Source: Acidobacteriota bacterium (GTDB lineage Bacteria; Acidobacteriota; UBA6911; JACQSX01). From it: a stretch of 64,000 nt of DNA. This document shows, in pieces, positions 1 to 64,000 of the stretch. The stretch spans positions 4,540-68,539 of the forward strand of contig DASXTB010000409.1 in the NCBI GenBank assembly GCA_036505615.1. The letters are read 5' to 3'. A model generated the notes under the pieces. It did not search any database. It was not told where the DNA came from and worked only from the letters and a program-made list of their open reading frames with translations. Made by a program: the position numbers and the translations under genes. The number at the start of each line of letters is the position of its first letter. Position 1 is the first letter of the stretch.

Positions 1-390
1 AGCTATTCGGCGCGCAAACTGGGGTTAAAGACAACTGCCAGCGCTAATCGCAGAGTCTCAGAAGCACCCAATCCCGGCCCATCCAATTTTTATCTGAGAC
101 CGGGATCTTCCAGTCCGGAAGAGCTAATCGCTTCAGTAAAGAAAGGACTATATATTACCGAACTGATTGGATTCGGCGTCAATATTGTCAATGGAGACTA
201 TAGCCAGGGAGCCATCGGGCTGTGGATTGAAGATGGAGAGTTGAGATATTCAGTCCAGGAAATTACCATCGCCGGGAATCTGGGCGACATGTTGAACTCC
301 GTCGAAGCAGTGGCAAACGATCTGGAATTTCTCAGCCCAGTATCTTCGCCGACGTTTAAAATCTCACACATGACGGTGAGCGGAAAATGA
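1..390 (+). CDS. TldD/PmbA-family metalloprotease, C-terminal fragment (5' end outside window)
   Basis: Frame-1 translation from base 1 ends ...IGLWIEDGELRYSVQEITIAGNLGDMLNSVEAVANDLEFLSPVSSPTFKISHMTVSGK*. The HMTVSG tail is typical of PmbA/TldD C-termini. Stop TGA at 388-390 overlaps the next ATG (ATGA). Confidence 0.65.
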   Translation, partial: SYSARKLGLKTTASANRRVSEAPNPGPSNFYLRPGSSSPEELIASVKKGLYITELIGFGVNIVNGDYSQGAIGLWIEDGELRYSVQEITIAGNLGDMLNSVEAVANDLEFLSPVSSPTFKISHMTVSGK

Positions 391-896
391 ACATACAACT
401 GGAACCGAAGCGGGAGTCAGCCTCGGGAATCAAATTGATTTTGCCAATCGCCCTTTGCGCCGCGATCTTGCTGGGGGCAATCTTGTTTCTGTGGGTACGC
501 TCTGCCGGGACCGCAGGCAGGCAGCCTGAGGTGGAGGGACTGACACGCAAAGGAAGCGCGGATTATGAAAAATATCATCCGCTTCTGGCGACAGTCTCAA
601 AAAAAGCGACAGTGCAGAGAAACTATGCCAGGCAGCGGACAGTTCTGGTCAGCGGCGTCATCCACAATGGCAGCGATCGCTGGCTGGAAGCCCTGGAGAT
701 GCGGATCATCTTGTTCCAGGGTGACCAGCCTGTATTGACGGAAACTCGCCTTCCTCTCTTTCCAGGTTCGCGGGCCAAACCGGTTTCTCCACAGGGCGAT
801 TTCCAATTTTCCTTGATGCTCGAGAAAATTCCTCTCGACTGGACTGGCGGAAGCTTCGACCTTGAGATCACCGGATTTAAACTTGCCGGCAAATGA
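387..896 (+). CDS. Hypothetical single-pass membrane protein, translationally coupled on both sides
   Basis: 169 aa. N-terminal TM segment (LILPIALCAAILLGAILFLWV). ATGA overlap with the upstream TldD-like gene and with the downstream phosphatase gene (893/896). Confidence 0.5.
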   Translation: MNIQLEPKRESASGIKLILPIALCAAILLGAILFLWVRSAGTAGRQPEVEGLTRKGSADYEKYHPLLATVSKKATVQRNYARQRTVLVSGVIHNGSDRWLEALEMRIILFQGDQPVLTETRLPLFPGSRAKPVSPQGDFQFSLMLEKIPLDWTGGSFDLEITGFKLAGK

Positions 897-2947
897 AACT
901 TTTCAATGCGCCGCGGTGGGAGAATGTGAAGGAAAGATTCCGGCCGCAACGGCGTATTGCGCGCGTAACCCTTCTCGGCGCGGTGTTTTATCTTGTCGGA
1001 TCGATCATTGAAAGGTCCTTTCCTGAGTCACTGGCCGCCTTGCTGCAGAATCTCGGCGCGCTGCTGCTGCTGGCTGGCGGCGTGTATTACCTGTTCCGCC
1101 TGTTTCTCTGGCTGAAGCGAAAACTGCTCTGGAAGGTGCGGAACAAACTGATCGTCTCTTACGCATTTGTGGGGGTGGTACCGCTGCTTCTGCTCTGCGT
1201 GATGATTTTCCTCGGCGCCAAGCTCATCTTCGGGCAATTGGGGGCGTACTACGTTAACTCGGAAATAGACAAAATCACCGACGAGCTCGAAGCAATCAAC
1301 ATCAATTTGCATCTGACCGAACTCAGAAGAGGTTGGGGCGATCTGTTCGCTCAGCCCGCCAGCTTCCAAAAACTCATCCCCAAGGAGGTACGCAGCCATT
1401 ATCCGGACCTCAATTTCCACCTTTTTCTGCGAACAAATGACGCTTATGTGTCGACAGATTCTGCCAGCCCTGCTCAGCTTCCCGCGTGGCTTGATTCGCC
1501 GCACTGGAGAGGGGTGGTGCTCGACAACGGCGCCGTTTACTTCAGGAGTCTCTGTTTTGGAGAATCGCCGCAGGGGAAATTCGCAACCGAACTGTCGGTG
1601 CCGCTGACGGATTCCATAATTAAATTGCTGCAGCAGCGAACTGGAATCCAGATCCTTCCTCTACAGCTCCGGCTGCCCGATCCGACCGCTTCCCGCAACC
1701 AGCGTCTCGAGCTGGAGAAGGCCCAATCGGAGCGGACTTCAGCATTTCTCTCCGATACCGGGGGGCAATTGGCCGGCAGAGGAATTGCCTGGACTTCGCT
1801 GCTGCAAACTCTCGACTGGCAGACCGGTGAGCGCCCTCGTCAGGTGAAGGGAGTGGTGGTGTTGAAGTCCTCCTTTTGGAACATCTACAACCACTACTTT
1901 TACGATACGGGGGATTTTGGAAGATTTATTCTTCTCATTCTGGGACTGGTGGGCGGAGTCTGCTTAATAGTCGAAGTGGTGTCGGTTCTGGTCGGATTGC
2001 TGATCGCGCGATCAATCACAGCTTCGGTTCACCACCTCTCTTCGGGAGCCGAGAGCATTCTGAAGGGCGACTTCGATTATCGGATCAAAACCCGAAACCG
2101 GGACCAGCTGGACCATCTGGGCCAAACCTTCAACCAGATGTCTGCCAGCATTCAACAATTGCTTCTGGAGGTTGCGGAGAAAGAGCGCCTGGAAAAAGAG
2201 ATCGAAATCGCGCGCGAAGTTCAAGCGCAGTTATTTCCCCGTTACATTCCCAAAACCCCGGGCCTGGAGCTGAGCTGCACCTGCATTCCTGCCCGCACCG
2301 TCAGCGGGGATTATTACGACTTCCTGGCACATTCAGCGACTATCATTGACATCATCGTCAGCGATATCAGCGGAAAAGGGATTTCGGCAGCGCTGCTGAT
2401 GGCCAACCTCCAGTCGACCATCCGCAGTCAGGCTTCCATCTCAAGGCTGAAAGGTCTCGCGTCGGGTCGCCAGGATGGCCAGGAAGATGTGGCGGCAATA
2501 GTGAAGCTGATCAATCACCACATTTACGAGAATACTTCCGCCGAAAAATACGCCACTCTTTTTTACGGGCGGTATGATGGGGACTCATCCTCGCTGGCCT
2601 TCTGCAATGCGGGCCACAATCCGCCTTTGCTGTTCCGTGACGGCACGGTGACTCGGCTTGAGAAGGGCGGCACGGTGGTAGGATTGTTTGACAGCTCCAC
2701 CTACGAGCAGGGCTATGCAGCTCTGGACAGAGGCAGCCTGCTGGTCTTTTACACCGACGGTCTAACGGAAGCGCAAAATCCACTTGGTGAAGAATTCGGC
2801 GAGAAACGGCTGATCGAGCTGATTTCCTTAGAGCGTTCATTGAGCGCCGATAAATTACGGCAGGTCCTGTCCCAACATGTCGAACAGTGGGTTGCCGGAG
2901 GGGAGCAGCACGACGACATCACAATTGTCGTTGCCAAGGTAAAGTAG
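893..2947 (+). CDS. Membrane sensor phosphatase: periplasmic domain, HAMP and PP2C (SpoIIE/RsbU family)
   Basis: 684 aa. Two TM regions flank a ~250-aa extracytoplasmic segment. HAMP-like linker (LIARSITASVHHLSSGAESILKGDFDYRIKTRNRDQLDHLGQTFNQM). C-terminal PP2C/SpoIIE motifs (GDYYDF, DISGKGISAALLMANL, FYTDGLTEA). Confidence 0.8.
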   Translation: MKLFNAPRWENVKERFRPQRRIARVTLLGAVFYLVGSIIERSFPESLAALLQNLGALLLLAGGVYYLFRLFLWLKRKLLWKVRNKLIVSYAFVGVVPLLLLCVMIFLGAKLIFGQLGAYYVNSEIDKITDELEAININLHLTELRRGWGDLFAQPASFQKLIPKEVRSHYPDLNFHLFLRTNDAYVSTDSASPAQLPAWLDSPHWRGVVLDNGAVYFRSLCFGESPQGKFATELSVPLTDSIIKLLQQRTGIQILPLQLRLPDPTASRNQRLELEKAQSERTSAFLSDTGGQLAGRGIAWTSLLQTLDWQTGERPRQVKGVVVLKSSFWNIYNHYFYDTGDFGRFILLILGLVGGVCLIVEVVSVLVGLLIARSITASVHHLSSGAESILKGDFDYRIKTRNRDQLDHLGQTFNQMSASIQQLLLEVAEKERLEKEIEIAREVQAQLFPRYIPKTPGLELSCTCIPARTVSGDYYDFLAHSATIIDIIVSDISGKGISAALLMANLQSTIRSQASISRLKGLASGRQDGQEDVAAIVKLINHHIYENTSAEKYATLFYGRYDGDSSSLAFCNAGHNPPLLFRDGTVTRLEKGGTVVGLFDSSTYEQGYAALDRGSLLVFYTDGLTEAQNPLGEEFGEKRLIELISLERSLSADKLRQVLSQHVEQWVAGGEQHDDITIVVAKVK

Positions 2948-3505
2948 TACCTAGTGCCCAGTGGTTGTCAGTGGCACTGCAAGCACCCACAGAGCCGCGA
3001 CCGGAAGGGCGCGGCGCGGCAATCTAAGGTATCCGCACGACCCCATAACCGTGAATATCTTGGCAGCTTGCACGCACCGGATTGGGGAAGCCCGGCTATG
3101 CTGTCGCGCCGCCTCCTTCCGGCCGCGGCTCCGTGGCTGCACGCAATGCCGTGTGGTCGGGGGCGGTCGATTTCCCAAATCTGAATTGCCCTGTTCACAC
3201 CAGCGGTTTGGACTCGCTCGCTAAGCGATTTCTGTCTTCCCGCCAAAATTTTGACCAATTTGTGAACTTTACGTTCATCAAGCGGACCTAGTCTCCGTTT
3301 CTCGAGACCAGTTGCAGGTCGCTGGCCTGGCACTAAGAGTTGACCGGGACCTGGCCACTAGCAACTGGCAACTGAGCACTGCGCACTGCGCTCTAAAATT
3401 TCTTTACATTGCCCGCGTTTTTCGCTAGTTTTCACCTGAATTTAAGAACTGACCCGAAATTGGTAATTAGCAACTGCTAACTAAGCATATTTTTAAATAA
3501 AAATC

Positions 3506-4135
3506 ATGACTAAACAAAATGCAATCAACGAATATGTTCGCAAAAAGCTCCGCAAGATTCGCCTGGCTAAAAGCCTCACGCTGACGCAACTGGCGGCCCA
3601 AGCCGGGTTGCCATACAGTTCCTACGCTTGCATGGAGTCAGGTTTTTACAACATTAACCTGGATAATTTGTTTCGTATTCTAGATGTGCTGGGAGCCGAT
3701 ATCAGCGAAGTGTGGCCGACCGAGACGGCGGGGCTTCCGGCCACCGATGTTTCGCTTTACCTGAAAAAGATACAGGAGTTCCGGCTGGGTGAAATTGTTT
3801 CCCTGTGCGCCGCCGAAGGAGGAGCGCTGTTTGCCGTTCGCAACGGCAAGTGCTCGCTGCCTCTGCATCATCGCCTCAGCGACTTCCTGCTGGATCGATT
3901 GGTCCTCTATCTCGAAGACGGCCGGAAATACCCCGAAGGTTTGTGGTTTGAAAAGACGCAAGGCGACACAACATTCCACCTGTTTCTGAAAACCGAGGAT
4001 TGTCCGGCCTATGTAAAAAAGCTGGTAGAGCAATATTTGGTTATCTGGTCCAACCTCTTCTGCGGAGTGCTGATTAAAGAGGCGACGCGGCCTGGAATCG
4101 CAAAAGAGTTATTGCAGCGATCGAAACAGGGCTAG
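3506..4135 (+). CDS. XRE-family HTH transcriptional regulator with a C-terminal uncharacterised domain
   Basis: 209 aa. N-terminal helix-turn-helix (LAKSLTLTQLAAQAGLPYSSYACMESGFYNINLDNLFRILDVLGADISEV). Confidence 0.65.
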   Translation: MTKQNAINEYVRKKLRKIRLAKSLTLTQLAAQAGLPYSSYACMESGFYNINLDNLFRILDVLGADISEVWPTETAGLPATDVSLYLKKIQEFRLGEIVSLCAAEGGALFAVRNGKCSLPLHHRLSDFLLDRLVLYLEDGRKYPEGLWFEKTQGDTTFHLFLKTEDCPAYVKKLVEQYLVIWSNLFCGVLIKEATRPGIAKELLQRSKQG

Positions 4136-4513
4136 CTCTAGACCGGAGAGGAAACGCAGATCATTTCGGCTGCAGAAGAACTTCGCCTTGAGCCTCATCA
4201 GGTAATAGCTGGCAAAGAAGACGCCCACAAAAGCGATCGAACTCATTCTCAGCGCCCGCAGCCGTAGCAGGGTCTTCACATCTCCCATCAGAAAATCGGA
4301 AAACTCCAGAAACAGATTCTGTCGAGATTTAGTGTGCTGCATAAGAAGTCGAACGTCCGGAGCTTCCAAAAGCCGCAAAATATGGGCCAGAGATAGTTCT
4401 ACTTGCTCAAGACTCTTTCGCTCTGGCTCGTCCCACCGCAAGGAACACACCTGCAGGTAGAAGACATAAAGCATCAGCGCCAGCGAAATTGCTGCGATGT
4501 AGTAGTAAATCAT
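4109..4513 (-). CDS. Hypothetical membrane protein
   Basis: The ORF extends to 4615, but the internal ATG at 4513-4511 gives an ATGA overlap with the stop of the upstream membrane-protein gene (4510). Product begins with a TM helix (MIYYYIAAISLALMLYVFYL). Confidence 0.4.
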   Translation of the reverse strand: MIYYYIAAISLALMLYVFYLQVCSLRWDEPERKSLEQVELSLAHILRLLEAPDVRLLMQHTKSRQNLFLEFSDFLMGDVKTLLRLRALRMSSIAFVGVFFASYYLMRLKAKFFCSRNDLRFLSGLELALFRSLQ

Positions 4514-5244
4514 CGGAGGAGCAACGATCTGAGCACCTGCTCCAACTGATCGTTGACCTTTGCAAACTGGTCCTCTGCAAAAGGCTTCAATCGACGCGTC
4601 GGAACATAATCCCAAAGCGCGTAAGCGAAGATAATCAGCGCCATGAGATAAATAAATGGGACAAAAAACCCAAAAATTTGAAATGGCGAAACGGCGAATA
4701 CATAGCGTCCAAAATTAATGCTCTGCAAAGCCACCATGACCGCAATCCCCACCAGAATTCCCTTTGCATTGCGCCCCAGATCCAGTTGGTTATTTGAATA
4801 GACTTTGCGGTACACCAACAGGCACGCCACAACCTGCAGCGGAAGAGTCAGCGCATGGTAGTTCAGGAAGGGATCCCCTCTTTTCATCGAAAATACCTGC
4901 CAAGCAATTGGCGCTGTAGTCACAGCGACGAGACTAGCCCAGCGCGGCAAGTCCTTCCAAGAACTATTGGCATAGCCAACACTTTGACGGTACAAATCCC
5001 AGAGGATCCAGAGTTGCAACAACGGGATCAAAGTGTTCGGAAGGTGAAAGGAATAGTAGTACTGAGGGGACGTGATGCCAAAAAAAAGGACTACAAGAAG
5101 ATTTCCCAGCGAGGTAGTGAGGCAGAAACTGATGTATCCGTAAAAGATTGGATACAGATGCAATATCCCGTTCCTGAAACCTCGAAAGAGAATCAAAAAC
5201 AGCAGGACAATATTGATAGCCCAAATCGCGTAAGCCTGCGTCAT
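4510..5244 (-). CDS. Polytopic integral membrane protein (about 7 TM), function unknown
   Basis: 244 aa, almost entirely hydrophobic helices. No recognisable catalytic motif. Confidence 0.5.
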   Translation of the reverse strand: MTQAYAIWAINIVLLFLILFRGFRNGILHLYPIFYGYISFCLTTSLGNLLVVLFFGITSPQYYYSFHLPNTLIPLLQLWILWDLYRQSVGYANSSWKDLPRWASLVAVTTAPIAWQVFSMKRGDPFLNYHALTLPLQVVACLLVYRKVYSNNQLDLGRNAKGILVGIAVMVALQSINFGRYVFAVSPFQIFGFFVPFIYLMALIIFAYALWDYVPTRRLKPFAEDQFAKVNDQLEQVLRSLLLR

Positions 5245-5428
5245 CCGAATAAACTAAAGATAAATCGGTTTAAGCGCAAGTCATTTTAAGAAAGTCAAGC
5301 ATTATTGGATATACCAACAAAAACGACGATTCTGTGTTGGTTATTCCAATATTGCTATCTCCTTCCGTGCCTGGTCCTCTATCTTGGCGTCAATCTAGAA
5401 TAAAAACCTTATGGTTAGGAGGCACAAC

Positions 5429-5626
5429 ATGTTTTATCGAGCCGCATTCTGTCTGATTCTGTTGGCCCTTTGGGCTGCTCCTCACAATCTATCGAGGGCT
5501 AAATCAAGCGTAGCGCCGGCACCTCACAGCCCGTCTCTTAGAGCGGATGACTGCTGCCCCGAACCGCCGCCACCGCCGCCGCCGCCAGCCGGAGCCGTGC
5601 CGGCAGGAGCCCCGACCGGAACGTAG
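5429..5626 (+). CDS. Small secreted proline-rich peptide (65 aa)
   Basis: Strong SD (AGGAGG) 6 nt before the ATG at 5429. Signal-peptide-like N-terminus (MFYRAAFCLILLALWAAP). C-terminus is DDCCPEPPPPPPPPAGAVPAGAPTGT. Sits in an AT-rich promoter-like region. Confidence 0.35.
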   Translation: MFYRAAFCLILLALWAAPHNLSRAKSSVAPAPHSPSLRADDCCPEPPPPPPPPAGAVPAGAPTGT

Positions 5627-5691
5627 CTGCCGATCCGGAGCGTAAATGAAGGGGTCAGGAACCCGGCGGGGCTTGGCTCCCCTCATTTCCT

Positions 5692-6057
5692 ATGGCCAAA
5701 ATCCTAGTCGTGGATGACGAGCCTGCGATCGTGCGCTTTCTCAAGAGCTTTCTAGAGAAGAGGCATTACGCGGCTGTGACGGCATCCACCGGGCAGGAGG
5801 CGCTCGAAAAGTTCAGGCAAGAAGCCCCCGAAGTAGTCCTGCTCGATATCCGACTGCCCGATAGGAACGGTCTGGAAGTACTCAAGGAAATGAAGAGCAT
5901 CGATCCGCGCGTCAGCGTGATCATAGTTACAGCCGTCACCGATGACGAAATAGGCAAGCGGGCCCTGGAGTTGGGCGCGTTCGATTATCTGATCAAGCCG
6001 TTCGAGCTGGGGCATCTGGAGCAAGTCCTGAGATGGACGGTTAAGTTGATTTCCTGA
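5692..6057 (+). CDS. Single-domain response regulator (CheY-like receiver)
   Basis: 121 aa. VVDDEP, the phospho-acceptor Asp in LLDIRLPD, and conserved Thr/Lys (IIVTAVTD...LIKPF). Confidence 0.85.
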   Translation: MAKILVVDDEPAIVRFLKSFLEKRHYAAVTASTGQEALEKFRQEAPEVVLLDIRLPDRNGLEVLKEMKSIDPRVSVIIVTAVTDDEIGKRALELGAFDYLIKPFELGHLEQVLRWTVKLIS

Positions 6058-6088
6058 AGTATGGAACGAAGTATAGAACATGGATACG

Positions 6089-6245
6089 AGCGGGAGAGTG
6101 GGTGAGCGGGCGAGCGGCTGAGTGGGCGAGTCGGTAATCCCGTGATCCTTCAAACTCTCTATTATACGGTTCTCCAGTGACCGGCTCCCCTACTCCAGCG
6201 CTCTCCACTCCCCCACTCTCCCGCTCACCCACTCATTCCCTCTCC
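6089..6245. repeat. Inverted repeat (GRGAGTGGG-type units) between convergent genes
   Basis: 6089-6138 (gggagagtgggtgagcgggcgagcgg...) is the reverse complement of 6196-6245 (...ctctcccgctcacccactc). Likely a bidirectional terminator hairpin. The same unit family recurs inside a CDS at 58795-58915. Confidence 0.6.
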
Positions 6246-6262
6246 AGCCCGGTGTATCTTCC

Positions 6263-8923
6263 CTAAGGAACTACCTTCGACGCCGGTACCGCCGACAGCA
6301 CGCTGCCGCTTCCCGTGCCGAAAAGTACAATCGCCGACACAGGCTGATCGGATCGCACGCGAATATATCCGCCCGACTGATTTGCCGCAGCGGGAACCAG
6401 TTCTGTAATCAGATTACTCAACTTCTGATTGGCGCTCAGCGTCTGCTGCTTGGTTCCCAAAAGCACGCCGCTGGGAGCATGAGCTTCTATTGTGAGCTGC
6501 GCCGAAACTGGATTCGGATTGTAGATGGCCAGTCCGGTAAAGAAGCCGCTTGCCGTGGCCAACTGTTCAAACAACAGGTCCTTCCCCAAAGTTGCGACCG
6601 ATTCCAGCGGCAGCTCGGAGGCAAAGTTGGGAACAAAGGCGGCGCCATCTCCAAAAAGAATGCTGCCAAAAAGCGAGCCGCCGGAAAGACTCTTTACTGT
6701 GATCGACCCGATAATGGGCGGCCCCGCCGGAAGCAGGCCGAAGGTATCTGCAACCTCGAGCTTCAGAATTGTCTGGGCGCCGACAACCTGCACTTGAGGA
6801 GTTCCAACATCCCTCCCTGAAAGATCCCGGGCGTCGATCTCCACGGAAATCGGCGTATTTCCGGGATTGACCAGGTACAGGCGCGAGAAGAATGTCAATC
6901 CGGCATTCCCCACGGCAAAATGCGGAGTTACCAAAGTCGTCGCAGTCGCGTTGAGATCTTGCGCATTCAGGCTTGCCAGCGAGGAATTCGAGCTGAGCAA
7001 CTCCAGGGCAAACACAGGCTGAGTGCTGTGGAAGGTTATGTAGCCAAGATCGCTGAATATCCCGGGGAATAAATCTGACGCGGTGATTCTTAAATTTCCT
7101 CGGGCAGCAACTGTTTTGGTCGCCGACAATTTTTGCGCCCCCGTAACTGACAACCCGACAAACTGAAATGTCAGCGTGGCCTGCGTGGTGTTGAAATTGG
7201 CCACGTTGATTTCAGTCTGGTAAGTGGCGTTTTGACGGATGTCGGTGAAAACTCCGTCCGTGAGCGGCGAGCTCGGCACATCGCTCCCGTCCAGCTTAGT
7301 GAGCGCGAAATCGCCCGTCAGAAAGAAGGAGTAAACCTGCGGCTGGTCTGCCTGCAGTTCCACCCAGCCACTCTCGTTCTGCACCGCTTGAAAGATCTCC
7401 TGGCTAAGCTTGGCCACCTGGCCGCCGGCCGGAACGGAAAGCATGGCGGGATTCACCATCCCTGGAATCGAGATCAGTTTTCCAGTGGAGTCCAAAAAGA
7501 GAGCCCGTACTACAGTCGATTGACTAGAAAGATTGGTAATACCGATGCCGGTAAAGTCGGTGCTGCTCTGGCGGACGGCGGCGAAACGCTGCAAGGATTG
7601 TGTAATATTCTGCTCGGCGACAATCAAGCCGGCAGTGTAATAAGAGGTTTGCCCGCCCGCAGTCACCTTGACCTGTCTTGCACCCGGAGTAGCGTCCGGC
7701 GCTACCGCAATGTCGGCAAAGACGAACGCCGTTCCGCTTTGGAAGCTGCCCGTGCCGCGTGTCTTGATCGTTATACCGGAACCCTCAATATCCAGCTTCA
7801 AATCAGCCGCGCCCTTGGTAATTCCGTCGCCCACGACGACAAAGGTTATCGGCTGTGCCTGTCCCTCGCCTGGCGCCAGTAGAATTGGGCCAGCGCCAAC
7901 TAGAAAGCTGTTGGCAGAGCCGCTGGCGCCGTTAAAATTGCGCCCCGCTTTTGTGGCGTTCAGCGTGGTATCCCCGGAGGGCACGGAGATGTTGGCACTT
8001 TGAATGTTCTGCCCTACGGCCACCGTCTGAGCGGGGCCATCGGATGTTTTAAATTTGGTGCTGGCGCTGCCGAAAAATGCGTTGATGTTCCCGCTGAAAA
8101 GTGAGCTTAACGTGACAGGACCGTCAAAGGGTTCGGCGTAAATGGAATAATTCCCGGGCGGCACGCTGTCAATCAAGTAAGAACCGTCGCGTAAACTCAC
8201 CCCGCTTATGTAGACATTCTTCGTCGAGTCGTAAGCAACGACATGGGCGCCAAACACCGGAGTCGATCCTGACAGCACCTTACCCGAGATGGAACCGAAC
8301 GGGTGATTGGCCGTGGGATAGGTTGAGGCAACAAAGGCGACGTCGTCGGCATCCAGACTGCGTTGAAAGAATTCTACTTCACCGGAGCTCTGAAACATGG
8401 TGGCTGACTGCACGGCTGTATGATCGGCGGTGATGGAGTGACCCATCTCATGCGTGGCGACTGACTGAACATCGAAGCCTTGAGTGCCTGGAACTACAAA
8501 AAAAGTGACATTTGGATTGAATGCGATGTCGGTATCGTTGACAATCCCGCTGGACGAGCCAAAGGAAATCACGGTTTGGGCCAGCGTGTCGCTATCGCCG
8601 ATGAATTCGCTGTTGTCGGAAAATGTAATCAGATTTATTCCGTCGCTCTGGGCTTTTGTCTGACTGCTGGTGGTAAAGGGCAGGAAGACGACGGCGGATG
8701 TGGAGAGCTGGTTCCATTCCTGACGCGCCGCATTCAGAGCCGCGATCGGGTCTCCCCCCGGGAGAATATTCGGGGCGGTTGCGATCTTGTCGTTCAGCAC
8801 AAACTGCACATTAGTGGAAGGAAGCTTGAGTGGATCTCCCGAATTCGTGCGGATCCGGGAAAAGCCCATGAGCGACAGCGACAGCACGCAACACAGCAGA
8901 ACAGAAAGCAGCAATCTTTTCAT
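6263..8923 (-). CDS. Secreted zinc metalloprotease (HEMGH...H metzincin-like motif) with multiple C-terminal beta-sandwich domains
   Basis: 886 aa. Signal peptide (MKRLLLSVLLCCVLSLSLMG). HExxH plus a third His (VATHEMGHSITADH). Long Ig-like/carboxypeptidase-regulatory-like repeats downstream. Confidence 0.7.
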   Translation of the reverse strand: MKRLLLSVLLCCVLSLSLMGFSRIRTNSGDPLKLPSTNVQFVLNDKIATAPNILPGGDPIAALNAARQEWNQLSTSAVVFLPFTTSSQTKAQSDGINLITFSDNSEFIGDSDTLAQTVISFGSSSGIVNDTDIAFNPNVTFFVVPGTQGFDVQSVATHEMGHSITADHTAVQSATMFQSSGEVEFFQRSLDADDVAFVASTYPTANHPFGSISGKVLSGSTPVFGAHVVAYDSTKNVYISGVSLRDGSYLIDSVPPGNYSIYAEPFDGPVTLSSLFSGNINAFFGSASTKFKTSDGPAQTVAVGQNIQSANISVPSGDTTLNATKAGRNFNGASGSANSFLVGAGPILLAPGEGQAQPITFVVVGDGITKGAADLKLDIEGSGITIKTRGTGSFQSGTAFVFADIAVAPDATPGARQVKVTAGGQTSYYTAGLIVAEQNITQSLQRFAAVRQSSTDFTGIGITNLSSQSTVVRALFLDSTGKLISIPGMVNPAMLSVPAGGQVAKLSQEIFQAVQNESGWVELQADQPQVYSFFLTGDFALTKLDGSDVPSSPLTDGVFTDIRQNATYQTEINVANFNTTQATLTFQFVGLSVTGAQKLSATKTVAARGNLRITASDLFPGIFSDLGYITFHSTQPVFALELLSSNSSLASLNAQDLNATATTLVTPHFAVGNAGLTFFSRLYLVNPGNTPISVEIDARDLSGRDVGTPQVQVVGAQTILKLEVADTFGLLPAGPPIIGSITVKSLSGGSLFGSILFGDGAAFVPNFASELPLESVATLGKDLLFEQLATASGFFTGLAIYNPNPVSAQLTIEAHAPSGVLLGTKQQTLSANQKLSNLITELVPAAANQSGGYIRVRSDQPVSAIVLFGTGSGSVLSAVPASKVVP

Positions 8924-9435
8924 CGCACCACCCTCCGAGAATCACGATCCGCTTGCCGGATTCGCTGCAGAAGTTCTGCCAAAGGAATCTTGTCGGCAGC
9001 GGCGGCCATGGGAACCGCTGGAATAGCGAACCTTTCTCCACGTTCCTGAATCACCGGAAATTTCCCCTGGATCAATCCGGTGGTACGCCATTTGCCCGCA
9101 AGATTCTTCAGGAATAACACCGCTTCTTCGCCCACTTGAAACCGGGCTGTTCCGGGGACGATCATCCCTTTGTCCCCCACCACTCCGCCCAGCTCCGTCA
9201 CTGTGACAAACGGGCCGGCCTGTCCCTTGGCGGCGTCCATCACCTGGATCCTAGTGTCAGTCAACACCCAGCCTCGTTCGGGCATAATATAACTATATGT
9301 GCTTACTACCTTGCCGTAGACGACCAGTTCGGAATGATCCAGCAGTTGATTAAAATCCAATCTTCGGAGGGTCGTTGCCGTTGCGAAAGAGCAAAGCAGC
9401 GTCACCGCGGCAAGTAATCCACAGATCTTCTTCAT
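8920..9435 (-). CDS. Small secreted hypothetical protein, coupled to the metalloprotease gene
   Basis: Start taken at MKKICGLLAAVTLLCSFATA (signal peptide). Its stop overlaps the ATG of the downstream protease gene (ATGA at 8920-8923). Confidence 0.5.
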   Translation of the reverse strand: MKKICGLLAAVTLLCSFATATTLRRLDFNQLLDHSELVVYGKVVSTYSYIMPERGWVLTDTRIQVMDAAKGQAGPFVTVTELGGVVGDKGMIVPGTARFQVGEEAVLFLKNLAGKWRTTGLIQGKFPVIQERGERFAIPAVPMAAAADKIPLAELLQRIRQADRDSRRVVR

Positions 9436-9536
9436 AAGTTCCCCTTTCACCGTCACGTTACAGGGTTCGGCTTTCAAGTTTCAAGCCGGAAACCTTTAAC
9501 CTGGATCATTCAAGAACTGAATGAATCGGCCACAGA

Positions 9537-9662
9537 TTACACGGATTTACACGGATAAGATCGGGGTCCGGGGATGGCCCCAACTGCAGTCTGACGGGCG
9601 AGTCATTCATCGCGCCCATCCCCTGACCCCGAACTTATCCGTGTAATCAGCGTAAATCGGTG
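9537..9662. repeat. Nested imperfect palindrome (CACGGAT family)
   Basis: ttacacggataagatcggggtc ... gaccccgaacttatccgtgtaa, with an inner ggggatgg...ccatcccc hairpin. Confidence 0.55.
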
Positions 9663-9778
9663 GCTGGCTCTTTTAATTCATGCATAATCCCGGTCAAGGT
9701 GTACGAACCACCTCAAATGAACTTGAAACTTGGAACTTGAAACCTGTAACTTCATCTACCTGTAACTCCATGTAAAAG

Positions 9779-10738
9779 ATGCAAAATCTTACAAGAAGTC
9801 TCACGCCATCTGAGTATTCCTGCTCACCGCTGTTATTCATCTTTATTGACGGGGTGGGAATTGGGCGTCCCGACCGCAAAATTAACCCATTGTTTGCCGG
9901 GAACAGCCAGGTTTTGGGCTTTTACGAGGGCCAGCAACCTCAAACGTACCGCGACGGACGCCTGATTCCCACAAACGCCACACTTGGAGTGGAAGGGCGC
10001 CCGCAGAGCGCCACCGGACAAACGGCTCTGTTTACCGGAGTGAACGCTCCGGTCATTTTGGGGAGGCACTTAAACGGATTCCCATCGCCAAGATTAAAAG
10101 AACTATTAAAAGACTCTATTTTTCGGAAAGCCAAAGAGCGTGGTTTGACAGTCAGCTTCGCCAATGCTTATCGCCCTGAATATTTTACCGAGCCGGCGCA
10201 AAGGATCTCGGCCACCACGTCCGCTTTCCAGCAGGCGGGAATTGCTCTTCGCACTTTCGACGATTTGCGCCAAGGGAATGCTCTGTCGCATGAATTTACG
10301 CGCAGCTTGATTCGGTCGCGTGGTTACGACTTCGAACCGATTGAGCCGGAGACAGCAGCCACTCAACTGCTGAATATTTTTCACCAGTGCGATTTGCTCC
10401 TCTATGAGTTTTTCATGACCGACGTTGTCGCCCACACCCAATCGATGCCCGACGCGCTGGCTCTGCTGGGAAAACTGGAGACCTTCCTAAAAACTGTGAT
10501 CGACGGGCTGAACGGCGAGCAAGAGTCGCTGCTGATCACTAGCGACCACGGAAATTTTGAAGATCTCTCCACTCGATCACACACTCTAAACCCCGTGCCG
10601 ACGCTGGTATGGGGGCCCGCAGAAAAATTCTTTAGCGCAGAGACGCCCCGCCGGGGAGTCTCCATGGCATCCGAGAGACAGTTCGCCTTGACTGACGTCG
10701 GCCCTGCCATTCTTCGGTCCCTCGGGGTTTCGGCGTGA
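9779..10738 (+). CDS. Metalloenzyme-superfamily protein resembling cofactor-independent phosphoglycerate mutase (ApgM) / phosphopentomutase
   Basis: 319 aa. N-terminal LLFIFIDGVGIG and C-terminal LLITSDHGNFEDL...HTLNPVP match the metal-binding motifs of the archaeal-type iPGM/alkaline-phosphatase fold. Confidence 0.5.
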   Translation: MQNLTRSLTPSEYSCSPLLFIFIDGVGIGRPDRKINPLFAGNSQVLGFYEGQQPQTYRDGRLIPTNATLGVEGRPQSATGQTALFTGVNAPVILGRHLNGFPSPRLKELLKDSIFRKAKERGLTVSFANAYRPEYFTEPAQRISATTSAFQQAGIALRTFDDLRQGNALSHEFTRSLIRSRGYDFEPIEPETAATQLLNIFHQCDLLLYEFFMTDVVAHTQSMPDALALLGKLETFLKTVIDGLNGEQESLLITSDHGNFEDLSTRSHTLNPVPTLVWGPAEKFFSAETPRRGVSMASERQFALTDVGPAILRSLGVSA

Positions 10739-11343
10739 AAGATCACCTGCTGGTTTCGTTCTGCAAAGCCGGCCTGCGAATTCTTTTTCGCGCTGTTTTC
10801 CGGATTGAGTACCACGGCCTGGACAACATTCCGGAGATGGGCGCGGCTCTGATCGTGCCCAACCATCAAAGTTACCTGGATCCTTTGTTGGTGGGAGCGG
10901 CGGTGCCCCGCTCGGTCCGTTACATGACCATGAAGCAGTTGTTTCGATGGCCGCTTCTGGCCTCCTTCCTCCGATTCTATGGCGCTTTTCCAGTAGCCAC
11001 CCGCAGCGCTGATAAGGCCGCGATCAAGTCAACACTCAAGTTCTTGAAGGCGGGGGAATTGGTAATTATTTTTCCTGAAGGCGGGCGGACAAGAGATGGA
11101 AAGATGATGCCATTTTTCCAGGGCTTTGCGCGCATCGCCTTATTGAGAAATGTATCGATCGTACCAGTAACGGTCACTGGAGCCCATCGCGTCTGGCCGC
11201 CGGCCCGTCGTTTTCCAATACCTCACAAAGTGCGAGTCACGTTTCACCCGCAGATCCATCCGTCTGATTTTCAAATCGAGGACGGCGCAAGGCCGGCGCG
11301 GATCGTGGAAAGAGTCAAGAAAATTATTCGCTCGGCCCTGTGA
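10735..11343 (+). CDS. plsC: 1-acyl-sn-glycerol-3-phosphate acyltransferase (PlsC family)
   Basis: 202 aa. Acyltransferase motifs PNHQSYLDPLL (NHxxxxD) and FPEGGRTRDG. ATGA overlap with the upstream gene. Confidence 0.75.
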   Translation: MKDHLLVSFCKAGLRILFRAVFRIEYHGLDNIPEMGAALIVPNHQSYLDPLLVGAAVPRSVRYMTMKQLFRWPLLASFLRFYGAFPVATRSADKAAIKSTLKFLKAGELVIIFPEGGRTRDGKMMPFFQGFARIALLRNVSIVPVTVTGAHRVWPPARRFPIPHKVRVTFHPQIHPSDFQIEDGARPARIVERVKKIIRSAL

Positions 11344-11349
11344 CAATTG

Positions 11350-11505
11350 CGGGTTGTGGATTTCGGATTGCGGAATTAGAGAAATGCGGGTTGTCAGTGG
11401 TCCGTGGTCCGTTGTTTCTTAAGAAACCTCGTTGTTCAACAACTACGAACCACTGACAACGGACAGACTTAAATCCGCAATCCGAAATCCACAATCCGCA
11501 ATAGC
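11350..11505. repeat. Nested palindrome between convergent genes (CGGATTG outer arms, GTCCGTT inner arms)
   Basis: Outer gcgggttgtggatttcggattgcggaatt / aatccgcaatccgaaatccacaatccgcaat. Inner gttgtcagtggtccgtggtccgttg / caactacgaaccactgacaacggac. Probable bidirectional terminator. Confidence 0.6.
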
Positions 11506-11507
11506 GA

Positions 11508-12614
11508 TCAGGTAATAGTCACCAGCACGCGTTCATCCATATATTTTCCGAGATCGCCCCGCAGCGACGGCATCCAGCTAAACACTTTCCTGTAAACGTC
11601 CTGGCTCTCCATGCAGAGATATACGGTGCTGCCGGGACTGCGCCGGCGGATCCACTCGATCATGCGCGCGTACATTTCGACGCGAATCGGTTTGAAGTAC
11701 TGGAACTTGCCATCGGTTCCGCGGATGATTTCTCCGTAGAGGATTTGACTGCGCGGAAAGCGCCAGCGGATCATGTCGCGCTGGTCTTTGTTGAAGCGGA
11801 GCCCGCCTATGCTGAGCCAGGCGATCTCTTGCGGGGTGAATCGGTCAAATAGTGCGTCGACCAGCGCGTGATAATCCGCCTGCCAGTTCTGGTAGTGCAC
11901 CATCGGATCAAAATGGAATCCGAGGCGATAGCCGTGATCGGCGCAGCGCCTCGCCGCTTCGAGTTTTTCTTCCAGAGTCGCCGTCTTCCATTCCTCATGC
12001 GAGGTGACAAAAGGTGTGTTGATCGACCATGAAACCACAGTGTTGCGGTTGGACTCGATTTGCAGGAGGTTTTCAATGTTGTTTGTCTTGGTCTTCAACT
12101 CCAAAATGGCATTTTTGCGGCCGCCGAAAAACGGAACCATCCACTTGGAAATCCCGGTCAGATGGTCCAACCCCAGCGAGTCGGAGAGTTCACCCGTGCC
12201 GACTCGATATACTCCCTGAGGATTCTGCGAAAAAGCGTCATCCAGTTGCTCCAGCAGCTCAGGCACGTTCACGTAAACTCGCATGAAAGGGTTGTTCAGA
12301 TATGCCTGCAGAATGCAGTAGGTGCACTCAAGGTGGCAGTTGGTCGCATAGGTGACGGTGAAGTAATTGCAACTGACATGGCTGGCCGTGCAGCCAGGGC
12401 ACAGTTTAAGGAATTTTCCCTGTTGGCGCGTCAACACCAGCTGTTTTTTACCGCTGGTGAGCGTGGTATCGCTGGCATAAAGTGCTTCCAGCTCTTCCCG
12501 AGAGCGAAAGTAGACCACCGGCACACCAGCGGCCTGCTGCAGCGTGTAGCGTGTAATCGGCTCTTCGACGACAGCCGGATCAACGTAGATTTTTTCGGGC
12601 TTGTATTGTTTCAT
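11508..12614 (-). CDS. Radical SAM protein, spore-photoproduct-lyase (SplB)-like DNA repair family
   Basis: 368 aa. CxxxCxxC cluster (CHLECTYC) in an SplB-like context. Confidence 0.55.
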   Translation of the reverse strand: MKQYKPEKIYVDPAVVEEPITRYTLQQAAGVPVVYFRSREELEALYASDTTLTSGKKQLVLTRQQGKFLKLCPGCTASHVSCNYFTVTYATNCHLECTYCILQAYLNNPFMRVYVNVPELLEQLDDAFSQNPQGVYRVGTGELSDSLGLDHLTGISKWMVPFFGGRKNAILELKTKTNNIENLLQIESNRNTVVSWSINTPFVTSHEEWKTATLEEKLEAARRCADHGYRLGFHFDPMVHYQNWQADYHALVDALFDRFTPQEIAWLSIGGLRFNKDQRDMIRWRFPRSQILYGEIIRGTDGKFQYFKPIRVEMYARMIEWIRRRSPGSTVYLCMESQDVYRKVFSWMPSLRGDLGKYMDERVLVTIT

Positions 12615-12768
12615 ACACTTCAGTTTCAGTCTGAGGTTTCAAATTTCAGGTATACGGGCCTGTTGCCCAAAACAATGGCCACGCCAGTCTGTAGGGGCGG
12701 TTCGTGAACCGGTCCGTCGGAGCATTTCGATTTCGTTGCAAGACGGCGACAAATTCGGAACTTCAAAC

Positions 12769-13707
12769 TTATATCAATTTCAAAATCGCCTCTAATTCCG
12801 GCATTGCCGCAATCTCAAGCAGTTTGCGCGAATAACGCTCCAGTTCCTCTCGACTCTGAAACGGGAAACTGATCTTATATCGATTCTCCTCAAAATAAGC
12901 AGGAGCCGTCAGCTGGATCTGACCGGGAAGGCGAAAGCGCGCCTTGTTGTCTTCAAACTGCCGCTGCACTTCGGTCAGTCGCGGGAAACGGCGGGCGTTT
13001 AGCCAGTCCTGCCAGGCATCATAAACGTGCAAGGGATTTTCCCGCGAGCGAACTCTTTCCAACTCTTTGATCAGTTCCAATTTCTCTATGCTGCAGATGC
13101 GCGTCACTTCTTCCATTAGATCGAGCAGCTCCCGTTGCTTGTTGGCTCCCAGCTTCAGCGAAATGAACCACTCTCCAATCTGATTCTCGTGCGGTGTCCA
13201 GGCGCAGAGGCGATGGGCTGTGTACAGGTAGATTTGTCCGCGAGCCACGCGCAACTGTATTTCTTCGGGCAGTGTTAGAAGTGCGCTCAACTGCTGCACG
13301 ACCAATTGATTGAACTTGATGCCAAGCAGTGGAAACAGGCTCTGCGCCAACTCCTCTCTTGACCAGCCGTTGAGGGTAAATTTCTCAATGCCGCGGGCAC
13401 GCTCCACGTCATTCAGCGGCCCGTGGCTGAGACGCTCCAGAAACCCTAACAACACCGTCTGCTTGCGGTCGTATCCCCGGCACACCATAGCGGGTACCGC
13501 CGTCGCACCGGCTGTCCGGGCGGTCTGAAGGCGCCGAAAACCGCAGACGATCCGGTATTCTTCTCCCTCAGCATGCAGAAACAACGGCTGCACAATCCCA
13601 AATTCTTTCACCCCTTGGATTGGGTGCGGATCCGGATGGAAGGAGACTCGAAAAAGTTCGTCGGGCAGGATCTTCTGAATGGAGACACTCTCAAGATTTT
13701 GGGTCAC
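12769..13707 (-). CDS. ParB/sulfiredoxin-like nuclease-domain protein with a C-terminal helical domain
   Basis: 312 aa. ParB N-terminal domain signature (ILPDEL...FGIVQPLFLHAEGEEYRIVCGFRRLQTARTAG...VPAMV). Confidence 0.5.
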   Translation of the reverse strand: MTQNLESVSIQKILPDELFRVSFHPDPHPIQGVKEFGIVQPLFLHAEGEEYRIVCGFRRLQTARTAGATAVPAMVCRGYDRKQTVLLGFLERLSHGPLNDVERARGIEKFTLNGWSREELAQSLFPLLGIKFNQLVVQQLSALLTLPEEIQLRVARGQIYLYTAHRLCAWTPHENQIGEWFISLKLGANKQRELLDLMEEVTRICSIEKLELIKELERVRSRENPLHVYDAWQDWLNARRFPRLTEVQRQFEDNKARFRLPGQIQLTAPAYFEENRYKISFPFQSREELERYSRKLLEIAAMPELEAILKLI

Positions 13708-13726
13708 AGCGTCGATTATAGCGCAG

Positions 13727-14050
13727 TACCCAGTTCGTAGTTGCCAGTTGCCAGTTACCAGTTCCCAGTGGTCTATCTTAGTGCCGGATCGGCAACTGAT
13801 GTCCAGTGCCCAGTGTTCTAGAGCCCAGCGTCCCGTTACCAGTGGCCAGTGGCCAGTTGCCAGTTCCTGGTTTCATCCTCTGGTTACTGGTGGACGATCC
13901 GGCAATAAGATCAACGACTAGGAACTGCCAACTAGCCACTGGCAGCCCGGCGCTGGGCTCTGGAACGCTGGGTACTGGACATCAGTGGCCAATCCGGCAC
14001 TAAGATGGGCCACTGGGAACTGGTAACTGGCAACTGGCAACTGGACACTG
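13727..14050. repeat. Inverted duplication of a ~105-bp CCAGTKG heptamer-array element in a divergent promoter region
   Basis: 13727-13831 is ~90% identical to the reverse complement of 13945-14050. The 113-bp centre is itself partly symmetrical. Confidence 0.7.
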
Positions 14051-14151
14051 GGTACTGAGGTTTTAAAGTTGAAAAAAAGATCCAGAGACGCCAAGATCGA
14101 ATCTTGAAAATTTTGAGTCGCAAATTAACGGATTCCCCAGTTGTGTAATTA

Positions 14152-16455
14152 ATGGCAAAGACATCTCTTCTCGAAAACCTGAATCAACGTCAGCGCGAGG
14201 CCGTCGAGCACGTACAAGGACCCCTTTTGATCCTGGCTGGCGCCGGCAGCGGCAAAACCCGCACCATTACCTTCCGGATCGCTTACCTGATTGAACAGGG
14301 TTGCTCACAGCCCGAAAACATCCTTGCCGTCACCTTCACCAACAAGGCTGCATCCGAGATGAAGGCGCGGGTGAGGCAGTTGCTCAGCGAACGGAGCGGT
14401 AATCCCCTGGTCTCCACCTTTCACTCGTTCGCCGTAAGGATTCTGCGGCGGTACATCGATCGCCTCGGATACAGGCGCGACTTTACGATTTATGACGCAG
14501 ACGACTCCAAAGCTGCTGTCAAATCAATCCTGAAAGGACAACGGGTCGATGAAACTTTGCTCTCGCACCGTAAGGTCCATTCCATGATCAGTTATGCGAA
14601 GAATCATTCCATCGGCCCCAAGCAATATCTTGAAAAAGCTTCGAACGGCGAGATGGAGATGGTTGGCAACGCCTATGCTGCCTACCAGGAATCACTTAAA
14701 GAATCCAATGCGGTCGATTTTGACGACTTGATTCTGCTTACGTCGCGCCTCTTGCGGGAGCATCCCGATCTGCTCGAGCACTACAATCGCTGGTACCGCT
14801 TCATGATGGTCGACGAATATCAGGATACCAACCACCCTCAGTACGACCTGATCAAGCTGATGACCACCTACCATGACAACATCTGTGTGGTAGGCGACGA
14901 AGACCAGTCGATTTACCGCTTCCGGGGCGCGGATATTCGTAACATCCTGAGCTTTGAGAAAGACTTTCCTGGAACACGGGTGATCAAGCTGGAACAAAAC
15001 TACCGTTCTACCCAGACGATTTTGGACGCCGCCGGCGCTGTCGTCAGCCAAAACGTCCAGCGTAAGGGCAAGGTCCTTTGGACCGAGAATCCCCCCGGGG
15101 AAAAAATCGAGCTGTTTGAGGCGGACGACGCACAGGAGGAAGCAGAATTCGTAACGCGGGAAATCGAGTACCACCTCGATTCCGATCGAGAGACGCGAGT
15201 GGCCGTTTTATACCGCACTAACTTCCAGTCCCGCCAGTTTGAAGAGGCGCTGCGCCGGCGGGGTTTGAGATACAACATTGTGGGAAGCGTGGGTTTTTAC
15301 GCCAGGGCTGAGATCAAAGACCTGATCGCCTATTTGAAAGTACTGCTGAACCCGAACGACGCGATTATGCTCACGCGCATTATCAATGCTCCCGCCCGAG
15401 GTCTCGGGAAGGCGACAATGGATCGGCTGGGTCAGCTCGCCTTCCAGAACCGTATTTCCATATGGGAAGCTCTACAAAAAGCTCTACAGGAAGATCTATT
15501 CAGCGCTCGTACCCTCGCAGCACTAAACCGTTTCAGCAACTTAATTCAACTTCTGCAGTCAAAAATGGCATCCGCCTCTCTGGGAGATTTACTGGAGATG
15601 ATCGCCGCCCAGAGCGGCTACATCGAAGCGCTGCGGAGTGAAAATACGGATGAAGCGCAGAACCGGATCCTAAATATCATGGAATTGATCAATGCTGCTC
15701 GGGAGGCGCAGCGCGGCGGGCAAACAGTGCAGGAATTTCTGGACCACGCGGCGCTGGTTTCAGATACCGACGACCTGGACAGCCAAGCCCGAATCGTCTT
15801 GCTCACTATGCACAACGCCAAAGGCCTGGAATTCCCCATCGTTTTTGTCGCCGGGTGCGAGGAAGGCCTGTTTCCCCACATCCGGTCTAACGAAACCACC
15901 GAGGACCTGGAAGAGGAACGCCGGCTTTGTTACGTGGCAATGACGCGGGCAAAACGGAAGCTGTACGTAACTTACTCTCGCTTGCGGCGCTTTTATGGTG
16001 GAGATATTCCAGGCATGGTACAAGCCTCACGGTTCATTTCCGAAATACCGCCCCAGTTGCTGGAATTGAGGAGTCCGACCCTTGGCTTGAGCGACAGTAT
16101 TCCGTCTGAACGATTTGCTTCACGGGGCATCTTTCCCAAGTCGGGGGTTACCCGGCCTCGCGAGGTCATGTCGCGTTCGGCTCGAAGTTATGGCGGTCCC
16201 ACGCACAATACGCCGGACGCCGTACGAAAGTTCCTCCAGCAGCGCCAGGCGGCCGTCCCCGCCGGCCCTGAGCCGCAGCGGCCGGCACGCGGGTCCACAA
16301 TGAAACCGGGCACCCAAGTGCGGCATGAAAAGTACGGTGTCGGGGTAGTGGTCGATCGGGAACAAGCGGGCGATGATTTCAAGATCACCGTGAGCTTTGC
16401 CGGTTGGGGAACGAAAAAACTAATGGAGCGTTATGCGAAGTTGAAGAAAGTGTGA
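14152..16455 (+). CDS. uvrD: ATP-dependent DNA helicase UvrD/PcrA
   Basis: 767 aa. Walker A (AGAGSGKTRT), VDEYQDTN, and a C-terminal Tudor-like tail (GTQVRHEKYGVGVVV). Confidence 0.9.
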   Translation: MAKTSLLENLNQRQREAVEHVQGPLLILAGAGSGKTRTITFRIAYLIEQGCSQPENILAVTFTNKAASEMKARVRQLLSERSGNPLVSTFHSFAVRILRRYIDRLGYRRDFTIYDADDSKAAVKSILKGQRVDETLLSHRKVHSMISYAKNHSIGPKQYLEKASNGEMEMVGNAYAAYQESLKESNAVDFDDLILLTSRLLREHPDLLEHYNRWYRFMMVDEYQDTNHPQYDLIKLMTTYHDNICVVGDEDQSIYRFRGADIRNILSFEKDFPGTRVIKLEQNYRSTQTILDAAGAVVSQNVQRKGKVLWTENPPGEKIELFEADDAQEEAEFVTREIEYHLDSDRETRVAVLYRTNFQSRQFEEALRRRGLRYNIVGSVGFYARAEIKDLIAYLKVLLNPNDAIMLTRIINAPARGLGKATMDRLGQLAFQNRISIWEALQKALQEDLFSARTLAALNRFSNLIQLLQSKMASASLGDLLEMIAAQSGYIEALRSENTDEAQNRILNIMELINAAREAQRGGQTVQEFLDHAALVSDTDDLDSQARIVLLTMHNAKGLEFPIVFVAGCEEGLFPHIRSNETTEDLEEERRLCYVAMTRAKRKLYVTYSRLRRFYGGDIPGMVQASRFISEIPPQLLELRSPTLGLSDSIPSERFASRGIFPKSGVTRPREVMSRSARSYGGPTHNTPDAVRKFLQQRQAAVPAGPEPQRPARGSTMKPGTQVRHEKYGVGVVVDREQAGDDFKITVSFAGWGTKKLMERYAKLKKV

Positions 16456-16471
16456 TCGAACTGAAACTGAA

Positions 16472-16660
16472 GGTCGAAAGTCGAAAGTCGAAAGTCGAGG
16501 TCGAAAGTCGAGGTCGAAAGTCGGACGTCGAAAGTCGAATGCTATCGACTCGCTCACCTTTTGAATGGCAAACCTGAAGACCGGCTGACTTGCGACCTGC
16601 GACTTTCGATCTTCGACTTTCAACCTTCGACTTTCGACAGGACCTGCGACTTGCGACCTT
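16472..16660. repeat. GTCGAAA heptamer array (16472-16540) and its reverse-complement array (16589-16660)
   Basis: (ggtcgaaa)n ... (tttcgac)n arms flank a 48-nt loop, ending 15 nt before the permease start codon. Confidence 0.7.
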
Positions 16661-16675
16661 TTAAAAGGACCCTCC

Positions 16676-18565
16676 ATGAAGAACATCCTGTTTAAGAGAA
16701 AGAACCCCGACCAGTTGATCAGCGATTCCGAAATGCCGGAAAGAAGGATGAAGCGATCCCTTTCGGCCTTCGATCTGACTGCTTTGGGTGTGGGAGCTAC
16801 CGTGGGCGCAGGAATCTTCGCACTTACTGGAACGGCGGCAGCGGGAAAGACAACCGTCGGCGCTCCGCCGGCCTTCGTTGATACACCGGTGCTTAACTTT
16901 ATTCTGCAACGGTTCACGGGCGGATCGCTCGAATTGGGCAGGCTGGGCGCTGGACCGGCCATTACGATTTCCTTTCTAGTCGCCGCGCTGGCCTGTGCCC
17001 TGGCAGCGCTCTGCTATGCCGAGCTGGCGGCGATGATCCCCGTCTCGGGCAGCGCCTACACGTACGCCTATGCGACGCTGGGAGAAATGATTGCATGGAT
17101 CATCGGCTGGGATTTGGTTCTCGAGTATGCTGTGGGGAACATCGCGGTGGCCACAAGCTGGTCCGGATTTTTTGTTGAGCTTGCCTACAATACGCTGGGG
17201 GCCAAATTTCCGCTTTGGCTGGTGGCCGATTTCAAGACGGCCGAAGGCAAGCTGGCCGAGGGCGGGTCAAGCCTGCAGATGTTCTCATCTAGTACACTCC
17301 CGGTTGTCTTTGGGCATCATCTGGCCTTCAACATTCCTGCCTTCATCATCGTGGCTCTGCTGACTGCGCTTCTCATCTACGGGATCAAGGAGAGCGCCAC
17401 CGCCAACACCGTCGCAGTGGCGGTAAAAGTCTGCATTGTGATTTTCTTTATCGCGTATGGCGCCTCTTATATTTCCCCGCGAAACTGGATACCGTTTGCA
17501 CCTAACGGTTTTCTGGGAGTGATGGGAGGCGCCGCCATAGTTTTCTTTGCTTTCATTGGCTTTGATGCTGTCTCCACCACGGCCGAGGAGGCACGCAATC
17601 CCCAACGGGACATGCCGATCGGGATGATTGCTTCGCTGGCCATTACCACTGTGCTCTACATTGGCGTTTCTCTGGTCGTCACCGGGATGCTGCACTGGCC
17701 ACAATTGGACGATCCGGCGCCAGTAGCGAAGGCTCTCCGCGAGGCGGGCGGCGCTCGGTGGGCTCAGGCCTTCGTGAGCGCCGGCGCGCTGGCCGGGCTG
17801 ACCTCGGTATTGCTGGTATTCCAGCTGGGGCAGCCACGCATCTTCATGGCCATGGCCCGCGACGGTCTGTTGCCGCGTTATTTTTCCAAAGTCCATCAAC
17901 GATTCCGCACTCCTCATGTCACCACCTTCTGGACCGGAGTTTTTGTCGCTGTTCCGGCTCTGTTCATCGACATCGGTTCGGCAGCCGAATTGACCAATAT
18001 CGGCACACTGTTTGCGTTCATCCTGGTGTGCGCCGGCGTCATCGCGCTGCGCAAGACGGATCCTGGCCGGGTGCGACCTTTCAGGACTCCAATGGTTCCA
18101 TTGATACCGCTGCTTGGAATTCTGATGTGTGTGGTCCTCATGCTCAGCCTGCCGATTTTGACATGGATGCGTTTCTACGGATGGCTGCGGATTGGATTAA
18201 TGATTTATATCGGATTTGGACTAACGCACAGCGTGATGATCGGGGATGAGAAGGACCGGGAGAGGACACGTTGGGCCAGCTCTTCCACTGCGGCGATGCT
18301 GGGGATTGGAGCATTTTGCATCGATGTGCTGGTGGCGATGCTCGTGTCTATCTACCATCCCGAATTCATCCATACTGTGGAATTTCTGGCCTTTGGTTTC
18401 TTGCTGATTTTTTGCAATCTGGTGCACGCCCGGCTGGCCGTGTCGCGTACGCGCGGAGTTCCGGATACCGCTGCAACTGGAGGAAGAAACAGGACCGTCG
18501 GCATTTCTCTGGCTGTTCTTTCTTCTCTCGCCCTGGTGGTGCTTATAGTTCGGTACATACGGTAA
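16676..18565 (+). CDS. APC-family amino acid permease
   Basis: 629 aa. About 12 TM segments. N-terminal consensus SLSAFDLTALGVGATVGAGIFALTG. Confidence 0.85.
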   Translation: MKNILFKRKNPDQLISDSEMPERRMKRSLSAFDLTALGVGATVGAGIFALTGTAAAGKTTVGAPPAFVDTPVLNFILQRFTGGSLELGRLGAGPAITISFLVAALACALAALCYAELAAMIPVSGSAYTYAYATLGEMIAWIIGWDLVLEYAVGNIAVATSWSGFFVELAYNTLGAKFPLWLVADFKTAEGKLAEGGSSLQMFSSSTLPVVFGHHLAFNIPAFIIVALLTALLIYGIKESATANTVAVAVKVCIVIFFIAYGASYISPRNWIPFAPNGFLGVMGGAAIVFFAFIGFDAVSTTAEEARNPQRDMPIGMIASLAITTVLYIGVSLVVTGMLHWPQLDDPAPVAKALREAGGARWAQAFVSAGALAGLTSVLLVFQLGQPRIFMAMARDGLLPRYFSKVHQRFRTPHVTTFWTGVFVAVPALFIDIGSAAELTNIGTLFAFILVCAGVIALRKTDPGRVRPFRTPMVPLIPLLGILMCVVLMLSLPILTWMRFYGWLRIGLMIYIGFGLTHSVMIGDEKDRERTRWASSSTAAMLGIGAFCIDVLVAMLVSIYHPEFIHTVEFLAFGFLLIFCNLVHARLAVSRTRGVPDTAATGGRNRTVGISLAVLSSLALVVLIVRYIR

Positions 18566-18566
18566 T

Positions 18567-18903
18567 AAGCCAGCTATCAGCCATCAGTCATCGGTCATCG
18601 GTCATCGGTAGTCAGTCATTGGTAGTCCTCTCATCGGTCATTAGCTTCCGTGAGCAACTGGACCAGGGATCTGATTTATTTTCAAAAATTGCTTCGCAAA
18701 TTTTCAGCTGGAGGAGTTATGTAAAGCGGAGACTTGGCAAATTAGACCAGGAATTGCGTATGTTTCTCCGCTTGATCAACGGCTACGTCCGATCGATAGG
18801 AGACCGATGACTGATGACCGATGACCGATGACTGATAACCGATGACTGATGGCTGATGGCCGATGACCAATGACCGATTAACGATGACTGATGACCGACG
18901 ACG
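18567..18903. repeat. CATCGGT heptamer array (18567-18644) and inverted ACCGATG array (18806-18903) flanking a 160-bp unique core
   Basis: Direct read of tandem catcggt/catcagt units on the left and accgatg/actgatg units on the right. The core has SD-ATG-TAA at 18710-18724. Confidence 0.7.
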
Positions 18904-19900
18904 CAGAATCGGTCTGCAGGCGTTCCAGTATGGAAATGGTTCTGGACCCGCGGTTACAGACAAAAACGTAGGCGTTGTCGCGGCTCACATGCACTGCAGC
19001 TGGTTTGACGCCGACTGCAACTTGCTCCAGCTCGGTAAATGACTCCAGGTCGAAGATTGCAACTTTGCCTTCCAGACCGTTTGTCACGTACAGATACTTG
19101 CCGTCGCCGCTAATCTCCATTGCAGTCGGGCCACTTCCGGTCGAGATGTGTTTGGTTTCTTTCTCTTCGTCCAGGGAAATCCGCACTACACTGTTGCGAG
19201 GTCCAAGCGCGAACAACCAGCGCTCCTGAGGATCGACAACCAGCGGTGTGTCCCTTGCCGTAACAACATTGAACGTACGGATCACCTTTTTTAGCGTCAT
19301 ATCAACGACGGCTATCTGTTGCATACCCACCGCAACGTAAGCTTGACCTCTCTGCGTCGCTACGGCCAAGCCCGCGATTGGAGAGTTAAACTCTACTTCC
19401 TTGATGGGACGGTATGTAAAGGGGCTGAGAAAGGCGAGCTTCTGATGACGGGCCAGAAGCACCAAGACCTCACGCTGGTATTGTCCGAAAAAGGTCGGTC
19501 CCCCGCCCAGTGGGATGCTGCGGGTAAAGCGGTTTCCATAAAGATCGATCAAGGAGATTTTGCGGCCGCTCCAGTGTCCGATCAGAGCAAGCTTGTCTCC
19601 CGGCAACACGTGAATAAACAGCAGTGAACCATCCAGCCGAAGACGGCTTGTCACCCTGCCCAACCTCAAGTCGTAAAATAGTACTTGATCATCTCCTGTA
19701 GTAATAACCAACTTCCGGTTATCGGGCGTCACCCAGCTGGCAATCGGAACTGATTCCAACTTTACTGTCGTGAAAAGACGATGAGTCTGCTGCGCGTTGG
19801 CAATGGACCAAAGTGCGAAGCTGGCAAGAAAGAATGAGGCTGGACCGTTGAATTTCGGTTTTCTGCGCAAGTCTTTCCCCTGGCAATCGTCGTCAGTCAT
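18878..19900 (-). CDS. Secreted YVTN-family beta-propeller protein
   Basis: Start taken at MTDDD...FFLASFALWSIANA (signal peptide). Repeats contain YVTNGLEGKVAIFDL and YVFVCNRGSRTISILE. Confidence 0.6.
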   Translation of the reverse strand: MTDDDCQGKDLRRKPKFNGPASFFLASFALWSIANAQQTHRLFTTVKLESVPIASWVTPDNRKLVITTGDDQVLFYDLRLGRVTSRLRLDGSLLFIHVLPGDKLALIGHWSGRKISLIDLYGNRFTRSIPLGGGPTFFGQYQREVLVLLARHQKLAFLSPFTYRPIKEVEFNSPIAGLAVATQRGQAYVAVGMQQIAVVDMTLKKVIRTFNVVTARDTPLVVDPQERWLFALGPRNSVVRISLDEEKETKHISTGSGPTAMEISGDGKYLYVTNGLEGKVAIFDLESFTELEQVAVGVKPAAVHVSRDNAYVFVCNRGSRTISILERLQTDSASSVISHR

Positions 19901-19929
19901 TCGGCATTGGCCGGATAAAAGCCGATCAC

Positions 19930-20025
19930 GACCACGTTCACGAGCAGGTCCACGCCTACGCGGACGAAAATACACAATCGCTCACGATTCGACTGGTCGT
20001 AGTCGTGGACGTTGACGTGTTAGCG
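19930..20025. repeat. Dispersed ~100-bp CACGNN-hexamer palindromic element, copy 1 (copy 2 inverted at 26397-26513)
   Basis: gtccacgcctacgcggacgaaaatacacaatcgctcacgattcgactggtc here matches the reverse complement of 26440-26490 with 2-3 differences. Confidence 0.7.
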
Positions 20026-20087
20026 GGCCGGCAAATCTGGTTTTTTTACCACATTTTCCCGGCGTATCGCCCCCGCACAGGTCCTCC

Positions 20088-20377
20088 AAAACCCGAAGGG
20101 TTTACAGAGTAAAGCCGGCGGCAAAGCCCGCGCCTTTTGCGGGCGACGCCGCCGGTTGGCCATCCATCCAAGACGATCCGCCCTGAAAGCGCCTAAGAAT
20201 TTTTCGCAAATTTGAAACCAAGCCCATTTAGTTCTTCGACCCGCTATATCTGTGGCGCTCAGGCTCTGCGACGCCTTCAGCGTCAGATAGTTTATGGAAA
20301 CGGTTAACCGGCGGCGACGCCCCGCAAAAACCGCGGGCTCTGCCGCCGGCTATACTCTCTAAACCCTTCGGGTTTTA
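20088..20377. repeat. Pair of ~75-bp inverted repeats flanking a 140-bp core (MITE-like or structured element)
   Basis: 20088-20160 (aaaacccgaagggtttacagagtaaagccggcggcaaagcccgcgccttttgcgggcgacgccgccggtt) is ~90% identical to the reverse complement of 20301-20377. Each arm contains three short hairpins. Confidence 0.65.
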
Positions 20378-20416
20378 CCGGCGGCCTCTTACATCCTTAG
20401 CTGCGGTTTGCGAACG

Positions 20417-21592
20417 TCACCGATAGAAAACTACCCGATCGCCACTCTCGCACTTTCGAAATCGGTCTATCCATTCAACGCACTGCTCCGCGTTGGCCGC
20501 CTGACGCACATCTATATGATTCGTGCCGTCCAGGTTTTGGCGAATAAAAGATTGCAGGACATGCGTTTCCCACCGCTCCTCCAAAGTTAGGTCCGAGAAA
20601 TACACTCTCCCGATGTCAGCAATAAGTTTCTTTCGTTGGTCGCTTCGACCGCTGTACCGAAAATCGCCGCCAAATTTGCCGCCTCGCATGAAAAACAGTC
20701 GCACTGCGTTCTTCTTCTCTGATGGAAGCACCAGAATTAAGTCGGACGCGCGGTAATACTCGGCTTGGCGCTCCCGCACTTCGAGCTGGAAGTTGACTTC
20801 AGGTCGCCACCTTTCGATGGCGCGGGCTTCTTCCAGAAATGCCTCCAATTCGCTGCCCAGAGACTGAAAATCCAATGAGTAGAGCCGCTGATGGATGCGC
20901 TGCAATTTTTCATCCCACAATTCACAAGAAACGAAATAGCTGCGAATGCGCCTGTTCAGGTTCTTACTTTTTCCTACGTAGAAGACCCTTCCCCTCTGGT
21001 CGCTCATCCAGTAAATTCCCGGGGTCTCGGGAATTGCCGCCAGCCATTCGGCCGAGAACCCGAAGCGACTGAAATCAATCTCACTGCGGCCGTCAACCAG
21101 CGTTTGCACTCGCTTCAAACCGCAGTTGTCGTCCAAAAACTGTACCGCATCACCCAGGAGGGCAGCGATTTGGTCCGTATTGGCTGGTTCCCGGAAGGTG
21201 CTACCCAGGCGCGCGGCAACTTCGGCCAGAGTTACTCGCCGCGCTGCTTTGCTGCGATTTGGAAACGCCGCGCGCCACAGTTCCTGAAACTCCCAGGCGC
21301 GGCAGTCCGCATCAGGCAGCCAGCCGGCTAACCGGCTCAGCAGATCGAGTGCAACACGCAGATTGGGCCAGCATATGACGCAAGACTGCAGACAACGATG
21401 AAACTGGACCGGGCCGTCCGACGCGCCGGGCTGCCCGCCAGGAGCGCTGCGCCTATCAGGGTTGGAGACGAGCGAAAATGGAGAGTCATCCCAGTCCTGT
21501 GCGGAAAGACACAAGCCTTCGGGAACCACCAACCGGCATGCAGCATGGCAGACGGTTCCTCCAATCCAGAGTCGCGCCAGCAGTTCTTCCAT
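20417..21592 (-). CDS. GIY-YIG nuclease-domain protein with uncharacterised N- and C-terminal regions
   Basis: Central GIYWMSDQRGRVFYVGKSKNLNRRIRSY (GIY...YVG...R motif). Start taken at the internal MEELLARL (21592) to avoid overlapping the divergent transporter gene. The ORF could extend to 21673. Confidence 0.5.
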   Translation of the reverse strand: MEELLARLWIGGTVCHAACRLVVPEGLCLSAQDWDDSPFSLVSNPDRRSAPGGQPGASDGPVQFHRCLQSCVICWPNLRVALDLLSRLAGWLPDADCRAWEFQELWRAAFPNRSKAARRVTLAEVAARLGSTFREPANTDQIAALLGDAVQFLDDNCGLKRVQTLVDGRSEIDFSRFGFSAEWLAAIPETPGIYWMSDQRGRVFYVGKSKNLNRRIRSYFVSCELWDEKLQRIHQRLYSLDFQSLGSELEAFLEEARAIERWRPEVNFQLEVRERQAEYYRASDLILVLPSEKKNAVRLFFMRGGKFGGDFRYSGRSDQRKKLIADIGRVYFSDLTLEERWETHVLQSFIRQNLDGTNHIDVRQAANAEQCVEWIDRFRKCESGDRVVFYR

Positions 21593-21635
21593 AAATTGCC
21601 GTGTTCCAGGTATTTGTCGGCGCGTGGCCACAACG

Positions 21636-22622
21636 ATGCTAAAATTCGCGGTTTGTTTTATGAAAGAATCCACCGATTACCCTGATTTCTCGAATGAGAC
21701 AACTAATGCAGCTTCCGCGCTCCGGCGTAGGCGGCAACACTGGTTGGCTGACGGATGTTTTCTGCTTATCACATTCATCTGGGGCTTTTCCTTTGTAGTC
21801 GTCAAAAATGCTCTGCGCGAAGTGCCGATGTTCTATTTCAATGCGCTCCGCTTCGGCGTTGCTACTGTGATTCTGATTCCTTTTACATTCAGGCAATGGA
21901 GAGCCTGGAAGCCATCTATTCTTCCTGGATCGATTCTGGCAATGTTTCTTTATGTTGGGTTTGCATTCCAGACGGCGGGACTGAAGTACACCACGCCTTC
22001 TAAGTCAGCCTTCATTACTTCTTCCGCAGCCATCGCAGTCCCCATCTTTCTTTTTCTCTTCTTCAGGAAGAAGTCCGATCTTTCCGCGCTTCTAGGAGTT
22101 CTGGTCGCGTTCGCCGGTCTTTACCTTTTGAGTGTTCCCTCAAACAATTTTAATCTCAACCATGGAGATACTTTGACCGCAATATGCGCCGCGGCCTGGT
22201 CGTTTCATATCATCTTCACGGGCCGTTTTTCTCCGTTTTATCCGTTGGCCGCGCTCGCCACTTTTCAGATTGTCTTGGCCGGAATTGGTTTTTGGCTGAC
22301 GGCGCTCGGCTCGAGTCAAATCGGGCCAGTACCTAGAACCGCCGTGCCGGCAATACTTTACGGTGGCATACTGGCCACCGCTCTCTGCTTCGGGCTGCAG
22401 CTCTGGGCTCAGCGCCACACGTCGCCCACACGCGCCGGCCTGCTGCTGACAACCGAGCCGCTTTTTGCATCTGCCACCTCCTACTTCTGGACGGGAGAAC
22501 GTCTCACCGGTCGCGAGGCCATCGGAGGAGCGCTGATCCTGGTCGCCGTCATTCTGGCCGAAGTTGGATATCAATGGCGCTTCCAGCATGGACGCTTCGC
22601 CGGCCAGGCAATCGATCTATGA
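21636..22622 (+). CDS. EamA/DMT-family transporter
   Basis: About 10 TM helices with duplicated EamA-like halves. The start could be 21636 or 21660. Confidence 0.7.
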   Translation: MLKFAVCFMKESTDYPDFSNETTNAASALRRRRQHWLADGCFLLITFIWGFSFVVVKNALREVPMFYFNALRFGVATVILIPFTFRQWRAWKPSILPGSILAMFLYVGFAFQTAGLKYTTPSKSAFITSSAAIAVPIFLFLFFRKKSDLSALLGVLVAFAGLYLLSVPSNNFNLNHGDTLTAICAAAWSFHIIFTGRFSPFYPLAALATFQIVLAGIGFWLTALGSSQIGPVPRTAVPAILYGGILATALCFGLQLWAQRHTSPTRAGLLLTTEPLFASATSYFWTGERLTGREAIGGALILVAVILAEVGYQWRFQHGRFAGQAIDL

Positions 22623-22717
22623 TAAAATTGTTTTGTTCCATACTGGTGGCCGCACTTTTTTTAGACAACGTTTTCGCGGCCCCACGCGTATAAATTATAA
22701 ATGGAAAATCTAAGCTT

Positions 22718-24352
22718 TTGGAGGAATCGATGAATACGAAGACTTGGGGCGATATCATTCGGGAGCGCCGGGGCTTGGCCTTTTTGATGCTCCTGCTTAC
22801 CCTGGCAATCGGTATCGCTATCGGAACTATTATCCAGCACGGCGCCAGCGCAAAGACGTTGCGCGACGTCCAGCAATTGAAGATTTCGGGAGAAGGCCAG
22901 CCTCTGGCGCTGGACAACCCCGTTTCTTTGCAAGAAGGTTTTTCCCGGGTGGCGCAAACCGTCGGCCCGGCTGTTGTCAATATCAGCACCAAACAGGTGA
23001 TCAAAGGCTCGACGCAGCGCAGGCGAAGTCCCAGGGGTGAAGCCCCTGACTTCTTTGGCGACGATCTATTTGACCGTTTCTTCGGTGCCATCCCCGACAT
23101 GGACCGGGTCCAACACGGCCTCGGTTCGGGCGTGATTGTAGACAGTAGCGGCTACATTCTCACCAACCATCATGTCATTGCCAAAGTCGATAAGATCACA
23201 GTGAAGCTGAAGGATAGTGAAGAATTCAGCGCCCGTGTGATCGGGGACGATCCGGATGCGGACTTGGCAATACTGAAGATTGATGCCAAAAAAACACTCC
23301 CCTTTGCCAAGGTGGGAGACGCCGACAAGTTGAAGGTCGGAGATTGGGTGCTTGCCATCGGAAGTCCCTTCGCCCTTGATCAAACAGTCACGGCGGGGAT
23401 CATTAGCGCCACTCACCGAACCATAGAGAGCGGAGGGGTGAATCCCTTTGGCGACTATCTCCAGACGGACGCGGCAATTAATCCCGGTAACAGCGGAGGG
23501 CCGCTGGTTAACATGCGCGGCGAAGTTGTCGGCATCAACTCTTTCATCACCAGCGGCAGCGGCGGCAACCTGGGCGTTGGTTTTGCCATCCCCAGCACTG
23601 TCTTTGTAAACAGTTACAACCAGCTTGTTACCAGAGGAAAGATGGAGCGCGGCTGGCTGGGAGTCACTATGAACGTGGCGCCCTTCACTCCGGAAATGGC
23701 AAAGTTCTTTGGACTTTCCGCCCGCCCTGATGGCGGATACGGAGTTCTGATCACTCAACTGGTAGATGAGCAGGGAAAGCCATCCAAGACGGCTGGCCCG
23801 GCTTCCAAGGCTGGAATCAAGGAAGAAGACGTGATTGTCGAGTTTGATGGAAAACCGATCAAGAATTCCTTCGACCTCAGGTCTGCTGTCGCCAACACGC
23901 CTCCCGGCAAGACCGTTCAGGTTAAGGTAATCCGCTTCGGTCAGACAAAAACCTTCAACGTAAAATTGGAAGAGCGCGTTCTGAGACGGTCAGATCAGGA
24001 AGAGTCCATTTCGACCGATGAGCGTCAGGAACTGCCGCGCGACAAGGAGATTGGGCTGCAGATACGCGACCTGACTCCCTCTCAGGCGCAGCAGCTTAAT
24101 ATTGAAGATGGCGGCGGGGCGCTAATTGAGGACGTAAGGCCTGGAAGTCTAGCTGATGATGCCGGTCTTGCAGCCAACTTTGCGATCGTGAAAGCCAATG
24201 GCAAACCGATTAAGTCGGCTCTTCAATTGAAAAACCTACTGAGTGGTTTGAGATCGGGTGAACCGGTAGTATTGAAAGTGGTTACTCCTCCTCCGCCGGG
24301 GCAGAGAGATGGCGCTCCGGGAGTTTTCTACACTTCTTTTGTGAAGCCTTAA
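22718..24352 (+). CDS. htrA: Periplasmic serine endoprotease DegP/HtrA (trypsin domain plus two PDZ)
   Basis: 544 aa. TNHHV (His), D in GDDPDADLAILKI, GNSGGPLVN (Ser). Two PDZ-like regions. SD GGAGG before the ATG. Confidence 0.9.
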   Translation: MEESMNTKTWGDIIRERRGLAFLMLLLTLAIGIAIGTIIQHGASAKTLRDVQQLKISGEGQPLALDNPVSLQEGFSRVAQTVGPAVVNISTKQVIKGSTQRRRSPRGEAPDFFGDDLFDRFFGAIPDMDRVQHGLGSGVIVDSSGYILTNHHVIAKVDKITVKLKDSEEFSARVIGDDPDADLAILKIDAKKTLPFAKVGDADKLKVGDWVLAIGSPFALDQTVTAGIISATHRTIESGGVNPFGDYLQTDAAINPGNSGGPLVNMRGEVVGINSFITSGSGGNLGVGFAIPSTVFVNSYNQLVTRGKMERGWLGVTMNVAPFTPEMAKFFGLSARPDGGYGVLITQLVDEQGKPSKTAGPASKAGIKEEDVIVEFDGKPIKNSFDLRSAVANTPPGKTVQVKVIRFGQTKTFNVKLEERVLRRSDQEESISTDERQELPRDKEIGLQIRDLTPSQAQQLNIEDGGGALIEDVRPGSLADDAGLAANFAIVKANGKPIKSALQLKNLLSGLRSGEPVVLKVVTPPPPGQRDGAPGVFYTSFVKP

Positions 24353-24381
24353 AAGACTTTCACACCAGGAGCGGATTAAAA

Positions 24382-24405
24382 GGGCGGGATCCCCCGCCCT
24401 TTTTT
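24382..24405 (+). terminator. Rho-independent terminator after htrA
   Basis: gggcggg-atcc-cccgccc followed by tttttt. Confidence 0.65.
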
Positions 24406-24534
24406 AGATTCTCCCGCGCTCGCTCACGCTCGCGGTACCGATTCTTCCTCACGTTCCAGGCCGAGCGGCGTCCCGTGCAAAAGAAATGCCATGGCGGGTC
24501 TCTGATCCTGTGAAACGGCGTGACAGAGGTCTGT

Positions 24535-24700
24535 GGCGCAAGATCCTCGGATAACTTGGAGAGTGTCTCAAGACAATGAACCACGGGGGACACTGGGAAC
24601 ACGGGGAGTTTAATGATTCCTTTAGCAATAAGATTTAGTGCTAATTTCGAAAGCCGTTGTGGTCCCCGTGTTCCCAGTGTCCCCCGTGGTTCATTGTCTT
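24535..24700. repeat. Giant near-perfect palindrome (~45-bp stem, ~55-nt loop)
   Basis: tgtctcaagacaatgaaccacgggggacactgggaacacgggga ... tccccgtgttcccagtgtcccccgtggttcattgtcttgagaca. Confidence 0.7.
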
Positions 24701-24781
24701 GAGACAGCCTCCTTGCCTCTTCCTCGATGACCCCTTAGACTGGTCGTTTCCAAGTAGTTTCTTGTTTCTGACTGAGAATCG

Positions 24782-26284
24782 ATGACCAGAGTACGTGCAT
24801 TTAAAAACTTCATCGATGGGGAATGGATTGCCTGTCGTTCCGGTCAAACCTTCGAAAACCGCAACCCGGCTGACCAGGACGATCTTCTGGGCCTGTTTCC
24901 GGATTCCTCAGCCGAAGACATCAACGACGCCGTCGAGGCGGCTGCTCAAGCTTACAGAAAGTGGCGGCTCTACCCCGCCCCCAAGCGCGCTGAGATTCTG
25001 TTCCGGGCGGCGGAAATTCTCGTCAAAAGGAAGGAAGAGTTCGCCCACGATATGACTCGCGAGATGGGGAAAATACTGAACGAAACTCGGGGCGACGTTC
25101 AGGAAGCCATCGATATGAGTTATTTCATCGCTGGCGAGGGGCGGCGCATGCAGGGCCATACTGTGCCTTCCGAACTGCCCAACAAATTCGCCATGTCGGT
25201 GCGCATGCCTCTGGGTGTCTGCGGGTTGATCACTCCGTGGAATTTCCCGATGGCAATCCCTTCCTGGAAAATGATTCCCGCCCTGGTATGCGGCAACACA
25301 GTCGTGATCAAACCTGCTGAGGACACTCCGCTGTCCGCTGTGAATTTTTGCCAGGCTCTTGCCGACGCCGGTATGCCCAAGGGTGTGGTAAACCTGGTTA
25401 CCGGGCTTGGCCCTTCAGCAGGAGCTCCATTAGTGTGTCATCCCGCCACAGCGATGATTTCTTTTACCGGATCCACTGAGGTTGGACGCTCGGTGGCCGA
25501 GGCGTGCGCCCCTCATAACAAACCCCATCACCTGGAGATGGGCGGCAAGAACATCATTCTGATTATGGAAGATGCCGATATTGATTTGGCGGTGGAAGGC
25601 GCCCTCTGGGGAGGATTTGGCACCACCGGTCAGCGCTGCACGGCGGCCAGCAGGCTCGCCGTCCACAAGATAGTGTACAAGGAATTCACCAGGAAATTTG
25701 CGGATCGCGCCAGAAAGCTTCGCGTCGGCGACGGCCTGGATGAAGAGGTGGAGATGGGTCCGCTTATCAACGCTGCCCAACTGAAGACCGTGCAAGACTA
25801 CGTTCGAGTAGGAAGAGACGAGGGCGCACGATTAATTTGCGGCGGCAGTGTGCTGCAAAAGGGACGTTTCAAGAAGGGCTTCTTTCATGAGGCCACCATC
25901 TTCGGGGACGCCGACCCGAAAATGCGCATTGCCCGCGAAGAGATTTTTGGACCTGTCGTGACGGTCTTGCCCATCAACAGCCTGGAGGAAGCTATCGAGA
26001 TAGGAAATTCGGTCGAGTATGGCCTTTCTGCCTCTATTTACACGCAGGATGTGACTAAGGCTTTCATCGCCATGAGAGATATGTTCACTGGCATTTTCTA
26101 CGTGAACGCTTCGACCATCGGCGCTGAAGTACATCTTCCATTCGGTGGAACGAAGGCCACGGGTAATGGGCATAGAGAAGCGGGTCACGCGGCGCTGGAC
26201 GTATTCTCCGAATGGAAATCTATTTATGTGGATTTCAGCGGGAAGCTGCAGAAAGCCCAAATCGATCAGATAGGGGAAATTTAG
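24782..26284 (+). CDS. NAD(P)-dependent aldehyde dehydrogenase
   Basis: 500 aa. [17 protein letters not shown] (catalytic Glu), [10 protein letters not shown] (catalytic Cys). Confidence 0.9.
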
Positions 26285-26396
26285 AGCGTGTAGCAGAGAA
26301 ATTTGTAGCAATTAAATAGGAGGCGGATTACACAGAAACAACTACTATTTGGTGAAATCTTGTGCTCTCGGCAAAATTTGGCGCTGAACAGCCGAC

Positions 26397-26513
26397 CACG
26401 TTCACGTTCACGAGCACGTCAACGTCCACGACTACGACCAATCGAATCGTGAGCGATTGTGTATTTTTCGTCCGCGTAGGCGTGGACGTGTTCGTGAACG
26501 TGAACGTGGTCGT
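26397..26513. repeat. CACGNN-hexamer palindromic element, copy 2 (inverted relative to 19930-20025)
   Basis: cgaccacgttcacgttcacgagcacgtcaacgtccacgactacgacc ... ggcgtggacgtgttcgtgaacgtgaacgtggtcg. The core matches copy 1. Confidence 0.7.
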
Positions 26514-26635
26514 TATCGGCTTTTATTGGTTTGCTGCTTTACCGCGCTAGGTCCCTTGGTGGTGAAGCTTTTTTCAGGCGACAAAGGACACGAAGGATAC
26601 AAAGGCGCACCAAGGGTCCGCCCCGGTTGCGAGCC

Positions 26636-29095
26636 CTACTTCAGTTTTTTCTTCAAAAGTTTCTCCTGGCGTTTTTGCTCGTCGATGATCTCCTTGCGGG
26701 TGCGTTCCTCGATTCGCTTGTCCTGGCTCTGTTCCTTATCATTGACGAAATCATAGGCCCGCTTAAGGGCGCGACGGAACTCGCTGCTTACCGAGTCCGA
26801 CTGCGGCACCGAGCCGACCACATGAGGGGTAATGAGAATAATCAATTCGCTGCGGCGATGCTTCTTTTCTGTCGTTCCGAACAGCGCCCCCAGAATCGGC
26901 AAGTCACCGAGCAAGGGAACCCGGCTTCGGTCCAGCGTGTCGCTGTCGCTGATGATGCCTCCGATGGCAATGGTATGGCCATCCCGAACGACCAGCGAGG
27001 TCTCTACGTAATTGCGATTAATGGTTGGTGTCAGAGTCGATCCGACGGCGGAGCTGACTTCAATTGAGAGATCCATGGTTACCATTCCGGAAGCGCTGAT
27101 ACGCGGATTGAGCACCAAGGTGGTACCGGTGGGCCGAAATTGGATCTGATTCAGAAACGCGGCTGGATTGCCGCTGATCGCCGGATCTCCGAACGAAGAG
27201 GTCGTGACCGGAACATCCGCGCCGATATTGATGTTGGCCTGCTGCCCGTCGAGCGCCAGCAGGCGGGGCGCTTCCAGAATCCGGACGTTGGTCTTGGTGC
27301 GCAGCGCGTTCAAAGTCGCCTCGATTTCCCGCGATTCGCCGATGATAAATCGAGTTGCCGCGTTGAGCGCGCCCGAAGGAGTCTTTTTGTCACCCACCGA
27401 CGCGGTCGTAGCAAGCGCCTGCTGCCGCTGCTCCAGGAAGGCGGCAATCCCGAAGGAGAGCTCATCGCGCAACTCGACGGAGTAAACCTTGGCTTCAATC
27501 AGGACCTGCCGGGGCAGCACGTCCAGTTGCTTGATGGTGCGCTCGATGTACTGATAGTCGGCTTCAGTGGACTGGATGATCAGGGAATTGTTGAATTCAT
27601 TGACGATGATTTTTACATTTCCGCCCAAGAGTGAACCGCCGCCGGCCTGAGAGCGCTGCGAGATGGGGCGCCCCTCCAGATTCGGCGCCAGCGAGGACGT
27701 CAGTCCTCGCCGCGCTCCCATGCTCTCCTGGGGGCGGATCGAGGACGGCCGCTGCTGCTGCGGGTATTGCTGCTGTTGGAGCTGGCCCTCGGCGGTCGCG
27801 GCCGACGGCAGCCCTGAACCGTCGCTGTACAACTGGGACAGAATGTCGGCGATGTTTCCCGCGGTGGAGTTTTCGACCTGATAGACGAACGTTTGCACGT
27901 TCATTCCGCTCGAGGGCGAGTCAAGCTTTTCCAGCCACTTGTGTACTTCGTCCAGAACATGCTGCGAATGCGCGATCACCAGAATTGAATTCAGCCGCTC
28001 GATGGGGATTAAATTTACACCGCTGCTGTCACTTCCGGCTCCAAATACGGCATTCAAATCCTTGGCCACATCGGCGGCTCGGTTGTAGCGCACCGGAATA
28101 AGCTCGGTGGTGTTGATATCGAACAGTCTTGAATCGAGGAGCTCGATGATTTTCTTGACCTTCTCAATGTTCGGCTTGAAGTCGGTGACGATCAGAATGT
28201 TCTTGGGATCATAGGAAAGGAGCGTCGCTCCTCCGGACATAAACTGCTGGATGATCGGATTCATTTCCGACGTGGGGATGAACTCAAGCGGAATGATGAC
28301 GGTCACCAATCCCTTTTCGTCCCCCAGGCTTGTAGGCCCCTGTACGGAGAGAACGCGTGGTTCTGCGGGAGCGGAAGCTGCGCTGCTCGGCGGCGGCGTT
28401 GTTCCCGAAGCAGGCTTTGGGGGAGGGGTGACAACCTCCGTCTTCTTCTTCAAATCGAGCAGGATTTCGTGGGGAGTCTTTATTCCCTCGGCAATGGGCA
28501 CGATCAGATAAATGTCGCCCGACTTAACGACGGCGGCGTTGTTCAGTTTCAGGATCAGTTCCAGCGTTGAAAAGAGATCCTCACGTTTGATGGGCTTTGA
28601 TGTCTGGATGTTGACCGTTCCATTGACCCCCGGATCAACCATGTAGCTGTAGCCCAGTTCTTTCATAATGACGTCGATGACTGTCGTCAGGGGGGCGTTG
28701 GAGAAGAGGAGGTTGACGCCTGCGGCCGAAGGCTGGACCTGGGTGATCACCGGACCGGTTGGCCTTGGCTGCTGCTGCTGTGGTTGCTGCGGCACGGACT
28801 GTTGAACCTGGCCCGGTGGCGGAAGCTGTACCGGCGCCCGCGAAGATTTAATACCGCCGATGATCCCTTCCAGGCCCTCGGTATTGATGGGCGTCTGCCG
28901 AGGGTCAGCAGCCGGCACGATTACGGTCCGGTTCTGGCGCGTCGTGGTTTTCTGTTGCTGGGCCAGCATTTCGGGAAGCGCCTCCGCTTGCGCCGCCGGA
29001 GCCAGGAGAAATGCGGCTGCAGCCACCAGCATCAAGGCGGATGTCTTCGCAGCATTCCAGGTTTTGGATCTCGAAGAAAGATTGTCCAGGATCAC
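26636..29095 (-). CDS. Secretin (GspD/PilQ family) with a long Pro/Gln-rich N-terminal region
   Basis: 819 aa. Signal peptide. C-terminal secretin domain (NVRILEAPRLLALDGQQANINIGADVPV...VVRDGHTIAIGGIISD...VPLLGDLPILGALFG...SELIILITPHVV). Confidence 0.85.
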   Translation of the reverse strand: MILDNLSSRSKTWNAAKTSALMLVAAAAFLLAPAAQAEALPEMLAQQQKTTTRQNRTVIVPAADPRQTPINTEGLEGIIGGIKSSRAPVQLPPPGQVQQSVPQQPQQQQPRPTGPVITQVQPSAAGVNLLFSNAPLTTVIDVIMKELGYSYMVDPGVNGTVNIQTSKPIKREDLFSTLELILKLNNAAVVKSGDIYLIVPIAEGIKTPHEILLDLKKKTEVVTPPPKPASGTTPPPSSAASAPAEPRVLSVQGPTSLGDEKGLVTVIIPLEFIPTSEMNPIIQQFMSGGATLLSYDPKNILIVTDFKPNIEKVKKIIELLDSRLFDINTTELIPVRYNRAADVAKDLNAVFGAGSDSSGVNLIPIERLNSILVIAHSQHVLDEVHKWLEKLDSPSSGMNVQTFVYQVENSTAGNIADILSQLYSDGSGLPSAATAEGQLQQQQYPQQQRPSSIRPQESMGARRGLTSSLAPNLEGRPISQRSQAGGGSLLGGNVKIIVNEFNNSLIIQSTEADYQYIERTIKQLDVLPRQVLIEAKVYSVELRDELSFGIAAFLEQRQQALATTASVGDKKTPSGALNAATRFIIGESREIEATLNALRTKTNVRILEAPRLLALDGQQANINIGADVPVTTSSFGDPAISGNPAAFLNQIQFRPTGTTLVLNPRISASGMVTMDLSIEVSSAVGSTLTPTINRNYVETSLVVRDGHTIAIGGIISDSDTLDRSRVPLLGDLPILGALFGTTEKKHRRSELIILITPHVVGSVPQSDSVSSEFRRALKRAYDFVNDKEQSQDKRIEERTRKEIIDEQKRQEKLLKKKLK

Positions 29096-29239
29096 TTTTG
29101 AGCTCCTACTGTGCGTTCACTCTTGTTGCCGGTGTTCATTCTCTGAACGGATACAACGCGTCCCCCGCGAGCCCCGATGTTTTCAGCGCAAGCCTGCCGA
29201 CACAATGTGAATTGCGCCTTCGAAATTTGACATTTTCCT

Positions 29240-30079
29240 TTAGTTTCGCCTCGGTCGCTGGATGCGGCCAAATGGAGTGTCCATGTAACCCGGTTGCTGT
29301 GGAGAGGTCGGTTGTCGCAGACCGGGGTTAGTGGCCGAATTTCCCATCGTATTGCTGCCGGCAGCGCCGGTGCGCGCCGCTGCGGCTGTGCGTCCTGCTC
29401 CGGCGGCGCCTCCGACGGTTCCAATCTGAACGGACGGAGCGGCTCCGGGCGCAGGCATGCCGCCGGGTTGCGTGGCTGCGATTGCGGCCACTTTCTTGGC
29501 CCCTTTTCCGCCTATGGAAACAACGTTGGTCTGCAGTACCTGTGCCACGGCAACTTTGGTTCTGGGCGAAGCCTCGCTGCCCATTTCTATCGTCTCGGTG
29601 ACGCCTCCCGGCCAGGTGAACACGAGCGCATCCGGACGAATATCGGTCACCTTGCCGTGGATCATCAGCGTATCGCCTACCTGCACGGTGCGGCTCTGAG
29701 GCGCTGCTCCCTGCTGCGGCTCCTGGATGAAGGCAATCTTCTTATCCAAAATCATTGTCACTCCCACCAGTATCGGTTTGCCGGGCATCAGCGGAGGCGG
29801 AGGCGGCGCTTGGACGTTGGAGACAGGCATAGTTTCGGTGCGATTAGGGCAGAAAAGATTGCGCTCGAAGACAACGTTGTAGACTCCGGCCTGCGGAAGT
29901 GGAAGCGACGCATTGATGGGCTGCTGCGTGCTCGCGGGAAGTTTGCCGGCCTTGCCCGGCCTGATTTTGGTTACGTCGTTGGTCCGGCGATAGGTGTGCC
30001 ACTCTGACCTCACCACAGTGACGACCACAACGACCAGCAGCAGCAATATTATGTTTATCAATATTAGCTTGCGCTTCAT
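29240..30079 (-). CDS. GspC/PilP-like inner-membrane pilot/connector protein
   Basis: 279 aa. N-terminal TM (LILINIILLLLVVVVVTVV), a Pro-rich linker, and a C-terminal beta domain. Position between the PilO-like and secretin genes. Confidence 0.45.
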   Translation of the reverse strand: MKRKLILINIILLLLVVVVVTVVRSEWHTYRRTNDVTKIRPGKAGKLPASTQQPINASLPLPQAGVYNVVFERNLFCPNRTETMPVSNVQAPPPPPLMPGKPILVGVTMILDKKIAFIQEPQQGAAPQSRTVQVGDTLMIHGKVTDIRPDALVFTWPGGVTETIEMGSEASPRTKVAVAQVLQTNVVSIGGKGAKKVAAIAATQPGGMPAPGAAPSVQIGTVGGAAGAGRTAAAARTGAAGSNTMGNSATNPGLRQPTSPQQPGYMDTPFGRIQRPRRN

Positions 30080-30085
30080 TACCGT

Positions 30086-30640
30086 TTATCCTTTGCGCAC
30101 CAGCGCCGCCAGGGTGATTCGCGGCTGCATAACAACCTGATCCTTATTCATCCACGCGTTAATCTGGAGCTGGCGCACCTCCAGGAAGTAGGGATTACTG
30201 TTCAAACCGTAGAGAAAGCGAGTAAGAGGCCCGATGTCGGCAGTGACGTTGAAATCGATAGCGATCTTGCGGTAATTATCTTTTAGCTTTTCTTCCTGCA
30301 GAATATTGGTGCGGGTAATCGTCACTCCATTGGCCTGAGCGTACTGGTTCAGAGTGTCGCGCAACTTCGCCTCGGCCTCGCTGGGGTCATTGGCGACCAG
30401 AATCTGGCTTTGCAGCTTGGCTTTTTGCGCCTGCAGCGTTTTCAGTTCCTTAAGCAGGTCATCCCTGCGCTGCAGCCGTGCCTGATAACTCTCCAGCTTC
30501 TTCTTTTTCTGGTCGATGCTGGCAATTATGTCCGCCTTGGATTCCATGAAGGGAAACACTACCCAGTAGACCAAGCCAATAACTATGGCGGCCAGCACTC
30601 CGACGGCTAAAACGATGCGCTCCCGTTTATTGATCTTCAT
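30086..30640 (-). CDS. GspM/PilO-like assembly-platform protein
   Basis: 184 aa. N-terminal TM plus coiled coil (KKKLESYQARLQRRDDLLKELKTLQAQKAKLQSQ). ATGA overlap with the upstream gene. Confidence 0.6.
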   Translation of the reverse strand: MKINKRERIVLAVGVLAAIVIGLVYWVVFPFMESKADIIASIDQKKKKLESYQARLQRRDDLLKELKTLQAQKAKLQSQILVANDPSEAEAKLRDTLNQYAQANGVTITRTNILQEEKLKDNYRKIAIDFNVTADIGPLTRFLYGLNSNPYFLEVRQLQINAWMNKDQVVMQPRITLAALVRKG

Positions 30641-32034
30641 TGCCTTATGTCCGCCCGGAAATTAAACCTTTCCTTCTTTACGCGCGCATCGAAGGTAGTG
30701 TACTTATTTTCCACCTTCTGCAGGCGCCCCGACTTTAGCAGCACATTCTGAATCGCCGTCGGATTGTCAGAATAGCCGGTGATGTCGACGTACTTTGCTC
30801 CCGTGTCGATGGTCAGCATTTGCAGGTATGCCTCCTGAGGGATCTTTTCGGTCAGCTCTTTCAACACGTCCAGCATGGAGGTGCGTCCACGCGTGATTTC
30901 CTCCAGGTATCCGATGTCTGCTTTGGTCTTGTCTATTTCAGCGCGAGTTTTTTCCAGTTCCTTCACCTTCGGCTCCAGAGCGTGGACGCGCTCGTCCAAC
31001 TGGTCTGCAAATTCTTGACCCTGAAAGTATTCCCGTCCAGCCCACGCAACAAGGCCCGCAACCATCAACAAGGCCAGGATGACGGTAGGCAGATAACTGA
31101 GTTTTCTCACCGACCGGCGGCGCTCCGGCGGCAGCAGATTCAGAGCCACCGGGGATTGTTTCTTCCGGCGAAATGGAGCCAGCGCGAAGCCGACAGATTT
31201 ATTCAGCTTGGCTTCATCTTTCAGTTTCAGGCTCCCTTTCAGAGCATTGGCCAAAAGCTCTGTCTCCGGAAATCGTTGTTTGAATGCGCCGAAAAGCCCT
31301 TCGGCCGCCGTCCCGGAAAAATAGAAGCGGTCGATGGCGCCGTCTTCAATCTTTACCTGTGACAGAAGGAACTGCAGCTGGTCGAGCATTTGATCTACGG
31401 TCAATGCGCCGGCATCCGTGTAGACCTCCCGAGAAAAAATCTGCTCTTTTCCCTTGAGCACCACGATCTCTGAGGTTCGCTCGTTGACGTCAAAAACGAC
31501 CACCAGGTTTTTGCCCGCCAGCAGCTCCTTTTTCAGAGTGACCAGATTGAAAATCGCTGACGTGCTGATCTCGACGCGGCTGGGAGGGAACTTGTTGGCC
31601 CAGAGCCGCTCAATATAGGGGTCGAGCCACACCTTGCGGACCATAGCCACCAGCAAAACCAGCTTCTTTCGTTCCTCATCGCGCTTAAGAACCAGGTGAT
31701 CAAAATAGGAGGCGCCATCCTCGCTGGGCTGGTAGTACTCGACCTGGTACTTGAGCAACTGATCCAGGTTTTCGGCGGCCTCCATCGGCAGCTCCAGCTG
31801 CCTCAGGATTACCTGGCCGCGGGGCAGACCGAGAATGATGTTCTCCCGATTGAACCCGTTCTGCTTTCGGATCTGCTGCAGTTGCTGCCGGAGTTGCGCT
31901 TTGTCCAGTTGCAGGAAGTTCTCGATGACGTGGCTGCGGCCTACGCCGAATCCATTGACCATCCTCTTTACTACGGTCAAGACCACATCCTCACCTCGAA
32001 TCTCAATGCCGAGACTGGAATTAATGCCAACCAT
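30637..32034 (-). CDS. GspL-like protein (PilM actin-like ATPase fold fused to a PilN-like TM/coiled-coil domain)
   Basis: 465 aa. PilM-type N-terminus (VGINSSLGIEIRGEDVVLTVV). TM at about residue 330 followed by a coiled coil. Confidence 0.7.
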   Translation of the reverse strand: MVGINSSLGIEIRGEDVVLTVVKRMVNGFGVGRSHVIENFLQLDKAQLRQQLQQIRKQNGFNRENIILGLPRGQVILRQLELPMEAAENLDQLLKYQVEYYQPSEDGASYFDHLVLKRDEERKKLVLLVAMVRKVWLDPYIERLWANKFPPSRVEISTSAIFNLVTLKKELLAGKNLVVVFDVNERTSEIVVLKGKEQIFSREVYTDAGALTVDQMLDQLQFLLSQVKIEDGAIDRFYFSGTAAEGLFGAFKQRFPETELLANALKGSLKLKDEAKLNKSVGFALAPFRRKKQSPVALNLLPPERRRSVRKLSYLPTVILALLMVAGLVAWAGREYFQGQEFADQLDERVHALEPKVKELEKTRAEIDKTKADIGYLEEITRGRTSMLDVLKELTEKIPQEAYLQMLTIDTGAKYVDITGYSDNPTAIQNVLLKSGRLQKVENKYTTFDARVKKERFNFRADIRQ

Positions 32035-32131
32035 CTTTCTTTTTCACCCGTGAGCAAAGGCGCTGAGGCTTGCTAGCGCTGACTCTTTATTCTAAGGATG
32101 CGGGAGCTTTCCAACAGTTGTTGATCCCGCG

Positions 32132-33229
32132 CTACAGCTCTAAGTTATTTTCATTCCAATAAATGATCCGATATCCGGTCGAAGAAGCGTGGTCCACCGA
32201 AAAGGTGCAACGTATCACGGAAATGATCTTTCGCCCGTTCAGTTGGCCCACCGATCGCAGTGAAAACACAAGGGATGGCTGCGCGCTTAAAAATCCCAAG
32301 GCGTTCATATCCGCCTGTCCCACCACCTCCCCGACGTCCGTGGGGCTGGAAAAAGGCTTGGTGGCGCGACGGCTGATGATTGCCTGAGCCTTCTGGCGAT
32401 CCATCCCCGGTATAGATGCAAGAACCTCGAGTGGGGCCGAATTTATGTTAATGCGATTGAAAGAGCTGTAAGTCGTCAGAAAATTGACCAAGCCGCCCCG
32501 CGTCAGCTCCGCCCCGGATTCATCCTTGAACTTCTGGCCGTAAAAAATCTCCGGCGTGATGCCCTTTACCAGCAACAGCTCCTCGGTATTGTCCAGAGGA
32601 CCGTCCTTGCAGTGATAAGGCTCCGGCAGCGACATGTAGTAGCTGTCCTCGGCGCCGTTTAGATGAACGTCCTGGTCCTGATCGATCCAGTCGATCAGGC
32701 TGTCGACAATTCCATCTCCCACGTCTTGAGACAAGCCGATTTCCCTCATCAGCTTCCTTAACATCAGGTCACTGGCAAAATTGACGTTGATTTTTCCTGT
32801 TTCGTCCGTGACGGTGATTTCCGCCGATCCGTTGGCCATTTCGAAATGGAGCTGCCCTCGTGCCAGATCTTCTTCCTCGGCCTGCTGGGTGGCCGGGTCG
32901 CCGGTAGTGGGACGAAGGGCGCGCAGCAACGCACGGTTGATGCCGTAATAGATTCCCGAGCGGGCAATGTAATAAGACTGCTTTAGGTCCACCTCGTTGA
33001 CGGTGGCCTTCACTTCCATGCGCACCGAGCGGCTGAAAGAGAGCGCAATTAGCGACAGTGCCACCAGCACCCACGACAGGAGCACCATCAGAGAACCGCG
33101 CTCGTCGCGCGGCCGGCCCAATGAATACCTGTTTCGCCCAATTGATCTTTTTTCTGCCCACACGCCTGCTGCGGCAAATCTTTCGCGTGGCGGTATTTGT
33201 GCCCCTTTGAACTCTTCGCGTGGACTCAT
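32132..33229 (-). CDS. GspK-like minor pseudopilin
   Basis: The TGKINVNFA / ININSAPLEVL region is typical of GspK. Start chosen at 33229 (ATGA overlap with the gspJ-like stop). An alternative start at 33088 sits directly on the TM helix. Confidence 0.6.
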   Translation of the reverse strand: MSPREEFKGAQIPPRERFAAAGVWAEKRSIGRNRYSLGRPRDERGSLMVLLSWVLVALSLIALSFSRSVRMEVKATVNEVDLKQSYYIARSGIYYGINRALLRALRPTTGDPATQQAEEEDLARGQLHFEMANGSAEITVTDETGKINVNFASDLMLRKLMREIGLSQDVGDGIVDSLIDWIDQDQDVHLNGAEDSYYMSLPEPYHCKDGPLDNTEELLLVKGITPEIFYGQKFKDESGAELTRGGLVNFLTTYSSFNRININSAPLEVLASIPGMDRQKAQAIISRRATKPFSSPTDVGEVVGQADMNALGFLSAQPSLVFSLRSVGQLNGRKIISVIRCTFSVDHASSTGYRIIYWNENNLEL

Positions 33230-34002
33230 GGCGTCACCTGGCTTCCGATGATCCCCCGAAGCTGCGGAGGCAATGCGGGTGCACCACCCGCGATCGCCCG
33301 AGAATCGGCGTTGATGATGCCTACGATTCTCAATTTTTGCTGGTTCTTTTTGACCAGGGTGATACGAATCGCCAACGGCAGCCTTCCGATTGTCTCGGCG
33401 TCCCAGGGACCATCCCATGAGTAATCGCCCTGCCCTCTGTCGCCGAAATACTCAAATTTCCCGTTCTCCAGGCCCGAAAAAAATACCGTGGATTTCTGCG
33501 CGCCGGCGCCCATGTTCAAATAAGTCTGCCCGCCTCGGTACTGGCTCTCTGCTTCAAGAAAATCCAGGCTCCCCTGCGTTCCCGGAGCCAGAGAATAAGA
33601 GATCATCGACATGCCGGCGTTCTTCTTGAAGAACAGCGGAGCAAAGCTGGCAAAGAGCACATGCTGGTCGTCGCCTTTAAACAGCGGCGGAATCTGCTGC
33701 CGCATCGCAACCAGTCGCTCAAAGAATCCCTGGGGATTCAGTTCCGGCTGTTCGCCCTGCCGCTGCGCGCGGATTGGCTCGTAGAATTTCCCTTTCGGCC
33801 GAACCGGGAATGAAGATCCAATCTGCGTCTTGACCAGCTCGATGATTACTTTCTCGCGCTGGGAGCTTTCTATCCGCTCGTTCCCTTTTCTGTAGGCATT
33901 CAGAGAGACTCGCAGCGCCAGAAACACGATCACAGACAGAACCGACACCAGCGTCAGCGTGATCAGCAATTCAAGCAGTGTAAAACCTCGTTGGCCTCTC
34001 AT
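33226..34002 (-). CDS. GspJ-like pseudopilin
   Basis: Prepilin N-terminus MRGQRGFTLLELLITLTLVSVL. Start at 34002 overlaps the stop of the upstream gene (ATGA). Confidence 0.55.
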   Translation of the reverse strand: MRGQRGFTLLELLITLTLVSVLSVIVFLALRVSLNAYRKGNERIESSQREKVIIELVKTQIGSSFPVRPKGKFYEPIRAQRQGEQPELNPQGFFERLVAMRQQIPPLFKGDDQHVLFASFAPLFFKKNAGMSMISYSLAPGTQGSLDFLEAESQYRGGQTYLNMGAGAQKSTVFFSGLENGKFEYFGDRGQGDYSWDGPWDAETIGRLPLAIRITLVKKNQQKLRIVGIINADSRAIAGGAPALPPQLRGIIGSQVTP

Positions 34003-34772
34003 TGGAAATTCCTGAACGGGTTGTTGGGCTGAGCTATGGGCGGGCGAGGCGCGTTGGGGGGCGCGCTGAAAGCACCGGGAGTGTTCAAGGCCGGCTGCTC
34101 GCGCAAGCCCACCGGTTTCAGGCAAACCAGGCGATACAGCTTTCCATTTTTGTCATTCTTGTAGATCACATCCACACGGACGCTCAACAGTTTCATGGGA
34201 AATTGGGTGCGTCCGTCCCATCGGGCTTGTTCTGGAATCTCAAAGTCTTGAACCATCGCCTCCCACCGGAAATTGTCGTCCAGATCATCGTGTCTAGTTA
34301 TCGGGCCCTTGATGGTCTCATCGGAGAGAATTTCATTCATGACGTTCTCCGCGTAATTCATCGCCTGGCCGGCCAGGTCCATCTTGCGCACATTCTTCAG
34401 CGCTCCTGAAAAGAGTTGCAGAGCTACAGTGATGCCTATGCTGACGATCGCCAGCGCCACGACCACTTCCAGTAAGCTGAAACCCCTCCTGGAATGCCGA
34501 ATGCCGAGTGCGGAATGCGGAATGCTTTCTGAATGCGGAATGTCTTTTGAACGCGGAAGGCGAAATGCGGAATGCGGAATGCTCCTTGAATGCGGAATGG
34601 GGATTGCGGAATGCGGAATGTCTCCTGATTGGGGAACGTCCAACGCGGAACAGAGAGTGAAAGACGGCAGCCGATTAACAGTTTGAAATCCCCATTCCGC
34701 ACTCTGCATTCCGCATTCCGCATTCGATACCCCGCATTCCGCATTCGAAATTCCGCATTCGAAATTCCGCAT
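33999..34772 (-). CDS. GspI-like pseudopilin; 5' end undefined because the ORF runs into a GCGGAAT repeat array
   Basis: Prepilin motif SRRGFSLLEVVVALAIVSIGITVAL at ORF residues 95-120. No ATG/GTG lies near the motif; the nearest in-frame candidates are ATT (34502) or TTG. The upstream 90 codons are translated repeat. Confidence 0.5.
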   Translation of the reverse strand: MRNFECGISNAECGVSNAECGMQSAEWGFQTVNRLPSFTLCSALDVPQSGDIPHSAIPIPHSRSIPHSAFRLPRSKDIPHSESIPHSALGIRHSRRGFSLLEVVVALAIVSIGITVALQLFSGALKNVRKMDLAGQAMNYAENVMNEILSDETIKGPITRHDDLDDNFRWEAMVQDFEIPEQARWDGRTQFPMKLLSVRVDVIYKNDKNGKLYRLVCLKPVGLREQPALNTPGAFSAPPNAPRPPIAQPNNPFRNFQ

Positions 34773-34800
34773 TACCCACGCTCCTTCGGGATGGTCAACT
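34490..34800. repeat. GCGGAATGC heptamer/nonamer arrays in inverted orientation within the pseudopilin operon
   Basis: (gcggaatgc)n at 34490-34640 and (gcattccgc)n at 34690-34790. Confidence 0.7.
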
Positions 34801-35428
34801 TAGCCGATCCGGTAATCACGTCGGTTTTCACAATCACCTTCCGGCCGCGGTCGTTTTCCAATACCAACTCCGCATCATCGGCTCGGCCGTTCGGGTAAAA
34901 GCTGATGTAGACGGCCGGATCCCGACTTTCCTCTCCTTCAAACTTTACGGAACTCACTTTGATCTCGTCGCTAAGCCCAAAGTCGTGGACCTTGTCGTGA
35001 TAGGCGTCCGCCAGAAAGATGATGTTGCGGTCCCTTTGGACTGCGATCCGATAAACCCGCTGCTCCCCGACGGCCAAAGTCCGGGCGGTGCGGCACAATG
35101 TAACGAAGTCTCGCCCTTTGGCCTCCAGTCTCATGCCCGCAAGGCCCGTGCGCATCGACGGCATCACAACCGCCATGGCGACGGCTATTATCACCAACAC
35201 GATCACGACCTCGATGAGGGTGAAACCTCTTCGGGATTGCGGAATGCGGAATGCGGAATGGCTCAATTGCGGAATGCGGATTGCGGACTGCGGATTACTC
35301 GATTTCGGATTTCGGATTGCGGATTGCGAATTGCGGATAGTACGTTCCAATCTGTCAATCCGCAATCCGCAATCCGCAATCCGAAATTGGATAACCTGAT
35401 GCTCCAAAATACAGCCATCAAAGTGCAC
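34772..35428 (-). CDS. GspH-like pseudopilin; 5' end undefined (repeat array upstream)
   Basis: Prepilin motif QSRRGFTLIEVVIVLVIIAVAMAVV. No nearby ATG; a TTG at 35266 would give a 14-aa leader. Confidence 0.5.
   Translation of the reverse strand: MHFDGCILEHQVIQFRIADCGLRIDRLERTIRNSQSAIRNPKSSNPQSAIRIPQLSHSAFRIPQSRRGFTLIEVVIVLVIIAVAMAVVMPSMRTGLAGMRLEAKGRDFVTLCRTARTLAVGEQRVYRIAVQRDRNIIFLADAYHDKVHDFGLSDEIKVSSVKFEGEESRDPAVYISFYPNGRADDAELVLENDRGRKVIVKTDVITGSAKLTIPKERG
35235..35400. repeat. CGGAATG/CGGATTG arrays with an inverted CAATCCG partner
   Basis: cgggattgcggaatgcggaatgcggaatgg...gcggattgcggattgcgaattgcgg / caatccgcaatccgcaatccgcaatccg. Confidence 0.65.
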
Positions 35429-35865
35429 TAGTTACTCTCCCACGAAGTGATGTCGGCATTTTGGCCTTGGCCACCCTCTTGGCCGTCTGGGCCAAAAGAG
35501 TAAAGATCGAACTCACCGTGCTGGCCGGGGCAGCGATAGATGAATTCACGCTTCCAGGCATCTTTGGGCACGAAGTTCTTCTGCAGGTATGGACCATTCC
35601 AGTTGGCGATGTTTCCCGGATTTACTAACAAGGCGTGCAGCCCCTCTTCTGTTGCCGGATAACGACCCACATCAACCTTGAATGAGTCCAGCGCCGTCTC
35701 CAACAAGCTGATCTGCCTCTTGGTAATCGTTATTCGGGCCTTTATCAGGTGATCCATGATTGCTGGAGTCACCAGCCCGGCCAGCAGACCCAAAATGACA
35801 AGAACTACAATCAGTTCGATCAGAGAAAACCCTCTCTGCCTTTCTTCACTTCTGTCCGTTGCCAT
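35428..35865 (-). CDS. gspG: Major pseudopilin GspG
   Basis: MATDRSEERQRGFSLIELIVVLVILGLLAGLV. GspG hallmark C-terminus (YSFGPDGQEGGQGQNADITSW). Confidence 0.8.
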   Translation of the reverse strand: MATDRSEERQRGFSLIELIVVLVILGLLAGLVTPAIMDHLIKARITITKRQISLLETALDSFKVDVGRYPATEEGLHALLVNPGNIANWNGPYLQKNFVPKDAWKREFIYRCPGQHGEFDLYSFGPDGQEGGQGQNADITSWESN

Positions 35866-35958
35866 AAGACCTCCGATCCGTATGGATCCCGCTGGGACTA
35901 ATTCCGCATTCCGCAATCCGCATTCCGCATTTGAGCGAATCCGCATTCCGCAATCGCA

Positions 35959-36399
35959 TCACCGCTTGTCCACCCACGAGGTAATATCCGCGTTTTCGCC
36001 GTCTCCTCCCTCCTGGCCGTCGGCGCCCAGCGAATAGAGGTCGTATTCACCGTGCTGCCCGGGAGCGCGATAGACGTAGTCATGACCCCAGGGGTCTTTC
36101 GGTACCGCGTTCTTCTTCAAGTAGGGCCCGCTCCAATTGGCGATATTTCCCGAGTTTTGAATCAGCGATTCCAGCCCCTCCTGGGTTGTGGGATAACGGC
36201 CCACATCGAAGTTGAACAAATCCAGCGACTCCTCAAACTGCGAGATCTGGACCTTGGCTATCTGCGCGCGGCTGCCTTTCAACTTGGACATCACCTTGGG
36301 ACCTACCACCGCGGCCAGCAGGCCTAAAATGACCAGTACCACGATCAGTTCGATAAGCGAAAATCCTTCATCTTTCCGTTTGCGTTCGACCTTGAACAT
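35959..36399 (-). CDS. gspG: Major pseudopilin GspG, second paralog
   Basis: MFKVERKRKDEGFSLIELIVVLVILGLLAAVV ... YSLGADGQEGGDGENADITSW. Confidence 0.8.
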   Translation of the reverse strand: MFKVERKRKDEGFSLIELIVVLVILGLLAAVVGPKVMSKLKGSRAQIAKVQISQFEESLDLFNFDVGRYPTTQEGLESLIQNSGNIANWSGPYLKKNAVPKDPWGHDYVYRAPGQHGEYDLYSLGADGQEGGDGENADITSWVDKR

Positions 36400-36404
36400 A
36401 CAGT

Positions 36405-36520
36405 TCCTCGTTTAGTCCGTTGTCGGTTGTCCCTAGTCCGTTGTCCGTAGTCGGTTGTCCATTGTTTGGTCAAATCGTATCTTTAAGGCACCTGACTACT
36501 GACAACGGACCACTGACTAA
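36405..36520. repeat. GTCCGTT heptamer array with an inverted partner (same family as the inner arms at 11395-11480)
   Basis: tagtccgttgtcggttgtccctagtccgttgtccgtagtcggttgtcc ... ctgacaacggaccactgac. Confidence 0.65.
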
Positions 36521-36525
36521 CGATC

Positions 36526-37746
36526 CTACAAAGGTACGTCATTGATGCTAAAAATGGCCATCAACATCGAAACAACCATGGTTCCGATAATCAAACCCAT
36601 AACCAGAATAATCGCCGGCTCAAAGAATGAGACCAAGCGCTTCAAAGCATTGCGCACTTCCTTGTCGTAAGTGTCGGCGACCTGCAGCATCATCTTGTCC
36701 AGGTTTCCGGTCTCCTCCCCTACCTCGACCAAATGCAGCGCGAAAGGAGGAAATATATTCGCTTCCCGAATAGGGACTGAGATTCCCTCGCCTTTCTTTA
36801 TTCCGGATTTGATCGAGTCCATGCGCGAGGCAATGGCCTGGTTGTTGACGATCTCTTTGACGATCGTCATAGCGTTGAGCAGCGGCACCGAACTGCGCAG
36901 CAATGTTCCCAGAGTTCGACTGAATCGGGAAACTTCCATCTTGTGAACGACCGGGCCCACCAAAGGAAGACGCAGCATTCTGCGGTCCCAGTTGAGGCGC
37001 CCTTCCTCGGTGGCAAGGTAGCGCCGCAAGCCAAAGAAGATGGACCCGGCCACCAGCAGCAACAGCCACCACCAGCCCCGCAGAAAATTGCTGATCCCCA
37101 GCATGATCCTCATGGGAAGCGGCATGGGAGCGCCGGCATTTTCAAAGATCACCGTAAACTGGGGAATGACGAACAAAACCAGGATGATAATCGAGCTGAC
37201 GCCCACCAGAGTCAGCAGCGCCGGATAGATGAGTGACGAGATAAAGTAGCTTTTCAAATCCTGCGCGCTTTCCAGGTATTCGCCCAGCCGCTCCAGGATA
37301 TTGTCCAGCACTCCGCCTGCCTCGCCGGCACGGATCATGTTGACATAAATCTTTGGAAACACGCGGGGGTGTTTTGCCAGGGCGTCTGCAAGCGACTTGC
37401 CGCCGCGCACCTCATCCAGCACGTCACGGATTACTTCACGAAAGTGCTGGTTTTCCGTAAGCGCGGTAAGAATGGACAGAGAGCGATCCAGCGGAAGGCC
37501 GGCCTTTACGAGCGTCCCCAGCTCCTGTGTAAAGACCAGCAGCTCTTTGGTACTGACTCTTTTCCGGCCAAACGGAAGCGAAAAAGCACGGCGGAAGAGA
37601 GAGCCCTCCTCCTCGCTCGCTACCCGGATGGGAAGATACCCCTGATCGCGCAGCTTGCTGATGACACTTCTGTCATCCAGCGCGTCGAGGGTCCCCTCGA
37701 CCACTCTTCCATCCAGCGTCATCGCCTTATAACTAAAAGAAGCCAT
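36526..37746 (-). CDS. gspF: Type II secretion / type IV pilus inner-membrane platform protein GspF/PilC
   Basis: 406 aa. Two GspF-type repeats, each with three TM helices. Confidence 0.85.
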   Translation of the reverse strand: MASFSYKAMTLDGRVVEGTLDALDDRSVISKLRDQGYLPIRVASEEEGSLFRRAFSLPFGRKRVSTKELLVFTQELGTLVKAGLPLDRSLSILTALTENQHFREVIRDVLDEVRGGKSLADALAKHPRVFPKIYVNMIRAGEAGGVLDNILERLGEYLESAQDLKSYFISSLIYPALLTLVGVSSIIILVLFVIPQFTVIFENAGAPMPLPMRIMLGISNFLRGWWWLLLLVAGSIFFGLRRYLATEEGRLNWDRRMLRLPLVGPVVHKMEVSRFSRTLGTLLRSSVPLLNAMTIVKEIVNNQAIASRMDSIKSGIKKGEGISVPIREANIFPPFALHLVEVGEETGNLDKMMLQVADTYDKEVRNALKRLVSFFEPAIILVMGLIIGTMVVSMLMAIFSINDVPL

Positions 37747-37917
37747 TTTTTAATTTCGGATTGCGGATTGCGGATTTCGGATTGCAGATTTCGGATTGCG
37801 GATTGGGAATTGACAGCTAAGCGAGTTGCTCACAATGCGCAAACCCGCCATCCGCGAATCCCCAATCCGCAATCCGAAATCAGCAGTCCGAAATCCGAAA
37901 TCCGCAATCCGCATTCC
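37747..37917. repeat. CGGATTG heptamer arrays in inverted orientation between gspF and gspE
   Basis: tttcggattgcggattgcggatttcggattgcagatttcggattgcggattgg ... aatccgcaatccgaaatcagcagtccgaaatccgaaatccgcaatccgc. Confidence 0.7.
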
Positions 37918-39642
37918 TCACACTTCCTGCGTTACTCTTAACACTTCCGAAACCGTGGTCAGTCCCGCTCGCACTTTGTTCCAGCCGTCCTCGCGCAATC
38001 CCAGCATTCCATTTTGAACCGCCAGCTTGCGCAGCGTGTTGCTGTCGGCATCGGTGATGGTCAGATGGCGAATGTCATCATCCATCAGCATCAGTTCGAA
38101 AATGCCGATGCGTCCCATATAACCGGTCCCGGCGCACTCCTTGCAACCGCCGCCCTGATGCGTGATGTTAGACTCGCCGTTTCGGTTCATCCCGATTTCC
38201 TTCAGGAATGCGGGGTCATTTTCCACTTTAACCTTGCAATGACTGCAAATCACCCGCACCAGCCGCTGGGCCAGAATCCCCAGAATGGATGAAGCCAGCA
38301 AGTAATCCTCCGCGCCCATATCTACCAGCCGCGCGATGGCGCTGGGCGCGTCGTTAGTGTGCAGTGTGCTAAAAACCAGATGGCCCGTCAGCGCCGCCCG
38401 GATGGCAATCTCGGCCGTTTCCAGATCGCGGATCTCTCCCACCATAATCACGTCCGGATCCTGACGGACGATAGACCGCAGGCCCGCCGCAAATGTCAGG
38501 CCAATCTGCGGATTCACATGAATCTGATTGATCCCGTTGATCTGGTATTCGATGGGGTCTTCGATGGTGATGATCTTCTTGTCCGGCAGATTTATCTTGG
38601 TGAGCGCGCCATAGAGAGTAGTGGTCTTTCCCGATCCGGTAGGCCCGGTCACCAGAATAATCCCGTGCGGCCGCGTGATCAGGCCCTCAAACATGGCGAA
38701 GGTATCGGTGGCGAATCCGAGCTTATTGAGATCATAGATCTGCGTGTTGCTCTTATCCAGGATGCGCATCACTACGCTTTCGCCGTACAAGGTGGGGAGC
38801 GTGGAGACTCGAAGATCGATTTCGCGTCCCATCACTTTCATTTTGATACGCCCGTCCTGAGGCATACGGCGCTCGGCGATGTTTAATTTCGCCATGATCT
38901 TGATGCGCGAAATTACCGCCGATTTGAGCTTCTTGGGAGGCGATTCCACGTCGTGCAGAATGCCATCGATGCGATAACGCACCTTCAGGTCTTTCTCGAA
39001 AGGCTCGATGTGGATGTCGCTGGCTCGGCTCTCAATGGCTTTGCTGATCAGCAGGTTGACCAGGCGAATGACGGGAGCTTCGGACGCAAGATCCTTAAGG
39101 TGCTCGATGTCGTCGATCTCTTCGGCCAGCGCCTCCATGTCGCCTTCTTCGAATCCTTCCACGATGCGGCCAAGCGTGGTGCTCTGATTGCCGTAGAATT
39201 TTTCGATCAGGTCCTGAACTTCGGTATCGGTAGCCAACGTCACCTGGAGCTTCTGGTGGCCGGTGTACAAGCGGATCGAGTCCAGCGTAGCATAGTCAAG
39301 TGGATCGTTCATGGCCACCACCAGCGTGCCGTCCTCGAGCAGATTGATGGGGACAAACTTATTTTGGCGCATGAACTTGGTGCTGAACGTGTTTTCCAAA
39401 ATGGGCACTTTGGGCCAGTCTTCTTCCCTCATCACGGGGACGCCGAGATAGGGGCCGAGCGCCTGGATCAGGTCCTTGTCGGATAATGCGCCCAAATCGA
39501 CCAGGATCTTGCCGATCTTGTCGTGCGATGTCTTTTGCACGTTCAGAGCGGTTTTCACCTCGTCTTCCGACACCAAGCCCCGATCCATCAGTTCCTGGCC
39601 GAATAATTTTCTTTGTCTCAGTTCAGCGATTCGGATTGCCAT
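37918..39642 (-). CDS. gspE: Type II secretion / type IV pilus assembly ATPase GspE/PilB
   Basis: 574 aa. Walker A (GPTGSGKTTTLY), Asp/His boxes, and a C-terminal tetracysteine (CSHC...CKEC). Confidence 0.9.
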   Translation of the reverse strand: MAIRIAELRQRKLFGQELMDRGLVSEDEVKTALNVQKTSHDKIGKILVDLGALSDKDLIQALGPYLGVPVMREEDWPKVPILENTFSTKFMRQNKFVPINLLEDGTLVVAMNDPLDYATLDSIRLYTGHQKLQVTLATDTEVQDLIEKFYGNQSTTLGRIVEGFEEGDMEALAEEIDDIEHLKDLASEAPVIRLVNLLISKAIESRASDIHIEPFEKDLKVRYRIDGILHDVESPPKKLKSAVISRIKIMAKLNIAERRMPQDGRIKMKVMGREIDLRVSTLPTLYGESVVMRILDKSNTQIYDLNKLGFATDTFAMFEGLITRPHGIILVTGPTGSGKTTTLYGALTKINLPDKKIITIEDPIEYQINGINQIHVNPQIGLTFAAGLRSIVRQDPDVIMVGEIRDLETAEIAIRAALTGHLVFSTLHTNDAPSAIARLVDMGAEDYLLASSILGILAQRLVRVICSHCKVKVENDPAFLKEIGMNRNGESNITHQGGGCKECAGTGYMGRIGIFELMLMDDDIRHLTITDADSNTLRKLAVQNGMLGLREDGWNKVRAGLTTVSEVLRVTQEV

Positions 39643-39730
39643 ACATCTATTGGAACAGATTCATTAGTGCCCTGCACTCTCCAGGCTCTTGGCGGCTGAT
39701 CGCTCCGCTCTTGCCGCAGCTCCTGGGCGC

Positions 39731-40285
39731 TTAATACTCAATCACTTCTACCTTGTCTCGGAATTGTCGGAAGTCGATCTTGCGAACGCTGTAGTCGGAC
39801 AGCGTCTTTTTGGTGACGCGAAAGACCAGCACGGCCTCACGCTGGCTGGGAACGAGCGCAGTCCGGTCTTCAAGATGAGCTGAAACGGCGAAGCTTTCCT
39901 CGCTGCTCAACTGCGTCAGAGCGTTGCCAAATTCTCCCAGTAATTTCAAAATCATATCCCGCACCAGGCGCATTTTCTCGGCGCGGGTGCGCGTGCTGGG
40001 AGACAGCCGCTTTATGCCGAAGGGGGTGATTATTTCATCGCGGTTGATGTTGAGCAGGAAACTGAAATTTACGCCGTAGCCGGGGAGATAGGATCCTTTC
40101 GGCTCATTGACCAGCGCTAGCGGGTGGTTAAACTCACTTTTCAGAGCCGTCTGCAGAATGTTCTCGAACATCTGAATTTCATTCCGCATCTGGCGATAAT
40201 CGATCGAATTCCGGGCAAGCAGCGAAGCAGGAAGGCACAGTGCTAATCCAAAAAGGGCAGTGCATGTTAGAAATTTTCTTTGCAT
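39731..40285 (-). CDS. Hypothetical secreted protein
   Basis: Start at MQRKFLTCTALFGLALCLPASLLA (signal peptide). No recognisable domain. Confidence 0.4.
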   Translation of the reverse strand: MQRKFLTCTALFGLALCLPASLLARNSIDYRQMRNEIQMFENILQTALKSEFNHPLALVNEPKGSYLPGYGVNFSFLLNINRDEIITPFGIKRLSPSTRTRAEKMRLVRDMILKLLGEFGNALTQLSSEESFAVSAHLEDRTALVPSQREAVLVFRVTKKTLSDYSVRKIDFRQFRDKVEVIEY

Positions 40286-40363
40286 AGCTTCCTGACTATC
40301 CTGTCCGCTCTCATCATAAACGGCCCAAGCTTCCAAAAAAATTGAAGCTCGCAGGGCAATTAT

Positions 40364-41002
40364 CTACTGTGTAGTTCGCCGAAACTGCTCCCAGCGATCC
40401 TGGTTCTGTTTTTGAAGAGCCTGAAATCCGGTCTGCAGCTCGTTGTGCTCGTAGGTGTCTTTAACCTTGAGATCCTCCCACACCTGGTAGAGCGCGGTGC
40501 TGAACTGCTTATTCTGTCGCTGCTCGCTTGCCGCGATCATTCGATCTACCGCCTCCAAAAGCTCCTGCTGGCTCAGATTAGAATTGGAACCGGCAGTCGC
40601 ACCGCTCTTCCATAGGCGGGCTTGCACTGTAACACCGTGGTCGTTCCAAGTGACTGCGCTCTGCGTTACCGTCAGAGCGGCGATCAGAATCAGGGCAGCA
40701 ATGAGCGCCCCCCGAAATCCGGGCAAGACTGGTCGCAGCCAGCCGATCGAGGGGATCGAGCGCTGCAAGCGCAACGCCCAGCTTCGTTTTGCCTGTGCCT
40801 CCGGCCGAACGCGGAGAATCCAGGTGGGTTCTTCATCGGTCCACTCCTGCAGAAAGGCTCTCGACTCGAGCAGTTCTGTGTACTGTTCATGGCAGAACGG
40901 ACAATTGTCCACGTGGTCCAGCAGTTCCAGCTTTCGGCGCGGCCGGATTCCTTCTTCGTAAACCAGCTCCAGTAACTGTTCCTTACACTCTTGGCATTGC
41001 AT
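40364..41002 (-). CDS. Zinc-finger (zf-HC2-like) anti-sigma factor with TM and periplasmic domain
   Basis: N-terminus CQECKEQ...HVDNCPFCHEQ. TM segment (ALIAALILIAALTV). Lies directly downstream of the ECF sigma gene. Confidence 0.6.
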   Translation of the reverse strand: MQCQECKEQLLELVYEEGIRPRRKLELLDHVDNCPFCHEQYTELLESRAFLQEWTDEEPTWILRVRPEAQAKRSWALRLQRSIPSIGWLRPVLPGFRGALIAALILIAALTVTQSAVTWNDHGVTVQARLWKSGATAGSNSNLSQQELLEAVDRMIAASEQRQNKQFSTALYQVWEDLKVKDTYEHNELQTGFQALQKQNQDRWEQFRRTTQ

Positions 41003-41012
41003 GGACCAACTC

Positions 41013-41600
41013 CTATGTCTGAGTAAACTCTCTTTGGACCAAAAGGCGTCTCAGCGTCTTCAGGCCGAGATACATGCGCGACTTGACAGTGCTCAAGGGA
41101 ATGTCGAGGATCTCGGCGATTTGATGAAATTTGAGGTTTTCATATTCCTTCATGACGATCACCAAGCGCTGTTCTTCGGGGATCAACTGGATTACGTCGC
41201 GCAGACGATCTACGCTCTCTTTCCTGCGCAGGCTCTCTTCGGGATTGTCTTCCTCCTCGGTCATCACTCGACGAAGTTCGCTTTCCTGGGATTCGGAGGA
41301 GTGGTAAATCTCAAGCGGTATTTTTTGTTTCCCCTTGGCACGACGAAAAGTCATGCGGCATTCGTTTAGCGCGATCTTGTACAGCCACGACGAAAACCTG
41401 CCCGGGTCATCCAGTTCCCTGACCTTCACAAACGCCTTGGCAAAAGTATTTTGCGTTAAGTCCCTCGCTTCCTCGTAATCTCCTATGTTCCGGTAAATGA
41501 AGTTGAAGATCCGTTTTTGCCAGCGCTCGATGAGAATGTTGAACTGGCTCAGGTCCCCGTCTAAGTACTTGCGAACCAAGTACTCATCGCTGAACTCCAT
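41013..41600 (-). CDS. ECF (sigma-24 family) RNA polymerase sigma factor
   Basis: 195 aa. Region 2 (FNFIYRNIGDYEEARDLTQNTFAKAF) and region 4 (EQRLVIVMKEYENLKFHQIAEILDIPLSTVKSR). Confidence 0.85.
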   Translation of the reverse strand: MEFSDEYLVRKYLDGDLSQFNILIERWQKRIFNFIYRNIGDYEEARDLTQNTFAKAFVKVRELDDPGRFSSWLYKIALNECRMTFRRAKGKQKIPLEIYHSSESQESELRRVMTEEEDNPEESLRRKESVDRLRDVIQLIPEEQRLVIVMKEYENLKFHQIAEILDIPLSTVKSRMYLGLKTLRRLLVQREFTQT

Positions 41601-41821
41601 CCGGTCTCCCCAACAGACTTTACGATGCGATTTCGCAAAGAAAGTCTAAAGTTTCAATTGGTTACGCCTCTGTGGCGATTAATCCAAAGAGATCAATTAC
41701 TTACGCTATTATCGCAAAGAGTGGCCGGGATTGGAAGCTGCATCCGCCTCGGCGGGCCGGGCGGCAACCTAAAGCTCAGGGACACGGGAACAGGGAGACA
41801 CGGGGACCTCGGACGGCTGGC

Positions 41822-42012
41822 GCCTCCGCCGGGCTTGTCCCGGCGGAGCGCAAGATTCTCGCAACTTGCGGCGAACGGGAACATTACTACCCGCAAAAGG
41901 TAGTGAACAATCTTGGCTCCACCGGCACAAGGCCGGTGGAGGCCATGAGTGTTTGATCGATCCGGCTCTAGTAAAAAATCTTTGCTCCGCCGGGACAAGC
42001 CCGGCGGAGCCG
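41822..42012. repeat. Cluster of GC-rich hairpins with a conserved ACAAG/CTTGT pentaloop
   Basis: ccgccgggCTTGTcccggcgg (41826-41846), ccaccggcACAAGgccggtgg (~41918-41938) and ccgccgggACAAGcccggcgg (41988-42008). The first and third are exact reverse complements. Confidence 0.6.
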
Positions 42013-42119
42013 ATTTGGTTGCTTATGGATTTGGGCATCATGCGAATGGCCAGCCGGGATTCATCAGGGCTGACCAAAACTTCACCGATTTGTGAGATGA
42101 GGACGAGGCGTTTTGAGCT

Positions 42120-42752
42120 TCACTGGCCACTTTTCTTTTTGGGGGTTGTTTGGCGACTCCTTAGCTGCGGTTTTAGAAACTTTTCATAACACTCCGGACA
42201 GATGCCGTGGCTGAACTCTGCATCCGAGTGTTTTGTAATGTAGTTTTCCACCTGATCCCAGTAGTTTTCATCATTCCTTATTTTCTTGCAGTAGGAACAC
42301 ATGGGTAAAAGGCCGCGAAGCTGTTTTACGTGGGATAGAGCCGCTTCCAGTTCCGTCACGCGCTCGGCCAGCTTGTTCTGCAGATCAGTCACGCGCGCTC
42401 CTACTTGAAGACGCGCTTCCAGTTCCGCCGGGTCAAAGGGCTTAGTAATGTAGTCGTCTGCTCCCGCCTGAAGGCCTTCTACAACATGCTCCCGTCCTTT
42501 TACGGTGAGAAGAATAATGTAGATGACCTTCAGCCCGGTAGCGTTGCGGACTCTTCTGCAGACCTCGACACCATCCATTCCCGGCATCATCCAGTCCAGG
42601 ATGGCAAGCGATGGAGCATTTGTGTCTTGCAGCACCCGCCAGGCCTCCAAACCGTCGCCCGCAGTCACCACCTCATACCCTTTTGAGGCCAGCGTAGCTT
42701 CCAGGAGACGTCGCGATACGGGTTCATCGTCGGCTACTAAAACCTTCATCAC
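42120..42752 (-). CDS. Response regulator with a C-terminal CxxC...CxxC putative zinc-ribbon domain
   Basis: Receiver (VLVADDEP ... LDWMMPGMDG ... YITKPF). C-terminal PMCSYCKKIRNDENYWDQVENYITKHSDAEFSHGICPECYEK. Confidence 0.8.
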   Translation of the reverse strand: MMKVLVADDEPVSRRLLEATLASKGYEVVTAGDGLEAWRVLQDTNAPSLAILDWMMPGMDGVEVCRRVRNATGLKVIYIILLTVKGREHVVEGLQAGADDYITKPFDPAELEARLQVGARVTDLQNKLAERVTELEAALSHVKQLRGLLPMCSYCKKIRNDENYWDQVENYITKHSDAEFSHGICPECYEKFLKPQLRSRQTTPKKKSGQ

Positions 42753-43123
42753 TCCGCACTCCCGCCATCAGACGGCAGACCTGCCTTCGACCGGCGTCGC
42801 GAAGAGAGGCGTTGCCGGACGCGCTCAAATTCATTCTCGAGTTTGGACAGAAGGACCTCGCTCCCTTCCAACGAACCTGCGGAGCAAGCGCTTTCAAACA
42901 TGGTGCAAAGCTCGATAAGGCAGTCAGCTTCCACAAACGAATTTCCGCCGGCTACGCTGCTTGCGACCCGATCAAGTGTTGCGCTGGCGCCTCTCAGGTT
43001 GTGCGCAAGACGCCTGATCTCCTCGGCATCGCCTCCTTGTACGGCGGCTCGAAGTTCTAGAAGACGAGCGGGCGCCGTATCGAGGAAACAATCAATTAGC
43101 TCATCCAAAATTTCTTCCATTGA
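42749..43123 (-). CDS. Hpt (histidine phosphotransfer) domain protein
   Basis: Hpt signature RRLAHNLRGASATL. Start at MEEILDELIDCFLD. ATGA overlap with the downstream response-regulator gene. Confidence 0.6.
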   Translation of the reverse strand, partial: SMEEILDELIDCFLDTAPARLLELRAAVQGGDAEEIRRLAHNLRGASATLDRVASSVAGGNSFVEADCLIELCTMFESACSAGSLEGSEVLLSKLENEFERVRQRLSSRRRSKAGLPSDGGSAE

Positions 43124-43298
43124 GTCATCCGTCCGGATCCTGACCGCAATAATTGTCGCAAAATTTAGGGCGGCGCAGTTAGGTCTTTTATGAGGTAGGC
43201 GTACCAGTTGCAGCAACAAGAAGCCTAAGCCATTCGGAATACGCCTCTTTGGCCGGCACGGTGCGTGTTATGCTGTCTACAATCAAGGTTGCGCCATC

Positions 43299-43847
43299 AT
43301 GGCTAAGAAAATTGTCCCGTTTACCTACGACGATTACGCCTCGCTGCCCCAGGACCGATTCATCCACCAGATCATCGACGGCGAGCATTTCATGAACCCT
43401 TCCCCGATTCCCTACCACCAGGATATCTCCCGCAACCTTCAGAGAATTCTTGTGGAGTTTGTGGAAAGGAACGATCTGGGTAAGATCTATGACGCGCCTA
43501 TAGATGTGGTGTTATCAGACACCAACGTCGTGGTTCCAGATCTGATTTTCATTTCCCGGGCGCGCACTTCGATCATCCTGGAAAAATATATCGCGGGCCC
43601 GCCCGACCTGGTAGTTGAGATTCTTTCGCCTGGTACACGCAAGCTCGACTTGGATTTGAAACTGAAACTGTACGCGCGCTTTCGGGTTCCGGAGTACTGG
43701 ATAATCGATCCTAAACAGAAAACGGTCCGACTCTATCGTCTCGGCAAAGCAGCTCAGGAAGAGAAGTTGTTCCATGAAGACGAAGTACTGACCAGCCCCA
43801 GCTTGCCGGGCCTGCGCATCCCCCTGGCCGAAGTGTTCAGAAGCTGA
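43299..43847 (+). CDS. Uma2-family (DUF820) putative restriction-type endonuclease
   Basis: 182 aa. IDGEH...NPSP...HQ, PDLVVEILSPGTRKLDLDLKLKLYARFRVPEYWIIDP. Confidence 0.8.
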   Translation: MAKKIVPFTYDDYASLPQDRFIHQIIDGEHFMNPSPIPYHQDISRNLQRILVEFVERNDLGKIYDAPIDVVLSDTNVVVPDLIFISRARTSIILEKYIAGPPDLVVEILSPGTRKLDLDLKLKLYARFRVPEYWIIDPKQKTVRLYRLGKAAQEEKLFHEDEVLTSPSLPGLRIPLAEVFRS

Positions 43848-43864
43848 TCCAGATTATTTTCAAA

Positions 43865-44899
43865 TCAGGAGACAGTGCCCACCTCAATGCGGTTTCTTCC
43901 TCCCTCCTTTGCTCGATACAGCGCCATGTCTGCAGTGTGGATGAGTTTGTCGGCCTCAGTTTCAACGGCAATCGACGTCAATCCCAGGCTGATGGTGGCC
44001 GAGATTCTCCGGTCCGACGTTTCGATCTGGTCGCCGGCCACCCGCGTTCGGGCGCGCTCGGCAATGTTCAGGCCCGTCTCCGGATTGCAGTTGCCAAGCA
44101 CCAACAGGAATTCCTCGCCGCCGTAGCGGCCAATGGCGTCGTAAGGACGGACGCTGGAGCGCATCCGCTTGACAACCTCGACGAGAACGGCGTCGCCCGC
44201 CATGTGGCCATAGGTGTCGTTAATCTTCTTGAAGTGATCTACATCGGCCATGATCACGCTTACCGGTCCTTCGTTCCGCTGCACGCGGGCCAGTTCGCGA
44301 TGAAGCACGTCCATTATCGCGGACCGGTTCCAGAGGCGGGTCAGCGAATCGATCATCGCCTTGCGCCGAAGATCATCGCATTCGGAAATCAAAGCGATTT
44401 GCGCCTTGCTGAGCGCCGTCACCTTCAGCTCATTCTCAGCCCATGCGGCCAGGTCGCGCAGCTTCTCCAGGTCGGCGCCGCTCATCTGTCTCGGTCTCCG
44501 GTCCATGATACAAAACGTTCCCAGCTTGCTGCTGTCGGCTGCTCTCAGCGGGTGACCCGCGTAAAACCGCACGTACGGCTCTCCAGTTACCAGCGGGCTG
44601 TCGTTAAAGCGAGGGTCCAGCAGAGTATCGGGCACCAGCATGGTGTCATCCATCAGAATGGCATGTGCGCAAAACGAGATGGTTCGTGCCGTCTCAGAGA
44701 CCGGCATTCCCTGCGACGATTTGAACCACTGGCATTGCGCATCAACCAGGGAGATAAGGGCTATGGGAACATCCAGTAACTGGCGGGCGAGCCTTGTGAT
44801 CCGATCGAAGCGTTCCTCGGCAGGTGTGTAGAGAACCCACAGTCCCTGAAGTGCGCTGAGGCGCGTGGGCTCGTCGGGCGGCAATGGTGCTGGAATCAT
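43865..44899 (-). CDS. GAF-domain diguanylate cyclase (GGDEF)
   Basis: 344 aa. N-terminal GAF. RYGGEEFLLVL (GGEEF). C-terminal LYRAKEGGRNR. Confidence 0.85.
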   Translation of the reverse strand: MIPAPLPPDEPTRLSALQGLWVLYTPAEERFDRITRLARQLLDVPIALISLVDAQCQWFKSSQGMPVSETARTISFCAHAILMDDTMLVPDTLLDPRFNDSPLVTGEPYVRFYAGHPLRAADSSKLGTFCIMDRRPRQMSGADLEKLRDLAAWAENELKVTALSKAQIALISECDDLRRKAMIDSLTRLWNRSAIMDVLHRELARVQRNEGPVSVIMADVDHFKKINDTYGHMAGDAVLVEVVKRMRSSVRPYDAIGRYGGEEFLLVLGNCNPETGLNIAERARTRVAGDQIETSDRRISATISLGLTSIAVETEADKLIHTADMALYRAKEGGRNRIEVGTVS

Positions 44900-45047
44900 T
44901 TATGACACTCCTGATAGTTCCTTTCTACAAATGGGACGCATGCCGTGCGCCCCTACCAATATAGAAGGCAGAATTTTCATCGATCATACGACGACAATTC
45001 GCCCATAGTCATTTGAAATTCGCCATTGGAAACCCGGAATTGGCGAC

Positions 45048-45947
45048 TCATCTGGCCTTGGGGTGCGCCTTGCGGTAGACGGTCTGAAGCTGCTCGATGG
45101 AAACATGCGTGTACTTCTGCGTGGTGGACAAACTGGCATGGCCAAGCAGTTCCTGAATCATGCGCAAATCGGCGCCCGCGTTCAGGAGATGGGTGGCTGC
45201 CGAGTGGCGCAGCGTATGCGGCGAGATTTTTAACTTCAGCGCCGCCTCTCTGACGTATTTCTTTATCAGGCGCCCCACCGAGCGGGAGGTCAAGCGTGTT
45301 CCGTTCTTGTTTACAAACAGCGCTTCCGGCTGCAGACGGCCTCGGGCGATCTGTTCCCGTACCTGGAGATAGTCTCGAATCCTAGCCTCAGCTTTGGTGC
45401 CGAATGGAATGATTCGCTCTTTGCGTCCCTTTCCCAGAACGCGCACAAAGCGCTGGCTGAGATCAACGTCATCCCGGTCCAGAGCCGTCAGCTCTGATAC
45501 TCGCATTCCTGTAGCGTAGAGCAGCTCGAGAATGGCGCGATCTCTCACTGCCAGTGGAGAATCTCCTCGAGGAGCCGTCACCAGGCCGGCCGCTTCGTCG
45601 ACGTGGAGAACACGGGGAATCCGCTTCTCTTTGCGGGGCGTGGCGACGAGTTTGGCCGGATTCGACTCAATAAAGCGTTCCCGGTGCAAGAACTTGAAGA
45701 ACGAGCGAAGCGTCGCAATCTTCCGTCCCGCGGTTGACGGTTTGCGTTCCCTGGAATGAAGCGATGACAGAAAATCCCGAATCGCAATATGGTCCACTCT
45801 TGACGGCTCGATCTCCTTCACGCTCCATTGGGCGCAAAGGAAATCGTGAAATTGCGCCAGATCGCTTCTGTAGGCGCGCAGCGTCTGCGGCGAATACCCT
45901 TTCTCGCTCTCCAGGTATTTCAAGAACAGGCGGGTTAGGGCTTTCAT
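45048..45947 (-). CDS. Tyrosine site-specific recombinase XerC/XerD
   Basis: 299 aa. R...HTLRHSAATHLLNAGADLRMIQELLGHASLSTTQKYTHV (catalytic Tyr). Confidence 0.85.
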   Translation of the reverse strand: MKALTRLFLKYLESEKGYSPQTLRAYRSDLAQFHDFLCAQWSVKEIEPSRVDHIAIRDFLSSLHSRERKPSTAGRKIATLRSFFKFLHRERFIESNPAKLVATPRKEKRIPRVLHVDEAAGLVTAPRGDSPLAVRDRAILELLYATGMRVSELTALDRDDVDLSQRFVRVLGKGRKERIIPFGTKAEARIRDYLQVREQIARGRLQPEALFVNKNGTRLTSRSVGRLIKKYVREAALKLKISPHTLRHSAATHLLNAGADLRMIQELLGHASLSTTQKYTHVSIEQLQTVYRKAHPKAR

Positions 45948-45960
45948 CTTAAGTTAGGTC

Positions 45961-46150
45961 GCAAGTCGCAGGTCGCAGGTCGAATCCTCAAGTCGCAGGT
46001 CGCAGGTCGCACGTCGAAATCCTCAAGTCGCAGGTCGCAAGTCGCAGGTCGCAGGTCGAAAGCGAAAACCCAGACTTTTAAAGTTCCTCTTAAAAATGAA
46101 AAAGGGGTCATGGACTCGGAACCTGCGACGTGCGACCTGCGACTTGTAAC
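45961..46150. repeat. GTCGCAG heptamer arrays in inverted orientation
   Basis: (gtcgcaggtcgcaag)n at 45961-46060; cctgcgacgtgcgacctgcgac at 46120-46145. Overlaps the last ~13 codons of trmFO. Confidence 0.65.
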
Positions 46151-47547
46151 CTTTGTTTACAGAATTCTTCCATCGCCTGGCGCGCCAGCGCAATTTGACC
46201 AGCCCGGCGCACTTCTTTTTTCCCCCGCATTTCGACAGGCGGCAGCAACCCAAAGTTTATGTTCATCGGCTGAAAGCTCGCCGAATCTGCCTGGGTGATG
46301 TAATGCAGAAGGCTCCCAATTGCGGTCTCTCGAGGAAACTCGAGCGGGTTGCCTCCTGAAGCCACTCGCATGGCATTCCATCCGGCAACCAGTCCGGTGG
46401 CCATTGATTCGACATACCCCTCCACTCCGCAGATCTGGCCCGCGAAATAGATCTCCGGCCGAAACTTCAACTGAAGCGCCCGGTTTAGCAGCCGGGGAGC
46501 GTTAATAAACGTGTTTCGATGAATCTGGCCCAGCCGGATAAATTCGGCGCGCTCCAGGCCCGGGATCAGCCGGAAGACTCGCTGCTGTTCCCCGTAGCGA
46601 AGGTGATTTTGAAAACCTACCATGTTATACGCGTCGGCCACCAGGTTTTCCTGGCGCAGTTGTACCACTGCATATGGCTGCAGGCCAGTTCGAGGGTCGC
46701 GCAGGCCAACAGGCTTCATAGGGCCAAATCGGAGTGTGTCAAGCCCGCGGCGGGCCAGCTCCTCGATTGGAAGACAGGCCTCAAAGAACATCGCCTTTTC
46801 GAATTCCTTAACAGCGACCGACTCCGCATGCAGAAGAGCGTCGTAGAAGCGCTCGTACTGATCGCGTGCCATCGGGCAATTCACATAATCGCCGTCAGCG
46901 TGCTGTTGGACTTCCGCTTGTTTACAGGCAGCGTGCTGCGTTTCAGTGGAATGACCGGTTTCCTGTGGAGACTCAGCCCGCCGCTTCTCTTCCAAAATTC
47001 GATGATCGTATCGCGAGCGCCGAAAAACCTTGTCCCAATCAATCGAGTCGGATTCCACGATGGGACTGATGGCATCGTAAAAATAGAGCGCCGCTTCACC
47101 GGTCATCTCCTTAATGAAGCGCGAAAGTCCCGGTGAGGTGAGCGGCCCGGTGGCGATGATGGCAATTTGGCCCGCGGGAATCTCGACCACTTCGGACCTT
47201 TCTACGCGGATTGAGGGATGGTTTTGCAGGGTCTGTGAAATCGTCTGGCTGAACTTTTCCCGATCCACGGCAAGAGCCGCTCCGGCCGGAACTTTGACCC
47301 GGTCGGCAATGGAGATTAGCAGAGAGCCGCACCGCCGCAGTTCCCATTTCAGCTGGTGTGGCGCGCTCCCCTCGAGGTCGGACTTGAACGAATTGCTGCA
47401 CACCAGCTCGCCCAGCCAGTCGGTTTGATGAGCCGCGGTCTTGACCGCAGGCCGCATTTCAAACAGGCAAACCTTGCCGCCCTGCTGCGCAATCTGCCAC
47501 GCAGCCTCTGACCCTGCCAGTCCACCACCGATGACCCAGATCTCCAT
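46108..47547 (-). CDS. trmFO: Methylenetetrahydrofolate--tRNA-(uracil54-C5)-methyltransferase TrmFO (Gid)
   Basis: Start at MEIWVIGGGLAGSEAAW (FAD GxGxxG). FAGQICGVEGYVESMATGLVAG. C-terminal ~13 aa are repeat-encoded. Confidence 0.85.
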   Translation of the reverse strand: MEIWVIGGGLAGSEAAWQIAQQGGKVCLFEMRPAVKTAAHQTDWLGELVCSNSFKSDLEGSAPHQLKWELRRCGSLLISIADRVKVPAGAALAVDREKFSQTISQTLQNHPSIRVERSEVVEIPAGQIAIIATGPLTSPGLSRFIKEMTGEAALYFYDAISPIVESDSIDWDKVFRRSRYDHRILEEKRRAESPQETGHSTETQHAACKQAEVQQHADGDYVNCPMARDQYERFYDALLHAESVAVKEFEKAMFFEACLPIEELARRGLDTLRFGPMKPVGLRDPRTGLQPYAVVQLRQENLVADAYNMVGFQNHLRYGEQQRVFRLIPGLERAEFIRLGQIHRNTFINAPRLLNRALQLKFRPEIYFAGQICGVEGYVESMATGLVAGWNAMRVASGGNPLEFPRETAIGSLLHYITQADSASFQPMNINFGLLPPVEMRGKKEVRRAGQIALARQAMEEFCKQRLQVAGRTSQVPSP

Positions 47548-47552
47548 GGTAT

Positions 47553-47700
47553 TAAATGGGACACGGATGAACACGGAATACACGGATGAAGCCCCCGTCG
47601 CGGCCGGTCAAGAGACCGGTTCAGTATGTGGTTGGTCGGCCGCGACGGGGGCTTCATCCGTGTATTCCGTGTTCATCCGTGTCCTGATAAAACGGCAAGA
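47553..47700. repeat. Giant perfect palindrome (48-bp stem, 30-nt loop), CACGGAT family
   Basis: ggacacggatgaacacggaatacacggatgaagcccccgtcgcggccg ... cggccgcgacgggggcttcatccgtgtattccgtgttcatccgtgtcc. Confidence 0.75.
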
Positions 47701-49053
47701 TCAAAAATCCAAATCATACATCTTCAACTTCTTATATAAATTGCTGCGCTCCACCTTGATCGCTTCCGCGGTCTTACTGACGTTTCCCTGATGCTCGATC
47801 AGCTTCCTCAGAATGAATTCCTTTTCGAATTGCTCTCTTGCTTCATGCAGCGAGGCGTTGTCGTAAGGGCTGGACGCCAGCGCCGTGGATTCCAGAATAT
47901 TGGTGGGCAGCGCGTAAACATCGATTCGCGGGCCAGGAACCATGATGACCAGCCGCTCAATTACGTTTTTCAACTCGCGGATGTTCCCCGGCCAGGAATA
48001 GCTCTGGAATTTTTCCATCACATCCGGCGTGATTTCTTTAGGCGTCTTTCCATAGCTAACAGAGAATCGCGCCACAAAATAATCCACCAGAGCGGGGATG
48101 TCTTCCTTGCGCTCGCGCAACGGAGGCACCTGGAAAGGAATAACATTCAATCGGTAATAAAGATCTTCGCGGAAATTTCCCCGCTCAATTTCCGCCTCCA
48201 GATTCTTGTTAGTAGCCGCGACAACTCTTACGTCGATTTCCACTTCATCGTTGCTTCCCACCATGTGAAAGCGCTGTTCTTCGAGCACTCGTAGTACCTT
48301 CGATTGCGTGCGGGGGCTCATGTCTCCCACCTCGTCCAGAAAAAGAGTTCCTCCGTCGGCGAGCTGAAGCTTCCCCTTCTTGCTCTCGGTAGCGCCGGTG
48401 TAGGCTCCTTTCACGTGGCCGAAAAGCTCGCTTTCGATTAAATCCTCAGGAATGGCGGCGCAGTTGACCTCCACATAAGGGTGGCTCCAGCGCAGGCTCT
48501 GCCGGTGAATATGTTTGGCGACCAGCTCTTTTCCGGTGCCATTTTCACCGTAAATGAGAATGCGACCGTTGGTGGGAGCGGCGTAGGCAATCTGCTGGCG
48601 CAGCGCTTTCATCGGAACGGAATTGCCGATCATCACGGCTTCGGCGAAAAGCTGATTGCGGAGGGTCTCGTTTTCCTCTTCAAGTTTTTTCTGTTTGAGC
48701 GCGTTATTGACCACCAACAGTGTCTTATCGATCGAGAGAGGCTTCTCAATGAAATCGAACGCGCCCAGTTTGGTAGCCCGTACCGCCGTCTCAATGGTGC
48801 CGTGCCCCGAGATGATCACTACGGCGCAATTTTTCTTGAAACTTTGTATTGCTTCCAGTGTCTGCAGGCCGTCTATTTGCGGGAGCCACACGTCCAGCAG
48901 TATGAGATCGAAGTCTTTCTCCGCCAGGCGATCCAGGCACTCCTCGCCGCTGCCGACCGTCTCCACGCGAAACCCTTCATCTTCCAGAATGGCGCGCAGT
49001 GACGTTTGGACGCCCATCTCGTCATCCACTACCAGAATTCTTCCTTTGGACAT
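47701..49053 (-). CDS. Sigma-54-dependent response regulator (NtrC family)
   Basis: 450 aa. Receiver (ILVVDDE..D), AAA+ sigma-54 activator (GENGTGKELVAKHIH, ESELFGH), C-terminal Fis-type HTH. Confidence 0.9.
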   Translation of the reverse strand: MSKGRILVVDDEMGVQTSLRAILEDEGFRVETVGSGEECLDRLAEKDFDLILLDVWLPQIDGLQTLEAIQSFKKNCAVVIISGHGTIETAVRATKLGAFDFIEKPLSIDKTLLVVNNALKQKKLEEENETLRNQLFAEAVMIGNSVPMKALRQQIAYAAPTNGRILIYGENGTGKELVAKHIHRQSLRWSHPYVEVNCAAIPEDLIESELFGHVKGAYTGATESKKGKLQLADGGTLFLDEVGDMSPRTQSKVLRVLEEQRFHMVGSNDEVEIDVRVVAATNKNLEAEIERGNFREDLYYRLNVIPFQVPPLRERKEDIPALVDYFVARFSVSYGKTPKEITPDVMEKFQSYSWPGNIRELKNVIERLVIMVPGPRIDVYALPTNILESTALASSPYDNASLHEAREQFEKEFILRKLIEHQGNVSKTAEAIKVERSNLYKKLKMYDLDF

Positions 49054-49175
49054 GGTCCTACCAATGACTAACAGGACACTGAAAAACTCACCGCGAAGGC
49101 GCGAAGAACGCGAACGCTGGGTGTTGACGCGGAACCCCTAGTTGTTGGCGTATCCATCGCACAGTCATCCAATAA

Positions 49176-51410
49176 TTAAACGGAAATCTTTGCCTCACTG
49201 CGATTCTGTGCCGCCGAGACTGGGAGCTCGATCACAAAACGCGAGCCCCTCGGCAGATTCGCCTCCGCCCGAATATTGCCATGATGTTCGGAAACTATCT
49301 GCCGCACAATGGCCAGCCCCAGGCCGGTGCCCTGCTTCTTGGTAGAGAAGTAGGGGAGAAAAAGTTTTTCATAATCCTCCGCGGCAATTCCGGGACCATT
49401 GTCGGTCACCTCGATGCGCACCAATTCGCGGTCCTTTTGCATGCGGGTCCGGATCTCAATTCGCTTTTCGAACCCCGAGCCGTGCATCGCTTCCACAGCG
49501 TTGTCGATAAGATTCACAAAAACCCGTTTCATCTGCTCGGGATCGGCCGCCGTCTCGGGCATCACTTTGTCATAGTCTTTGTTGATTTGAAGATCGCCGA
49601 AGCGGCCATCATACAAGTCCAGCGTTTCGTCGATAATCTGATGGATGTTCAGCAGCACGGGCTTGCTTAGCGGCAACCTGGCAAAGCGCGAGAACTCATC
49701 GACCATTTCCTTCAGTACCTGGCTTTCGTGCTGAATAGTGCGGGTGGAATCTTCCAGAATTCCGGCAAATTCTGCGCCCGCCCGTTCCCTGGATGGGCCT
49801 TCCTGCTCGCGCATTTTCCTGAACTTCTTGAGCAGGCGCTCGGCGGTGAGCTGAATAGGCGTGAGCGGATTCTTAATTTCGTGAGCCAGTCGCCGCGCTA
49901 CTTCCTGCCAGGCTGCAAACTTCTCGGCTCGAATGAATTCCGTCAGGTCATCCAGCACCAGCAAGTAACTCATCTTGCCGGAGGCGGGATCCAAGTGCGA
50001 AGTAGCGGTAACGGCTACGTGGACTGGAGAAAGGTGATGGGAAAAAATCAATTCCCTCCGATGGGCCCCGAAAAGCCGGGCGCGGCGGAGCAGAGCTTCT
50101 ACCGGGCGGTTCTCGTCGCCGGGAATAAGATCGGCCAGGCGTTTTCCCAGTAATTGGCGCTCGTCGCGGTTAAAAATTTTACCGGCCGCGACGTTGGCGG
50201 TCTGGATGGTGAATTCTTCGTCCAGAGACAGGACGGCAGTGCCGATGTTTTGCAGGATCGTCTCGATGATATTTCTGCGCCGCTCTAATTCAGCATTGGC
50301 GACCCGCAAAGATTCGCTGGAGCGTTCGATCTCTTTCCTATTGGACTCAAGCTGGGAGGTCATCTCATTGAAGGAATTCACCAGCTCTTCGAGTTCATCG
50401 GTGGCCGGGCAATGGATCCGGTAACCCAGATCGCCGGCGGCCACTCTGCGCGAACCTTCCGCCAACGCCTCGATTGGGACGGTGATTTTCTTTGCCGTGT
50501 AAAGTCCAAACCAGGTAAAACCGAACATGACAGTCAGGGTGGTCAGGCCAAGCAAGATGAAGTAGTTCTGCTTCAAGGCTCGAAGCTTGCCGCCAGTCTC
50601 CTGCGAAATGGTTTGCGCCACGGTCTCGGCTTTCCGAATCTCAGCGGCGTGGTAGGCCACAGAAATAGGAATGGTGGAGAGGGCGGCGGCGACGCCGTTG
50701 CGGATGGGCAAGACAGTGATTAAATCTTCACGAGTGGATTTTTCCGGCTCGCCAAAATGCGCGCTCATAGGCTGGGCGCTCAGCAGCGACCGGTGCCAAG
50801 AACTGCGGTTCGTTACGCCCCCAAGCGAACCGGCCGAGAATGTTTGATCGCCTTGCCTCCAGTAAACGTAGTCGAAATTGCCCGCCGCAAGCGTTTCGCG
50901 CAGCACTCGCATGGGGTGATCGGTCTCCTTCTCCATCCGGTCTCGCAGCCGTTCCAGCAGAAGCATGTCAGTTGAGCCGATCGCCCGGTAGTAGCTCTCG
51001 GCTATTGCCTCGGAATGTGAGAGCACTTGCTTGGCCGGAGCGTTAAACCACTGAGTAAGGGTGGTGTTGATCAAGGCAAAGGCGATCAAAAGCAGCGACA
51101 GTGATGGAAGCAGGGAAAGCACGATCAGCACGGTGACCAGTTTTACCTTGATCTTCGACCCAATACGTTCGTGCCGATATTCGAAGAAGAGCTTGATCAG
51201 ATTTCGAAGCAGAAAAAAACTGAGAGCGAGAACCACCAGGAAATTGATGGCAAAGACGGCGGCCCAGAGATTCAGATTTTCAAGAAACCGGGCATTGCCT
51301 ACGGACGAAGGATTCAAAAAGAACTGGCTGATGAGAAACAACAGCAGGAAAAACACTAGAGCCCCACCCAGCCAATAGATCTGCCTTTGGATCGACTTTT
51401 TTTCGCTCAT
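49176..51410 (-). CDS. Sensor histidine kinase (TM, HAMP, PAS, HisKA, HATPase_c), partner of the NtrC-like regulator
   Basis: Start taken at MSEKKSIQRQIYWLG (the ORF extends to 51548). H-box LAHEIKNPLTPI. G-boxes DNGPGI...GTGLGLAIV. Confidence 0.8.
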   Translation of the reverse strand: MSEKKSIQRQIYWLGGALVFFLLLFLISQFFLNPSSVGNARFLENLNLWAAVFAINFLVVLALSFFLLRNLIKLFFEYRHERIGSKIKVKLVTVLIVLSLLPSLSLLLIAFALINTTLTQWFNAPAKQVLSHSEAIAESYYRAIGSTDMLLLERLRDRMEKETDHPMRVLRETLAAGNFDYVYWRQGDQTFSAGSLGGVTNRSSWHRSLLSAQPMSAHFGEPEKSTREDLITVLPIRNGVAAALSTIPISVAYHAAEIRKAETVAQTISQETGGKLRALKQNYFILLGLTTLTVMFGFTWFGLYTAKKITVPIEALAEGSRRVAAGDLGYRIHCPATDELEELVNSFNEMTSQLESNRKEIERSSESLRVANAELERRRNIIETILQNIGTAVLSLDEEFTIQTANVAAGKIFNRDERQLLGKRLADLIPGDENRPVEALLRRARLFGAHRRELIFSHHLSPVHVAVTATSHLDPASGKMSYLLVLDDLTEFIRAEKFAAWQEVARRLAHEIKNPLTPIQLTAERLLKKFRKMREQEGPSRERAGAEFAGILEDSTRTIQHESQVLKEMVDEFSRFARLPLSKPVLLNIHQIIDETLDLYDGRFGDLQINKDYDKVMPETAADPEQMKRVFVNLIDNAVEAMHGSGFEKRIEIRTRMQKDRELVRIEVTDNGPGIAAEDYEKLFLPYFSTKKQGTGLGLAIVRQIVSEHHGNIRAEANLPRGSRFVIELPVSAAQNRSEAKISV

Positions 51411-51574
51411 CTGAGCCGCCGGATCTATTTTAGCCCGACATCGCCTACGAGGCTCGGTGTTTCGGCGTCTGGAGCAAAAACGTTCAACCGCGAAGGGCGG
51501 TGAATGTTTTTGAAAATCCGGGCAAGGCGCCGGTTTTGAGCTAGGCAACGGAATTGCGCTAGAATGCCCACGAC

Positions 51575-52039
51575 ATGTCGCCGACTGGCAAGAGACAACG
51601 CCAGACCCTGATTCGCAGGATTATCGCTGAAGAGGAAATCTTCAGCCAGGAAGAATTGCGAAATGAACTGCTGAAGCGCTCGGTGAATGTTACGCAGGCC
51701 ACTCTTTCCCGCGACATCGCCGAGCTGGGCCTGGTAAAACAGTCCTCCACGGGAACCTACACGCTTCCTGAAAACGTGACTGAACATACAGAGGCTCACG
51801 CCATTTTGGCCCGCATGCGCCAACTGGTTCAGGAGATCGATTTCTCAGGCAACCTGGTGCTGGTCAAGACCGCGCCAGGCGACGCGCAAGCAGCGGGACT
51901 TGCCATGGACCACCTTCAATTCAAGGAAGTGGTGGGAACCATCGCCGGCGACGATACCCTGCTCGTGGTGATACGGGCAAAATACAAAGCATCGGGCTTT
52001 GCCAGAAAACTGGAGAAAATGCTGGCAGGAGAAGGCTAG
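51575..52039 (+). CDS. argR: Arginine repressor ArgR
   Basis: 154 aa. N-terminal winged helix (FSQEELRNELLKRSVNVTQATLSRDIAELGLVK). C-terminal GTIAGDDTLLVV. No SD; a TAGAAT -10-like hexamer lies 9 nt upstream, so the transcript may be leaderless. Confidence 0.85.
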   Translation: MSPTGKRQRQTLIRRIIAEEEIFSQEELRNELLKRSVNVTQATLSRDIAELGLVKQSSTGTYTLPENVTEHTEAHAILARMRQLVQEIDFSGNLVLVKTAPGDAQAAGLAMDHLQFKEVVGTIAGDDTLLVVIRAKYKASGFARKLEKMLAGEG

Positions 52040-52450
52040 GAGGCAGGAAGCAGGAGGCAGGAAGCAAACGGCAGGAAGCAGGAAGCAGGAAGCAGGAGGC
52101 AGGAGCCAGGAGGCAGGAGGCAGGAGGCAGACGGCAGAAGGCGGAGGCAGAAAGCGGAAGGCCGAAGGCGGAAAGCGGAAGGCAGTAGACAGAAAGCGGA
52201 AGGCGGAAAGTGGAATGCAGCAGGCGATGGCTTACAAGGCGTCATCTGTCATTCGTCATTTGTTACCCACAACGACAGACGACGATTTGATACGTGAACT
52301 GTCTTCTGCCTTCCGCTTTCTGCCTGCTGCTTTCTGCCTGCTGCTTTCTGCCTTCTGCTTTCTGCCTCCTGCTTTCTGCCTTCCGCCTTCCGCTTTCTGC
52401 CTACAGCCTTCCGCTTTCTGCCTACAGCCTTCCGCTTTCCGCCTTCCGCC
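52031..52450. repeat. GCAGGAA heptamer array (52031-52230) and inverted TTCCTGC array (52300-52450) between argR and argF
   Basis: ggaggcaggaagcaggaggcaggaagc... versus ...ctgccttccgctttctgcctgctgctttctgcc. Confidence 0.75.
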
Positions 52451-53416
52451 TTAAACGAACTCCCGGTGCAGCGCTTTCAGCAGCAGGGCCTTGTGCACGT
52501 GCAGGCGGTTTTCGGCCTGGTCGTAGACGATGGAGCGCGGTCCATCGATAACTGAATCAGAGACTTCTTCACCCCGGTGCGCGGGAAGGCAGTGCATGAA
52601 GAACGCCTTCTTGCCGGCGCGGGTCATCAGTTGTGGAGTCACCTTGTATTGTGCAAAGTCCCGCAACTTCCTTTCTGCATCCCTCTCCTGGCCCATACTG
52701 ACCCAGGTGTCTGTGTAAACGGCATCCGCTCCAAAAAGATGGCCCAGATCGTGGCTGAATTCCACGATGCTGCCGCTCTCCCCGGCAAATTGTGCCGCGC
52801 GCCGGCAGCAGAGTGCGTCCGCCTCATAACCGGGAGGCGAGATCAGAGTGAAGTGCATTCCCAGCAGAGCGCAAATCTGCATCAGCGAGTTACTGACGTT
52901 GTTGGGGTCTCCCACGTAAACCAGCTTGCGATGCTTCACCTCACCCCAGCGCTGCTGCAACGTCAGGACGTCGGCCAGCACCTGGCAGGGATGTTCAAAA
53001 TCGCTGAGCGCATTAATCACCGGGATGGATGAATTTCGAGCCAATTCCTCCAGCGTCGATTGGGAGAATGTTCGAGCAATCACAATGGAGCACCAGCGCT
53101 CCAGATTCCTTCCTGTGTCCTTGATCGATTCCCGTTCACCAATCTTCTGCTGCTGGCAATCCAGAAAACTGGCCGTACCTCCCATGCTGTGCATTCCAAT
53201 TTCAAAAGTGAGACGGGTGCGGAGAGAAGGCTTTTCAAACAGCAACACGGCGTGACAGCCGGAGAGCGAATTCTGATGCGTCTCGGGCGCATTCTTCACC
53301 AGACACGCCAGTTGCAGCAGGTCGTGGATGCGTTCCACGCTGAGATCGGAGATCGCAAGCAGATGTTTCGGCCAGTCCCCCGCTGGATTCGTCTTAGGCT
53401 TCTTCAAGTTCTTCAT
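52451..53416 (-). CDS. argF: Ornithine carbamoyltransferase
   Basis: FEKPSLRTRLTFE (STRTR-type carbamoyl-phosphate site), HCLPAHRGEE. Start taken at MKNLKK (the ORF extends to 53524). Confidence 0.85.
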   Translation of the reverse strand: MKNLKKPKTNPAGDWPKHLLAISDLSVERIHDLLQLACLVKNAPETHQNSLSGCHAVLLFEKPSLRTRLTFEIGMHSMGGTASFLDCQQQKIGERESIKDTGRNLERWCSIVIARTFSQSTLEELARNSSIPVINALSDFEHPCQVLADVLTLQQRWGEVKHRKLVYVGDPNNVSNSLMQICALLGMHFTLISPPGYEADALCCRRAAQFAGESGSIVEFSHDLGHLFGADAVYTDTWVSMGQERDAERKLRDFAQYKVTPQLMTRAGKKAFFMHCLPAHRGEEVSDSVIDGPRSIVYDQAENRLHVHKALLLKALHREFV

Positions 53417-54797
53417 CAAGCTCCTGAATTTTCTTTTGAATGAAGTCAGGGTTAGGGCTTCCCAGCGTCTTTTTGCGTCGCAGCGAAGCGCCGGGCGCAA
53501 AATTATCAAAAATGTCTTCTTCAAAAACGGGATGGTGCTGCTGGAATTCCTGCAGCGTCCAATGGCGCCAGTTCTTGCGTGTCTTCAGGTATTCCTGGAC
53601 CATGCGGCCCACTACCGCGTGAGCTTCGCGGAAGGCGACGCCGTGAGAGACCAAGTATTCGGCAAGATCGGTGGCCATCAGCAACGGATCGGAGGCAGCG
53701 GCGTTGACGCTCTCTTCGTTGACGCCGATGCCATGGATGACGCGCTCCAGCACCGGCAACACGGCAAGCACCGTTTCAGCCGCCTGGAAGAGGAACAGCT
53801 TGTCCTCTTGCATGTCGCGGCTGTAGCCGCTGGGGAGGCCTTTCATCAGTGTCAGCGCGCTCATCAGATTTCCCACCACACTGGCGGTTTTCCCCCGCAT
53901 CAGCTCCAGCGCGTCGGGATTTTTTTTGTGCGGCATCAAGCTCGAGCCGGTGCAGAGGGAGTCCTCCAGCCGAATGAAATCAAATTCGGAGGAACACCAC
54001 AGAATCAGGTCTTCGCACAAGCGGCTCACATGTGTCATCAGAATGGCCGCATCACTGAGGAATTCCAGCAGCCAGTCGCGATCGCCCACCGTGTCGATAC
54101 TGTTGGCCGTGGGCCCCCGAAATCCCAGCACCCGGGCGGTAAATTTACGGTCAATCGGCAGGGTGCTGCCCGCGATGGCGCCCGAACCAAGCGGCGAGAA
54201 CTGGAGGCGCTCCTCCAAATCCTTAAGCCGCGCGCGATCGCGCTGGAACATTTCATACAGCGCCAGCCAGTAATGTGCCAGGCTTACCAACTGTGCCCGC
54301 TGCAAGTGAGTGTAAGCCGGGATGGTGACGGTCAGATCACGCTTGGCTGACTTGAGAAGCGCGCGCTGAACGTCGCGCAGGCGCCAGTCGATCAAACGCA
54401 ATTGGTCGCGCAAATAGAGCATCGAGTCGACGGCAACCTGGTCGTTGCGGCTGCGGCCGGTGTGAAGCTTGTCGGCGGCCTGGCCATACATCTCCTTGAG
54501 CTTGAATTCAACGAAGCTATGAATGTCCTCGTGCTTCTCGACTTCTTTCCAGTCGTTCTCAGCCTCGCATTGAACCAGTTTCTTGTGCAGGACGCTGATA
54601 CCGTTGAGCAGCTGTTCGGCCTCGCTCTGCGTCAGCAGTCCCTGCTGTTCCAGCATCAGCACGTGGGCGCAGCTTCCCTGCAGGTCGTAGCGCCACAATT
54701 TCCGGTCAAACCAGGACGAGCGGGTGAAATTGTCGATGATTTCTTCCAGCGGGCTCTGGAATCGATTCGCCCAAAGTTTTTGTGTAGTCATTGACAC
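53394..54797 (-). CDS. argH: Argininosuccinate lyase
   Basis: 467 aa. Fumarate-lyase signature [12 protein letters not shown]. Confidence 0.9.
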
Positions 54798-54826
54798 CCT
54801 GGTTCAGGTCCTTTCCGGTGAATTTA

Positions 54827-56176
54827 TCAAGCCCGCTTCCCCAAAGGTTGAGATTGATGCTTTTCGTCTTCCTGCCGACTGCCTTCTGCCTCCTGCCTTC
54901 CGCCTTCTGCTTTCTGCCTTCTGCCTTCCGCTTTTTGCCCTCCGCCGTCTGCTTCCTGCCTGCTGAGCGGAGAGGGTCGCAGCAGCGCGTTCACACGCAG
55001 GCGCGTCGCCTGCAGGCGGATGAATCCTTCGGCGTCCTTCTGCCGGTAAACGTCGTCCTTTTCAAATGTCGCCAACTCCTCTGAGTAGAGAGACCGGGCC
55101 GCACGCCGTCCCAGCACGCTGCAGTTTCCCTTGTACAAACGCAGCTTGACTTCACCGGTCACGTTCTCCTGGCTTTCACGGACAGTTTTCTGCAGCAGCC
55201 GCATTTCCGGCGAAAACCAGAAGCCGTAATAGGTCCACTCAGCAAACTTCAGGCTCAACTCTTCTTTCCAGTGCTGGACTTCGCGATCCAGTGTGATCGA
55301 TTCCAGAGCCCGGTGCGCGTGCCACAGCAAAGTGGCGCCCGGCGTTTCGTACACTCCGCGAGATTTCATCCCTACGAAGCGATTTTCCACCAGATCGACG
55401 CGGCCCACGCCATGAACTCCACCCAGCTTATTGGCCTCCTCCAGAAGTTCCACCGGGCCAAGCGGCCGGCCATTGATGGCGACAGGAATTCCTTTTTCAA
55501 AGCTGAAAACAACCGTCTCTGGACGCTCCGGGGCAGTGACCGGGTTGGCCGTCAGGATGTATATATCCTCCGGAGCCTCGGCCCAAGGATCCTCAAGGAT
55601 TCCTCCCTCGTGGCTGCAGTGCATCAGATTACGGTCGGTGCTGTAGGGCTTTTCCAGAGTGGCCGTCACCGGCAGCGAATGCTTCCTGCAATACGCGATC
55701 AGATCGGAGCGGGACTGCATCTCCCAGTCGCGCCAGGGAGCGATTACCTGAATATCAGGAGAAAGTGCGTAGAAGGTGAGTTCAAAGCGAACCTGATCGT
55801 TGCCCTTGCCGGTGGCGCCGTGCGCGACGCAGAAAGCCCCCTCCTTTCGCGCTACTTCCAACTGATGCTTGGCGATGACGGGGCGAGCCAGCGAGGTGCC
55901 CAGAAGATAATAACCCTCGTAAAGGGCGTTTGCCTGAATTGCCGGGAACACGTAGTCACGGACGAATTCTTCGCGCAGGTCCAGAATGAGGCTCTTGGAA
56001 GCGCCCAAGGATTTGGCCTTCTCTTGCAACCCGTCCAGCTCTTCGGCCTGGCCTACGTCGGCGGTAAAGGTGACGACCTCGTATCCTTTTTGATGCTTCA
56101 GCCAATGAAGCATCACTGTCGTGTCCAGCCCGCCGGAGTAAGCCAGCACGACCCGCTTTAAATTCTTCTCCTGCAT
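54827..56176 (-). CDS. argG: Argininosuccinate synthase with a repeat-encoded low-complexity C-terminal tail
   Basis: 449 aa. [10 protein letters not shown] (PP-loop). The last ~45 aa ([37 protein letters not shown]) are translated from the GCAGGAA-family array at 54845-54965. Confidence 0.9.
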
Positions 56177-56254
56177 AAGGAGTTTACGATACGGTCAAAG
56201 GCCCGGGGTGTCAATGTATTTTTATGCATCCTAGTGAATAATTATGCATCCTCC

Positions 56255-59200
56255 TCACGGGATGGGCGCGCGAATTCCGCGAATGCGGTAGTTGCCTGTA
56301 TCGGCGAAGAGAAGATTGCCGGCAGGGTCGAAATCCAGAAACGACGGCAGCTTCAGAGCGGTGTTGGTGGCCTGAGTGTTGTCACCCGTGAAGCCGCTTA
56401 TCCCGTTGCCGGCCACCGTAGTGATGACACCTGTCTTTGCTGCCACCCTTCGAATCCTTGTCTCTTCCGAAACGAAAAGATTGCCGGCGGCGTCGAACTT
56501 AACGCCCACTGGATGGTTCAGGCCCGCAGCCGTAGCAGGCCCGTTATCACCGGAGGAACTGGCCTGGCCGTTGCCGGCCACCGTCGTGATAATGCCCGTA
56601 GCGGCGTCCACCCGGCGCACCCGATTGTTCCCACTGTCTGCGATTACTAAATTTCCGGCACTGTCAACGGCAATACCTGTCGGCGAATTCAAAGCGGCAT
56701 CGGTCGCAGGGCCGTTGTCGCCAAGACGATCGGATGGGCTTCCTCCTCCCACGGCCGTGGTAATGATGCCGCTTCTCAGATCCACCCTACGAATCCGGTT
56801 GTGGTTTGTGTCTGCGACGTAAAGCACCCCCGCGCGGTCGATGGCGATTCCTTGCGGCAAATTGAGGCTGGCGGCGGTGGCCGGTCCGTTATCCCCTGAG
56901 AAATCCGACTGACCGTTTCCCGCCACGGTTGTGATGACGCCGGCGCCGTCCACTTTTCGAATTCTGTTGTTTAGCGAGTCGGAAATGAAAAGATTTCCAC
57001 TCCCGTCGATGGCCACGCCAGTTGGAGAGCTTAATGGACTCGAGGCGGCTGGAACATTGTCTCCAAGAAAACCGGCAATTCCGGTTCCGGCGACAGTGGT
57101 GATAATCCCGGTGCTTGCGGTAACTTTTCGGATCCGTTGGTTTCCGAAATCTGCAATAAAAAAGTTTCCCGCAGCATCCACCGCGATTCCTTGCGGCGAA
57201 AGCAAATTGGCTGCCGTTGCCGGTCCGCCATCCCCCAGGAAACTTTGTTGGCCGTTGCCTGCCACTGTGGTAATCGTTCCCGCCGAGACCCTTCGAATCC
57301 GGCTATTTCCCTGATCCACGATCAAAAGATTGCCGGCGCCATCTGTCGCCACTCCGTAGGGTGATGACAAGGCAGCCTGCGTCGCAGGGCCGCCGTCTCC
57401 AGAGAAACCCTGCACCCCAGTTCCAGCTACAGTGGTGATGATTCGCGTGGAGGCGTCGACCCGCCGAACACGGTGGTTGGCTGTGTCGCCAATGAAAAGG
57501 TTACCAGCGACGTCCACGGTAATACCGGCGGGAGAATTCAGCATCGCGCTGGTTGCACTCTGCAAGTCGCCGGAAAAGCCGGCCTGCCCGTTTCCCGCGA
57601 CCGTGGTAATCACTTTCGAAGCGGCATCGATTCTTCGAATCCGTTGATTGACCGTGTCGGCAACGAAGACATTACCGGAAGCATCCAGCGCAATTCCTTG
57701 GGGGGATCTGAGGGCCGCGGCCGTGGCCGGCCCGTTGTCGCCGCCAAAGTCTGGATCCGTTCCTGCAATCGTAGTGATGATTCCGGTCTTTGCATCGACT
57801 TTGCGAATACGGTGATTCGAAGTGTCGGCGATAAGCAAATTGCCTGCTCCATCGATCGCCACTGCGCGTGGGGCATTCAACGTTGCCTGAGTGGCCGGCC
57901 CCCCATCCCCGGCGAAGGGCCCCAGCCCGCGTCCCGCAACGGTTGTGATAGTTCCAGTCGCCGCGACGATTTTTCGGACCCGGCTGTTTGCTGTGTCCGC
58001 GACGTATAGATTCCCCGCACTATCGATGGCGATTCCTCGTGGGAAAGCCAGCGAAGCGGCGATAGCCGGCCCGCCGTCGCCGGAAAAGCCGATCTGGCCG
58101 TTGCCCGCCACGGCAGTAATAATTCCGGTCGCCGCGTTGATCTTTCGGATGCGATTATTATTTGCGTCTGTAAAGAAAATATTTCCCGCAGGGTCGACGG
58201 CCATTTGCTGCGGGCTGAAAAGAGTAGCTTCAGTGGCCGGACCTCCGTCGCCCGTAAAAGTCGTCCCTCCGGCGACCGTGGTGATCTGTCCGGGAAGCAA
58301 ATCACTTAGAGGAATCGGATCGACGAGCAAGGGTTTCTGCGCCACGCCGCCGCGGTTCTGCACTGTCAGAGTCAGGCGGCCGCTGGGAAGCGGAGGCGCG
58401 ATAACAGTCAGCGTCTGCGTGTCCAAGACCTGCGGGTTTGCCACGACCCCTCCCACGATCACCACTGTCTCAGGCGCAAAATTCCTTCCGCTGATTGTGA
58501 CCAGCGCGCCGCCTTTGTTGCTGACTCGGCCGGGATTGATGCTGGAGATCGACGGCTCGCCGTAGGTGATTTCGCCGTTGGAGCGGCTGCTGTCGGCCAC
58601 CAGAACCTTTCCGCTGCGCGTGATGGCGATTCCTCTGGGAGTGGCGAACGTATTGGCTTGAGCGGCGGCGGCGATATCTCCGTTTCGCAGCAGGGCAGTT
58701 ATCTGACCTGAATTTGCCTCCGTCACATAGATGTTACCGAAAGGATCTACCGCTACGCCGGTGGGGGATTTGAATTTCAACGGGGAGACTGCGAAAGGGC
58801 GAGTGAGGGAGGAGGAGAGCGGGGGAGTGGGAGAGGGGGGGAGTGAGAGAGTGTGGGAACGGGGGAGTGGGCGAGTGGGAGAGTGGGTGAGCGGGAGAGT
58901 GGGAGATGTCGGAAATGTAACTCGCCCGACATTCCTCTTGGCTGCAATGGCGCCGATGGTTTCCACTGTGCCGTCTTCTTTAACCCGGCGCAGCAGGCCG
59001 TTTCCGGTGTCGGCGACGATGACACTGACCGGCGGCGGAGGATCTCCCGTTGCTTCGCGCGCCAGTTGCTGGCCGAGCGACTCGGTCTCAACTGCGATCC
59101 CGGCAGGGAAGTTGAAGCTGGCAGCGGAGCCGACTCCATCCGCTGCGCCGGCCACACCCGCTCTTCCAGCAACGGTCTCCACCGTCTTTGCCTTGCTCGG

Positions 59201-61468
59201 ATCCAGGCTGATTCTGCGGATGGTGTGGTTATTCGAATCGGCAATCCAAAGGTTGCCGCGATCGTCCAGCGCCATCCCCTGCGGATTGTTGAAGGTGGCT
59301 GCGTTGACCGGGCCATCCAGGCTCCCGGCTTGGCGCGTTCCGGCCAGCGTGTCCGCGCGGCCGCTGGGGCCCGGCCGCACCTGGCGAATGACATTGTTGT
59401 CGCTGTCGCTGACGTATAAACTGCCGTCGAATTGATTGAGCACCAGAAACGACGGCCTCTGAAACAAGGCCTTCAGTCTTTCATCTTCGCGGAAGCCGGG
59501 AGTCTGACTGACTCCTGCATACAACGCCGGAGTGGATTCAAGGTCGGGCGCAAGCAGGATGGTGTGATCGCTGGAATCTGCCAGATAAACTCTTCCGCCC
59601 AGATCCTGCGCAATTCCCGTGATTACAAAGCCCGCTTCTGCAAATTTGTCGCGCTTTCTCTGCACTACGGCGCCGGAAGTAACTTTGACCACTGTAATGG
59701 TGGCTCGGATCTCCGTTCCCCCACCCGAAACTTTCAGTGTGGCAAAGCCACGAAGCTTGCCCTGGATTTTTCCCAGATCATCCACAAAGGCGACATCGGG
59801 GCTGAGACTGCTCTGCGCCAGCGTGATTTCGTCGCGTATGTTGCCGTCGCTATCGAGCGCCCGCGCGCGGAGTTGAGCGATGTTCCCTTCGTTGACGATG
59901 ACTTCCTTGGCCGAGGGATTAAAAGGGTCCAGGGCAATGCGCGCTACGGCAACAAGTTGTCCCGGCGTCAATTGGACTCCACCGCCCGGAAGGATCCGGT
60001 ATGGAAACCGGCTGTCGGTTTGAACTCCCAGGGGAAGGGTCAGTCCGTTGCCGTCGTCGCGGAAAAAGCTTACTGACCCGGTCGAGGCTCTAATCTTGTC
60101 CGTGCCGATGAAGATCAAGCTTGTGGAATATCCGGCGCCGAAGCCGATCTGAGGAAAAACGAGAGAAGTAGCGGTGACGGGCCTTGTCAAGTCGGCGATG
60201 GGAAGAGTTGTCAGGATGGGATGATTTCTCTGATTGATGCTCAGCTTCAAGGTAACCGGCGCTACCGGCACAGGACTGCTGATTTCCATCAGGCCGGTGA
60301 AATTGGACGGCGCATCCGGAAATAGTTCATCGACGAAGATGGGGAGATGCCCTCGCGGAGGCAGTACCCGAGTTGTTCGTTGAATCAGGTCTCCGCTGCG
60401 GCCCATCAGGTCGAAGGTCACCGTGGTTTGGGGATTGTCGGGGCTGGCAATGGCAATGCCGGTGCGGGTGGCCCTGTTGTCTACAAAGACGCGCGCATCG
60501 GTTGTGGGCGCCACCGCAGCCACTCCTGCTTCGCTCACGACGCGGTTGTTCGATGTGAACTGGAAAATAGCGCTGCCAGCCGGAGCCGCGCTTCCTTGAA
60601 GTAGAGTCACCACGGCATAACCCACCGCAGTACCCGAGGAGCTGTTGAGTTGTGCGCGATATACGCCATCGGCCTCGATCTGATAGGGGAATTCCGAGGA
60701 GACAGCCGCGGATGCTTCTCCCAATGACGCGGATGAGGGACAGCACGCTATTTCTCTATCGGAAACCTTCGTGAGCTGAAATTGCAGGGGCATCCCGTCC
60801 GATCCGATCAACTGAATCATGCCGCCGATCCGCTGAGAGCTGCGATTAATCAGGACCAGTTGAGTTGATAAATTACTTCCGGCGCCGATCTGAGGGAAAA
60901 CAATTGATCCGGTTGCCGGCGTCGCTGACATGTCCACCACCGGAAGCGTGGCATAAATCGGCTCGTCCAAGACGTTTCTGCTTTCGCGCAGAGTGATGGC
61001 CGCCAGCTTTTGATCGCTTTCAAAACTGAGGCTGCCCATAAAAGAGAGAGGCAGATTGGTAAAAAGTTCATCGACGAACAAGGCCAGATGCTGGCGAGGC
61101 GCGAGCGTTTGATTTTTTCGATCCACTTCTTTACCCGAAGCATCTCGCAGAACCAGTGTCAGGATCGCCTTTTGGTCGGATGGATTGACGATGGCAACGG
61201 CGGTGCGTCTCCCTTGTTGGTCGACAAAGATTCTTCCCGAGCGGATCGGTTCTGCGGCGCCCACACCGGCCTGCCAAATCATCACACCGTTGGTATTTGT
61301 GAACGTGAACAAAGCTGTGCCCACGGGCGTGGCGCTTCCGCTGTCGGCGGTGATCACAGCGTATCCCACCTGTAATGAAGTTTGGGAATAGACAAAGCAG
61401 AAGAGAGCAACCGCGAAGAGCGCCACGAGCGTGAAGCGTCCGAGCCGCAGCCAAAAGTCATCAGTCAT
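56255..61468 (-). CDS. Giant secreted NHL-repeat beta-propeller protein (1737 aa) with IPT/Ig-like domains
   Basis: N-terminal hydrophobic anchor/signal. More than 20 NHL-type repeats (GDGGPAT..L..P.GIA.D..GN.Y.AD..N.RIRKV). IPT-like segment (RVSNKGGALVTISGRNF). An internal in-frame heptamer-repeat linker at 58795-58915. Confidence 0.75.
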   Translation of the reverse strand: MTDDFWLRLGRFTLVALFAVALFCFVYSQTSLQVGYAVITADSGSATPVGTALFTFTNTNGVMIWQAGVGAAEPIRSGRIFVDQQGRRTAVAIVNPSDQKAILTLVLRDASGKEVDRKNQTLAPRQHLALFVDELFTNLPLSFMGSLSFESDQKLAAITLRESRNVLDEPIYATLPVVDMSATPATGSIVFPQIGAGSNLSTQLVLINRSSQRIGGMIQLIGSDGMPLQFQLTKVSDREIACCPSSASLGEASAAVSSEFPYQIEADGVYRAQLNSSSGTAVGYAVVTLLQGSAAPAGSAIFQFTSNNRVVSEAGVAAVAPTTDARVFVDNRATRTGIAIASPDNPQTTVTFDLMGRSGDLIQRTTRVLPPRGHLPIFVDELFPDAPSNFTGLMEISSPVPVAPVTLKLSINQRNHPILTTLPIADLTRPVTATSLVFPQIGFGAGYSTSLIFIGTDKIRASTGSVSFFRDDGNGLTLPLGVQTDSRFPYRILPGGGVQLTPGQLVAVARIALDPFNPSAKEVIVNEGNIAQLRARALDSDGNIRDEITLAQSSLSPDVAFVDDLGKIQGKLRGFATLKVSGGGTEIRATITVVKVTSGAVVQRKRDKFAEAGFVITGIAQDLGGRVYLADSSDHTILLAPDLESTPALYAGVSQTPGFREDERLKALFQRPSFLVLNQFDGSLYVSDSDNNVIRQVRPGPSGRADTLAGTRQAGSLDGPVNAATFNNPQGMALDDRGNLWIADSNNHTIRRISLDPSKAKTVETVAGRAGVAGAADGVGSAASFNFPAGIAVETESLGQQLAREATGDPPPPVSVIVADTGNGLLRRVKEDGTVETIGAIAAKRNVGRVTFPTSPTLPLTHSPTRPLPRSHTLSLPPSPTPPLSSSLTRPFAVSPLKFKSPTGVAVDPFGNIYVTEANSGQITALLRNGDIAAAAQANTFATPRGIAITRSGKVLVADSSRSNGEITYGEPSISSINPGRVSNKGGALVTISGRNFAPETVVIVGGVVANPQVLDTQTLTVIAPPLPSGRLTLTVQNRGGVAQKPLLVDPIPLSDLLPGQITTVAGGTTFTGDGGPATEATLFSPQQMAVDPAGNIFFTDANNNRIRKINAATGIITAVAGNGQIGFSGDGGPAIAASLAFPRGIAIDSAGNLYVADTANSRVRKIVAATGTITTVAGRGLGPFAGDGGPATQATLNAPRAVAIDGAGNLLIADTSNHRIRKVDAKTGIITTIAGTDPDFGGDNGPATAAALRSPQGIALDASGNVFVADTVNQRIRRIDAASKVITTVAGNGQAGFSGDLQSATSAMLNSPAGITVDVAGNLFIGDTANHRVRRVDASTRIITTVAGTGVQGFSGDGGPATQAALSSPYGVATDGAGNLLIVDQGNSRIRRVSAGTITTVAGNGQQSFLGDGGPATAANLLSPQGIAVDAAGNFFIADFGNQRIRKVTASTGIITTVAGTGIAGFLGDNVPAASSPLSSPTGVAIDGSGNLFISDSLNNRIRKVDGAGVITTVAGNGQSDFSGDNGPATAASLNLPQGIAIDRAGVLYVADTNHNRIRRVDLRSGIITTAVGGGSPSDRLGDNGPATDAALNSPTGIAVDSAGNLVIADSGNNRVRRVDAATGIITTVAGNGQASSSGDNGPATAAGLNHPVGVKFDAAGNLFVSEETRIRRVAAKTGVITTVAGNGISGFTGDNTQATNTALKLPSFLDFDPAGNLLFADTGNYRIRGIRAPIP
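58795..58915. repeat. GRGAGTGGG heptamer array embedded in-frame in the NHL-protein CDS
   Basis: gggagtgggagagggggggagtgagagagtgtgggaacgggggagtgggcgagtgggagagtgggtgagcgggagagtgggag. Translated on the minus strand as PTLPLTHSPTRPLPRSHTLSLPPSPTPPLSS. Confidence 0.7.
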
Positions 61469-61499
61469 CGGTCACCATTGTAGCGCCGGTCTCCAGGCC

Positions 61500-61700
61500 G
61501 GCCTTCGAACGAATCTGGGCAGAAGGAAATGCCGGCCGGAGGCCGGCGCCTCAGGTTTGGACACCTTGGAGAGACGGCCTGAGGGCCGTCTCCTGCGCAA
61601 TCTTGCATCGTGCAAGAGACGCCCCACGGGGCGTCTCTCCAATAGCGCCGCTTCGCGGCGCCAATGCCGGCCGGAGGCCGGCGCTACAGTTTTTTCTCAC
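61500..61700. repeat. Run of six short perfect GC-rich hairpins between the two NHL paralogs
   Basis: gccggccggaggccggc (twice), gagacggcctgagggccgtctc, cttgcatcgtgcaag, gagacgccccacggggcgtctc, gcgccgcttcgcggcgc. Confidence 0.6.
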
Positions 61701-61713
61701 AGTGTTGAGCGCC

Positions 61714-64000
61714 TCACGGCTGTCGGCGGCCGGTTCTTCCGGATGCATGAACAGCGCGGATGCGATGATTGTTTGTGTCCGCGATAAAAAGGTTGCCCGC
61801 CGGATCAAAGGCGATGCCTGTCGGACTATCGAAAGTGGCCAAGGTTGCAGGCCCGCTGTCGCCGGAAAAACCACTATCGCAGTTGCCTGCCACGGTGGCA
61901 ACACTCCCCCTGGAATCGATTCTCAAGATCCGGTGGCTGTTCGGCTCCGAGACAAAAATGTTACCGGCGTTGTCTATGGCGATGCCCGCCGGAAAACCCA
62001 AGGATATTGCGGAAGCTAGTTGGCTGGCGTCGCAAAAACCTTCTTGCCCGGTGCCAATTACCGTCGTAATAATTCCCTTGCTGTCCAGCTTGCGGATCCT
62101 GAAATTTGCACCGTCCGCGATCAGCACATTGCCGGCCCGATCTATGGCAACCGCGAAGGGAGATTTCAGCAACGCGGATGTCCCGGGCCCATTGTCGCCC
62201 GAGAAACCGCCGCCGGCCGAACCGATATCTCCACTTCCGGCCACGGTTGTGATGATCCCGCTCTTTGCGTCTACGCGGCGGATCCGGTGATTCTCCGTGT
62301 CGGCAATGAAGAGGTTGCCCGCGCCATCGATGGCGACTCCTCTGGGGTAATTGAGAAGAGCCTTAGTGGCCAGGTCTCCGTCGCCGGAGAAACCCGGCTG
62401 GAAGCTGGGTTGGCTGTTGCCTGCGACGGTGGTAATGATTCCCTTGGTATCAATTTTGCGGATACGCTGGTTTGAGGTGTCTGCAATAAAGAGATTCCCG
62501 GCTGCGTCCATCGCCACTCCGTCGGGCGCGCTGAGATCGGCGGCGCTGGCGGGACCTCCATCGCCCGAAAAGCTAAACAGATTATTTCCCGCCACAGTGG
62601 TGATGACTCCGCTTGCGGCATCAACTTTTCGAATTCGCGAGTTCCCCGTGTCGGCAATGAAAAGATTCCCAGCCGCGTCAAAGACAACTCCCCTGGGATA
62701 ATTTAGCGCAGATGCCGTAGCTGGTGCGTTTTCGTCCGGAATGCGCGCCAGGCCGTTGCCTCCCATGGTGCTTATGGTTCCCGTCTTAGCATCGACCCTG
62801 CGGACGCGGTAATTCAAGCTGTCGGTTATGAAAATATTTCCACCGGCGTCCACAGCAACCGCGTTGGGAGCGTTCAGAGAAGCCGCTGTTGCCAGGCCGC
62901 CGTCGCCACCAAAGCCGCTCTCTCCATTTCCCGCCATCGTGGTAATAATTTTTGTAGCCGCATCGACTTTGCGAATCCGATTATTGCCCGCGTCGGCAAT
63001 GATCAGGTTGCCTGCAGCATCCACTGCAAATCCCAGCGGGGCGATTTGCGCTGCGGTTGCAGGACCATTGTCACCTACGTCGCCGGAATCGAACATTCCG
63101 TTGCCTGCCACGGTGGTGATAAATCCCGTGCCGGCGCTGACCTTTCGAATTCGTCTATTCCCAGCGTCCGAAATGAAGATGTTCCCGCCAGCGTCGACGG
63201 CGACCGCAATCGGATTATTCAAGGTTGCCGAGGTAGCCGGCCCATTGTCTCCGGAGAAACCGCCCATGCCGTCTCCCGTCGGACCGCTGCCGGCCACCGT
63301 GCTAATAATGCCCGTCGCGGCATTGACCTTGCGAATCCTGTGATTGAACGTGTCTGCGATGAAAAGGTTCCCGTTGGTGTCAACAGCTATTCCGTTAGGG
63401 TTGTTGAAGCAGGCCCGCAGGGTGTCTCCTCCATCGCCGCAGAAACCGTACTCGCCTCCCGCCACCGTTGTGATAATTCCGGTGGCTGCGTCGATTTTCC
63501 GAATTCGTCCTCCATCGGTGACGAAGAAATTTCCGGCAGTGTCGGATGCAAGGCCGACCAGAAAATTGCTACTGCTGGGTCCCGGAGGCGACAGGCCCGC
63601 AATGATGGCCAGCCCGCCATCTCCGGAGGAAACAGAAGTCCCGTTGCCCGCCACCGTAGTGATAATCCCACTGGCCGGAGCAATCCTTCGAACCCCATTT
63701 TTCAGGCTATCGACAAAGAGTAGATTTCCGCCGGCGTCAACGGTGATACCAACTGGAAAGATCGGAGTCGCAGTTGCCGCCGAACCATCCCCGCTGAACG
63801 TCGACCCTCCGGCAACCGTGGTGACGTATCCTTGAGGAAGCTGGTTCAATGGGACTGCGTTGACCAGCAGCGGTTTTTGAGCCACTCCGCCCCGGTTCTG
63901 CACAGTCAGAGTGGTCAACCCGCTGGGAAGCATCGGCGCGTTAAAGGAGAGAGTCTGCGTGTCGATGATTCTTACTTCTGAAATTACCACTCCGGCTGCA
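61714..64000 (-). CDS. NHL-repeat beta-propeller protein, paralog of the upstream gene (5' end beyond window)
   Basis: More than 12 NHL repeats. The segment TQTLSFNAPMLPSGLTTLTVQNRGGVAQKPLLVNAVPL is nearly identical to residues in the upstream paralog. The ORF is open to the window edge. Confidence 0.7.
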   Translation of the reverse strand, partial: AAGVVISEVRIIDTQTLSFNAPMLPSGLTTLTVQNRGGVAQKPLLVNAVPLNQLPQGYVTTVAGGSTFSGDGSAATATPIFPVGITVDAGGNLLFVDSLKNGVRRIAPASGIITTVAGNGTSVSSGDGGLAIIAGLSPPGPSSSNFLVGLASDTAGNFFVTDGGRIRKIDAATGIITTVAGGEYGFCGDGGDTLRACFNNPNGIAVDTNGNLFIADTFNHRIRKVNAATGIISTVAGSGPTGDGMGGFSGDNGPATSATLNNPIAVAVDAGGNIFISDAGNRRIRKVSAGTGFITTVAGNGMFDSGDVGDNGPATAAQIAPLGFAVDAAGNLIIADAGNNRIRKVDAATKIITTMAGNGESGFGGDGGLATAASLNAPNAVAVDAGGNIFITDSLNYRVRRVDAKTGTISTMGGNGLARIPDENAPATASALNYPRGVVFDAAGNLFIADTGNSRIRKVDAASGVITTVAGNNLFSFSGDGGPASAADLSAPDGVAMDAAGNLFIADTSNQRIRKIDTKGIITTVAGNSQPSFQPGFSGDGDLATKALLNYPRGVAIDGAGNLFIADTENHRIRRVDAKSGIITTVAGSGDIGSAGGGFSGDNGPGTSALLKSPFAVAIDRAGNVLIADGANFRIRKLDSKGIITTVIGTGQEGFCDASQLASAISLGFPAGIAIDNAGNIFVSEPNSHRILRIDSRGSVATVAGNCDSGFSGDSGPATLATFDSPTGIAFDPAGNLFIADTNNHRIRAVHASGRTGRRQP

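Follow-up and report, generated by a model that had tools for sequence, protein, structure and literature searches.

Paired tandem arrays of mostly 7-nt units form hairpins in the intergenic DNA of a clade of Acidobacteriota

Introduction

That bacterial genomes contain more heptanucleotide repeats than expected has been on record since 2007, with neither mechanism nor function established (PMC4679880). Hairpin-forming STRRs with 7-bp units are "not unusual" in filamentous cyanobacteria, where they lie, for example, between hupS and hupL (PMC2670836), and in Nostoc a small number of GGGGAYT arrays are paired (Rehm et al. 2015, PMC4692102). Each Xanthomonas genome harbors 70–75 pairs of GGGAATC heptamer arrays in convergent, inverted arrangement (Rehm et al. 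2015, PMC4692102). These arrays are 89–93% intergenic, and their type, single or paired, is usually kept between species while their length varies (PMC4692102). TAACTGA direct repeats, for which a post-transcriptional role has been proposed, occur in marine Beggiatoaceae and in some cyanobacteria and Bacteroidetes (MacGregor 2015, PMC4679880).

Here we analyze a single 64-kb stretch of Acidobacteriota DNA, hereafter the window, together with ~150 kb of loci from relatives. The window contains many tandem arrays that face their own reverse complement across a short gap. An initial reading made from the sequence alone had taken this inverted-pair architecture to be undescribed, but it is already on record in Xanthomonas (PMC4692102) and in cyanobacteria (PMC2670836). 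The hairpins are a richer form of the repeat hairpins known from those two groups and not a new kind of element. The same sequence-only reading called the arrays STRR-like, and this description holds, as they are tandem, consist mostly of 7-nt units, belong to several families that recur and show a 45-fold enrichment in non-coding DNA. Our literature search on Acidobacteria and Chloracidobacterium turned up no report of heptamer repeats.

Like cyanobacterial STRRs, the arrays consist of head-to-tail 7-bp units, fall into several dispersed families, lie mainly in intergenic DNA, including spacers within operons, and have hairpin potential. In contrast to STRRs, their host is not a filamentous or heterocystous cyanobacterium with canonical units but a single clade of Acidobacteriota, pairing with a reverse complement is the rule, arms reach 140–200 nt, hairpins can be nested, and periods of 6, 8, 9 and 10 also occur. 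The dominant units, GCGGAWT and GTCCGTT, differ from those we take to be canonical for STRRs; a GGTCATT unit in L001 presumably corresponds to STRR2 (TTGGTCA), and CCAGTGC is, on the same assumption, one base from STRR1 (CCCCAGT). With the Xanthomonas arrays they share intergenic heptamers, inverted pairs, a position nearer the upstream gene, a G-rich arm that comes first and a similar unit, GGAAT(C/G)(G/C). However, Xanthomonas uses one dominant, G-tract-containing and quadruplex-capable unit, whereas here at least 10 families are present and most have no G-run: GCGGAAT, GCGGATT, GTCCGTT, CATCGGT, GTCGAAA, CCAGTTG and AAGGCAG all lack a G3 run, which is found only in the period-8/16 family GGGAGAGTGGGGGAGT. 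The present arrays are also longer, take up a far greater share of the non-coding DNA (20%) and reach into coding leaders and tails. REPs are palindromes of 20–40 nt whose sequence is conserved and which are associated with RAYT transposases. REP, BIME and REPIN elements resemble the hairpins as abundant extragenic palindromes at convergent gene ends and within operons, in dispersed families and with a proposed role as mRNA stabilizers, but the arms here are variable tandem arrays without a conserved core. TAACTGA arrays are likewise intergenic heptamers near start codons, and their unit is close to the AACTGAC/AACGGAC family; in contrast to the present arrays, they are direct repeats (one inverted case in 170 sets) of a single unit in 2–6 copies, oriented relative to the downstream gene (PMC4679880).

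Results

Tandem Repeats Finder recovered arrays at every position where the sequence-only reading had placed one. In a period scan requiring 80% self-match over 28 nt, with five dinucleotide shuffles as background, period 7 accounts for 942 bp and its multiples 14 and 21 for 700 and 568 bp, compared with 0 bp in the shuffles. The remaining periods give 0–153 bp and are non-zero only at 8, 13, 16 and 18 (52, 48, 153 and 50 bp); period 7, with its multiples, is the sole strongly over-represented tandem period. Period-7 arrays occupy 1,648 of 8,049 non-coding bp (20.5%) and 253 of 55,951 coding bp (0.45%), the 45-fold enrichment given above. Copy number per array is 2–25 rather than the 5–25 first read. 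The families, introduced as heptanucleotide arrays, mostly have 7-nt units, but CACGTN has period 6, GRGAGTGG period 8 or 16, CACGGGGAA period 9 and NNNCACGGAT period 10. Of the 32 intergenic gaps that are 40 nt or longer, 18 contain arrays, which falls short of the roughly one array per gap, in nearly every gap, that had been claimed. The DNA had further been called GC-rich and Acidobacteria-like. The first term is generous for a window of 51–60% GC (~55%); the nearest relatives are all Acidobacteriota metagenome-assembled genomes, the top match in a genome-contig search being 74% identical.

An Rfam scan of the window returned no family, and no tRNA or tmRNA gene is present in it. By hand, 8 of 9 units were free of stop codons against a chance expectation of ~52%; this enrichment is not significant and the idea was dropped. 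CRISPR arrays were rejected because the period is far too short and spacers are absent, CsrA-type GGA decoys because GGA motifs, where present, are located in stems and are missing from several families, and DNA uptake sequences because these are arrays rather than single motifs.

Pairing was assessed for the 24 period-7 arrays of at least three copies, a partner being defined as two reverse-complement units within 350 nt. Twenty of the 24 have such a partner, compared with 0 of 24 in a control in which the unit was reversed but not complemented. Over the 64-kb window, an inverted-repeat finder likewise recovered long complementary arms, the longest spanning 141 nt at 85% complementarity (13724–13864 and 13917–14057), with others of 53 nt (47559/47632) and 50 nt (24558/24663), both at 96%. 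Arm length varies from 25 to 200 nt and stems from 25 to 140 bp, and the two arms are frequently very unequal (105 versus 32 nt, for example). The sequence-only reading had every locus carry its arm pair within 50–160 bp; the hairpin pairing stands, but the inter-arm gap is 18–240 nt, and five loci are one-armed (3329–3401, 9719–9752, 35901–35959, 54868–54965 and 58797–58906). Four hairpins with a unique register are true mirror images, with a complementarity of 0.82–0.96 compared with at most 0.57 when the arms are shifted by 7. Overall, fold z-scores against dinucleotide shuffles range from −4 to −46. In 26 of 31 pairs, the G-rich arm precedes its partner. Nested hairpins are found at 11346–11502 in the window and, in the related locus L033, in the gspF–gspG spacer and at 14570–14760.

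A divergent gap holds a single-arm array of CTGGCAA/ACTGCGC units (3329–3401, from Tandem Repeats Finder), which is 79% identical over 71 nt to 13716–13785, one arm of the hairpin at 13.7 kb. The convergent gap after matrixin-like and response-regulator genes contains the period-8/16 hairpin GAGCGGGCGAGTGGGT ... CCACTCAC (6087–6235; gap z = −9.0). Two copies of TTACACGGAT make up the outer arms of a hairpin in a divergent gap (9530–9665; RNA fold −75.7 kcal/mol, z = −8.0), and a separate single AACTTGA array lies at 9719–9752. The nested hairpin at 11346–11502, with outer ATTGCGG/AATCCGC and inner GTCCGTG/ACGGAC arms, occupies a convergent gap (−79.8 kcal/mol, z = −10.4). The largest mirror-image hairpin, of CCAGTTG/CCAGTGC units (13724–14057), lies between divergent ParB-like and uvrD genes; its register is unique (0.85 versus at most 0.57 at shifts of 7) and its fold with DNA parameters has z = −22 (13715–14065). 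A GAAAGTC/GACTTTC-GACCTGC hairpin separates the co-directional uvrD and amino-acid permease genes (16469–16659; z = −5.5), and a CATCGGT/GACCGAT hairpin in a convergent gap (18571–18902; z = −12.3) covers, with its 3′ arm, the final 24 nt of a beta-propeller ORF. The CACGGGGAA hairpin spans 24558–24712, and a CACGTN hexamer hairpin lies in the convergent gap between an aldehyde dehydrogenase gene and gspD (26387–26524; −75.7 kcal/mol, z = −8.5).

On the minus strand, the gsp genes are separated by a series of such elements. A GCGGATT/AATCCGC hairpin fills the gspE–gspF spacer (37753–37917), a GTCCGTT/AACGGAC hairpin lies between gspF and gspG (36415–36522; z = −4.5), a single-arm GCGGAAT array, conserved in L030, lies between gspG1 and gspG2 (35901–35959), a second GCGGATT/AATCCGC hairpin lies between gspG2 and gspH (35234–35387), and a GCGGAAT/ATTCCGC hairpin between gspH and gspI (34491–34773) falls within the ORF of the gspI leader peptide. 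Also on this strand are a GTCGCAG/CTGCGAC hairpin between trmFO and xerC (45958–46152), a hairpin with three copies of NNNCACGGAT between an NtrC-like gene and trmFO (47559–47684; −110 kcal/mol, z = −18), a single-arm CTGCCTT array in the ArgG ORF (54868–54965) and the period-8/16 array GGGAGAGTGGGGGAGT within a gene for a 1737-aa NHL-repeat protein (58797–58906). The largest array pair, ~25 copies of AGGCAGG/AGAAGGC against ~22 of CTGCCTT (52030–52452; z = −17.8), fills the convergent argR–argF gap and reaches both stop codons. Separate REP-like GC palindromes at 41820–42010 and 61530–61685 form a class distinct from the heptamer hairpins.

Hairpins occur in 5 of 6 convergent gaps, in 3 of 5 divergent, promoter-type gaps and in 10 of 21 co-directional gaps. 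No T-run or U-tract was found on either side of 16 hairpins. A canonical terminator (24384–24407) stands apart from, and upstream of, the 24558–24712 hairpin, and a scan of 24000–40000 gave 21 terminator-like structures against 18.2 expected, none of which spans a whole repeat hairpin. The repeat hairpins are not canonical intrinsic terminators, in agreement with the sequence-only reading. G-U pairs gave no signal of sense/antisense asymmetry in nine co-directional spacers (36 versus 32).

Arrays abut or overlap stop codons and abut start codons, with stems that stop ~7–12 nt ahead of the latter. As had been noted at the outset, some arrays intrude in frame into genes. The gspH-side arm of the 35234–35387 hairpin (35234–35338) is translated into the gspH leader; the trmFO-side arm of the 45958–46152 hairpin (46120–46152) provides the final ~15 trmFO codons; the 54868–54965 array encodes a QKAEGRR-type extension at the C terminus of ArgG, and the 58797–58906 array a Pro/Ser/Thr-rich linker in the NHL-repeat gene. 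Intrusion is thus seen in prepilin leader peptides, two C-terminal tails and one linker, and in-frame read-through of arrays by ORFs recurs in several species.

The arrays are neither confined to the window nor a product of its assembly, two of the outcomes that would have undone the initial claim. A JGI metagenome contig, L023, is 99.918% identical to the window over 10,977 nt with 0 indels and reproduces five array loci (~700 bp of arrays) with one substitution and no indel. The unit families are common to seven related Acidobacteriota assemblies from different projects. Of the related loci, L031 and L032 are in effect duplicates of one another, as are L033 and L034. Between subclades, array load ranges from 6–7 to 22–37 bp per kb, and it is 0–1.6 bp per kb in outgroups and sister lineages (63–67% GspF identity). 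The arrays are clade-specific and present in related genomes. A search of metagenome contigs with GspF gave only distant matches (28–37% identity), of no use for orthologous spacers.

Comparison of orthologous gaps shows hairpins at the same site in five to six species, with some sites empty (L035, in which the gspE–gspF spacer is just 6 nt, and L041). The gspE–gspF hairpin is found at the orthologous site in six species and the gspF–gspG hairpin at the same site in five, and such operon hairpins are kept across ~22% GspF divergence. The gspE–gspF unit is GCGGATT in the window, L039 and L031, GCGGAAT in L030, GCGGGTT in L033, and GCGAGTT in L040, which also contains an inner AATTGAAAA hairpin. 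In every species the 3′ arm is the complement of its own 5′ arm. Indeed, in five of the six species, L039 being the exception, no orthologous arm matches the 5′ arm better than its own partner does (scores of 49 versus 23 in one example, 52 versus 23–28 in another).

One hairpin has dispersed within the window. By blastn, 19915–20019 is a partial inverted copy, loop included, of the 26387–26524 hexamer hairpin, 6.4 kb away; it is 90% identical to 26415–26526 over 112 nt, with a single 6-nt unit indel, and one of the two copies is truncated. No target-site duplication accompanies this pair, and the flanks of 16 hairpins contain neither conserved termini nor target-site duplications. Particular units turn up repeatedly at loci that are not orthologous and in several genomes (AATGCGG in 17 arrays, AATCCGC in 9, AACGGAC in 5), as does the AAGGCAG class, but hairpins of the same family have unrelated loops and flanks, and an all-against-all comparison of intergenic gaps found just one pair with common non-repeat sequence. 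No transposase or RAYT-like gene was detected among ~40 window ORFs scanned against Pfam. The hairpins thus lack the terminal inverted repeats, defined length and target-site duplications of MITEs, and their arms, arrays of 25–200 nt, are not the short conserved palindromes of REP/REPIN families.

Discussion

On balance, we favor the view that these hairpins are a clade-specific, largely mutation-driven class of STRR-like tandem repeats, shaped by slippage growth, arm homogenization and occasional seeding. Whole-unit replication slippage would lengthen and shorten the arrays, and the paralogous copy pair that differs by exactly one unit counts in favor of this proposal. Intrastrand template switching of the quasipalindrome type, or conversion between arms, could then transfer a change from one arm to the other, with a possible contribution from selection for pairing; the arms visibly change unit together between species, and processes of this kind would account for it. 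A small unit vocabulary (GCGGAWT, GTCCGTT, AAGGCAG and others) may be re-seeded by occasional copying of whole hairpins, of which the window contains one dispersed case; hairpins also nest in the loops of others. Array expansion would halt where coding selection starts, so that arrays occupy the whole gap between a stop codon and a start codon, and would spill over only where a protein can accommodate low-complexity peptide. The sequence-only reading had proposed an active mechanism, either slippage with template switching or a mobile hairpin. The data are compatible with slippage plus template switching and with a degree of whole-hairpin dispersal. However, no length polymorphism separates the window from L023, so slippage is not fast on the time-scale of strains.

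A neutral process at the level of DNA is suggested by the occurrence of hairpins in all gap orientations, the lack of G-U asymmetry and of T-runs, the overlap with stop codons, the variable array load of subclades and the empty orthologous sites. However, the persistence of sites, the G-rich-arm-first polarity and the restricted vocabulary would not be expected of a purely neutral process and hint at constraint or selection. Many hairpins sit inside operons and would therefore be transcribed, and RNA fold predictions then give very stable stems of approximately −40 to −280 kcal/mol. Secondary effects on mRNA would probably follow, such as 3′-end protection, RNase III-type processing or translational pausing.

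The hairpins could instead be selected RNA elements, that is, intercistronic or 3′-UTR stem-loops that set mRNA stability, processing (RNase III, exonuclease barriers) or translational coupling, the repeats being merely the way in which stems are built. This is rather unlikely, though a good deal speaks for it: the gspE–gspF and gspF–gspG hairpins are kept in five to six species despite sequence turnover, joint change of the arms preserves pairing, five of six convergent gaps have a hairpin, and stems end ~7–12 nt upstream of start codons. Moreover, STRR hairpins have been suggested to act in transcript stability or translational coupling (PMC2670836), and the majority of Xanthomonas heptamer arrays are transcribed (PMC4692102). 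Yet hairpins also occupy divergent promoter gaps (13724–14057 and 9530–9665), stems of 50–140 bp far exceed the needs of any known stabilizer, orthologous sites can be empty (L035, L041), arms are often very unequal and some arrays have only one. The G-U pairs also show no strand asymmetry, in a test that neither proves nor excludes selection at the RNA level.

A MITE- or REPIN-like nature, with non-autonomous hairpins mobilized in trans by a transposase encoded elsewhere in the genome and each unit family an element family, is in our view improbable. The inverted duplication of a whole hairpin, arms and loop, 6.4 kb apart would fit such elements, as would the same unit families at many non-orthologous loci of several genomes, hairpins nested in the loops of others and presence/absence differences between orthologous spacers; the G-rich-arm-first polarity could likewise reflect descent from founder elements. 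These points are countered by the absence of conserved termini, fixed length and target-site duplications, by loops that are unrelated within a family, by the single gap pair with common non-repeat sequence and by the lack of a transposase or RAYT-like gene among the scanned window ORFs. In addition, the continuous drift of units at a fixed site between species points to evolution in place.

A bolder reading, which we regard as speculative and improbable, is that an active dedicated process, whether a property of polymerase or repair or a structure-specific enzyme, builds the palindromes, that double-stranded RNA stems punctuate operons, and that one factor generating or reading heptamers is common to distant phyla. 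The polarity, and a vocabulary like Xanthomonas GGGAATC, Nostoc GGGGATT and Beggiatoaceae TAACTGA, are what suggest a shared factor, which, if real, would also account for the surplus of 7-nt repeats that has long been noticed in bacteria.

It is very unlikely that the arrays serve as binding platforms or adopt non-B DNA structures, with a protein (for example, of the cold-shock-domain type) reading single-stranded 7-nt units or with quadruplexes in G-rich arms, as has been suggested for Xanthomonas. The vocabulary is indeed restricted, with GCGGAAT close to Xanthomonas GGGAATC, GCGGATT to Nostoc GGGGATT and AACTGAC to TAACTGA, (GCGGAAT)3 occurs in 34 viral contigs of 46–70% GC, and the GGGAGAGTGGGGGAGT family has runs of G3–G5. 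However, most units have no G-run, which excludes quadruplexes for those; a wide range of binding specificities would be needed for at least 10 unit families, paired arms would mask single-stranded sites, and no candidate protein was identified. An assembly artefact or collapsed repeat is in practice refuted: short-read contigs do break at arrays (L023 ends 36 nt from the 35387 array and L041 within a 22-copy array), but the independent JGI contig matches five loci apart from a single substitution and has no indel in them, seven further assemblies from different projects have the same architecture, and ORFs read through arrays in frame in several species.

The clade is an unusually rich natural system, in which arrays make up a fifth of the non-coding DNA, families are many, pairing is near-obligatory and hairpins nest. 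It also offers a graded set of species that retain a hairpin in a given operon spacer while its arms change unit jointly. How arm complementarity is kept up, why the unit is 7 nt and why the G-rich arm comes first thus become directly testable by comparative genomics and transcriptomics. On the practical side, the arrays break short-read assemblies and mislead gene callers, which extend ORFs through them, and repetitive leader peptides and C-terminal tails arise in otherwise conserved proteins.

Heptanucleotide Arrays Form Hairpins between Genes

Tandem Repeats Finder returned 91 rows for the window, which collapse to ~21 loci and match those picked out by the sequence-only reading. In a period scan with a self-match cutoff of at least 80% over 28 nt, period 7 accounts for 942 bp of the window and its multiples 14 and 21 for 700 and 568 bp, with periods 8 and 16 minor at the same threshold (52 and 153 bp); dinucleotide shuffles (n = 5) gave 0 bp at every period. 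The inverted-repeat finder showed that most arrays are paired with a reverse-complement arm, as at 13724-13864/13917-14057 (141 nt at 85%), 47559/47632 (53 nt at 96%), 24558/24663 (50 nt at 96%), 37757/37857 (55 nt at 93%), and 52041-52225/52299-52452, where many registers overlap. Under a uniform pairing test, which required two reverse-complement units with at most two mismatches, within 350 nt of the array, a partner was present for 20 of 24 period-7 arrays, compared with 0 of 24 when the unit was reversed and left uncomplemented. The fold of 13715-14065 as DNA has a z-score of −22 versus shuffles, five other loci folded as RNA give −18, −4.5, −8.5, −8.0, and −10.4, and whole-gap folds range from about −4 to −46. 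Repeat finding, period scan, inverted-repeat search, and folds thus all confirm that the paired heptamer arrays are real. The arms lie 18 to 240 nt apart. The initial description needs adjustment in that copy numbers run from 2 to 25 rather than from 5 to 25, several loci have a period of 6, 8, 9, or 10 instead of 7, and five loci consist of a single arm only.

Our map of 48 genes, built from ORFs, Pfam hits, and homologues, includes a minus-strand type II secretion operon (26636-39642, gspD to gspE), argR, argF, argH, and argG, uvrD, trmFO-xerC, and the genes of two giant proteins with NHL repeats. Period-7 arrays occupy 1648 of 8049 noncoding bp (20.5%) versus 253 of 55951 coding bp (0.45%). 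They are common between genes, but the proposal that nearly every gap carries one proved too broad: 32 gaps are 40 nt or longer, and arrays are found in 18 of them, specifically in 5/6 convergent, 3/5 divergent, and 10/21 co-directional gaps, including five consecutive spacers of the secretion operon. An array usually starts 0-6 nt from a stop codon or overlaps it, and ends ~7-12 nt ahead of the next start codon. The hairpins are not intrinsic terminators, as a T-run is missing after each of 16 hairpins inspected and the hairpin at 24558-24712 lies 150 nt downstream of a separate textbook terminator (GGGCGGGATCCCCCGCCC plus six T, 24384-24407). Where a gene start immediately follows a hairpin, the leader is short and A/T-rich, e.g., AAATTAAAAAATG, with no visible Shine-Dalgarno sequence, as at 37747-37752 (gspF), 47548-47558 (trmFO), and 45948-45957 (xerC); gspG, by contrast, has GAGGA.

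The Arrays Are Shared by a Clade of Acidobacteriota

An independent JGI metagenome contig, L023, reproduces five array loci of the window without an indel, which shows that the arrays are not an assembly artifact. Over window 35423-46399 it is 99.918% identical, with nine substitutions, one of them inside an array, and no indels. The lack of any indel relative to so similar a contig also sets the arrays apart from hypermutable contingency loci. By extrapolation from the length of L023, both of its ends fall at arrays, at window 35423 and at about 52400. Short-read contigs of related metagenomes end at or in arrays, and thus the repeats fragment assemblies in the window's clade. The contig of the related locus L041 (4673-4826) ends inside a 22-copy ACTGACG array.

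The nearest relatives of the window are Acidobacteriota metagenome-assembled genomes, and their syntenic loci carry the ATTCCGC, AATCCGC, GTCCGTT, AGGAGGC, and CAGTGCC families, which extends the arrays beyond the window. The array load, as bp of period-7 array per kb, is 29.7 in the window, 37 in L030, 27 in L003, 22 in L033, 14 in L001, and 5-7 in L031, L035, and L002. It is 0-1.6 in the next relatives (L036-L038, GspF identity 63-67%) and 0 or near 0 in Terriglobia and Bryobacterales loci (L009, 1.5); small arrays, one inverted pair among them, are present in a few Blastocatellia loci. In a GspF tree the ingroup forms three subclades, and arrays are present in all three. The window, L030, L039, L033, and L040 stand for the array-rich subclades, with L036-L038 as outgroups. 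The 21-mer (GCGGAAT)3 also occurs in 34 IMG/VR viral contigs (L042-L075; GC 46-70%), which are rich in other, diverse heptamer arrays (up to 83 bp/kb). Heptamer arrays and the GCGGAAT unit are therefore widespread. Only 10 of 117 arrays in these viral contigs have a reverse-complement partner, and near-obligatory pairing is the distinguishing trait of the acidobacterial clade, and of Xanthomonas.

Hairpin Arms Change Together at Fixed Sites

We compared the gspE-gspF and gspF-gspG spacers of eleven species. Between gspE and gspF the window has a GCGGATT/AATCCGC hairpin of 171 nt, and hairpins of the GCGGATT unit are also found in L039, where the hairpin is longer, and in L031, where it is short. 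In L030, which shares 96% GspF identity and about 84% nucleotide identity with the window, the site holds a GCGGAAT/ATTCCGC hairpin of 305 nt with an unrelated loop. L033 has a GCGGGTT/AACCCGC hairpin, and L040 combines an outer stem of GCGAGTT type with an inner AATTGAAAA hairpin. The spacer is array-free in L041, 6 nt long in L035, and 12-86 nt with ordinary small stems in the outgroups. In alignment scores for this spacer, the 5′ arm matches the reverse complement of its own 3′ arm at least as well as it matches every orthologous 5′ arm in five of the six hairpin-bearing species (e.g., 49 versus 23 for the window against L030, and 52 versus 23-28 for L030); L039 is the exception, scoring 42 with its own partner and 45 with the window arm. 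The two arms thus undergo concerted evolution. In the gspF-gspG spacer, a GTCCGTT/AACGGAC hairpin is retained in five species with varying copy numbers, and in L033 a second hairpin, CGGGTTG/AACCCGT, sits inside the loop of the first.

In four window hairpins one register alone pairs best (complementarity 0.82-0.96 versus at most 0.57 when shifted by 7), and these are true mirror images in which variant units and nonrepeat segments are mirrored as well; four others are "slippery," several registers pairing about equally. Copying between loci is seen at 19915-20019, an inverted, truncated copy of the hexamer hairpin at 26415-26526 with 90% identity that extends through the loop, the two differing by exactly one 6-nt unit. 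In a comparison of the window gaps, no other pair shared nonrepeat sequence.

Relation to Known Repeats, Origin, and Possible Function

The sequence-only reading did not recognize the inverted-pair architecture as a described one, but paired or hairpin-forming heptamers are already on record in Xanthomonas (PMC4692102) and cyanobacteria (PMC2670836). In filamentous cyanobacteria, hairpin-forming 7-bp short tandemly repeated repetitive sequences (STRRs) are "not unusual," for instance between hupS and hupL, and roles in transcript stability and translational coupling have been proposed (PMC2670836). Xanthomonas campestris and X. axonopodis each contain ~185 GGGAATC arrays, 89-93% intergenic, with 70-75 pairs in convergent inverted orientation; array type is conserved between the species and length is variable, and the same authors found few paired arrays in Nostoc (PMC4692102). 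The observation that heptanucleotide repeats are in excess in bacteria, and the suggestion that a length of 7 nt mirrors the footprint of the polymerase, date back to Mrazek et al. (2007), as summarized in PMC4679880. Among the papers searched, none connects heptamer repeats with Acidobacteria. The window arrays differ from STRRs sensu stricto in taxon and units and from the Xanthomonas G-quadruplex class in G-tracts and single-unit dominance, and the definitions of REP/REPIN, MITE, and terminator do not fit them. The hairpins of this clade are thus a new and unusually elaborate form of an already described repeat class. The observation made by the sequence-only reading is confirmed and its interpretation supported in part. 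The finding is valuable chiefly because it offers a rich system in which the unexplained heptamer-repeat phenomenon can be studied by comparison.

The data are best fit by a largely mutation-driven class of sequence. In such a process, slippage would add and remove units, changes might be copied from arm to arm, either through conversion or through intrastrand template switching of the kind known from quasipalindromes, seeds may now and then be copied to new loci or into loops, and selection on coding sequence would limit growth. A DNA-level process is favored over a uniform RNA role because divergent promoter gaps carry hairpins too, G-U pairs are about equally frequent in sense and antisense (36 versus 32), the two arms of a hairpin often differ greatly in length, hairpins are missing from some orthologous sites, and array load varies widely from subclade to subclade. 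Other features suggest constraint or function. The same operon sites keep hairpins even though GspF has diverged by ~22%, only a limited set of units is in use, and the G-rich arm lies 5′ in 26 of 31 pairs. The polarity was examined at all paired loci of the window and relatives and at viral loci L049, L061, and L065. All pairs with an absolute skew of at least 0.38 begin with the G-rich arm, and skew in the opposite direction does not go beyond −0.33. This polarity is independent of strand, since a palindrome reads alike on both strands, and corresponds to the "convergent" arrangement reported for Xanthomonas. Hairpins within operons must be transcribed and are predicted to form very stable mRNA stems, with likely, though putative, effects on 3′-end stability, RNase III processing, or ribosome passage.

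Arrays Extend into Coding Sequences

The main units are free of stop codons in every frame on both strands, so ORFs run through the arrays. The suspected in-frame intrusion into genes is borne out at several sites. In gspH and gspI, translated repeat units (IPHSAF, NPQSAIR) directly precede the prepilin motif RR|GF(T/S)L(I/L)E in the window (33999-35428), L030 (6956-8199), L033 (12602-13108), and L040 (5579-6763). In these genes the stretch from the array to the prepilin cleavage site contains no canonical start codon. The nearest in-frame start is 13 codons upstream in window gspH (TTG), 53-96 in window gspI, giving a predicted leader of at least 53 residues, 30-32 in L030, 17 in L033, and 21-24 in L040; L031, without arrays at this site, has a normal leader of nine residues. 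The gspI ORF stays in frame through both arms, and its TAATG overlap with the gspH stop is retained. Repeat arrays encode the predicted prepilin leader peptides of GspH and GspI, which are minor pseudopilins. ArgG continues ~55 residues past its Pfam domain, and this C-terminal stretch contains QKAEGRR-type repeats encoded by the array at 54868-54965 (argG 3′ end, 54827-54990). An array also supplies the final ~15 codons of the trmFO ORF (3′ end, 46108-46152), and in the NHL-repeat protein of 1737 aa a Pro/Ser/Thr-rich linker derives from a period-8/16 array at 58797-58906. All of the intruded positions tolerate low-complexity peptide. The major pseudopilin gene gspG is tandemly duplicated in the window (35428-36399), L030, L033, and L040, with the second copy flanked by repeat arrays, and is single in L031.

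Other Repeats in the Window

Short GC-rich REP-like palindromes, a class unrelated to the heptamer arrays, are clustered in two gaps without a heptamer hairpin pair, at 41820-41851, 41917-41941, and 41984-42010 and at 61484-61700. Examples are GCTCCGCCGGG(4-6 nt)CCCGGCGGAGC and TGCCGGCCGGAGGCCGGCGC, and 61530-61549 is identical to 61666-61685. The only array there is a 19-nt AGTCATC array (61456-61474) at the edge of the second gap. A nontandem inverted repeat at 20088-20143/20321-20376, with 56-nt arms that are 91% complementary and 177 nt apart, adjoins an ORF with a GIY-YIG nuclease motif (20417-21673).

Follow-up and report, generated by a model that had tools for sequence, protein, structure and literature searches.

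The locus lies in a 64-kb stretch of DNA of an uncultured Acidobacteriota bacterium, which was analysed as a whole and is called the window below. As described in the first-pass annotation, it is the region between the divergent start codons of a ParB_N-domain gene (minus strand) and a UvrD/PcrA helicase gene (plus strand). An inverted-repeat search of this gap detected a palindrome with a total span of 334 bp (13724-14057), which is the longest inverted repeat of the entire window and consists of two arms separated by a 52-nt spacer (Table 1). Of the 141 positions in the arm pairing, 120 are Watson-Crick pairs; the remainder comprises 13 transition mismatches and 8 transversions. The inverted duplication that had been proposed here is therefore real and larger than was stated. 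The former estimate of ~90% identity over ~105 bp agrees with the 88.6% complementarity found over 105 nt, far from the level of below ~70% at which the claim was to be given up. However, the right arm had been quoted 4-5 nt off, since 13727-13831 pairs with 13950-14054 and not with 13945-14050.

Table 1 Features of the ParB-like/uvrD gap and its flanking genes
Feature	Position	Strand	Remarks
ParB-family gene	12769-13707	-	ParB_N + HTH region similar to Spo0J/Noc (Pfam; PDB sequence search)
Perfect TATAAT box	13715-13720	-	7 nt upstream of ParB-like GTG (13705-13707)
Left arm of compound palindrome	13724-13864		141 nt, 85% complementary to 13917-14057
Outer layer, left (heptamer array + core 1 + short array)	13724-13818		89.5% complementary to 13963-14057
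CCAGTNN heptamer array, left outer	13730-13771	+	TRF period 7, 4.4 copies, 91% matches
Core copy 1, TCTATCTTAGTGCCGGATCGGCAACTGATGT	13772-13802	+	Mini-hairpin AGTGCCG-GAT-CGGCAACT
Inner hairpin	13819-13962		Array 13825-13866, loop with core 2, array 13917-13962
CCAGTNN heptamer array, left inner	13825-13866	+	TRF, CCAGT phasing
Central spacer	13865-13916		Carries core copy 2
Core copy 2, ATCTTATTGCCGGAT	13886-13916	-	1 mismatch; in central spacer
Right arm of compound palindrome	13917-14057		141 nt
Outer layer, right (short array + core 3 + heptamer array)	13963-14057		
Core copy 3, ATCTTAGTGCCGGAT	13979-14009	-	Exact; mirrors copy 1
CCAGTNN heptamer array, right outer	14008-14053	-	TRF period 7, 5.3 copies; + strand reads NNACTGG
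Conserved uvrD-proximal block	14058-14151	+	94 nt; TTGAAA-N17-CAAGAT at 14069-14097
UvrD/PcrA helicase gene	14152-16455	+	Pfam; homologues

Both arms had been described as built of CCAGTTG/CCAGTGG heptamers, a unit without G-runs. Such arrays are indeed present, with TRF reporting period-7 arrays at 13739-13769, 13835-13865 and 14008-14044, but they do not make up the whole of the arms. A non-repeat core of ~31 nt with ATCTTAGTGCCGGAT breaks each outer arm, and a third copy of the core lies in the central spacer. The repeat units follow the symmetry of the palindrome: the left half contains 11 CCAGT, most of them spaced by 7 nt, and no ACTGG, and the right half contains 9 ACTGG and no CCAGT. 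The motif CCAGTKGCCAGTKG, allowing up to 2 mismatches, gave 20 matches in the window versus 1.5 expected, and 16 of the 20 fall inside the palindrome. The direct repeats D1/D2 and the inverted repeat I2 found within it correspond to repeated units of array plus core. The structure has two layers, an outer one with closely matching arms and an inner hairpin whose arms are only 76% complementary, and from these values the outer layer appears to be the younger one. The centre of the inner hairpin (CTGGTTACTGGT...ACTAGCCACTGG) has its homologue in the middle of a shorter palindrome in the relative L087. Small open reading frames also occur inside the palindrome, such as one of 80 aa at 13679-13921 on the plus strand; their DNA is made of the repeats and they are unconserved in relatives.

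The palindrome folds extremely well. As RNA, the plus strand was predicted to form one long hairpin of -272.4 kcal/mol (z -21.4) and the minus strand gave -253.1 (z -21.2); as single-stranded DNA the palindrome reached -146.6 (z -21.8), and none of 100 shuffled sequences folded equally well. In the predicted fold the central spacer is mostly paired too, leaving an apical loop of ~8 nt. Folding in both orientations, which had been proposed as a check, thus gives an extreme hairpin on both strands (z of about -21), and the palindrome is physically able to form a cruciform or hairpin. A preference of the fold for one strand was also considered. The mismatches between the arms that are compatible with G-U pairing number 8 on the plus strand versus 5 on the minus strand, which is uninformative.

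Both edges of the palindrome are bordered by conserved sequence. On the ParB-like side, the TATAAT box is separated from the left arm by 3 nt and is kept in all 7 of 7 relatives; it probably represents the -10 element of a leaderless or near-leaderless ParB-like transcript. On the other side, the uvrD-proximal block lies outside the right arm and contains TTGAAA (14069-14074) and CAAGAT (14092-14097) separated by 17 nt. This block is 86-88% conserved in L084 and L088, is recognisable in L090 and L081, and is retained down to relatives with a 64% identical ParB-like protein, and it is the candidate uvrD promoter and 5' UTR. The inverted duplication had been thought to occupy all promoter space of both genes. 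This is contradicted by the positions of TATAAT and TTGAAA-N17-CAAGAT, both of which are outside the palindrome; of these putative promoter parts, it includes no more than the -35 zone of the ParB-like promoter. One weak promoter match inside the element, TGGACA-16-TAAAGT (14042-14069) with its -35 in the last heptamer, was rejected because it is unconserved in L088, L084 and L087. No terminator-like site (hairpin plus T-tract) was found in 13400-14400, and both neighbour genes start rather than end here, so a Rho-independent terminator was rejected as well. The gap holds no parS-like site (16-bp palindrome, up to 3 mismatches), and the one weak parS match in the window, at 42322, is at chance level. 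Rfam 15 gave no match at gathering score in the whole window; a mir-449 hairpin match of 24 bits (gathering score 60, E = 0.008) was judged spurious.

The gap was then compared with its counterparts in relatives. It measures 444 nt here versus about 150-165 nt in syntenic relatives with a 73-74% identical UvrD, where it is nearly empty, which supports the palindrome being additional, lineage-specific DNA. The same palindrome is found, with 99% identity over 501 nt, in the independently assembled JGI contig of a 99% strain (L085). The window differs from this strain at 20 positions, 11 of them inside a 92-nt section of the palindrome (13889-13980), and this clustering may reflect true hypervariability or assembly noise. 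The 11 differences in the palindrome mostly break pairs or leave pairs unchanged, so they carry no covariation signal, and no compensatory change was evident among them. The relatives at 88% and 79%, represented by L088 (from an older, different JGI project) and L087 (from Logan), have rearranged CCAGTNN palindromes. In L088 a different palindrome, of the CCACGT type, is nested at the centre of the orthologous ParB/uvrD palindrome, and a single TCCGGGCTAAGA motif is the positional equivalent of core copy 3. In the shorter palindrome of L087, ~21-23 nt of core copy 1 (13777-13797) are missing at the matching place. Unrelated GGACAGACCCC-type repeats occupy the gap in both L086 (89%) and L090 (64%), so the content of the gap is out of step with relatedness. 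There is a small octamer hairpin in L082 and a single array of 4 units in L081, and in L081, L092 and L093 the genes are kept and the hairpin is absent. In summary of these gaps, 6 of the 7 kinds of relatives examined have a strongly folding palindrome of one sequence or another, and the ParB/uvrD gene order is kept despite repeat turnover between two edges that are conserved. In a search of GTDB representatives, identity was only 48-53% for the best matches. Several close relatives lack the region or have an unrelated one, which is the sequence half of a refuting condition set in the first-pass annotation and speaks against a regulatory element that is conserved and sequence-specific. Of the large cruciform-capable regulatory element suggested there, the capacity to form a cruciform or hairpin is supported and sequence-specific regulation is not, given that the gap content changes in relatives.

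The palindrome is not alone in the window. On a gene map built from open reading frames and Pfam, 33 intergenic gaps measure 50 nt or more, and 18 of them reach a fold z of -4 or below, namely 5/6 convergent, 2/5 divergent and 11/22 co-directional gaps, with the ParB-like/uvrD gap showing the strongest fold of the census. The repeat arrays also distort open reading frame calls, as seen in upstream extensions of pseudopilin genes and a repeat-encoded argG tail. The palindromes of the window are mostly made of tandem 6-10-nt units, belong to at least 8 sequence families and are often nested, with further nested examples at 9472-9749, 11346-11502 and 52030-52452 and in L088. Another 17 gaps are built in the same way from other heptamers, and the class is present in every gene-orientation context, including within operons. 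The density of period-7 arrays is 27.5 bp/kb in the window versus a median of 0 over 84 comparison loci. Slippage and dispersal were seen in two other members of the class. In one, an AGGCAGG palindrome compared over 400 nt with its counterpart in a near-identical strain, the difference is exactly one 7-nt unit. The other, the CCACGT palindrome, occurs at three loci in two genomes (26390-26530 and 19915-20019 of the window, and nested in L088) with a sharp shared end and without target-site duplication; it ends in CTTTTAT, like an intrinsic terminator. Repeat families also recur at non-orthologous loci in relatives. For the CCAGT family, there is a second locus at 2951-3391, where 3329-3401 matches the palindrome at 75-79% over ~70 nt, part of the core included. 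A 35-nt match between its inner GC-rich palindrome (2985-3020) and L082 was too short for interpretation.

With reasonable though far from full confidence, we consider the palindrome to be a non-coding, fast-evolving, two-layer structure, the largest of a lineage-specific population of repeat-armed palindromes, which has grown in place and has no sequence-specific role. A CCAGTNN palindrome would have been in the gap since before the split from relatives with a 79-88% identical ParB-like protein, placed precisely between the -10 box of the ParB-like gene and the conserved uvrD-proximal block. We infer from the arm identities alone that growth in this strain involved changes in the number of repeat units by slippage and the copying of an array-plus-core unit into the opposite arm, and such copying would have produced a younger, 89.5%-matched outer layer around an older, 76%-matched inner hairpin. 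The palindrome would then be the promoter of neither gene and would be expected to be absent from both mRNAs, acting as a hairpin- or cruciform-prone spacer that incidentally provides a -35 zone, itself not conserved, for the ParB-like promoter. Since no conservation is seen in its sequence, an effect, if there is one, would be structural, and a structural or neutral function is the most likely.

A different and rather unlikely explanation is that the hairpin, and not its sequence, has been selected as a structural element between divergent promoters, either as a bidirectional transcription block or insulator or as a supercoiling sink in cruciform form. The extreme fold stability on both strands would suit such a role, and strong hairpins are found in the window, L085, L087, L088, L086, L082 and L090 despite sequence replacement, so that their presence in most kinds of relatives could reflect selection for structure instead of a mutational hotspot. 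The frequency of palindromes in the convergent gaps of the window resembles the placement of terminators, and the CCACGT sister palindrome even has a terminator-like end. However, both flanking genes are transcribed away from this gap, leaving no known transcript to stop, and the surrounding 13400-14400 is without hairpin plus T-tract terminators. The three relatives that have the genes without a hairpin, the occurrence of the class in all gene orientations and in operons, and the lack of strand bias in the G-U-compatible mismatches also speak against selection of the structure.

It is likewise improbable that the palindrome is a transposed non-autonomous element of the MITE or REPIN type, inserted whole and mobilised in trans by an enzyme encoded elsewhere. 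The first-pass annotation had proposed a MITE-like insertion. This was right in direction, as shown by the dispersed CCACGT member of the class, and the palindrome is extra DNA relative to the 73-74% relatives. The sister palindrome with its sharp common end, the second CCAGT-family element with ~70 nt of homology, the repeat families at non-orthologous loci in relatives and the repeat family shared by L086 and L090 all fit movement between loci. The evidence for mobility is direct for the sister element and not for the ParB/uvrD palindrome. No target-site duplication was found at its ends (flanks ...TTATAGCG, element, AGGTTTTAAAG, with TATAGCG on one side and AGGTTTT on the other), and the proposed search for other copies of the arm gave no second near-identical copy in 64 kb. 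A classical MITE is not supported, given the missing target-site duplication. A REP/REPIN was rejected, as the 141-nt arms consist of heptamer arrays and a core and contain no short conserved REP unit. Among the open reading frames of the window, Pfam revealed no transposase or RAYT gene. A phage search had no match and a plasmid search returned only 50-nt heptamer look-alikes, from Pantoea. A metagenome scan for the core ATCTTAKTGCCGGATYGNCMAC gave 0 matches; it also missed L085, which contains the exact pattern, so this negative result is weak. Moreover, the CCAGTNN arrays of L087 and L088 have the same two boundaries, which indicates long residence and change in place.

Far less probable is that the heptamer arrays serve a DNA-binding protein as operators, such as the adjacent ParB-family protein in autoregulation or an SOS-type regulator of uvrD. 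The adjacent ParB-family gene does have an HTH region, and published proposals see tandem heptamers as regulator sites in Geobacter (PMC2700814) and as modulators of the promoters of the repair genes recF and recO in Nostoc (bioRxiv 10.1101/2022.06.06.494920). A parS/KorB-type operator was nevertheless rejected, because the gap has no parS-like match and its content is swapped in relatives retaining the ParB-like gene. In L086, L090, L082 and L081 unrelated repeats stand in place of the arrays while genes and conserved flanks persist, and the same architecture with other heptamers in the 17 other gaps also argues against an operator. An assembly artefact, namely a fold-back chimera in a metagenome-assembled contig, can safely be put aside: short-read contigs of relatives (L084, L086, L089) do tend to break at palindromes and the differences from the near-identical strain's assembly do cluster inside this one, but the arms are imperfect, unlike those of fold-back chimeras, the complete structure is present in the independent JGI contig, and homologous structures exist in the Logan and older JGI assemblies of L087 and L088.

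Beyond the proposed in-place growth of this palindrome, a more general process might be at work in the lineage, an idea which we put forward as speculative and doubtful. Intergenic DNA would be filled with self-nesting hairpins armed with simple-sequence repeats (SSRs), through the emergence or insertion of new palindromes at the apex of older ones without target-site duplication, outward growth by slippage and cross-hairpin copying, and movement between loci. If so, such hairpins may also act as generic transcript-end or insulator structures of the lineage, and the ParB/uvrD gap would be a hotspot that received at least 3 repeat families in succession. For annotation, the palindrome should not be labelled a promoter, a regulatory RNA or a MITE. 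With nested repeat-armed palindromes in more than half of its intergenic gaps, the window provides an unusually dense natural data set, in which units slip between strains, close relatives differ by replacement and one member is demonstrably dispersed. It may be used to study the origin of such structures, the tolerance of long palindromes and their possible replacement of canonical terminators.

Among the long simple-sequence repeats of bacteria, heptamer arrays show the strongest over-representation. Repeat turnover between conserved edges that lie outside the palindrome likens the present case to the pairs of heptamer arrays in Xanthomonas and to REPIN- or MITE-like hairpin repeats. Bacterial MITEs (Correia/NEMIS, ERIC, RUP, Nezha) are recognised by defined terminal inverted repeats shared with an insertion sequence, by target-site duplications and by a large number of similar copies. 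The palindrome resembles them as extra intergenic DNA with inverted ends that can fold as RNA, can supply or disturb promoter parts and is present or absent between relatives, but none of the above hallmarks was found for it in the 64-kb window. REPINs are ~70-110 nt long and consist of two ~25-nt REPs of one conserved sequence, present in hundreds of copies with a cognate RAYT (Bertels & Rainey 2011, PMC3116915). Like REPs and REPINs, the repeats described here are intergenic, hairpin-forming, non-coding, dispersed, without target-site duplication and evolving within the genome; unlike them, they have arms made of SSR arrays and belong to many families, and the window has no RAYT gene. The 'global regulator sites' of Geobacter metallireducens consist of 3-5 tandem 7-9-nt units in a few fixed consensus classes and have been interpreted as binding sites (PMC2700814). 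They are likewise intergenic tandem units paired on opposite strands at variable distance, whereas the arrays here are long, heterogeneous, nested and unconserved.

In cyanobacteria, the small dispersed repeats of Elhai et al. 2008 reportedly nest inside heptamer arrays. The STRR/heptamer arrays of Calothrix and Nostoc and the TAACTGA repeats of Beggiatoaceae (PMC4679880) are similar to ours in being dense, intergenic, of several families and host to small nested elements, and the regulatory roles ascribed to them are proposals, but they are mostly single and direct, with few inverted pairs in Nostoc (Rehm et al., PMC4692102), and their sequences are unrelated to the arrays here. In Xanthomonas, GGGAATC arrays form 70-75 close pairs on opposite strands per genome, which are capable of stem-loops or cruciforms (Rehm et al. 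2015, PMC4692102). The present palindrome agrees with them in that tandem 7-nt units in intergenic DNA, in all gene orientations, form an opposite-strand pair whose length and sequence differ between close species while the single-array or inverted-pair type is kept (PMC4692102). It differs in that Xanthomonas has essentially one dominant, G-rich and quadruplex-forming unit per genome, compared with at least 8 families of 6-10-nt units in 64 kb here. Furthermore, in this other phylum, the Acidobacteriota, the arms are far longer at 141 nt, nesting and non-repeat cores are found, and at least one whole palindrome has been dispersed.

The palindrome between the ParB-like gene and uvrD is the longest inverted repeat in the 64-kb window, with arms of 141 nt each that are 85% complementary (120 Watson-Crick pairs, 13 transitions and 8 transversions over the 141 positions) and separated by 52 nt. 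The first-pass annotation had proposed arms of about 105 bp; its left arm, 13727-13831, was right, whereas its right arm (13945-14050) was misplaced, the true partner being 13950-14054 (88.6% complementary over 105 nt). The heptamer composition that it described was borne out by the CCAGT/ACTGG phasing and by an excess of the two-unit pattern. Within the palindrome, CCAGT is confined to the left half (11 occurrences, mostly at 7 nt steps) and ACTGG to the right half (9 occurrences), and the two-unit pattern has 20 matches in the window versus 1.5 expected, 16 of them inside the palindrome. The arms are not pure arrays; the 15-mer ATCTTAGTGCCGGAT is present three times and is absent from the rest of the window. 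Internal direct repeats and a second inverted register show that the palindrome consists of repeated units, each a heptamer array plus a core, i.e. the non-repeat stretch of about 30 nt which interrupts the arrays. Two nested layers describe it best: an outer one, 89.5% complementary, and an inner hairpin whose arms are just 76% complementary; judged by its better arm match, the outer layer looks younger. As a single strand the whole palindrome was predicted to fold into one long hairpin, with energies of -272.4 kcal/mol for plus-strand RNA, -253.1 for minus-strand RNA and -146.6 for single-stranded DNA (z close to -21 for each).

Coordinates of the palindrome, its surroundings and other repeat features (window positions unless a locus is named)
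Feature	Position	Strand	Remark
ParB-family gene	12769-13707	-	ParB_N plus HTH region of Spo0J/Noc
UvrD/PcrA helicase gene	14152-16455	+	flanks the palindrome on the other side
Palindrome arms	13724-13864, 13917-14057
Outer layer	13724-13818 with 13963-14057
Inner hairpin	13819-13962
Direct repeats	13890-13962 = 13985-14057; 13717-13765 = 13819-13867
Second inverted register	13724-13796 with 13890-13962
15-mer copy	13775	+	exact
15-mer copy	13992	-	exact
15-mer copy	13897	-	one mismatch
TATAAT	13715-13720	-	edge sequence GCTATAATC
uvrD-side block	from 14058		94 nt
TTGAAA; CAAGAT	14069-14074; 14092-14097
CCACGT palindrome	26390-26530		unique core GACTACGACCAATCGAATCGTGAGCGATTGTGTATTTTTCGTCCGC
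Second copy	19915-20019	-	truncated
Third copy	L088 499-640
Second CCAGT-family element	2948-3505		CCAGTG arrays 2951-2990, 3351-3391
Enclosed GC-rich palindrome	about 2985-3140		CACAGAGCCGCGACCGGAAGG...CCTTCCGGCCGCGGCTCCGTG
Nested array pairs	9472-9749, 11346-11502
AGGCAGG/CTGCCTT palindrome	52030-52452		nested; counterpart L089 3426-3826
56-nt inverted repeat	20088-20143 / 20321-20376
GIY-YIG-domain gene	20417-21673	-
GCTCCGCCGGGACAAGCCCGGCGGAGC palindromes	41821-41849, 41916-41943, 41984-42012		in gap 41601-42119 (519 nt)
argG ORF	54827-56176	-	extension 54827-54994; CTGCCTT array 54868-54965
NHL-repeat ORF	56255-61468	-	octamer array 58797-58906
Pseudopilin genes	33226-36399		type II secretion

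A protein from an Acidobacteriota metagenome-assembled genome is 100% identical to the UvrD of the window, which places the source among uncultured members of this phylum; the GTDB representatives searched do not include it. The outer neighbour of the ParB-like gene is a spore-photoproduct-lyase-like gene and that of uvrD an amino-acid permease gene, and since this order, with ParB-like and UvrD divergent, is kept in relatives, the same gap could be compared across them. Two edges of the gap, both outside the palindrome, are kept in all compared relatives. On the ParB side it is a perfect TATAAT, separated from the start codon by 7 nt and from the left arm by 3 nt; TATAAT, 7 nt and a GTG or ATG start (13705-13720 in the window) are kept in seven loci (L081, L082, L085-L088 and L090), an interval too short for a Shine-Dalgarno sequence, which suggests a leaderless mRNA with this TATAAT as its putative -10. 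On the uvrD side the kept block contains TTGAAA, beginning 11 nt beyond the right arm, and CAAGAT, with a constant 17-nt spacer; from its conservation we infer that the block would comprise the uvrD promoter and 5' UTR. Between the two edges the sequence can vary freely. Because transcription of both genes leads away from the palindrome and the conserved promoter parts lie outside, it is probably an untranscribed spacer, whose sole direct contact with gene expression is probably the -35 zone of the ParB-like promoter, which is not conserved.

The content of the gap differed strongly between relatives. L085, a JGI locus whose ParB-like protein is 99% identical to that of the window, has the same palindrome (99% identity over 501 nt). 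In L088 (older JGI project; ParB-like 88%) the outer CCAGTNN arms have the same two boundaries and a different palindrome is nested centrally, and in L087 (Logan; 79%) there is a shorter CCAGTNN palindrome of about 230 nt with a homologous centre and without about 21-23 nt of the outer core. Unrelated repeats of the GGACAGACCCC/GAATT type occupy the gap in L086 (ENA; 89%) and L090 (64%); in the L090 gap (780-1440) a ~22-nt unit, GAATTGGGGACAGACCCCTTC, related to the palindrome of L086, is repeated in tandem at least 8 times, followed by inverted copies and then by a ~12-unit array of GCCAACCT type with a unit of 7-8 nt. Against 444 nt in the window, the gap spans about 150-165 nt in both L081 and L082: that of L082 (UvrD 73%) holds only a 22-bp hairpin of octamers, and that of L081 (UvrD 74%; also L092 and L093) a single 4-unit ATTGCGG array without hairpin. 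The gap appears to be a hotspot in which repeat families succeed one another.

Period-7 arrays were found by TRF throughout the window, very often with a reverse-complement array close by, and cover 27.5 bp per kb, compared with 3.8-6.8 in syntenic relatives and a median of 0 over 84 comparison loci. The families include ones with units of 7 nt (ATTGCGG/AATGCGG, GTCCGTT, GTCGAAA/GTCGCAG, CATCGGT and AGGCAGG), 8 nt (GAGTGGGC-type octamers), 9-10 nt (CACGGGGAA and ACACGGATGA) and 6 nt (CCACGT). In a census of gaps of at least 50 nt, based on our own gene map (ORFs plus Pfam), 18 of 33 folded strongly (z ≤ -4 for one or both strands), the ParB/uvrD palindrome being the strongest; these were 5 of 6 convergent, 2 of 5 divergent and 11 of 22 co-directional gaps, the last including ones within a type II secretion pseudopilin operon. 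Nesting of a different inner array pair inside an outer one is frequent. Of 12 palindromes with a clear G/C skew, 10 have their G-rich arm on the 5' side whichever strand is read, the 'convergent' polarity also described in Xanthomonas; since the families are not independent of one another this is statistically weak, and the ParB/uvrD palindrome itself is unskewed. Two further repeats are not built of tandem units: a 91% complementary inverted repeat enclosing 177 nt, directly downstream of a GIY-YIG-domain gene, which might represent another type of MITE-like element, and three copies of the GC-rich 28-nt palindrome GCTCCGCCGGGACAAGCCCGGCGGAGC, which look REP-like.

Some arrays affect gene models. 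The argG (argininosuccinate synthase) ORF extends about 55 codons beyond its Pfam domain across a heptamer array that is stop-free in that frame, either as a repeat-encoded C-terminal tail or as a mis-extended ORF. The 1737-aa NHL-repeat ORF contains a GGGAGAGT-type octamer array, of the same family as the palindrome 6087-6235; a period of 8 is odd in a reading frame, and the ORF may be two genes joined via a stop-free array. Heptamer palindromes also separate successive pseudopilin genes of one operon, and the mechanical ORFs extend upstream through them, so that the N-terminal methylation motif is displaced to residues 36-93; gene callers likely mis-start these genes.

The class shows several kinds of change. 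The AGGCAGG palindrome, the largest array pair of the window (arms of about 200 and 150 nt, inner GTCATNT hairpin), is identical over 400 nt to that of the near-identical strain L089, whose JGI contig stops within the right arm, save exactly one 7-nt unit, i.e. slippage. The CCACGT palindrome (about 140 nt, CCACGT/CACGTT hexamer arms) has a second copy in the window (90% identity over 112 nt) and a third at the centre of the ParB/uvrD palindrome of L088 (89.5% over 143 nt); all three share a sharp end, ...ATCGGCTTTTAT, and lack a target-site duplication. This trio is the clearest evidence for dispersed or mobile members. A second CCAGT-family element, spanning 2951-3391, has short arrays around about 360 nt and resembles the ends of the palindrome's arms at 75-79% over its own right end, 3329-3401; the likeness to the palindrome's right end takes in part of the core, GGCACTAAGA. 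Repeat families common to the window and relatives occupy non-orthologous loci. The window and L085 differ at 20 positions in 7,405 nt, 11 of them within 13889-13980 (92 nt, right inner half) and none in the left half, and no compensatory changes were seen among these 11. Their clustering may reflect true hypervariability (a mutation hotspot) or assembly noise.

The reading we favour, with some reserve, takes the palindrome for a structural repeat that is non-coding and evolves rapidly, has been resident in the gap and changed in place, and owes its outer layer to copying. A CCAGTNN palindrome would have been resident since before L087 and L088 diverged, and its arrival may have been a dispersal of the kind seen for the CCACGT element. 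Repeat units would then have been gained and lost, and in this strain an array-plus-core unit would also have been copied into the opposite arm, giving the well-matched outer layer. Template switching across a hairpin is known from quasi-palindrome correction and, applied here by inference, would explain the copying. A hairpin, insulator or cruciform maintained by selection is improbable in our judgement. The palindrome resembles REPINs and MITEs as an intergenic, hairpin-forming, partly dispersed repeat, but fails defining tests of both: it contains no short conserved REP unit and is flanked by no target-site duplication, and within the 64-kb window no similar full copy and no transposase gene, cognate or other, is seen. 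Transposition of a MITE/REPIN-type element as a unit is in our judgement as improbable as the selected hairpin. An operator array for a protein is very unlikely, and an assembly artefact, with the same palindrome in L085, hardly credible. Alone, the palindrome is an ordinary, though the largest, member of the genome's repeat population and no dedicated regulatory device; the population as a whole is the more interesting object.

The palindrome failed the tests for an intrinsic terminator and for a parS site, and no Rfam family fits it. The closest described phenomenon is found in Xanthomonas, where inverted pairs of GGGAATC heptamer arrays, 70-75 per genome, occur in every gene-orientation context and vary between species with their type preserved, their function being unknown (PMC4692102). 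Related cases are the paired tandem-heptanucleotide sites of Geobacter metallireducens (PMC2700814), cyanobacterial STRR and Beggiatoaceae TAACTGA arrays (PMC4679880), and heptamers in the recF and recO promoters of Nostoc (bioRxiv 10.1101/2022.06.06.494920). Large plasmids of Pantoea ananatis (H1-H8, e.g. NC_016817.1 2145-2194) carry AACTGG-type heptamer arrays of about 50 nt near the plasmid start, 86% identical to the right arm; these are probably convergent simple-sequence repeats and not homologues. Compared with the described cases, what is new here is the phylum, the many unit families side by side, the very long arms, the systematic nesting, the non-repeat cores and the demonstrated dispersal of one member.

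Follow-up and report, generated by a model that had tools for sequence, protein, structure and literature searches.

The two matching hairpins found in the window, by which we mean the whole 64-kb stretch of Acidobacteriota DNA analyzed here, belong to a dispersed hairpin family, one as a truncated member and the other as a complete one. The family hairpin is an imperfect palindrome of about 130 nt with arms built from arrays of NACGNN hexamers, and the arms find their homologs around a protein gene in longer cassettes at other loci. We consider it probable that the window element is a gene-less miniature, i.e., a nonautonomous form of a stem-loop cassette resembling the intervening sequences (IVSs) of 23S rRNA.

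The two window copies, referred to as A and B, match over about 105 nt with about 95% identity, in opposite orientations (19915-20019, plus strand, and 26415-26526, minus strand; E 1.7e-34). The blastn alignment comprises a segment of 88 nt at 95.5% identity (19933-20019 versus 26502-26415, E 1.7e-34) and a second segment of 28 nt at 96% through the left arm and flank (19915-19942 versus 26526-26499), shifted by a single 6-nt unit. Probes of 19 and 21 nt taken from the core matched only copies A and B in the window, with 0.00 to 0.02 matches expected from shuffled sequences. The arms consist of repeated hexamers, CACGNN on one side and NNCGTG on the other (12 matches versus 0.49 expected). The inverted two-copy repeat proposed by the first-pass annotation of this DNA is therefore real, as are the hexamer arms that it described and the 51-nt core differing between copies by one A indel and one substitution (C/T); the alignment places the start of this core at 19948 instead of 19945. 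The limits given for the element did not stand. Copy A occupies 19915-20019, the stem of copy B 26391-26520 and the conserved unit around it 26341-26566, so that the reported unit was too small, and both the conserved flank modules and the relationship to gene cassettes had been missed. These are the two copies known within the source genome. The features of the window, with the left (LM) and right (RM) flank modules of copy B, are as follows:

19915-20019, plus strand: copy A, truncated; located by blastn and nhmmer (score 121.2).
26391-26520, minus strand: copy B, the complete hairpin of 130 nt, read and folded; family-profile nhmmer score 148.8.
26521-26566, minus strand: LM of copy B, TTCACCACCAAGGGACCTAGCGCGGTAAAGCAGCAAACCAATAAAA; kept in loci L001, L003, L004, L005 and L008.
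26341-26390, minus strand: RM of copy B, TGTTCAGCGCCAAATTTTGCCGAGAGCACAAGATTTCACCAAATAGTAGT; 92-100% identity to the post-hairpin sequence in L001, L002, L003 and L008.

Copy B occupies the spacer between two convergent genes, for an aldehyde dehydrogenase (24782-26284, plus strand) and a GspD secretin (26636-29095, minus strand), and is faced by the stops of both. Its inverted-repeat arms (26393-26442 and 26463-26512) fold with predicted energies of -79.8 kcal/mol on the plus strand (z -9.1 against shuffles) and -73 kcal/mol on the minus strand (z -7.6). The left arm has the form GCCGA-TAACGA-(CACGNN)x6-GACG and the right arm (NNCGTG)n-GTCGGC; the 30-nt loop between them, AAAAATACACAATCGCTCACGATTCGATTG (26468-26439), carries a small tip hairpin (AATCG/CGATT). 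LM ends in an A-tract, which in the plus-strand reading becomes GGCTTTTATTGG immediately after the stem, and it also occurs upstream of other NACGNN hairpins. A diverged counterpart of RM, beginning with GGCTGTT or GGCCTTAAT, is found in the cassettes of L003 and L018. In the family alignment, LM (...TTCACCAC.GAGGCCTAGCGCGGCGGAGCCGCAAC.CAATAAAA) and RM (TGTTCAGCGCCAAATTTTGTCGAAAGCGCAAGATTTCACCGAATAGTAAT) flank most copies, copy B included. Because both modules are conserved in copies elsewhere, we take 26341-26566 as the composite unit around copy B.

Copy A consists of ATAAAAGCCGAT, a left arm (19927-19966) with one hexamer fewer than that of copy B, a loop (19967-19995) and a right arm of 24 nt (19996-20019) that has lost a further stretch of about 24 nt. 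LM and RM are both missing, and the remaining sequence folds no better than its shuffles (z -1.6 and -0.8). It is located between a GIY-YIG gene (20417-21673, minus strand), about 400 nt downstream of the stop at 20417, and a gene for a YncE-like beta-propeller protein, 15 nt upstream of the probable ATG (19900-19898, minus strand). Since homology to orthologs ends at 19795, the ORF 18878-19975, which overlaps copy A, is a spurious 5' extension.

It is hardly credible that this repeat reflects a segmental duplication, a coding sequence for a His-X peptide, or a known RNA gene. The (CAC-GNN)n arms can be read as H-x-H-x, and ORF finders call short ORFs across them, but a 1-nt difference in the A-run of the loop shifts the frame between copies and stop codons precede the arms; the coding interpretation was rejected on account of this frame shift. 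Similarity ends at the element, and the flanking genes and proteins are unrelated, which disposes of the larger duplication that the first-pass annotation had raised as the alternative. No Rfam family was matched at its gathering score, and the long-hairpin matches in a permissive search of 19800-26700 were all to generic miRNA-precursor models below threshold.

The family extends to other genomes. An exact-match scan with the loop 20-mer ACACAATCGCTCACGATTCG across one genome per species (185,579 species, in a set that does not contain the source genome) recovered six contigs, all of them from a single Acidobacteriota MAG, SMAG_U4449 (GCA_036006905.1). The same 20-mer retrieved three true copies and one chance match (L009) from soil metagenomes, and viral contigs contained neither this probe nor an arm 22-mer. 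Together these searches yielded at least nine further copies (at least six in the MAG and three in soil metagenomes), which are 88-98% identical to the window copies; collection with an exact loop 20-mer biases these counts and identities and makes the loop invariant by construction. Diverged members devoid of the loop 20-mer were sought with nhmmer over 180 kb of related DNA, which returned only arm-level matches to other NACGNN hairpins. All further copies are intergenic and reside at unrelated loci, next to unrelated housekeeping genes (e.g., a sigma-54 activator, recJ, an lptC-like gene, pgpA, and a desaturase gene), and no transposase gene was found adjoining any family copy.

Within the family, arm length differs by whole hexamers, sometimes with matched changes on both arms; most copies have two CACGTT/AACGTG units per side and L008 has one. 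Both L006 and copy A are represented by the hairpin alone. The L006 copy is placed at the exact center of a larger palindrome with GGATTGA-type heptamer outer arms (L006 6450-6720), the two forming one continuous nested hairpin. Two loci from different sources, L001 (7140-7185) and L007 (1165-1195), have in common a variant in which a small CCCGnCCnGCGGGG hairpin takes the place of one right-arm hexamer, a sign that the family is divided into sub-lineages. Four of the six MAG loci contain a second element with NACGNN arms, 0.2 to 6 kb from the family copy (L001 6915-7077, L002 7932-7990, L003 1867-2414, and L005 328-457), pointing either to many copies in that genome or to clustering at a local scale.

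Comparison of insertion sites with relatives supports a dynamic behavior of these hairpins. Contig L011 of SMAG_U4449 is syntenic with the window from 18.9 to 26.3 kb, and its aldehyde dehydrogenase is 84% identical to that of the window at the protein level. Orthologous coding DNA aligns at 67-76% nucleotide identity, and no intergenic DNA aligns. Both L011 spacers orthologous to the window sites (1021-1196 and 11501-11704, corresponding to window positions ~19900-20417 and ~26284-26640) are free of the element and contain other long hairpins of unrelated sequence, with arms of 58 nt at 98% complementarity and 87 nt at 80%. In a third relative (L013), the spacer after the aldehyde dehydrogenase gene is just 2 nt. 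Hairpin turnover between related species is thus fast, and the absence of the element from orthologous sites is as expected for something gained and lost. Such absence, along with the dispersal of the family over unrelated intergenic loci, bears out the earlier proposal that at least some of the hairpin elements propagate. Synteny with the relatives stops exactly at copy B (window 26284-26640): in L011 and L013, the next gene after that for the aldehyde dehydrogenase is alanine-dehydrogenase-like and has the same orientation; in the window, copy B and the convergent secretin/T2SS operon come next.

The near-identity of copies A and B, in turn, had been attributed to recent copying, a reading that we do not maintain. 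Copy B is closer to L006 (97.7% over 132 nt) than to copy A (95.5%), and conservation of the family exceeds that of orthologous genes, so identity cannot be read as recent copying within this genome. Sequence constraint or transfer between lineages accounts for it at least as well.

The evidence that assigns the window element to a cassette family comes from loci in which arms homologous to its own enclose, within about 600 nt, a gene for a four-helix-bundle protein (PF05635/TIGR02436, S23p/Avd-like). The cassette that serves as the reference is

L003, 1867-2414: CACGNN arms around a ribosome-binding site and an ORF of 113 codons.

The product of this ORF matches the PF05635 '23S rRNA-intervening sequence protein' (E 7.6e-20) and TIGR02436 'four helix bundle protein' (E 6.9e-18) models, as well as the pentameric Xanthomonas protein of PDB entry 2GSC. 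The cassette is predicted to fold as a whole with its arms paired (z -5.9). The combination of gene and arms recurs in five independent contexts (L003, L018, L019/L020, L021, and L022), the last four being from other assemblies and at other loci, with genes at 67-92% amino acid identity, arms of the same NACGNN type and a shared AAAAGCCG stem base. NACGNN arms with loops of other sizes are also present in the loci that carry the family copies. The left arm of the L021 cassette starts with AAAAGCCGATCACGACCACG, identical to the window element. LM and the left arm of copy B, aligned to three cassettes, score 69-70 against 16-17 +/- 2.5 for shuffles (z ~20), and the right arms of copy B and the cassettes align as well.

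Partially deleted derivatives occur alongside the full cassettes. An internal-deletion form at L007 (821-1045) has kept just the two ends of the ORF, its first and last codons, with 90% and 82% identity to L003, and L022 contains a derivative from which the 5' part of the gene has been deleted. A local HMM built from 120 homologs detected no four-helix-bundle gene, either in the window or elsewhere among the collected loci. Since arms and left flank are homologous and gene-fragment derivatives exist, the window element is placed in the cassette family, most likely as a member that became gene-less by deletion. The 30-nt loop would then be what remains after loss of the gene; each half is similar to one of the L003 UTR borders, in the place where this would be predicted (GAAAAA..ACAATCGC for the 5' UTR border, ACGAT.C.A.TG.GTCGTA following the stop), a weak similarity of marginal significance (p ~0.01 and 0.004). 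The reverse direction, with the gene inserted into or captured by an older hairpin, could apply to this subfamily.

The cassettes exhibit further features. At L022 (1030-1729), they are arranged head to tail, the right arm leading through a T-tract into the next left arm, and in the third unit nothing but the 3' end of the gene is left. At L003 1940-1980, and also in L018 and L007, a conserved small hairpin (CUCCUGGC...GCCAGGAGG) pairs the Shine-Dalgarno sequence of the four-helix-bundle gene, a hint that the cassette gene is controlled at translation. The L021 cassette is bracketed (70-82 and 596-608) by a perfect 13-nt direct repeat, AATTCGGTGACAG, which occurs within the arm of a neighboring hairpin as well; it may be a target duplication, of which it is a single case.

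How the copies spread has to be considered separately from their ancestry. They would reach new intergenic sites at the DNA level, through recombination or a factor acting in trans, and frequently beside or inside other hairpins; this adjacency and nesting suggest that existing hairpins are targeted or that recombination takes place at them. The protein of the parent cassette is not a known transposase or recombinase. Target-site duplications, a further sign of mobility that the first-pass annotation had in view, were found around neither copy A nor copy B, and flanking direct repeats are likewise lacking at L002, L003, and L006, a test limited by the fuzzy, mosaic ends of the element. No consistent target-site duplication emerged.

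One class to be compared is that of the classic MITEs, deletion derivatives of insertion sequences that are moved by the corresponding DDE transposase through terminal inverted repeats. An origin of this kind we judge quite improbable. The element is small (130 nt), noncoding and without a conserved reading frame, it has long inverted termini (paired arms of ~50 nt) and multiple dispersed copies with unrelated neighbors (2 + 6 + 3), longer relatives with internal deletions exist, and the direct repeat around the L021 cassette would fit. Nonetheless, the only protein encoded by the longer relatives is the PF05635 four-helix bundle, no fixed-length target duplication or transposase-encoding relative with the same ends appeared among the collected loci, direct repeats are absent from the five sites named above, and almost all of the element is inverted repeat, the length of which varies by hexamers. 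Among MITE-like families, ERIC/IRU elements are 127-bp imperfect palindromes of enterobacteria and Correia elements are neisserial; the latter are RNase III targets, can modulate the stability of neighboring mRNAs, and have TA target duplications and defined 26-bp termini. The window element resembles both in its size class (~100-150 bp) and as an imperfect palindrome in transcribed intergenic DNA, but has no sequence relationship to them. To our knowledge, neither family has a four-helix-bundle parent.

REP/REPIN and TIRtron/TIRYT sequences offer another precedent. Tyrosine transposases specific to Acidobacteria and flanked by long inverted repeats have been reported, one family of such repeats being present in K. 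versatilis (PMC3733652). On this model, the hairpin would be recognized as single-stranded DNA and copied by a domesticated Y1 (HUH) tyrosine transposase (RAYT/TIRYT) with a single gene elsewhere in the genome, and the four-helix-bundle gene would be an unrelated passenger. Like those repeats, the window element is extragenic, dispersed, nonautonomous, devoid of target duplications, often clustered or nested, conserved in related species and often downstream of genes (PMC3733652); cross-species conservation is what a fit to a cognate enzyme would produce, and the L006 copy sits at the precise center of another palindrome. On the other hand, it consists of one 130-nt hairpin whose arms are tandem hexamers, is much longer than a REP of 20-40 nt and distinct from a REP doublet, and it has no terminal GTAG/CGTC tag, GTAG occurring only inside the stem, where it is paired with CTAC. 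Moreover, no Y1 gene adjoins any copy within ~180 kb of related DNA, and what the same arms bracket in five contexts is a four-helix-bundle gene and not a Y1 transposase gene. We therefore regard this route as unlikely.

The closest known architecture is that of the ORF-bearing IVSs in the 23S rRNA of Leptospira, Coxiella, Xanthomonas, and Brucella, in which an inverted-repeat stem encloses a PF05635 (S23p) ORF (PMC4990558). Versions with a decaying ORF or none at all exist, the stem is cut by RNase III, the Coxiella IVS contains short tandem repeats, and the origin and mobility of these sequences remain unresolved (PMC4990558). The inverted-repeat stem, the S23p ORF in sister cassettes, ORF decay and short tandem repeats are all common to the two. 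However, the elements described here sit between protein-coding genes and not in helix 9, 25, or 45 of 23S rRNA (there is no rRNA in the window), and for this reason they do not belong to the rRNA IVSs. They also differ in having arms made wholly of NACGNN units, additional conserved flank modules, many copies per genome and, in the window, copies with no ORF. A second relative of the cassette protein is Avd, the nucleic acid-binding partner of the reverse transcriptase in diversity-generating retroelements, which belongs to the same PF05635-like four-helix-bundle group (PMC10053308), consistent with the PDB 2GSC match. In contrast to Avd systems, no reverse transcriptase or template/variable repeats were found near any cassette, and the window copies have no protein. 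Our searches of the open-access literature turned up no account of hairpin cassettes that are extragenic and carry a four-helix-bundle gene, nor of acidobacterial hairpins with tandem-repeat arms.

At the RNA level, the best-supported function predicted for the element is that of a transcription terminator, a 3'-end protector or an RNase III site. If transcribed, it would form a long double-stranded stem with a U-tract on one side and could act in any of these roles, as the stems of rRNA IVSs do as RNase III substrates. In copy B, the plus-strand stem is followed by TTTTATT, 107 nt past the aldehyde dehydrogenase stop, and a terminator-like site was flagged at 26508-26521 (plus strand); in copy A, which is downstream of the GIY-YIG gene, TTTTAT comes after the stem on the minus strand. 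The A-tract 5' of the left arm is kept in all copies and all cassettes, L006, L007, and L010 have a T-tract on the other side too, and wherever an upstream gene reads into the A-tract side (4/4 cases), a TTTTAT-type tract follows the stem. This arrangement of stem and U-tract downstream of a gene is that of an intrinsic terminator, with a stem far longer than typical ones. In its predicted fold, the ~50-bp stem of copy B contains more than 20 contiguous base pairs and would suit RNase III. Orientation relative to neighboring genes is mixed. None of 32 base pairs shows compensatory changes among 11 copies, so selection on RNA structure is not demonstrated, a result that is uninformative given how uniform the family is.

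These properties also bear on the possibility that the hairpins are not mobile at all, being host terminators or mRNA-stabilizing structures kept similar by selection and gene conversion, with copies arising by recombination instead of transposition. The stem and U-tract downstream of genes are in line with it, long hairpins are present in many intergenic regions, both in the window and in its relatives, and family copies cluster with other hairpins in a mosaic of modules. Yet termination needs neither a conserved 30-nt loop nor flank modules, orthologous sites of the MAG hold entirely different hairpins, and copy A, truncated and adjacent to a start codon, lacks a fold better than chance. We hold this explanation to be improbable and favor descent of the window element from the IVS-like cassettes.

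The window harbors other long intergenic hairpins, at 11346-11502, 13724-14057, 16465-16660, 18571-18860, 20088-20376, 24558-24712, 34491-34740, 35242-35394, 35903-35955, 37753-37920, 47559-47684, and 52041-52452. Their arms, of up to 141 nt, are built from tandem 6- to 7-nt units (e.g., of CGGATTG, GTCGAAA, CATCGGT, or GGAAGGC type) and enclose loops of 20 to ~180 nt; none has sequence in common with the CACGNN family. The hairpin at 18571-18860, with (CATCGGT)n heptamer arms, has a 179-nt loop containing GGAGGAG, ATG, and an immediate TAA, and it looks like a decayed small gene. Examined as a further decayed cassette, it gave no Pfam match, significant HMM score, or protein homolog. Between 34400 and 36000, short hairpins with CGGAATG/CGGATTG repeats separate consecutive pseudopilin (GspG-like) genes of a type II secretion operon and produce spurious N-terminal ORF extensions.

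A broader and rather doubtful proposal would unite hexamer-armed hairpins and four-helix-bundle cassettes in a self-propagating class of 'extragenic IVS', with the rRNA IVSs as its rRNA-resident subset. The repeated stem would be the target of the S23p/Avd-like protein, whether for mobility, maintenance, or processing, and the other window hairpins would be miniatures of sister cassettes.

Dispersed palindromic repeats are common in bacteria, and the repeat alone is ordinary. What the analysis adds is the tie between a gene-less hairpin repeat and cassettes encoding an IVS protein. This lineage offers many extragenic cassettes, graded deletion derivatives, and gene-less miniatures within ordinary intergenic DNA, i.e., material with which the stem-loop as a propagating unit and its recognition by the protein can be tested. 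It also provides a lead on why the intergenic regions of this genome are packed with long tandem-repeat-armed hairpins that differ between related species.

Follow-up and report, generated by a model that had tools for sequence, protein, structure and literature searches.

Classical IS200/IS605 insertion sequences have dissimilar ends that are not inverted repeats of one another, with one small subterminal hairpin at each end on the same strand, and REPINs are present as tens to hundreds of doublets per genome. REPINs were proposed to derive from the flanks of an IS200-like ancestor (Bertels & Rainey 2011, PMC3116915). Tyrosine-transposase genes flanked by long inverted repeats, some of them self-complementary and present as dimers, were reported by Di Nocera et al. 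2013 (PMC3733652); the TIR families described there are moderately abundant, occur as dimers and include an Acidobacteria-specific group. Most TIRYTs belong to subclass 2.1, with proteins of ~238 aa that carry a C-terminal HTH (Quentin 2018, PMC6006769). The same study defined TnpA-Y1 subclass 1.2, from Cyanobacteria and Bacteroidetes hosts, by the motifs Y---Q--HH, WQ and DH[IV]H and a length of ~148 aa, and described it as low-copy, without IS200-type ends and without associated REPs (PMC6006769).

Here we analyzed a long intergenic inverted repeat in a 64-kb window, by which we mean the whole stretch of acidobacterial DNA that was studied (64,000 nucleotides). We conclude, with a probability of about 0.8, that the feature is a non-autonomous, decayed internal-deletion derivative of an IS200-like element from soil Acidobacteriota, with a REPtron/TIRtron-like architecture. 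To our knowledge, this soil Acidobacteriota element family has not been described in detail.

Architecture of the inverted repeat and its hairpins

A repeat search of the window paired positions 20088-20143 with 20321-20376 (56 nt, 91% complementary) and positions 20141-20157 with 20306-20322 (17 nt, 94%), the shorter pairing being offset from the longer one by a 1-nt indel. This matches the arms at 20088-20160 and 20301-20377, ~90% complementary, that had been described in an earlier, sequence-only reading of the locus. Folding, which that reading had proposed as a check, revealed a region far more stable than shuffled sequence, with z values of -12.6 and -14.7 for RNA and -13.3 for DNA. The arm motifs do not occur a second time in the 64-kb window, for which shuffles predict 0.04-0.14 matches. 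The features of the locus, in window coordinates, are as follows.

18878-19975, minus strand: ORF for a YncE/lactonase-type beta-propeller, outside the element; the true ATG start is likely near 19898
19915-20019, no strand assigned: hexamer-array palindrome, the insertion target, outside the element (repeat search, junctions); left (CACGNN)n array 19915-19960, 37-nt spacer 19961-19997, right array 19998-20019
20020-20087, plus strand: left-end segment (TTAGCGGGCCGGCAAATCTGGTTTTTTTACCAC...CACAGGTCCTCC), outside the inverted units and kept in all related copies (alignments)
20088-20199, plus strand: left unit (covariance model R1, 113.7 bits, E = 9e-27; covariation; DNA fold)
20089-20103: hairpin 1 of the left unit, AAACCC-GAA-GGGTTT
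20114-20156: hairpin 2 of the left unit, a nested GC-rich palindrome after GTAAAG
20180-20192: hairpin 3 of the left unit, with one C-C mismatch in the window
20200-20234, plus strand: remnant of the region upstream of the lost tnpA (AATTTTTCGCAAATTTGAAACCAAGCCCATTTAGTTC; BLAST breakpoint)
20235-20263, plus strand: remnant of the tnpA 3' end, in which 20235-20258 (TTCGACCCGCTATATCTGTGGCGC) reads FDPLYLWR
20264-20376, minus strand: right unit, an inverted copy of the left unit (R1, 110.8 bits, E = 5e-26); in plus-strand coordinates, hairpin 1 at 20361-20375, hairpin 2 at 20307-20350 and hairpin 3 at 20270-20284
20377-20410, plus strand: right-side segment (ACCGGCGGCCTCTTACATCCTTAGCTGCGGTTT), in which homology to all other copies stops
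20417-21673, minus strand: ORF with a GIY-YIG domain (Pfam E = 5e-6), outside the element
26383-26530, no strand assigned: uninterrupted hexamer-array palindrome, a paralogous 'empty site' with two inverted arrays around a 37-nt spacer

The inner stem of hairpin 2, GCCCGC/GCGGGC, is nested inside an outer stem, CCGGCGGC/GCCGCCGG, and hairpin 3, which has the loop (C)TGAA(A/G)G, lies just inward of each arm. Because hairpin 2 is nested and a third hairpin is found inside each arm, the repeated unit comprises ~112 nt and not the 75 bp originally assigned to the arm, and what had been taken for a unique segment of 140 bp is a middle of only ~64 nt (20200-20263). The three small hairpins that had been noted in each arm do exist, but two of them are parts of a single long hairpin, one inside the other. 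The inverted repeats had also been viewed as the termini of the element. Conserved sequence, however, extends beyond them by 68 nt on the left (20020-20087) and 33 nt on the right (20377-20410), so that conservation runs from ~20020 to 20410 in the window; hence the inverted units are internal, not terminal. On the left, BLAST matches begin at window position 20005 in locus L046, 20010 in L062 and 20033 in L048.

The placement of the repeat between the GIY-YIG and beta-propeller genes was correct in the earlier description, both ORFs (20417-21673 and 18878-19975) being on the minus strand. The Pfam match of the GIY-YIG ORF covers only residues 219-250 of 418, the start of the ORF is uncertain, and an exact-protein look-up of its product returned no entry in the collection searched.

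We aligned 16 units for the covariation analysis, including those that surround TnpA homologues of 55-57% identity (L049, L051). The resulting consensus contains three hairpins with 27 pairs, and pair counting showed 97.6% of cells to be paired. Compensatory double changes are found in 10 of these pairs, compared to 3.8 +/- 1.1 in shuffles (0/500 reach 10) and 0-3 in slid controls. The covariance model built from this alignment, R1, finds only two units in the window, at 111-114 bits. It also detects four units around the homologue P0093 (L053), which have a GTAG foot before hairpin 2 and stems of different composition, as well as one unit in a Terriglobia MAG (L009) and a second one at the end of L020, which belongs to an Acidobacteriota MAG. 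Single units fold into three hairpins with DNA parameters. The foot of hairpin 2 is GTAAAG in the left unit of the window and GTATAG or GTAG in relatives, and the inner stem differs between L020 and the window with its pairing kept; across distant homologues no feature is better conserved than hairpin 2 with its (G/A)TAG foot. The hairpins are conserved through compensatory changes, and the covariation shows hairpin formation to be under selection. The covariation fits single-stranded DNA hairpins equally well as RNA.

Full-length relatives and the missing transposase gene

In the alignment of L046 with the window, both inverted units are present and are separated by an extra 444 bp. After correction of a single-base frameshift in a C run, this insert encodes a Y1 HUH protein of the IS200 type (Pfam Y1_Tnp PF01797, E = 5e-22; NCBIfam transpos_IS200 NF033573, 56 bits with a cutoff of 55). 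The closest relative of this protein, at 95% identity, is P0001, the product of an intact 150-aa tnpA that is flanked by two units on L048; to either side of tnpA, the identity between L048 and the window is 87%. These full-length relatives, L046 and L048, come from soil metagenomes. The L046 frameshift, a +1 change in a run of five C in the tnpA at 248-701, is either an assembly error or the mark of a pseudogene.

The BLAST breakpoint between window positions 20234 and 20235 corresponds to 230/675 in L046 and 2983/3439 in L048. The ribosome-binding site and ATG that come next in L046 and L048 are missing from the window, and tblastn found no tnpA in the 64 kb. The octapeptide encoded by 20235-20258 represents the last eight codons of tnpA; the C-terminus of the family is (F/Y)D(E/T)RYLW(S/D) and P0001 ends in ...GVSFDTRYLWS. 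As tnpA is absent and its C-terminal codons are kept, the window element is an internal-deletion derivative. The lost sequence, ~445-455 bp between TTTAGTTC and TTCGACC, contained the ribosome-binding site and nearly all of tnpA, and its loss brought the two units to within 64 nt of each other, thereby creating the 290-bp inverted repeat. The same deletion junction, TTTAGTTC/TTCGACC, is common to the window, L038, L039, L040 and L062. The parent element, ~0.8-0.9 kb in length, consists of the left-end segment, a 112-nt unit, the 150-aa Y1 HUH tnpA, the inverted unit and the right-end segment. No sampled copy combines an intact tnpA with two well-preserved ends: L046 is without the right portion, and in L048 the right-end hairpin is degenerate and the right portion diverged.

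Protein homology searches identified 756 relatives at E <= 1e-10, nearly all of which are 150 aa in length and many of which are from Acidobacteriota MAGs; their labels are a mixture of 'IS200/IS605 family transposase' and 'RayT'. An exact-protein look-up of P0002 gave no match. The best PDB matches of the TnpA are ISDra2, a Sulfolobus homologue and IS608 TnpA, and the PDB search gave no match to E. coli TnpA-REP (4ER8) at E <= 1. The family consensus, NHVHLL ... WQDGYGAFSV ... YIARQKEHH, has conserved H55, H57 and Y115, and the tyrosine motif is YI(A/R)RQKEHH and not the Y---NP of the RAYT class. By its sequence, the transposase is of the IS200 class.

A TnpA of this type would recognise and bind hairpins in single-stranded DNA and make its cuts at short, specific sequences; a REP-like candidate for its binding site is the central hairpin, which carries the (G/A)TAG foot. 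Transposase-less copies would then be moved by TnpA in trans, by the 'peel and paste' mechanism that IS200/IS605 elements use on single strands. The copy in the window might, incidentally, serve as a cruciform or hairpin between its two flanking genes.

Insertion sites, dispersal and state of the window copy

Wherever we found this IS200-like element, it is inserted in or beside a (CGTGNN)n array. In L038, L039, L040 and L062 the element interrupts the CGTGNN hexamer array, with the left junction GGACGTG / (G)TTACC.GACCGTGAAATCTGG and the right junction GGTTGTGGCCTTACGGCCACTGTAGG / CTCGTGAACGTGG, in which CTGTAGG is followed by CTCGTG. Rejoining the flanks of these four copies, and those of a mini element on L038, gives a continuous hexamer array with no duplicated bases. 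The insertion site, GACGTG^YTCGTG, coincides with one and the same boundary between hexamers in four or five independent copies, and no target-site duplication was found at the junctions of L038, L039, L040, L062 and the mini element or in the window.

The L038 mini element (~1241-1401) is 160 bp long and shares both ends with the main element, GTTACCCGACCGTGAAATTTGG on the left and GGTTGTGGCCTTACGGCCACTGTAGG on the right. It is located in the opposite orientation in the other hexamer array, at GGACGTG^CTCGTG, and carries as cargo an unrelated hairpin with a 16-bp stem and no three-hairpin units. Since the ends are found here without the units, the units may not be needed in cis for movement.

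The left end of the element is exact to within a few nucleotides; the right end is ambiguous and contains an apparent fragment of a hexamer-palindrome terminus. Comparison of the outer ends with the natural flanks of the hexamer palindrome revealed no significant similarity except TGATCGGCTTTT. The hairpin at the right end, GTGGCC-TTAC-GGCCAC, is unlike the weak one at the left end, CCAGA...TCTGG, and the units give like hairpins on either strand.

The right array of the palindrome at 19915-20019 is cut exactly where the element begins. In the intact palindrome at 26383-26530, which served to define the junctions, GTTGACGTG is followed by CTCGTGAACGTGAACGTGG, whereas at the element GTTGACGTG is followed by TTAGCGGG. 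We considered L040 and L044 as filled alleles of this 26.3-kb locus and rejected the assignment, as tblastx found no coding homology beyond the ~45-nt repeat flank; thus, 26383-26530 is a paralogous and not an allelic empty site. The 37-nt spacer is conserved, and its orientation relative to the flanks is opposite at 19915-20019 and 26383-26530, and also in L040 and L044, which suggests that the spacer has been inverted by recombination between the inverted hexamer arrays.

The intergenic regions of the window contain paired inverted tandem arrays of 7-8-nt units, with up to ~25 copies and a spacer of 40-170 nt. Such arrays are found at 16469-16659, 34491-34773, 35234-35387, 37753-37917, 45958-46152 and 52030-52452, and further ones at 13730-14051, 11346-11502, 18571-18902, 6088-6235 and 58797-58906. 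The unit is specific to the locus (GAAAGTC, GGAATGC, ATTGCGG, GTCGCAG, AGGCAGG, GACCGAT and others), and several arrays directly abut the starts or stops of genes. The (CGTGNN)n palindromes at 19915-20019 and 26383-26530 are a hexamer version of this architecture. We know of no described family with paired inverted tandem arrays, and a literature search for the architecture found none.

On the right, homology between the window and every other copy stops at 20394-20410. The window is without a right portion of ~70 nt, comprising the hairpin GTGGCC-TTAC-GGCCAC and the terminal CTGTAGG, that is kept in L038, L039, L040 and L062. The remainder of the hexamer array to the right of the element is absent as well, and the left-end segment is more diverged in the window than in other copies. 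The derived deletion junction is common to the window and to copies in which the right portion survives, and it is therefore simplest to assume that the window lost its right end later. With this portion missing, the window copy is probably immobile, a fossil.

A pattern scan of species representatives, with one genome per species and apparently without the genome of the window itself, returned 31 loci, 30 of which are chance matches. The only real relative among them, L020, has a single ~120-nt copy that matches both arms. When metagenomes were scanned with a pattern across hairpin 2, six real loci and five chance ones were obtained. In viral contigs, the matches of a loose hairpin pattern were all chance hits in coding sequence, a second pattern had no match, and a search for pseudo-ORFs running through the doublet returned only 4 called 'proteins'. 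Very large collections yielded only ~8 related loci, and the window has one doublet per 64 kb; with so few loci, amplification appears to have been modest. The sequence-only reading had held that a single copy with no covariation in relatives would speak against it, and both relatives and covariation were found.

Homology among the transposase-less contigs is confined to the element, and the genes next to the copies differ (GH77/amylase, ATP-grasp, permease, PD40; L062 has GH77 and alpha-amylase). The apparent mobility of the family rests on this comparison of copies, the 'empty site' being a paralogous copy and not an allele, and by that comparison the transposase-less copies have been dispersed to unrelated loci. 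L048, L062 and L001 are all from JGI sample 3300036862, and L001 holds the amino-acid permease gene of the window. Four contigs (L039, L040, L044, L046) end inside the element, as is typical of repeats in assemblies. L039, L040 and L064 form a subfamily, marked by an extra 60 nt inserted into hairpin 3 of their left unit.

Solo units exist in L020 and L009, and units also flank TnpA homologues of 49-57% identity (L049, L051, L053). One of these homologues, P0093 (49% identical), is found at one fixed locus, N6/N4 methyltransferase ... infC (IF3), in >20 metagenome contigs (L053-L061). It is surrounded by four GTAG-footed three-hairpin units (L053 956-2637), which include a gene-less convergent doublet at 2332-2637. 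The P0093 locus apparently represents REPtron-like, domesticated behaviour within the same protein family.

Beside the solo unit of L020 there is a tandem duplication of ~530 bp (4214-4992; 86-90% identical), which starts with the palindrome TAGCCACGTTGTGGCTA. The second unit of L020 (5589-5628) is cut off by the contig end.

Alternative explanations and comparison with known systems

One alternative overlaps the main reading. In a strict REPIN, a RAYT-type gene, domesticated and present once, would have the units as its REP-like sequences; what replicates would be the inverted doublet itself, which that gene would have spread across the genome. The 5' (G/A)TAG foot of hairpin 2 resembles that of GTAG-type REPs, the solo units of L020 and L009 would fit, and P0093 stays at one fixed locus in >20 contigs with four units around it, among them a transposase-less doublet. 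We nonetheless consider a strict REPIN unlikely, since the protein is of the IS200 class (YI(A/R)RQKEHH, not Y---NP), with PDB matches only to ISDra2/IS608-type TnpA and none to 4ER8. In addition, copy number appears low (one doublet per 64 kb), the doublets retain a coding remnant of tnpA and shared sequence outside the units, and tnpA-bearing copies are found in different contexts (L046, L048). The L038 mini element, with the same ends, a different cargo and the same GGACGTG^CTCGTG site, raises another alternative, in which the mobile unit consists of the outer ends only (GTTACC...GTGAAATCTGG on the left, GGCCACTGTAGG on the right), is moved by another recombinase, e.g. of the IS110/IS1111 type, and carries the unit-tnpA-unit block as cargo. 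IS110/IS1111 elements typically insert precisely into palindromic repeats without duplication, as was observed here. IS200/IS605 elements, however, are just as well known for inserting without duplication next to a specific short sequence. No further recombinase gene is present within any copy, and in both copies with tnpA the spacing between the left-end segment and the left unit is constant. These data render a second recombinase improbable.

The sequence-only reading had also raised a structured non-coding RNA. As a structured RNA, or a cis-regulatory or terminator element for the flanking genes, the region would account for its very stable folding, for hairpins conserved with compensatory changes and for a position between two co-directional genes. 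We regard this as very improbable: the Rfam scan of the whole window yielded nothing at the gathering threshold, and even at E <= 10 only trivial, sub-threshold hairpin look-alikes (E 0.2-5) were obtained; a promoter and terminator scan of the region detected no site; the neighbouring genes differ in every copy; the units are present in both orientations; and a dead gene remnant lies in the middle. Single-stranded DNA hairpins explain the covariation equally well, and the RNA idea is not supported. That the repeat is part of the GIY-YIG gene, e.g. as a homing-endonuclease cassette or intron-like element, is hardly credible, adjacency being all that points to it: the stop codon of the gene lies 7 nt past the last conserved base of the element, and tblastn found no GIY-YIG homologue at any other element-bearing locus. 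A link of the element to either neighbour was rejected, as homologues of neither the GIY-YIG nor the propeller gene are found beside any other copy (tblastn). The GIY-YIG neighbour is coincidental.

The decayed IS200-like element that we favour has consequences for annotation, in which the feature should be labelled as such and not as an RNA gene or as part of the GIY-YIG gene. The family provides a concrete case of REPIN-like inverted doublets arising from an IS200-type element via loss of the transposase gene; such an origin of REPINs has been proposed before but rarely seen with a coding remnant still readable. In Acidobacteriota, repeats may be associated with a TnpA-Y1 subclass so far regarded as having none, and the preference for hexamer palindromes connects the element to the unusual inverted tandem arrays in the intergenic regions of this genome. 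More tentatively, and with our own view leaning against it, the 112-nt units could be REP-like repeats of a class not recognised before and linked to an IS200-class (subclass 1.2-like) transposase, the family then being a living intermediate between IS200 and REPtron/REPIN that makes gene-less doublets by internal deletion and specifically targets tandem hexamer arrays.

The element can be compared with several known systems. The term MITE-like, used in the sequence-only reading, is appropriate in so far as the feature is a short non-coding derivative of an autonomous, transposase-bearing element, with related copies at several loci in unrelated contexts. The details of a classical DDE-type MITE do not apply: the units are not termini, the junctions show no target-site duplication, the parent has a Y1 HUH and not a DDE transposase, and the right end has been lost in the window. 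With TnpA-Y1 subclass 1.2, as published, the protein shares the Y---Q--HH motif (YIARQKEHH here, YIKNQKEHH as published), the WQ, a length of ~148-150 aa and an apparently low copy number, but it differs in its HUH motif (NH[VL]H as opposed to DH[IV]H), its Acidobacteriota hosts and its associated repeats. The supplementary files of Quentin 2018 contain no Acidobacteria entries.

Like a TIRtron, the parent element has a tyrosine-transposase gene between long inverted repeats (L046, L048, L049), with gene-less dimers elsewhere (window, L038-L040, L062). In contrast to most TIRYTs, the protein has 150 aa and no HTH tail. The resemblance to REPtrons and REPINs (RAYT/TnpA-REP: Nunvar 2010; Bertels & Rainey 2011; Ton-Hoang 2012) includes a Y1 HUH gene bracketed by inverted palindromic units and a (G/A)TAG foot on the central hairpin (GTATAG/GTAAAG in this subfamily, GTAG in L051 and L053). 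It extends to gene-less inverted doublets that form one long hairpin and to solo units and clusters around some homologues. The differences are that the protein is of the IS200 class (Y...Q) and not the RAYT class (Y...NP), that the units are 112 nt with three hairpins as opposed to 20-40 nt for REPs, and that the copy number appears low, with a doublet that visibly stems from gene deletion and has extra end segments. With IS200/IS605 elements and their transposase-less derivatives (PATEs/MITEs), finally, the family has in common a Y1 TnpA most like ISDra2/IS608 TnpA, a size of ~0.8-0.9 kb, insertion at a specific short sequence with no target duplication, and non-coding deletion derivatives; it differs from them in the large inverted multi-hairpin units that lie inside its ends.
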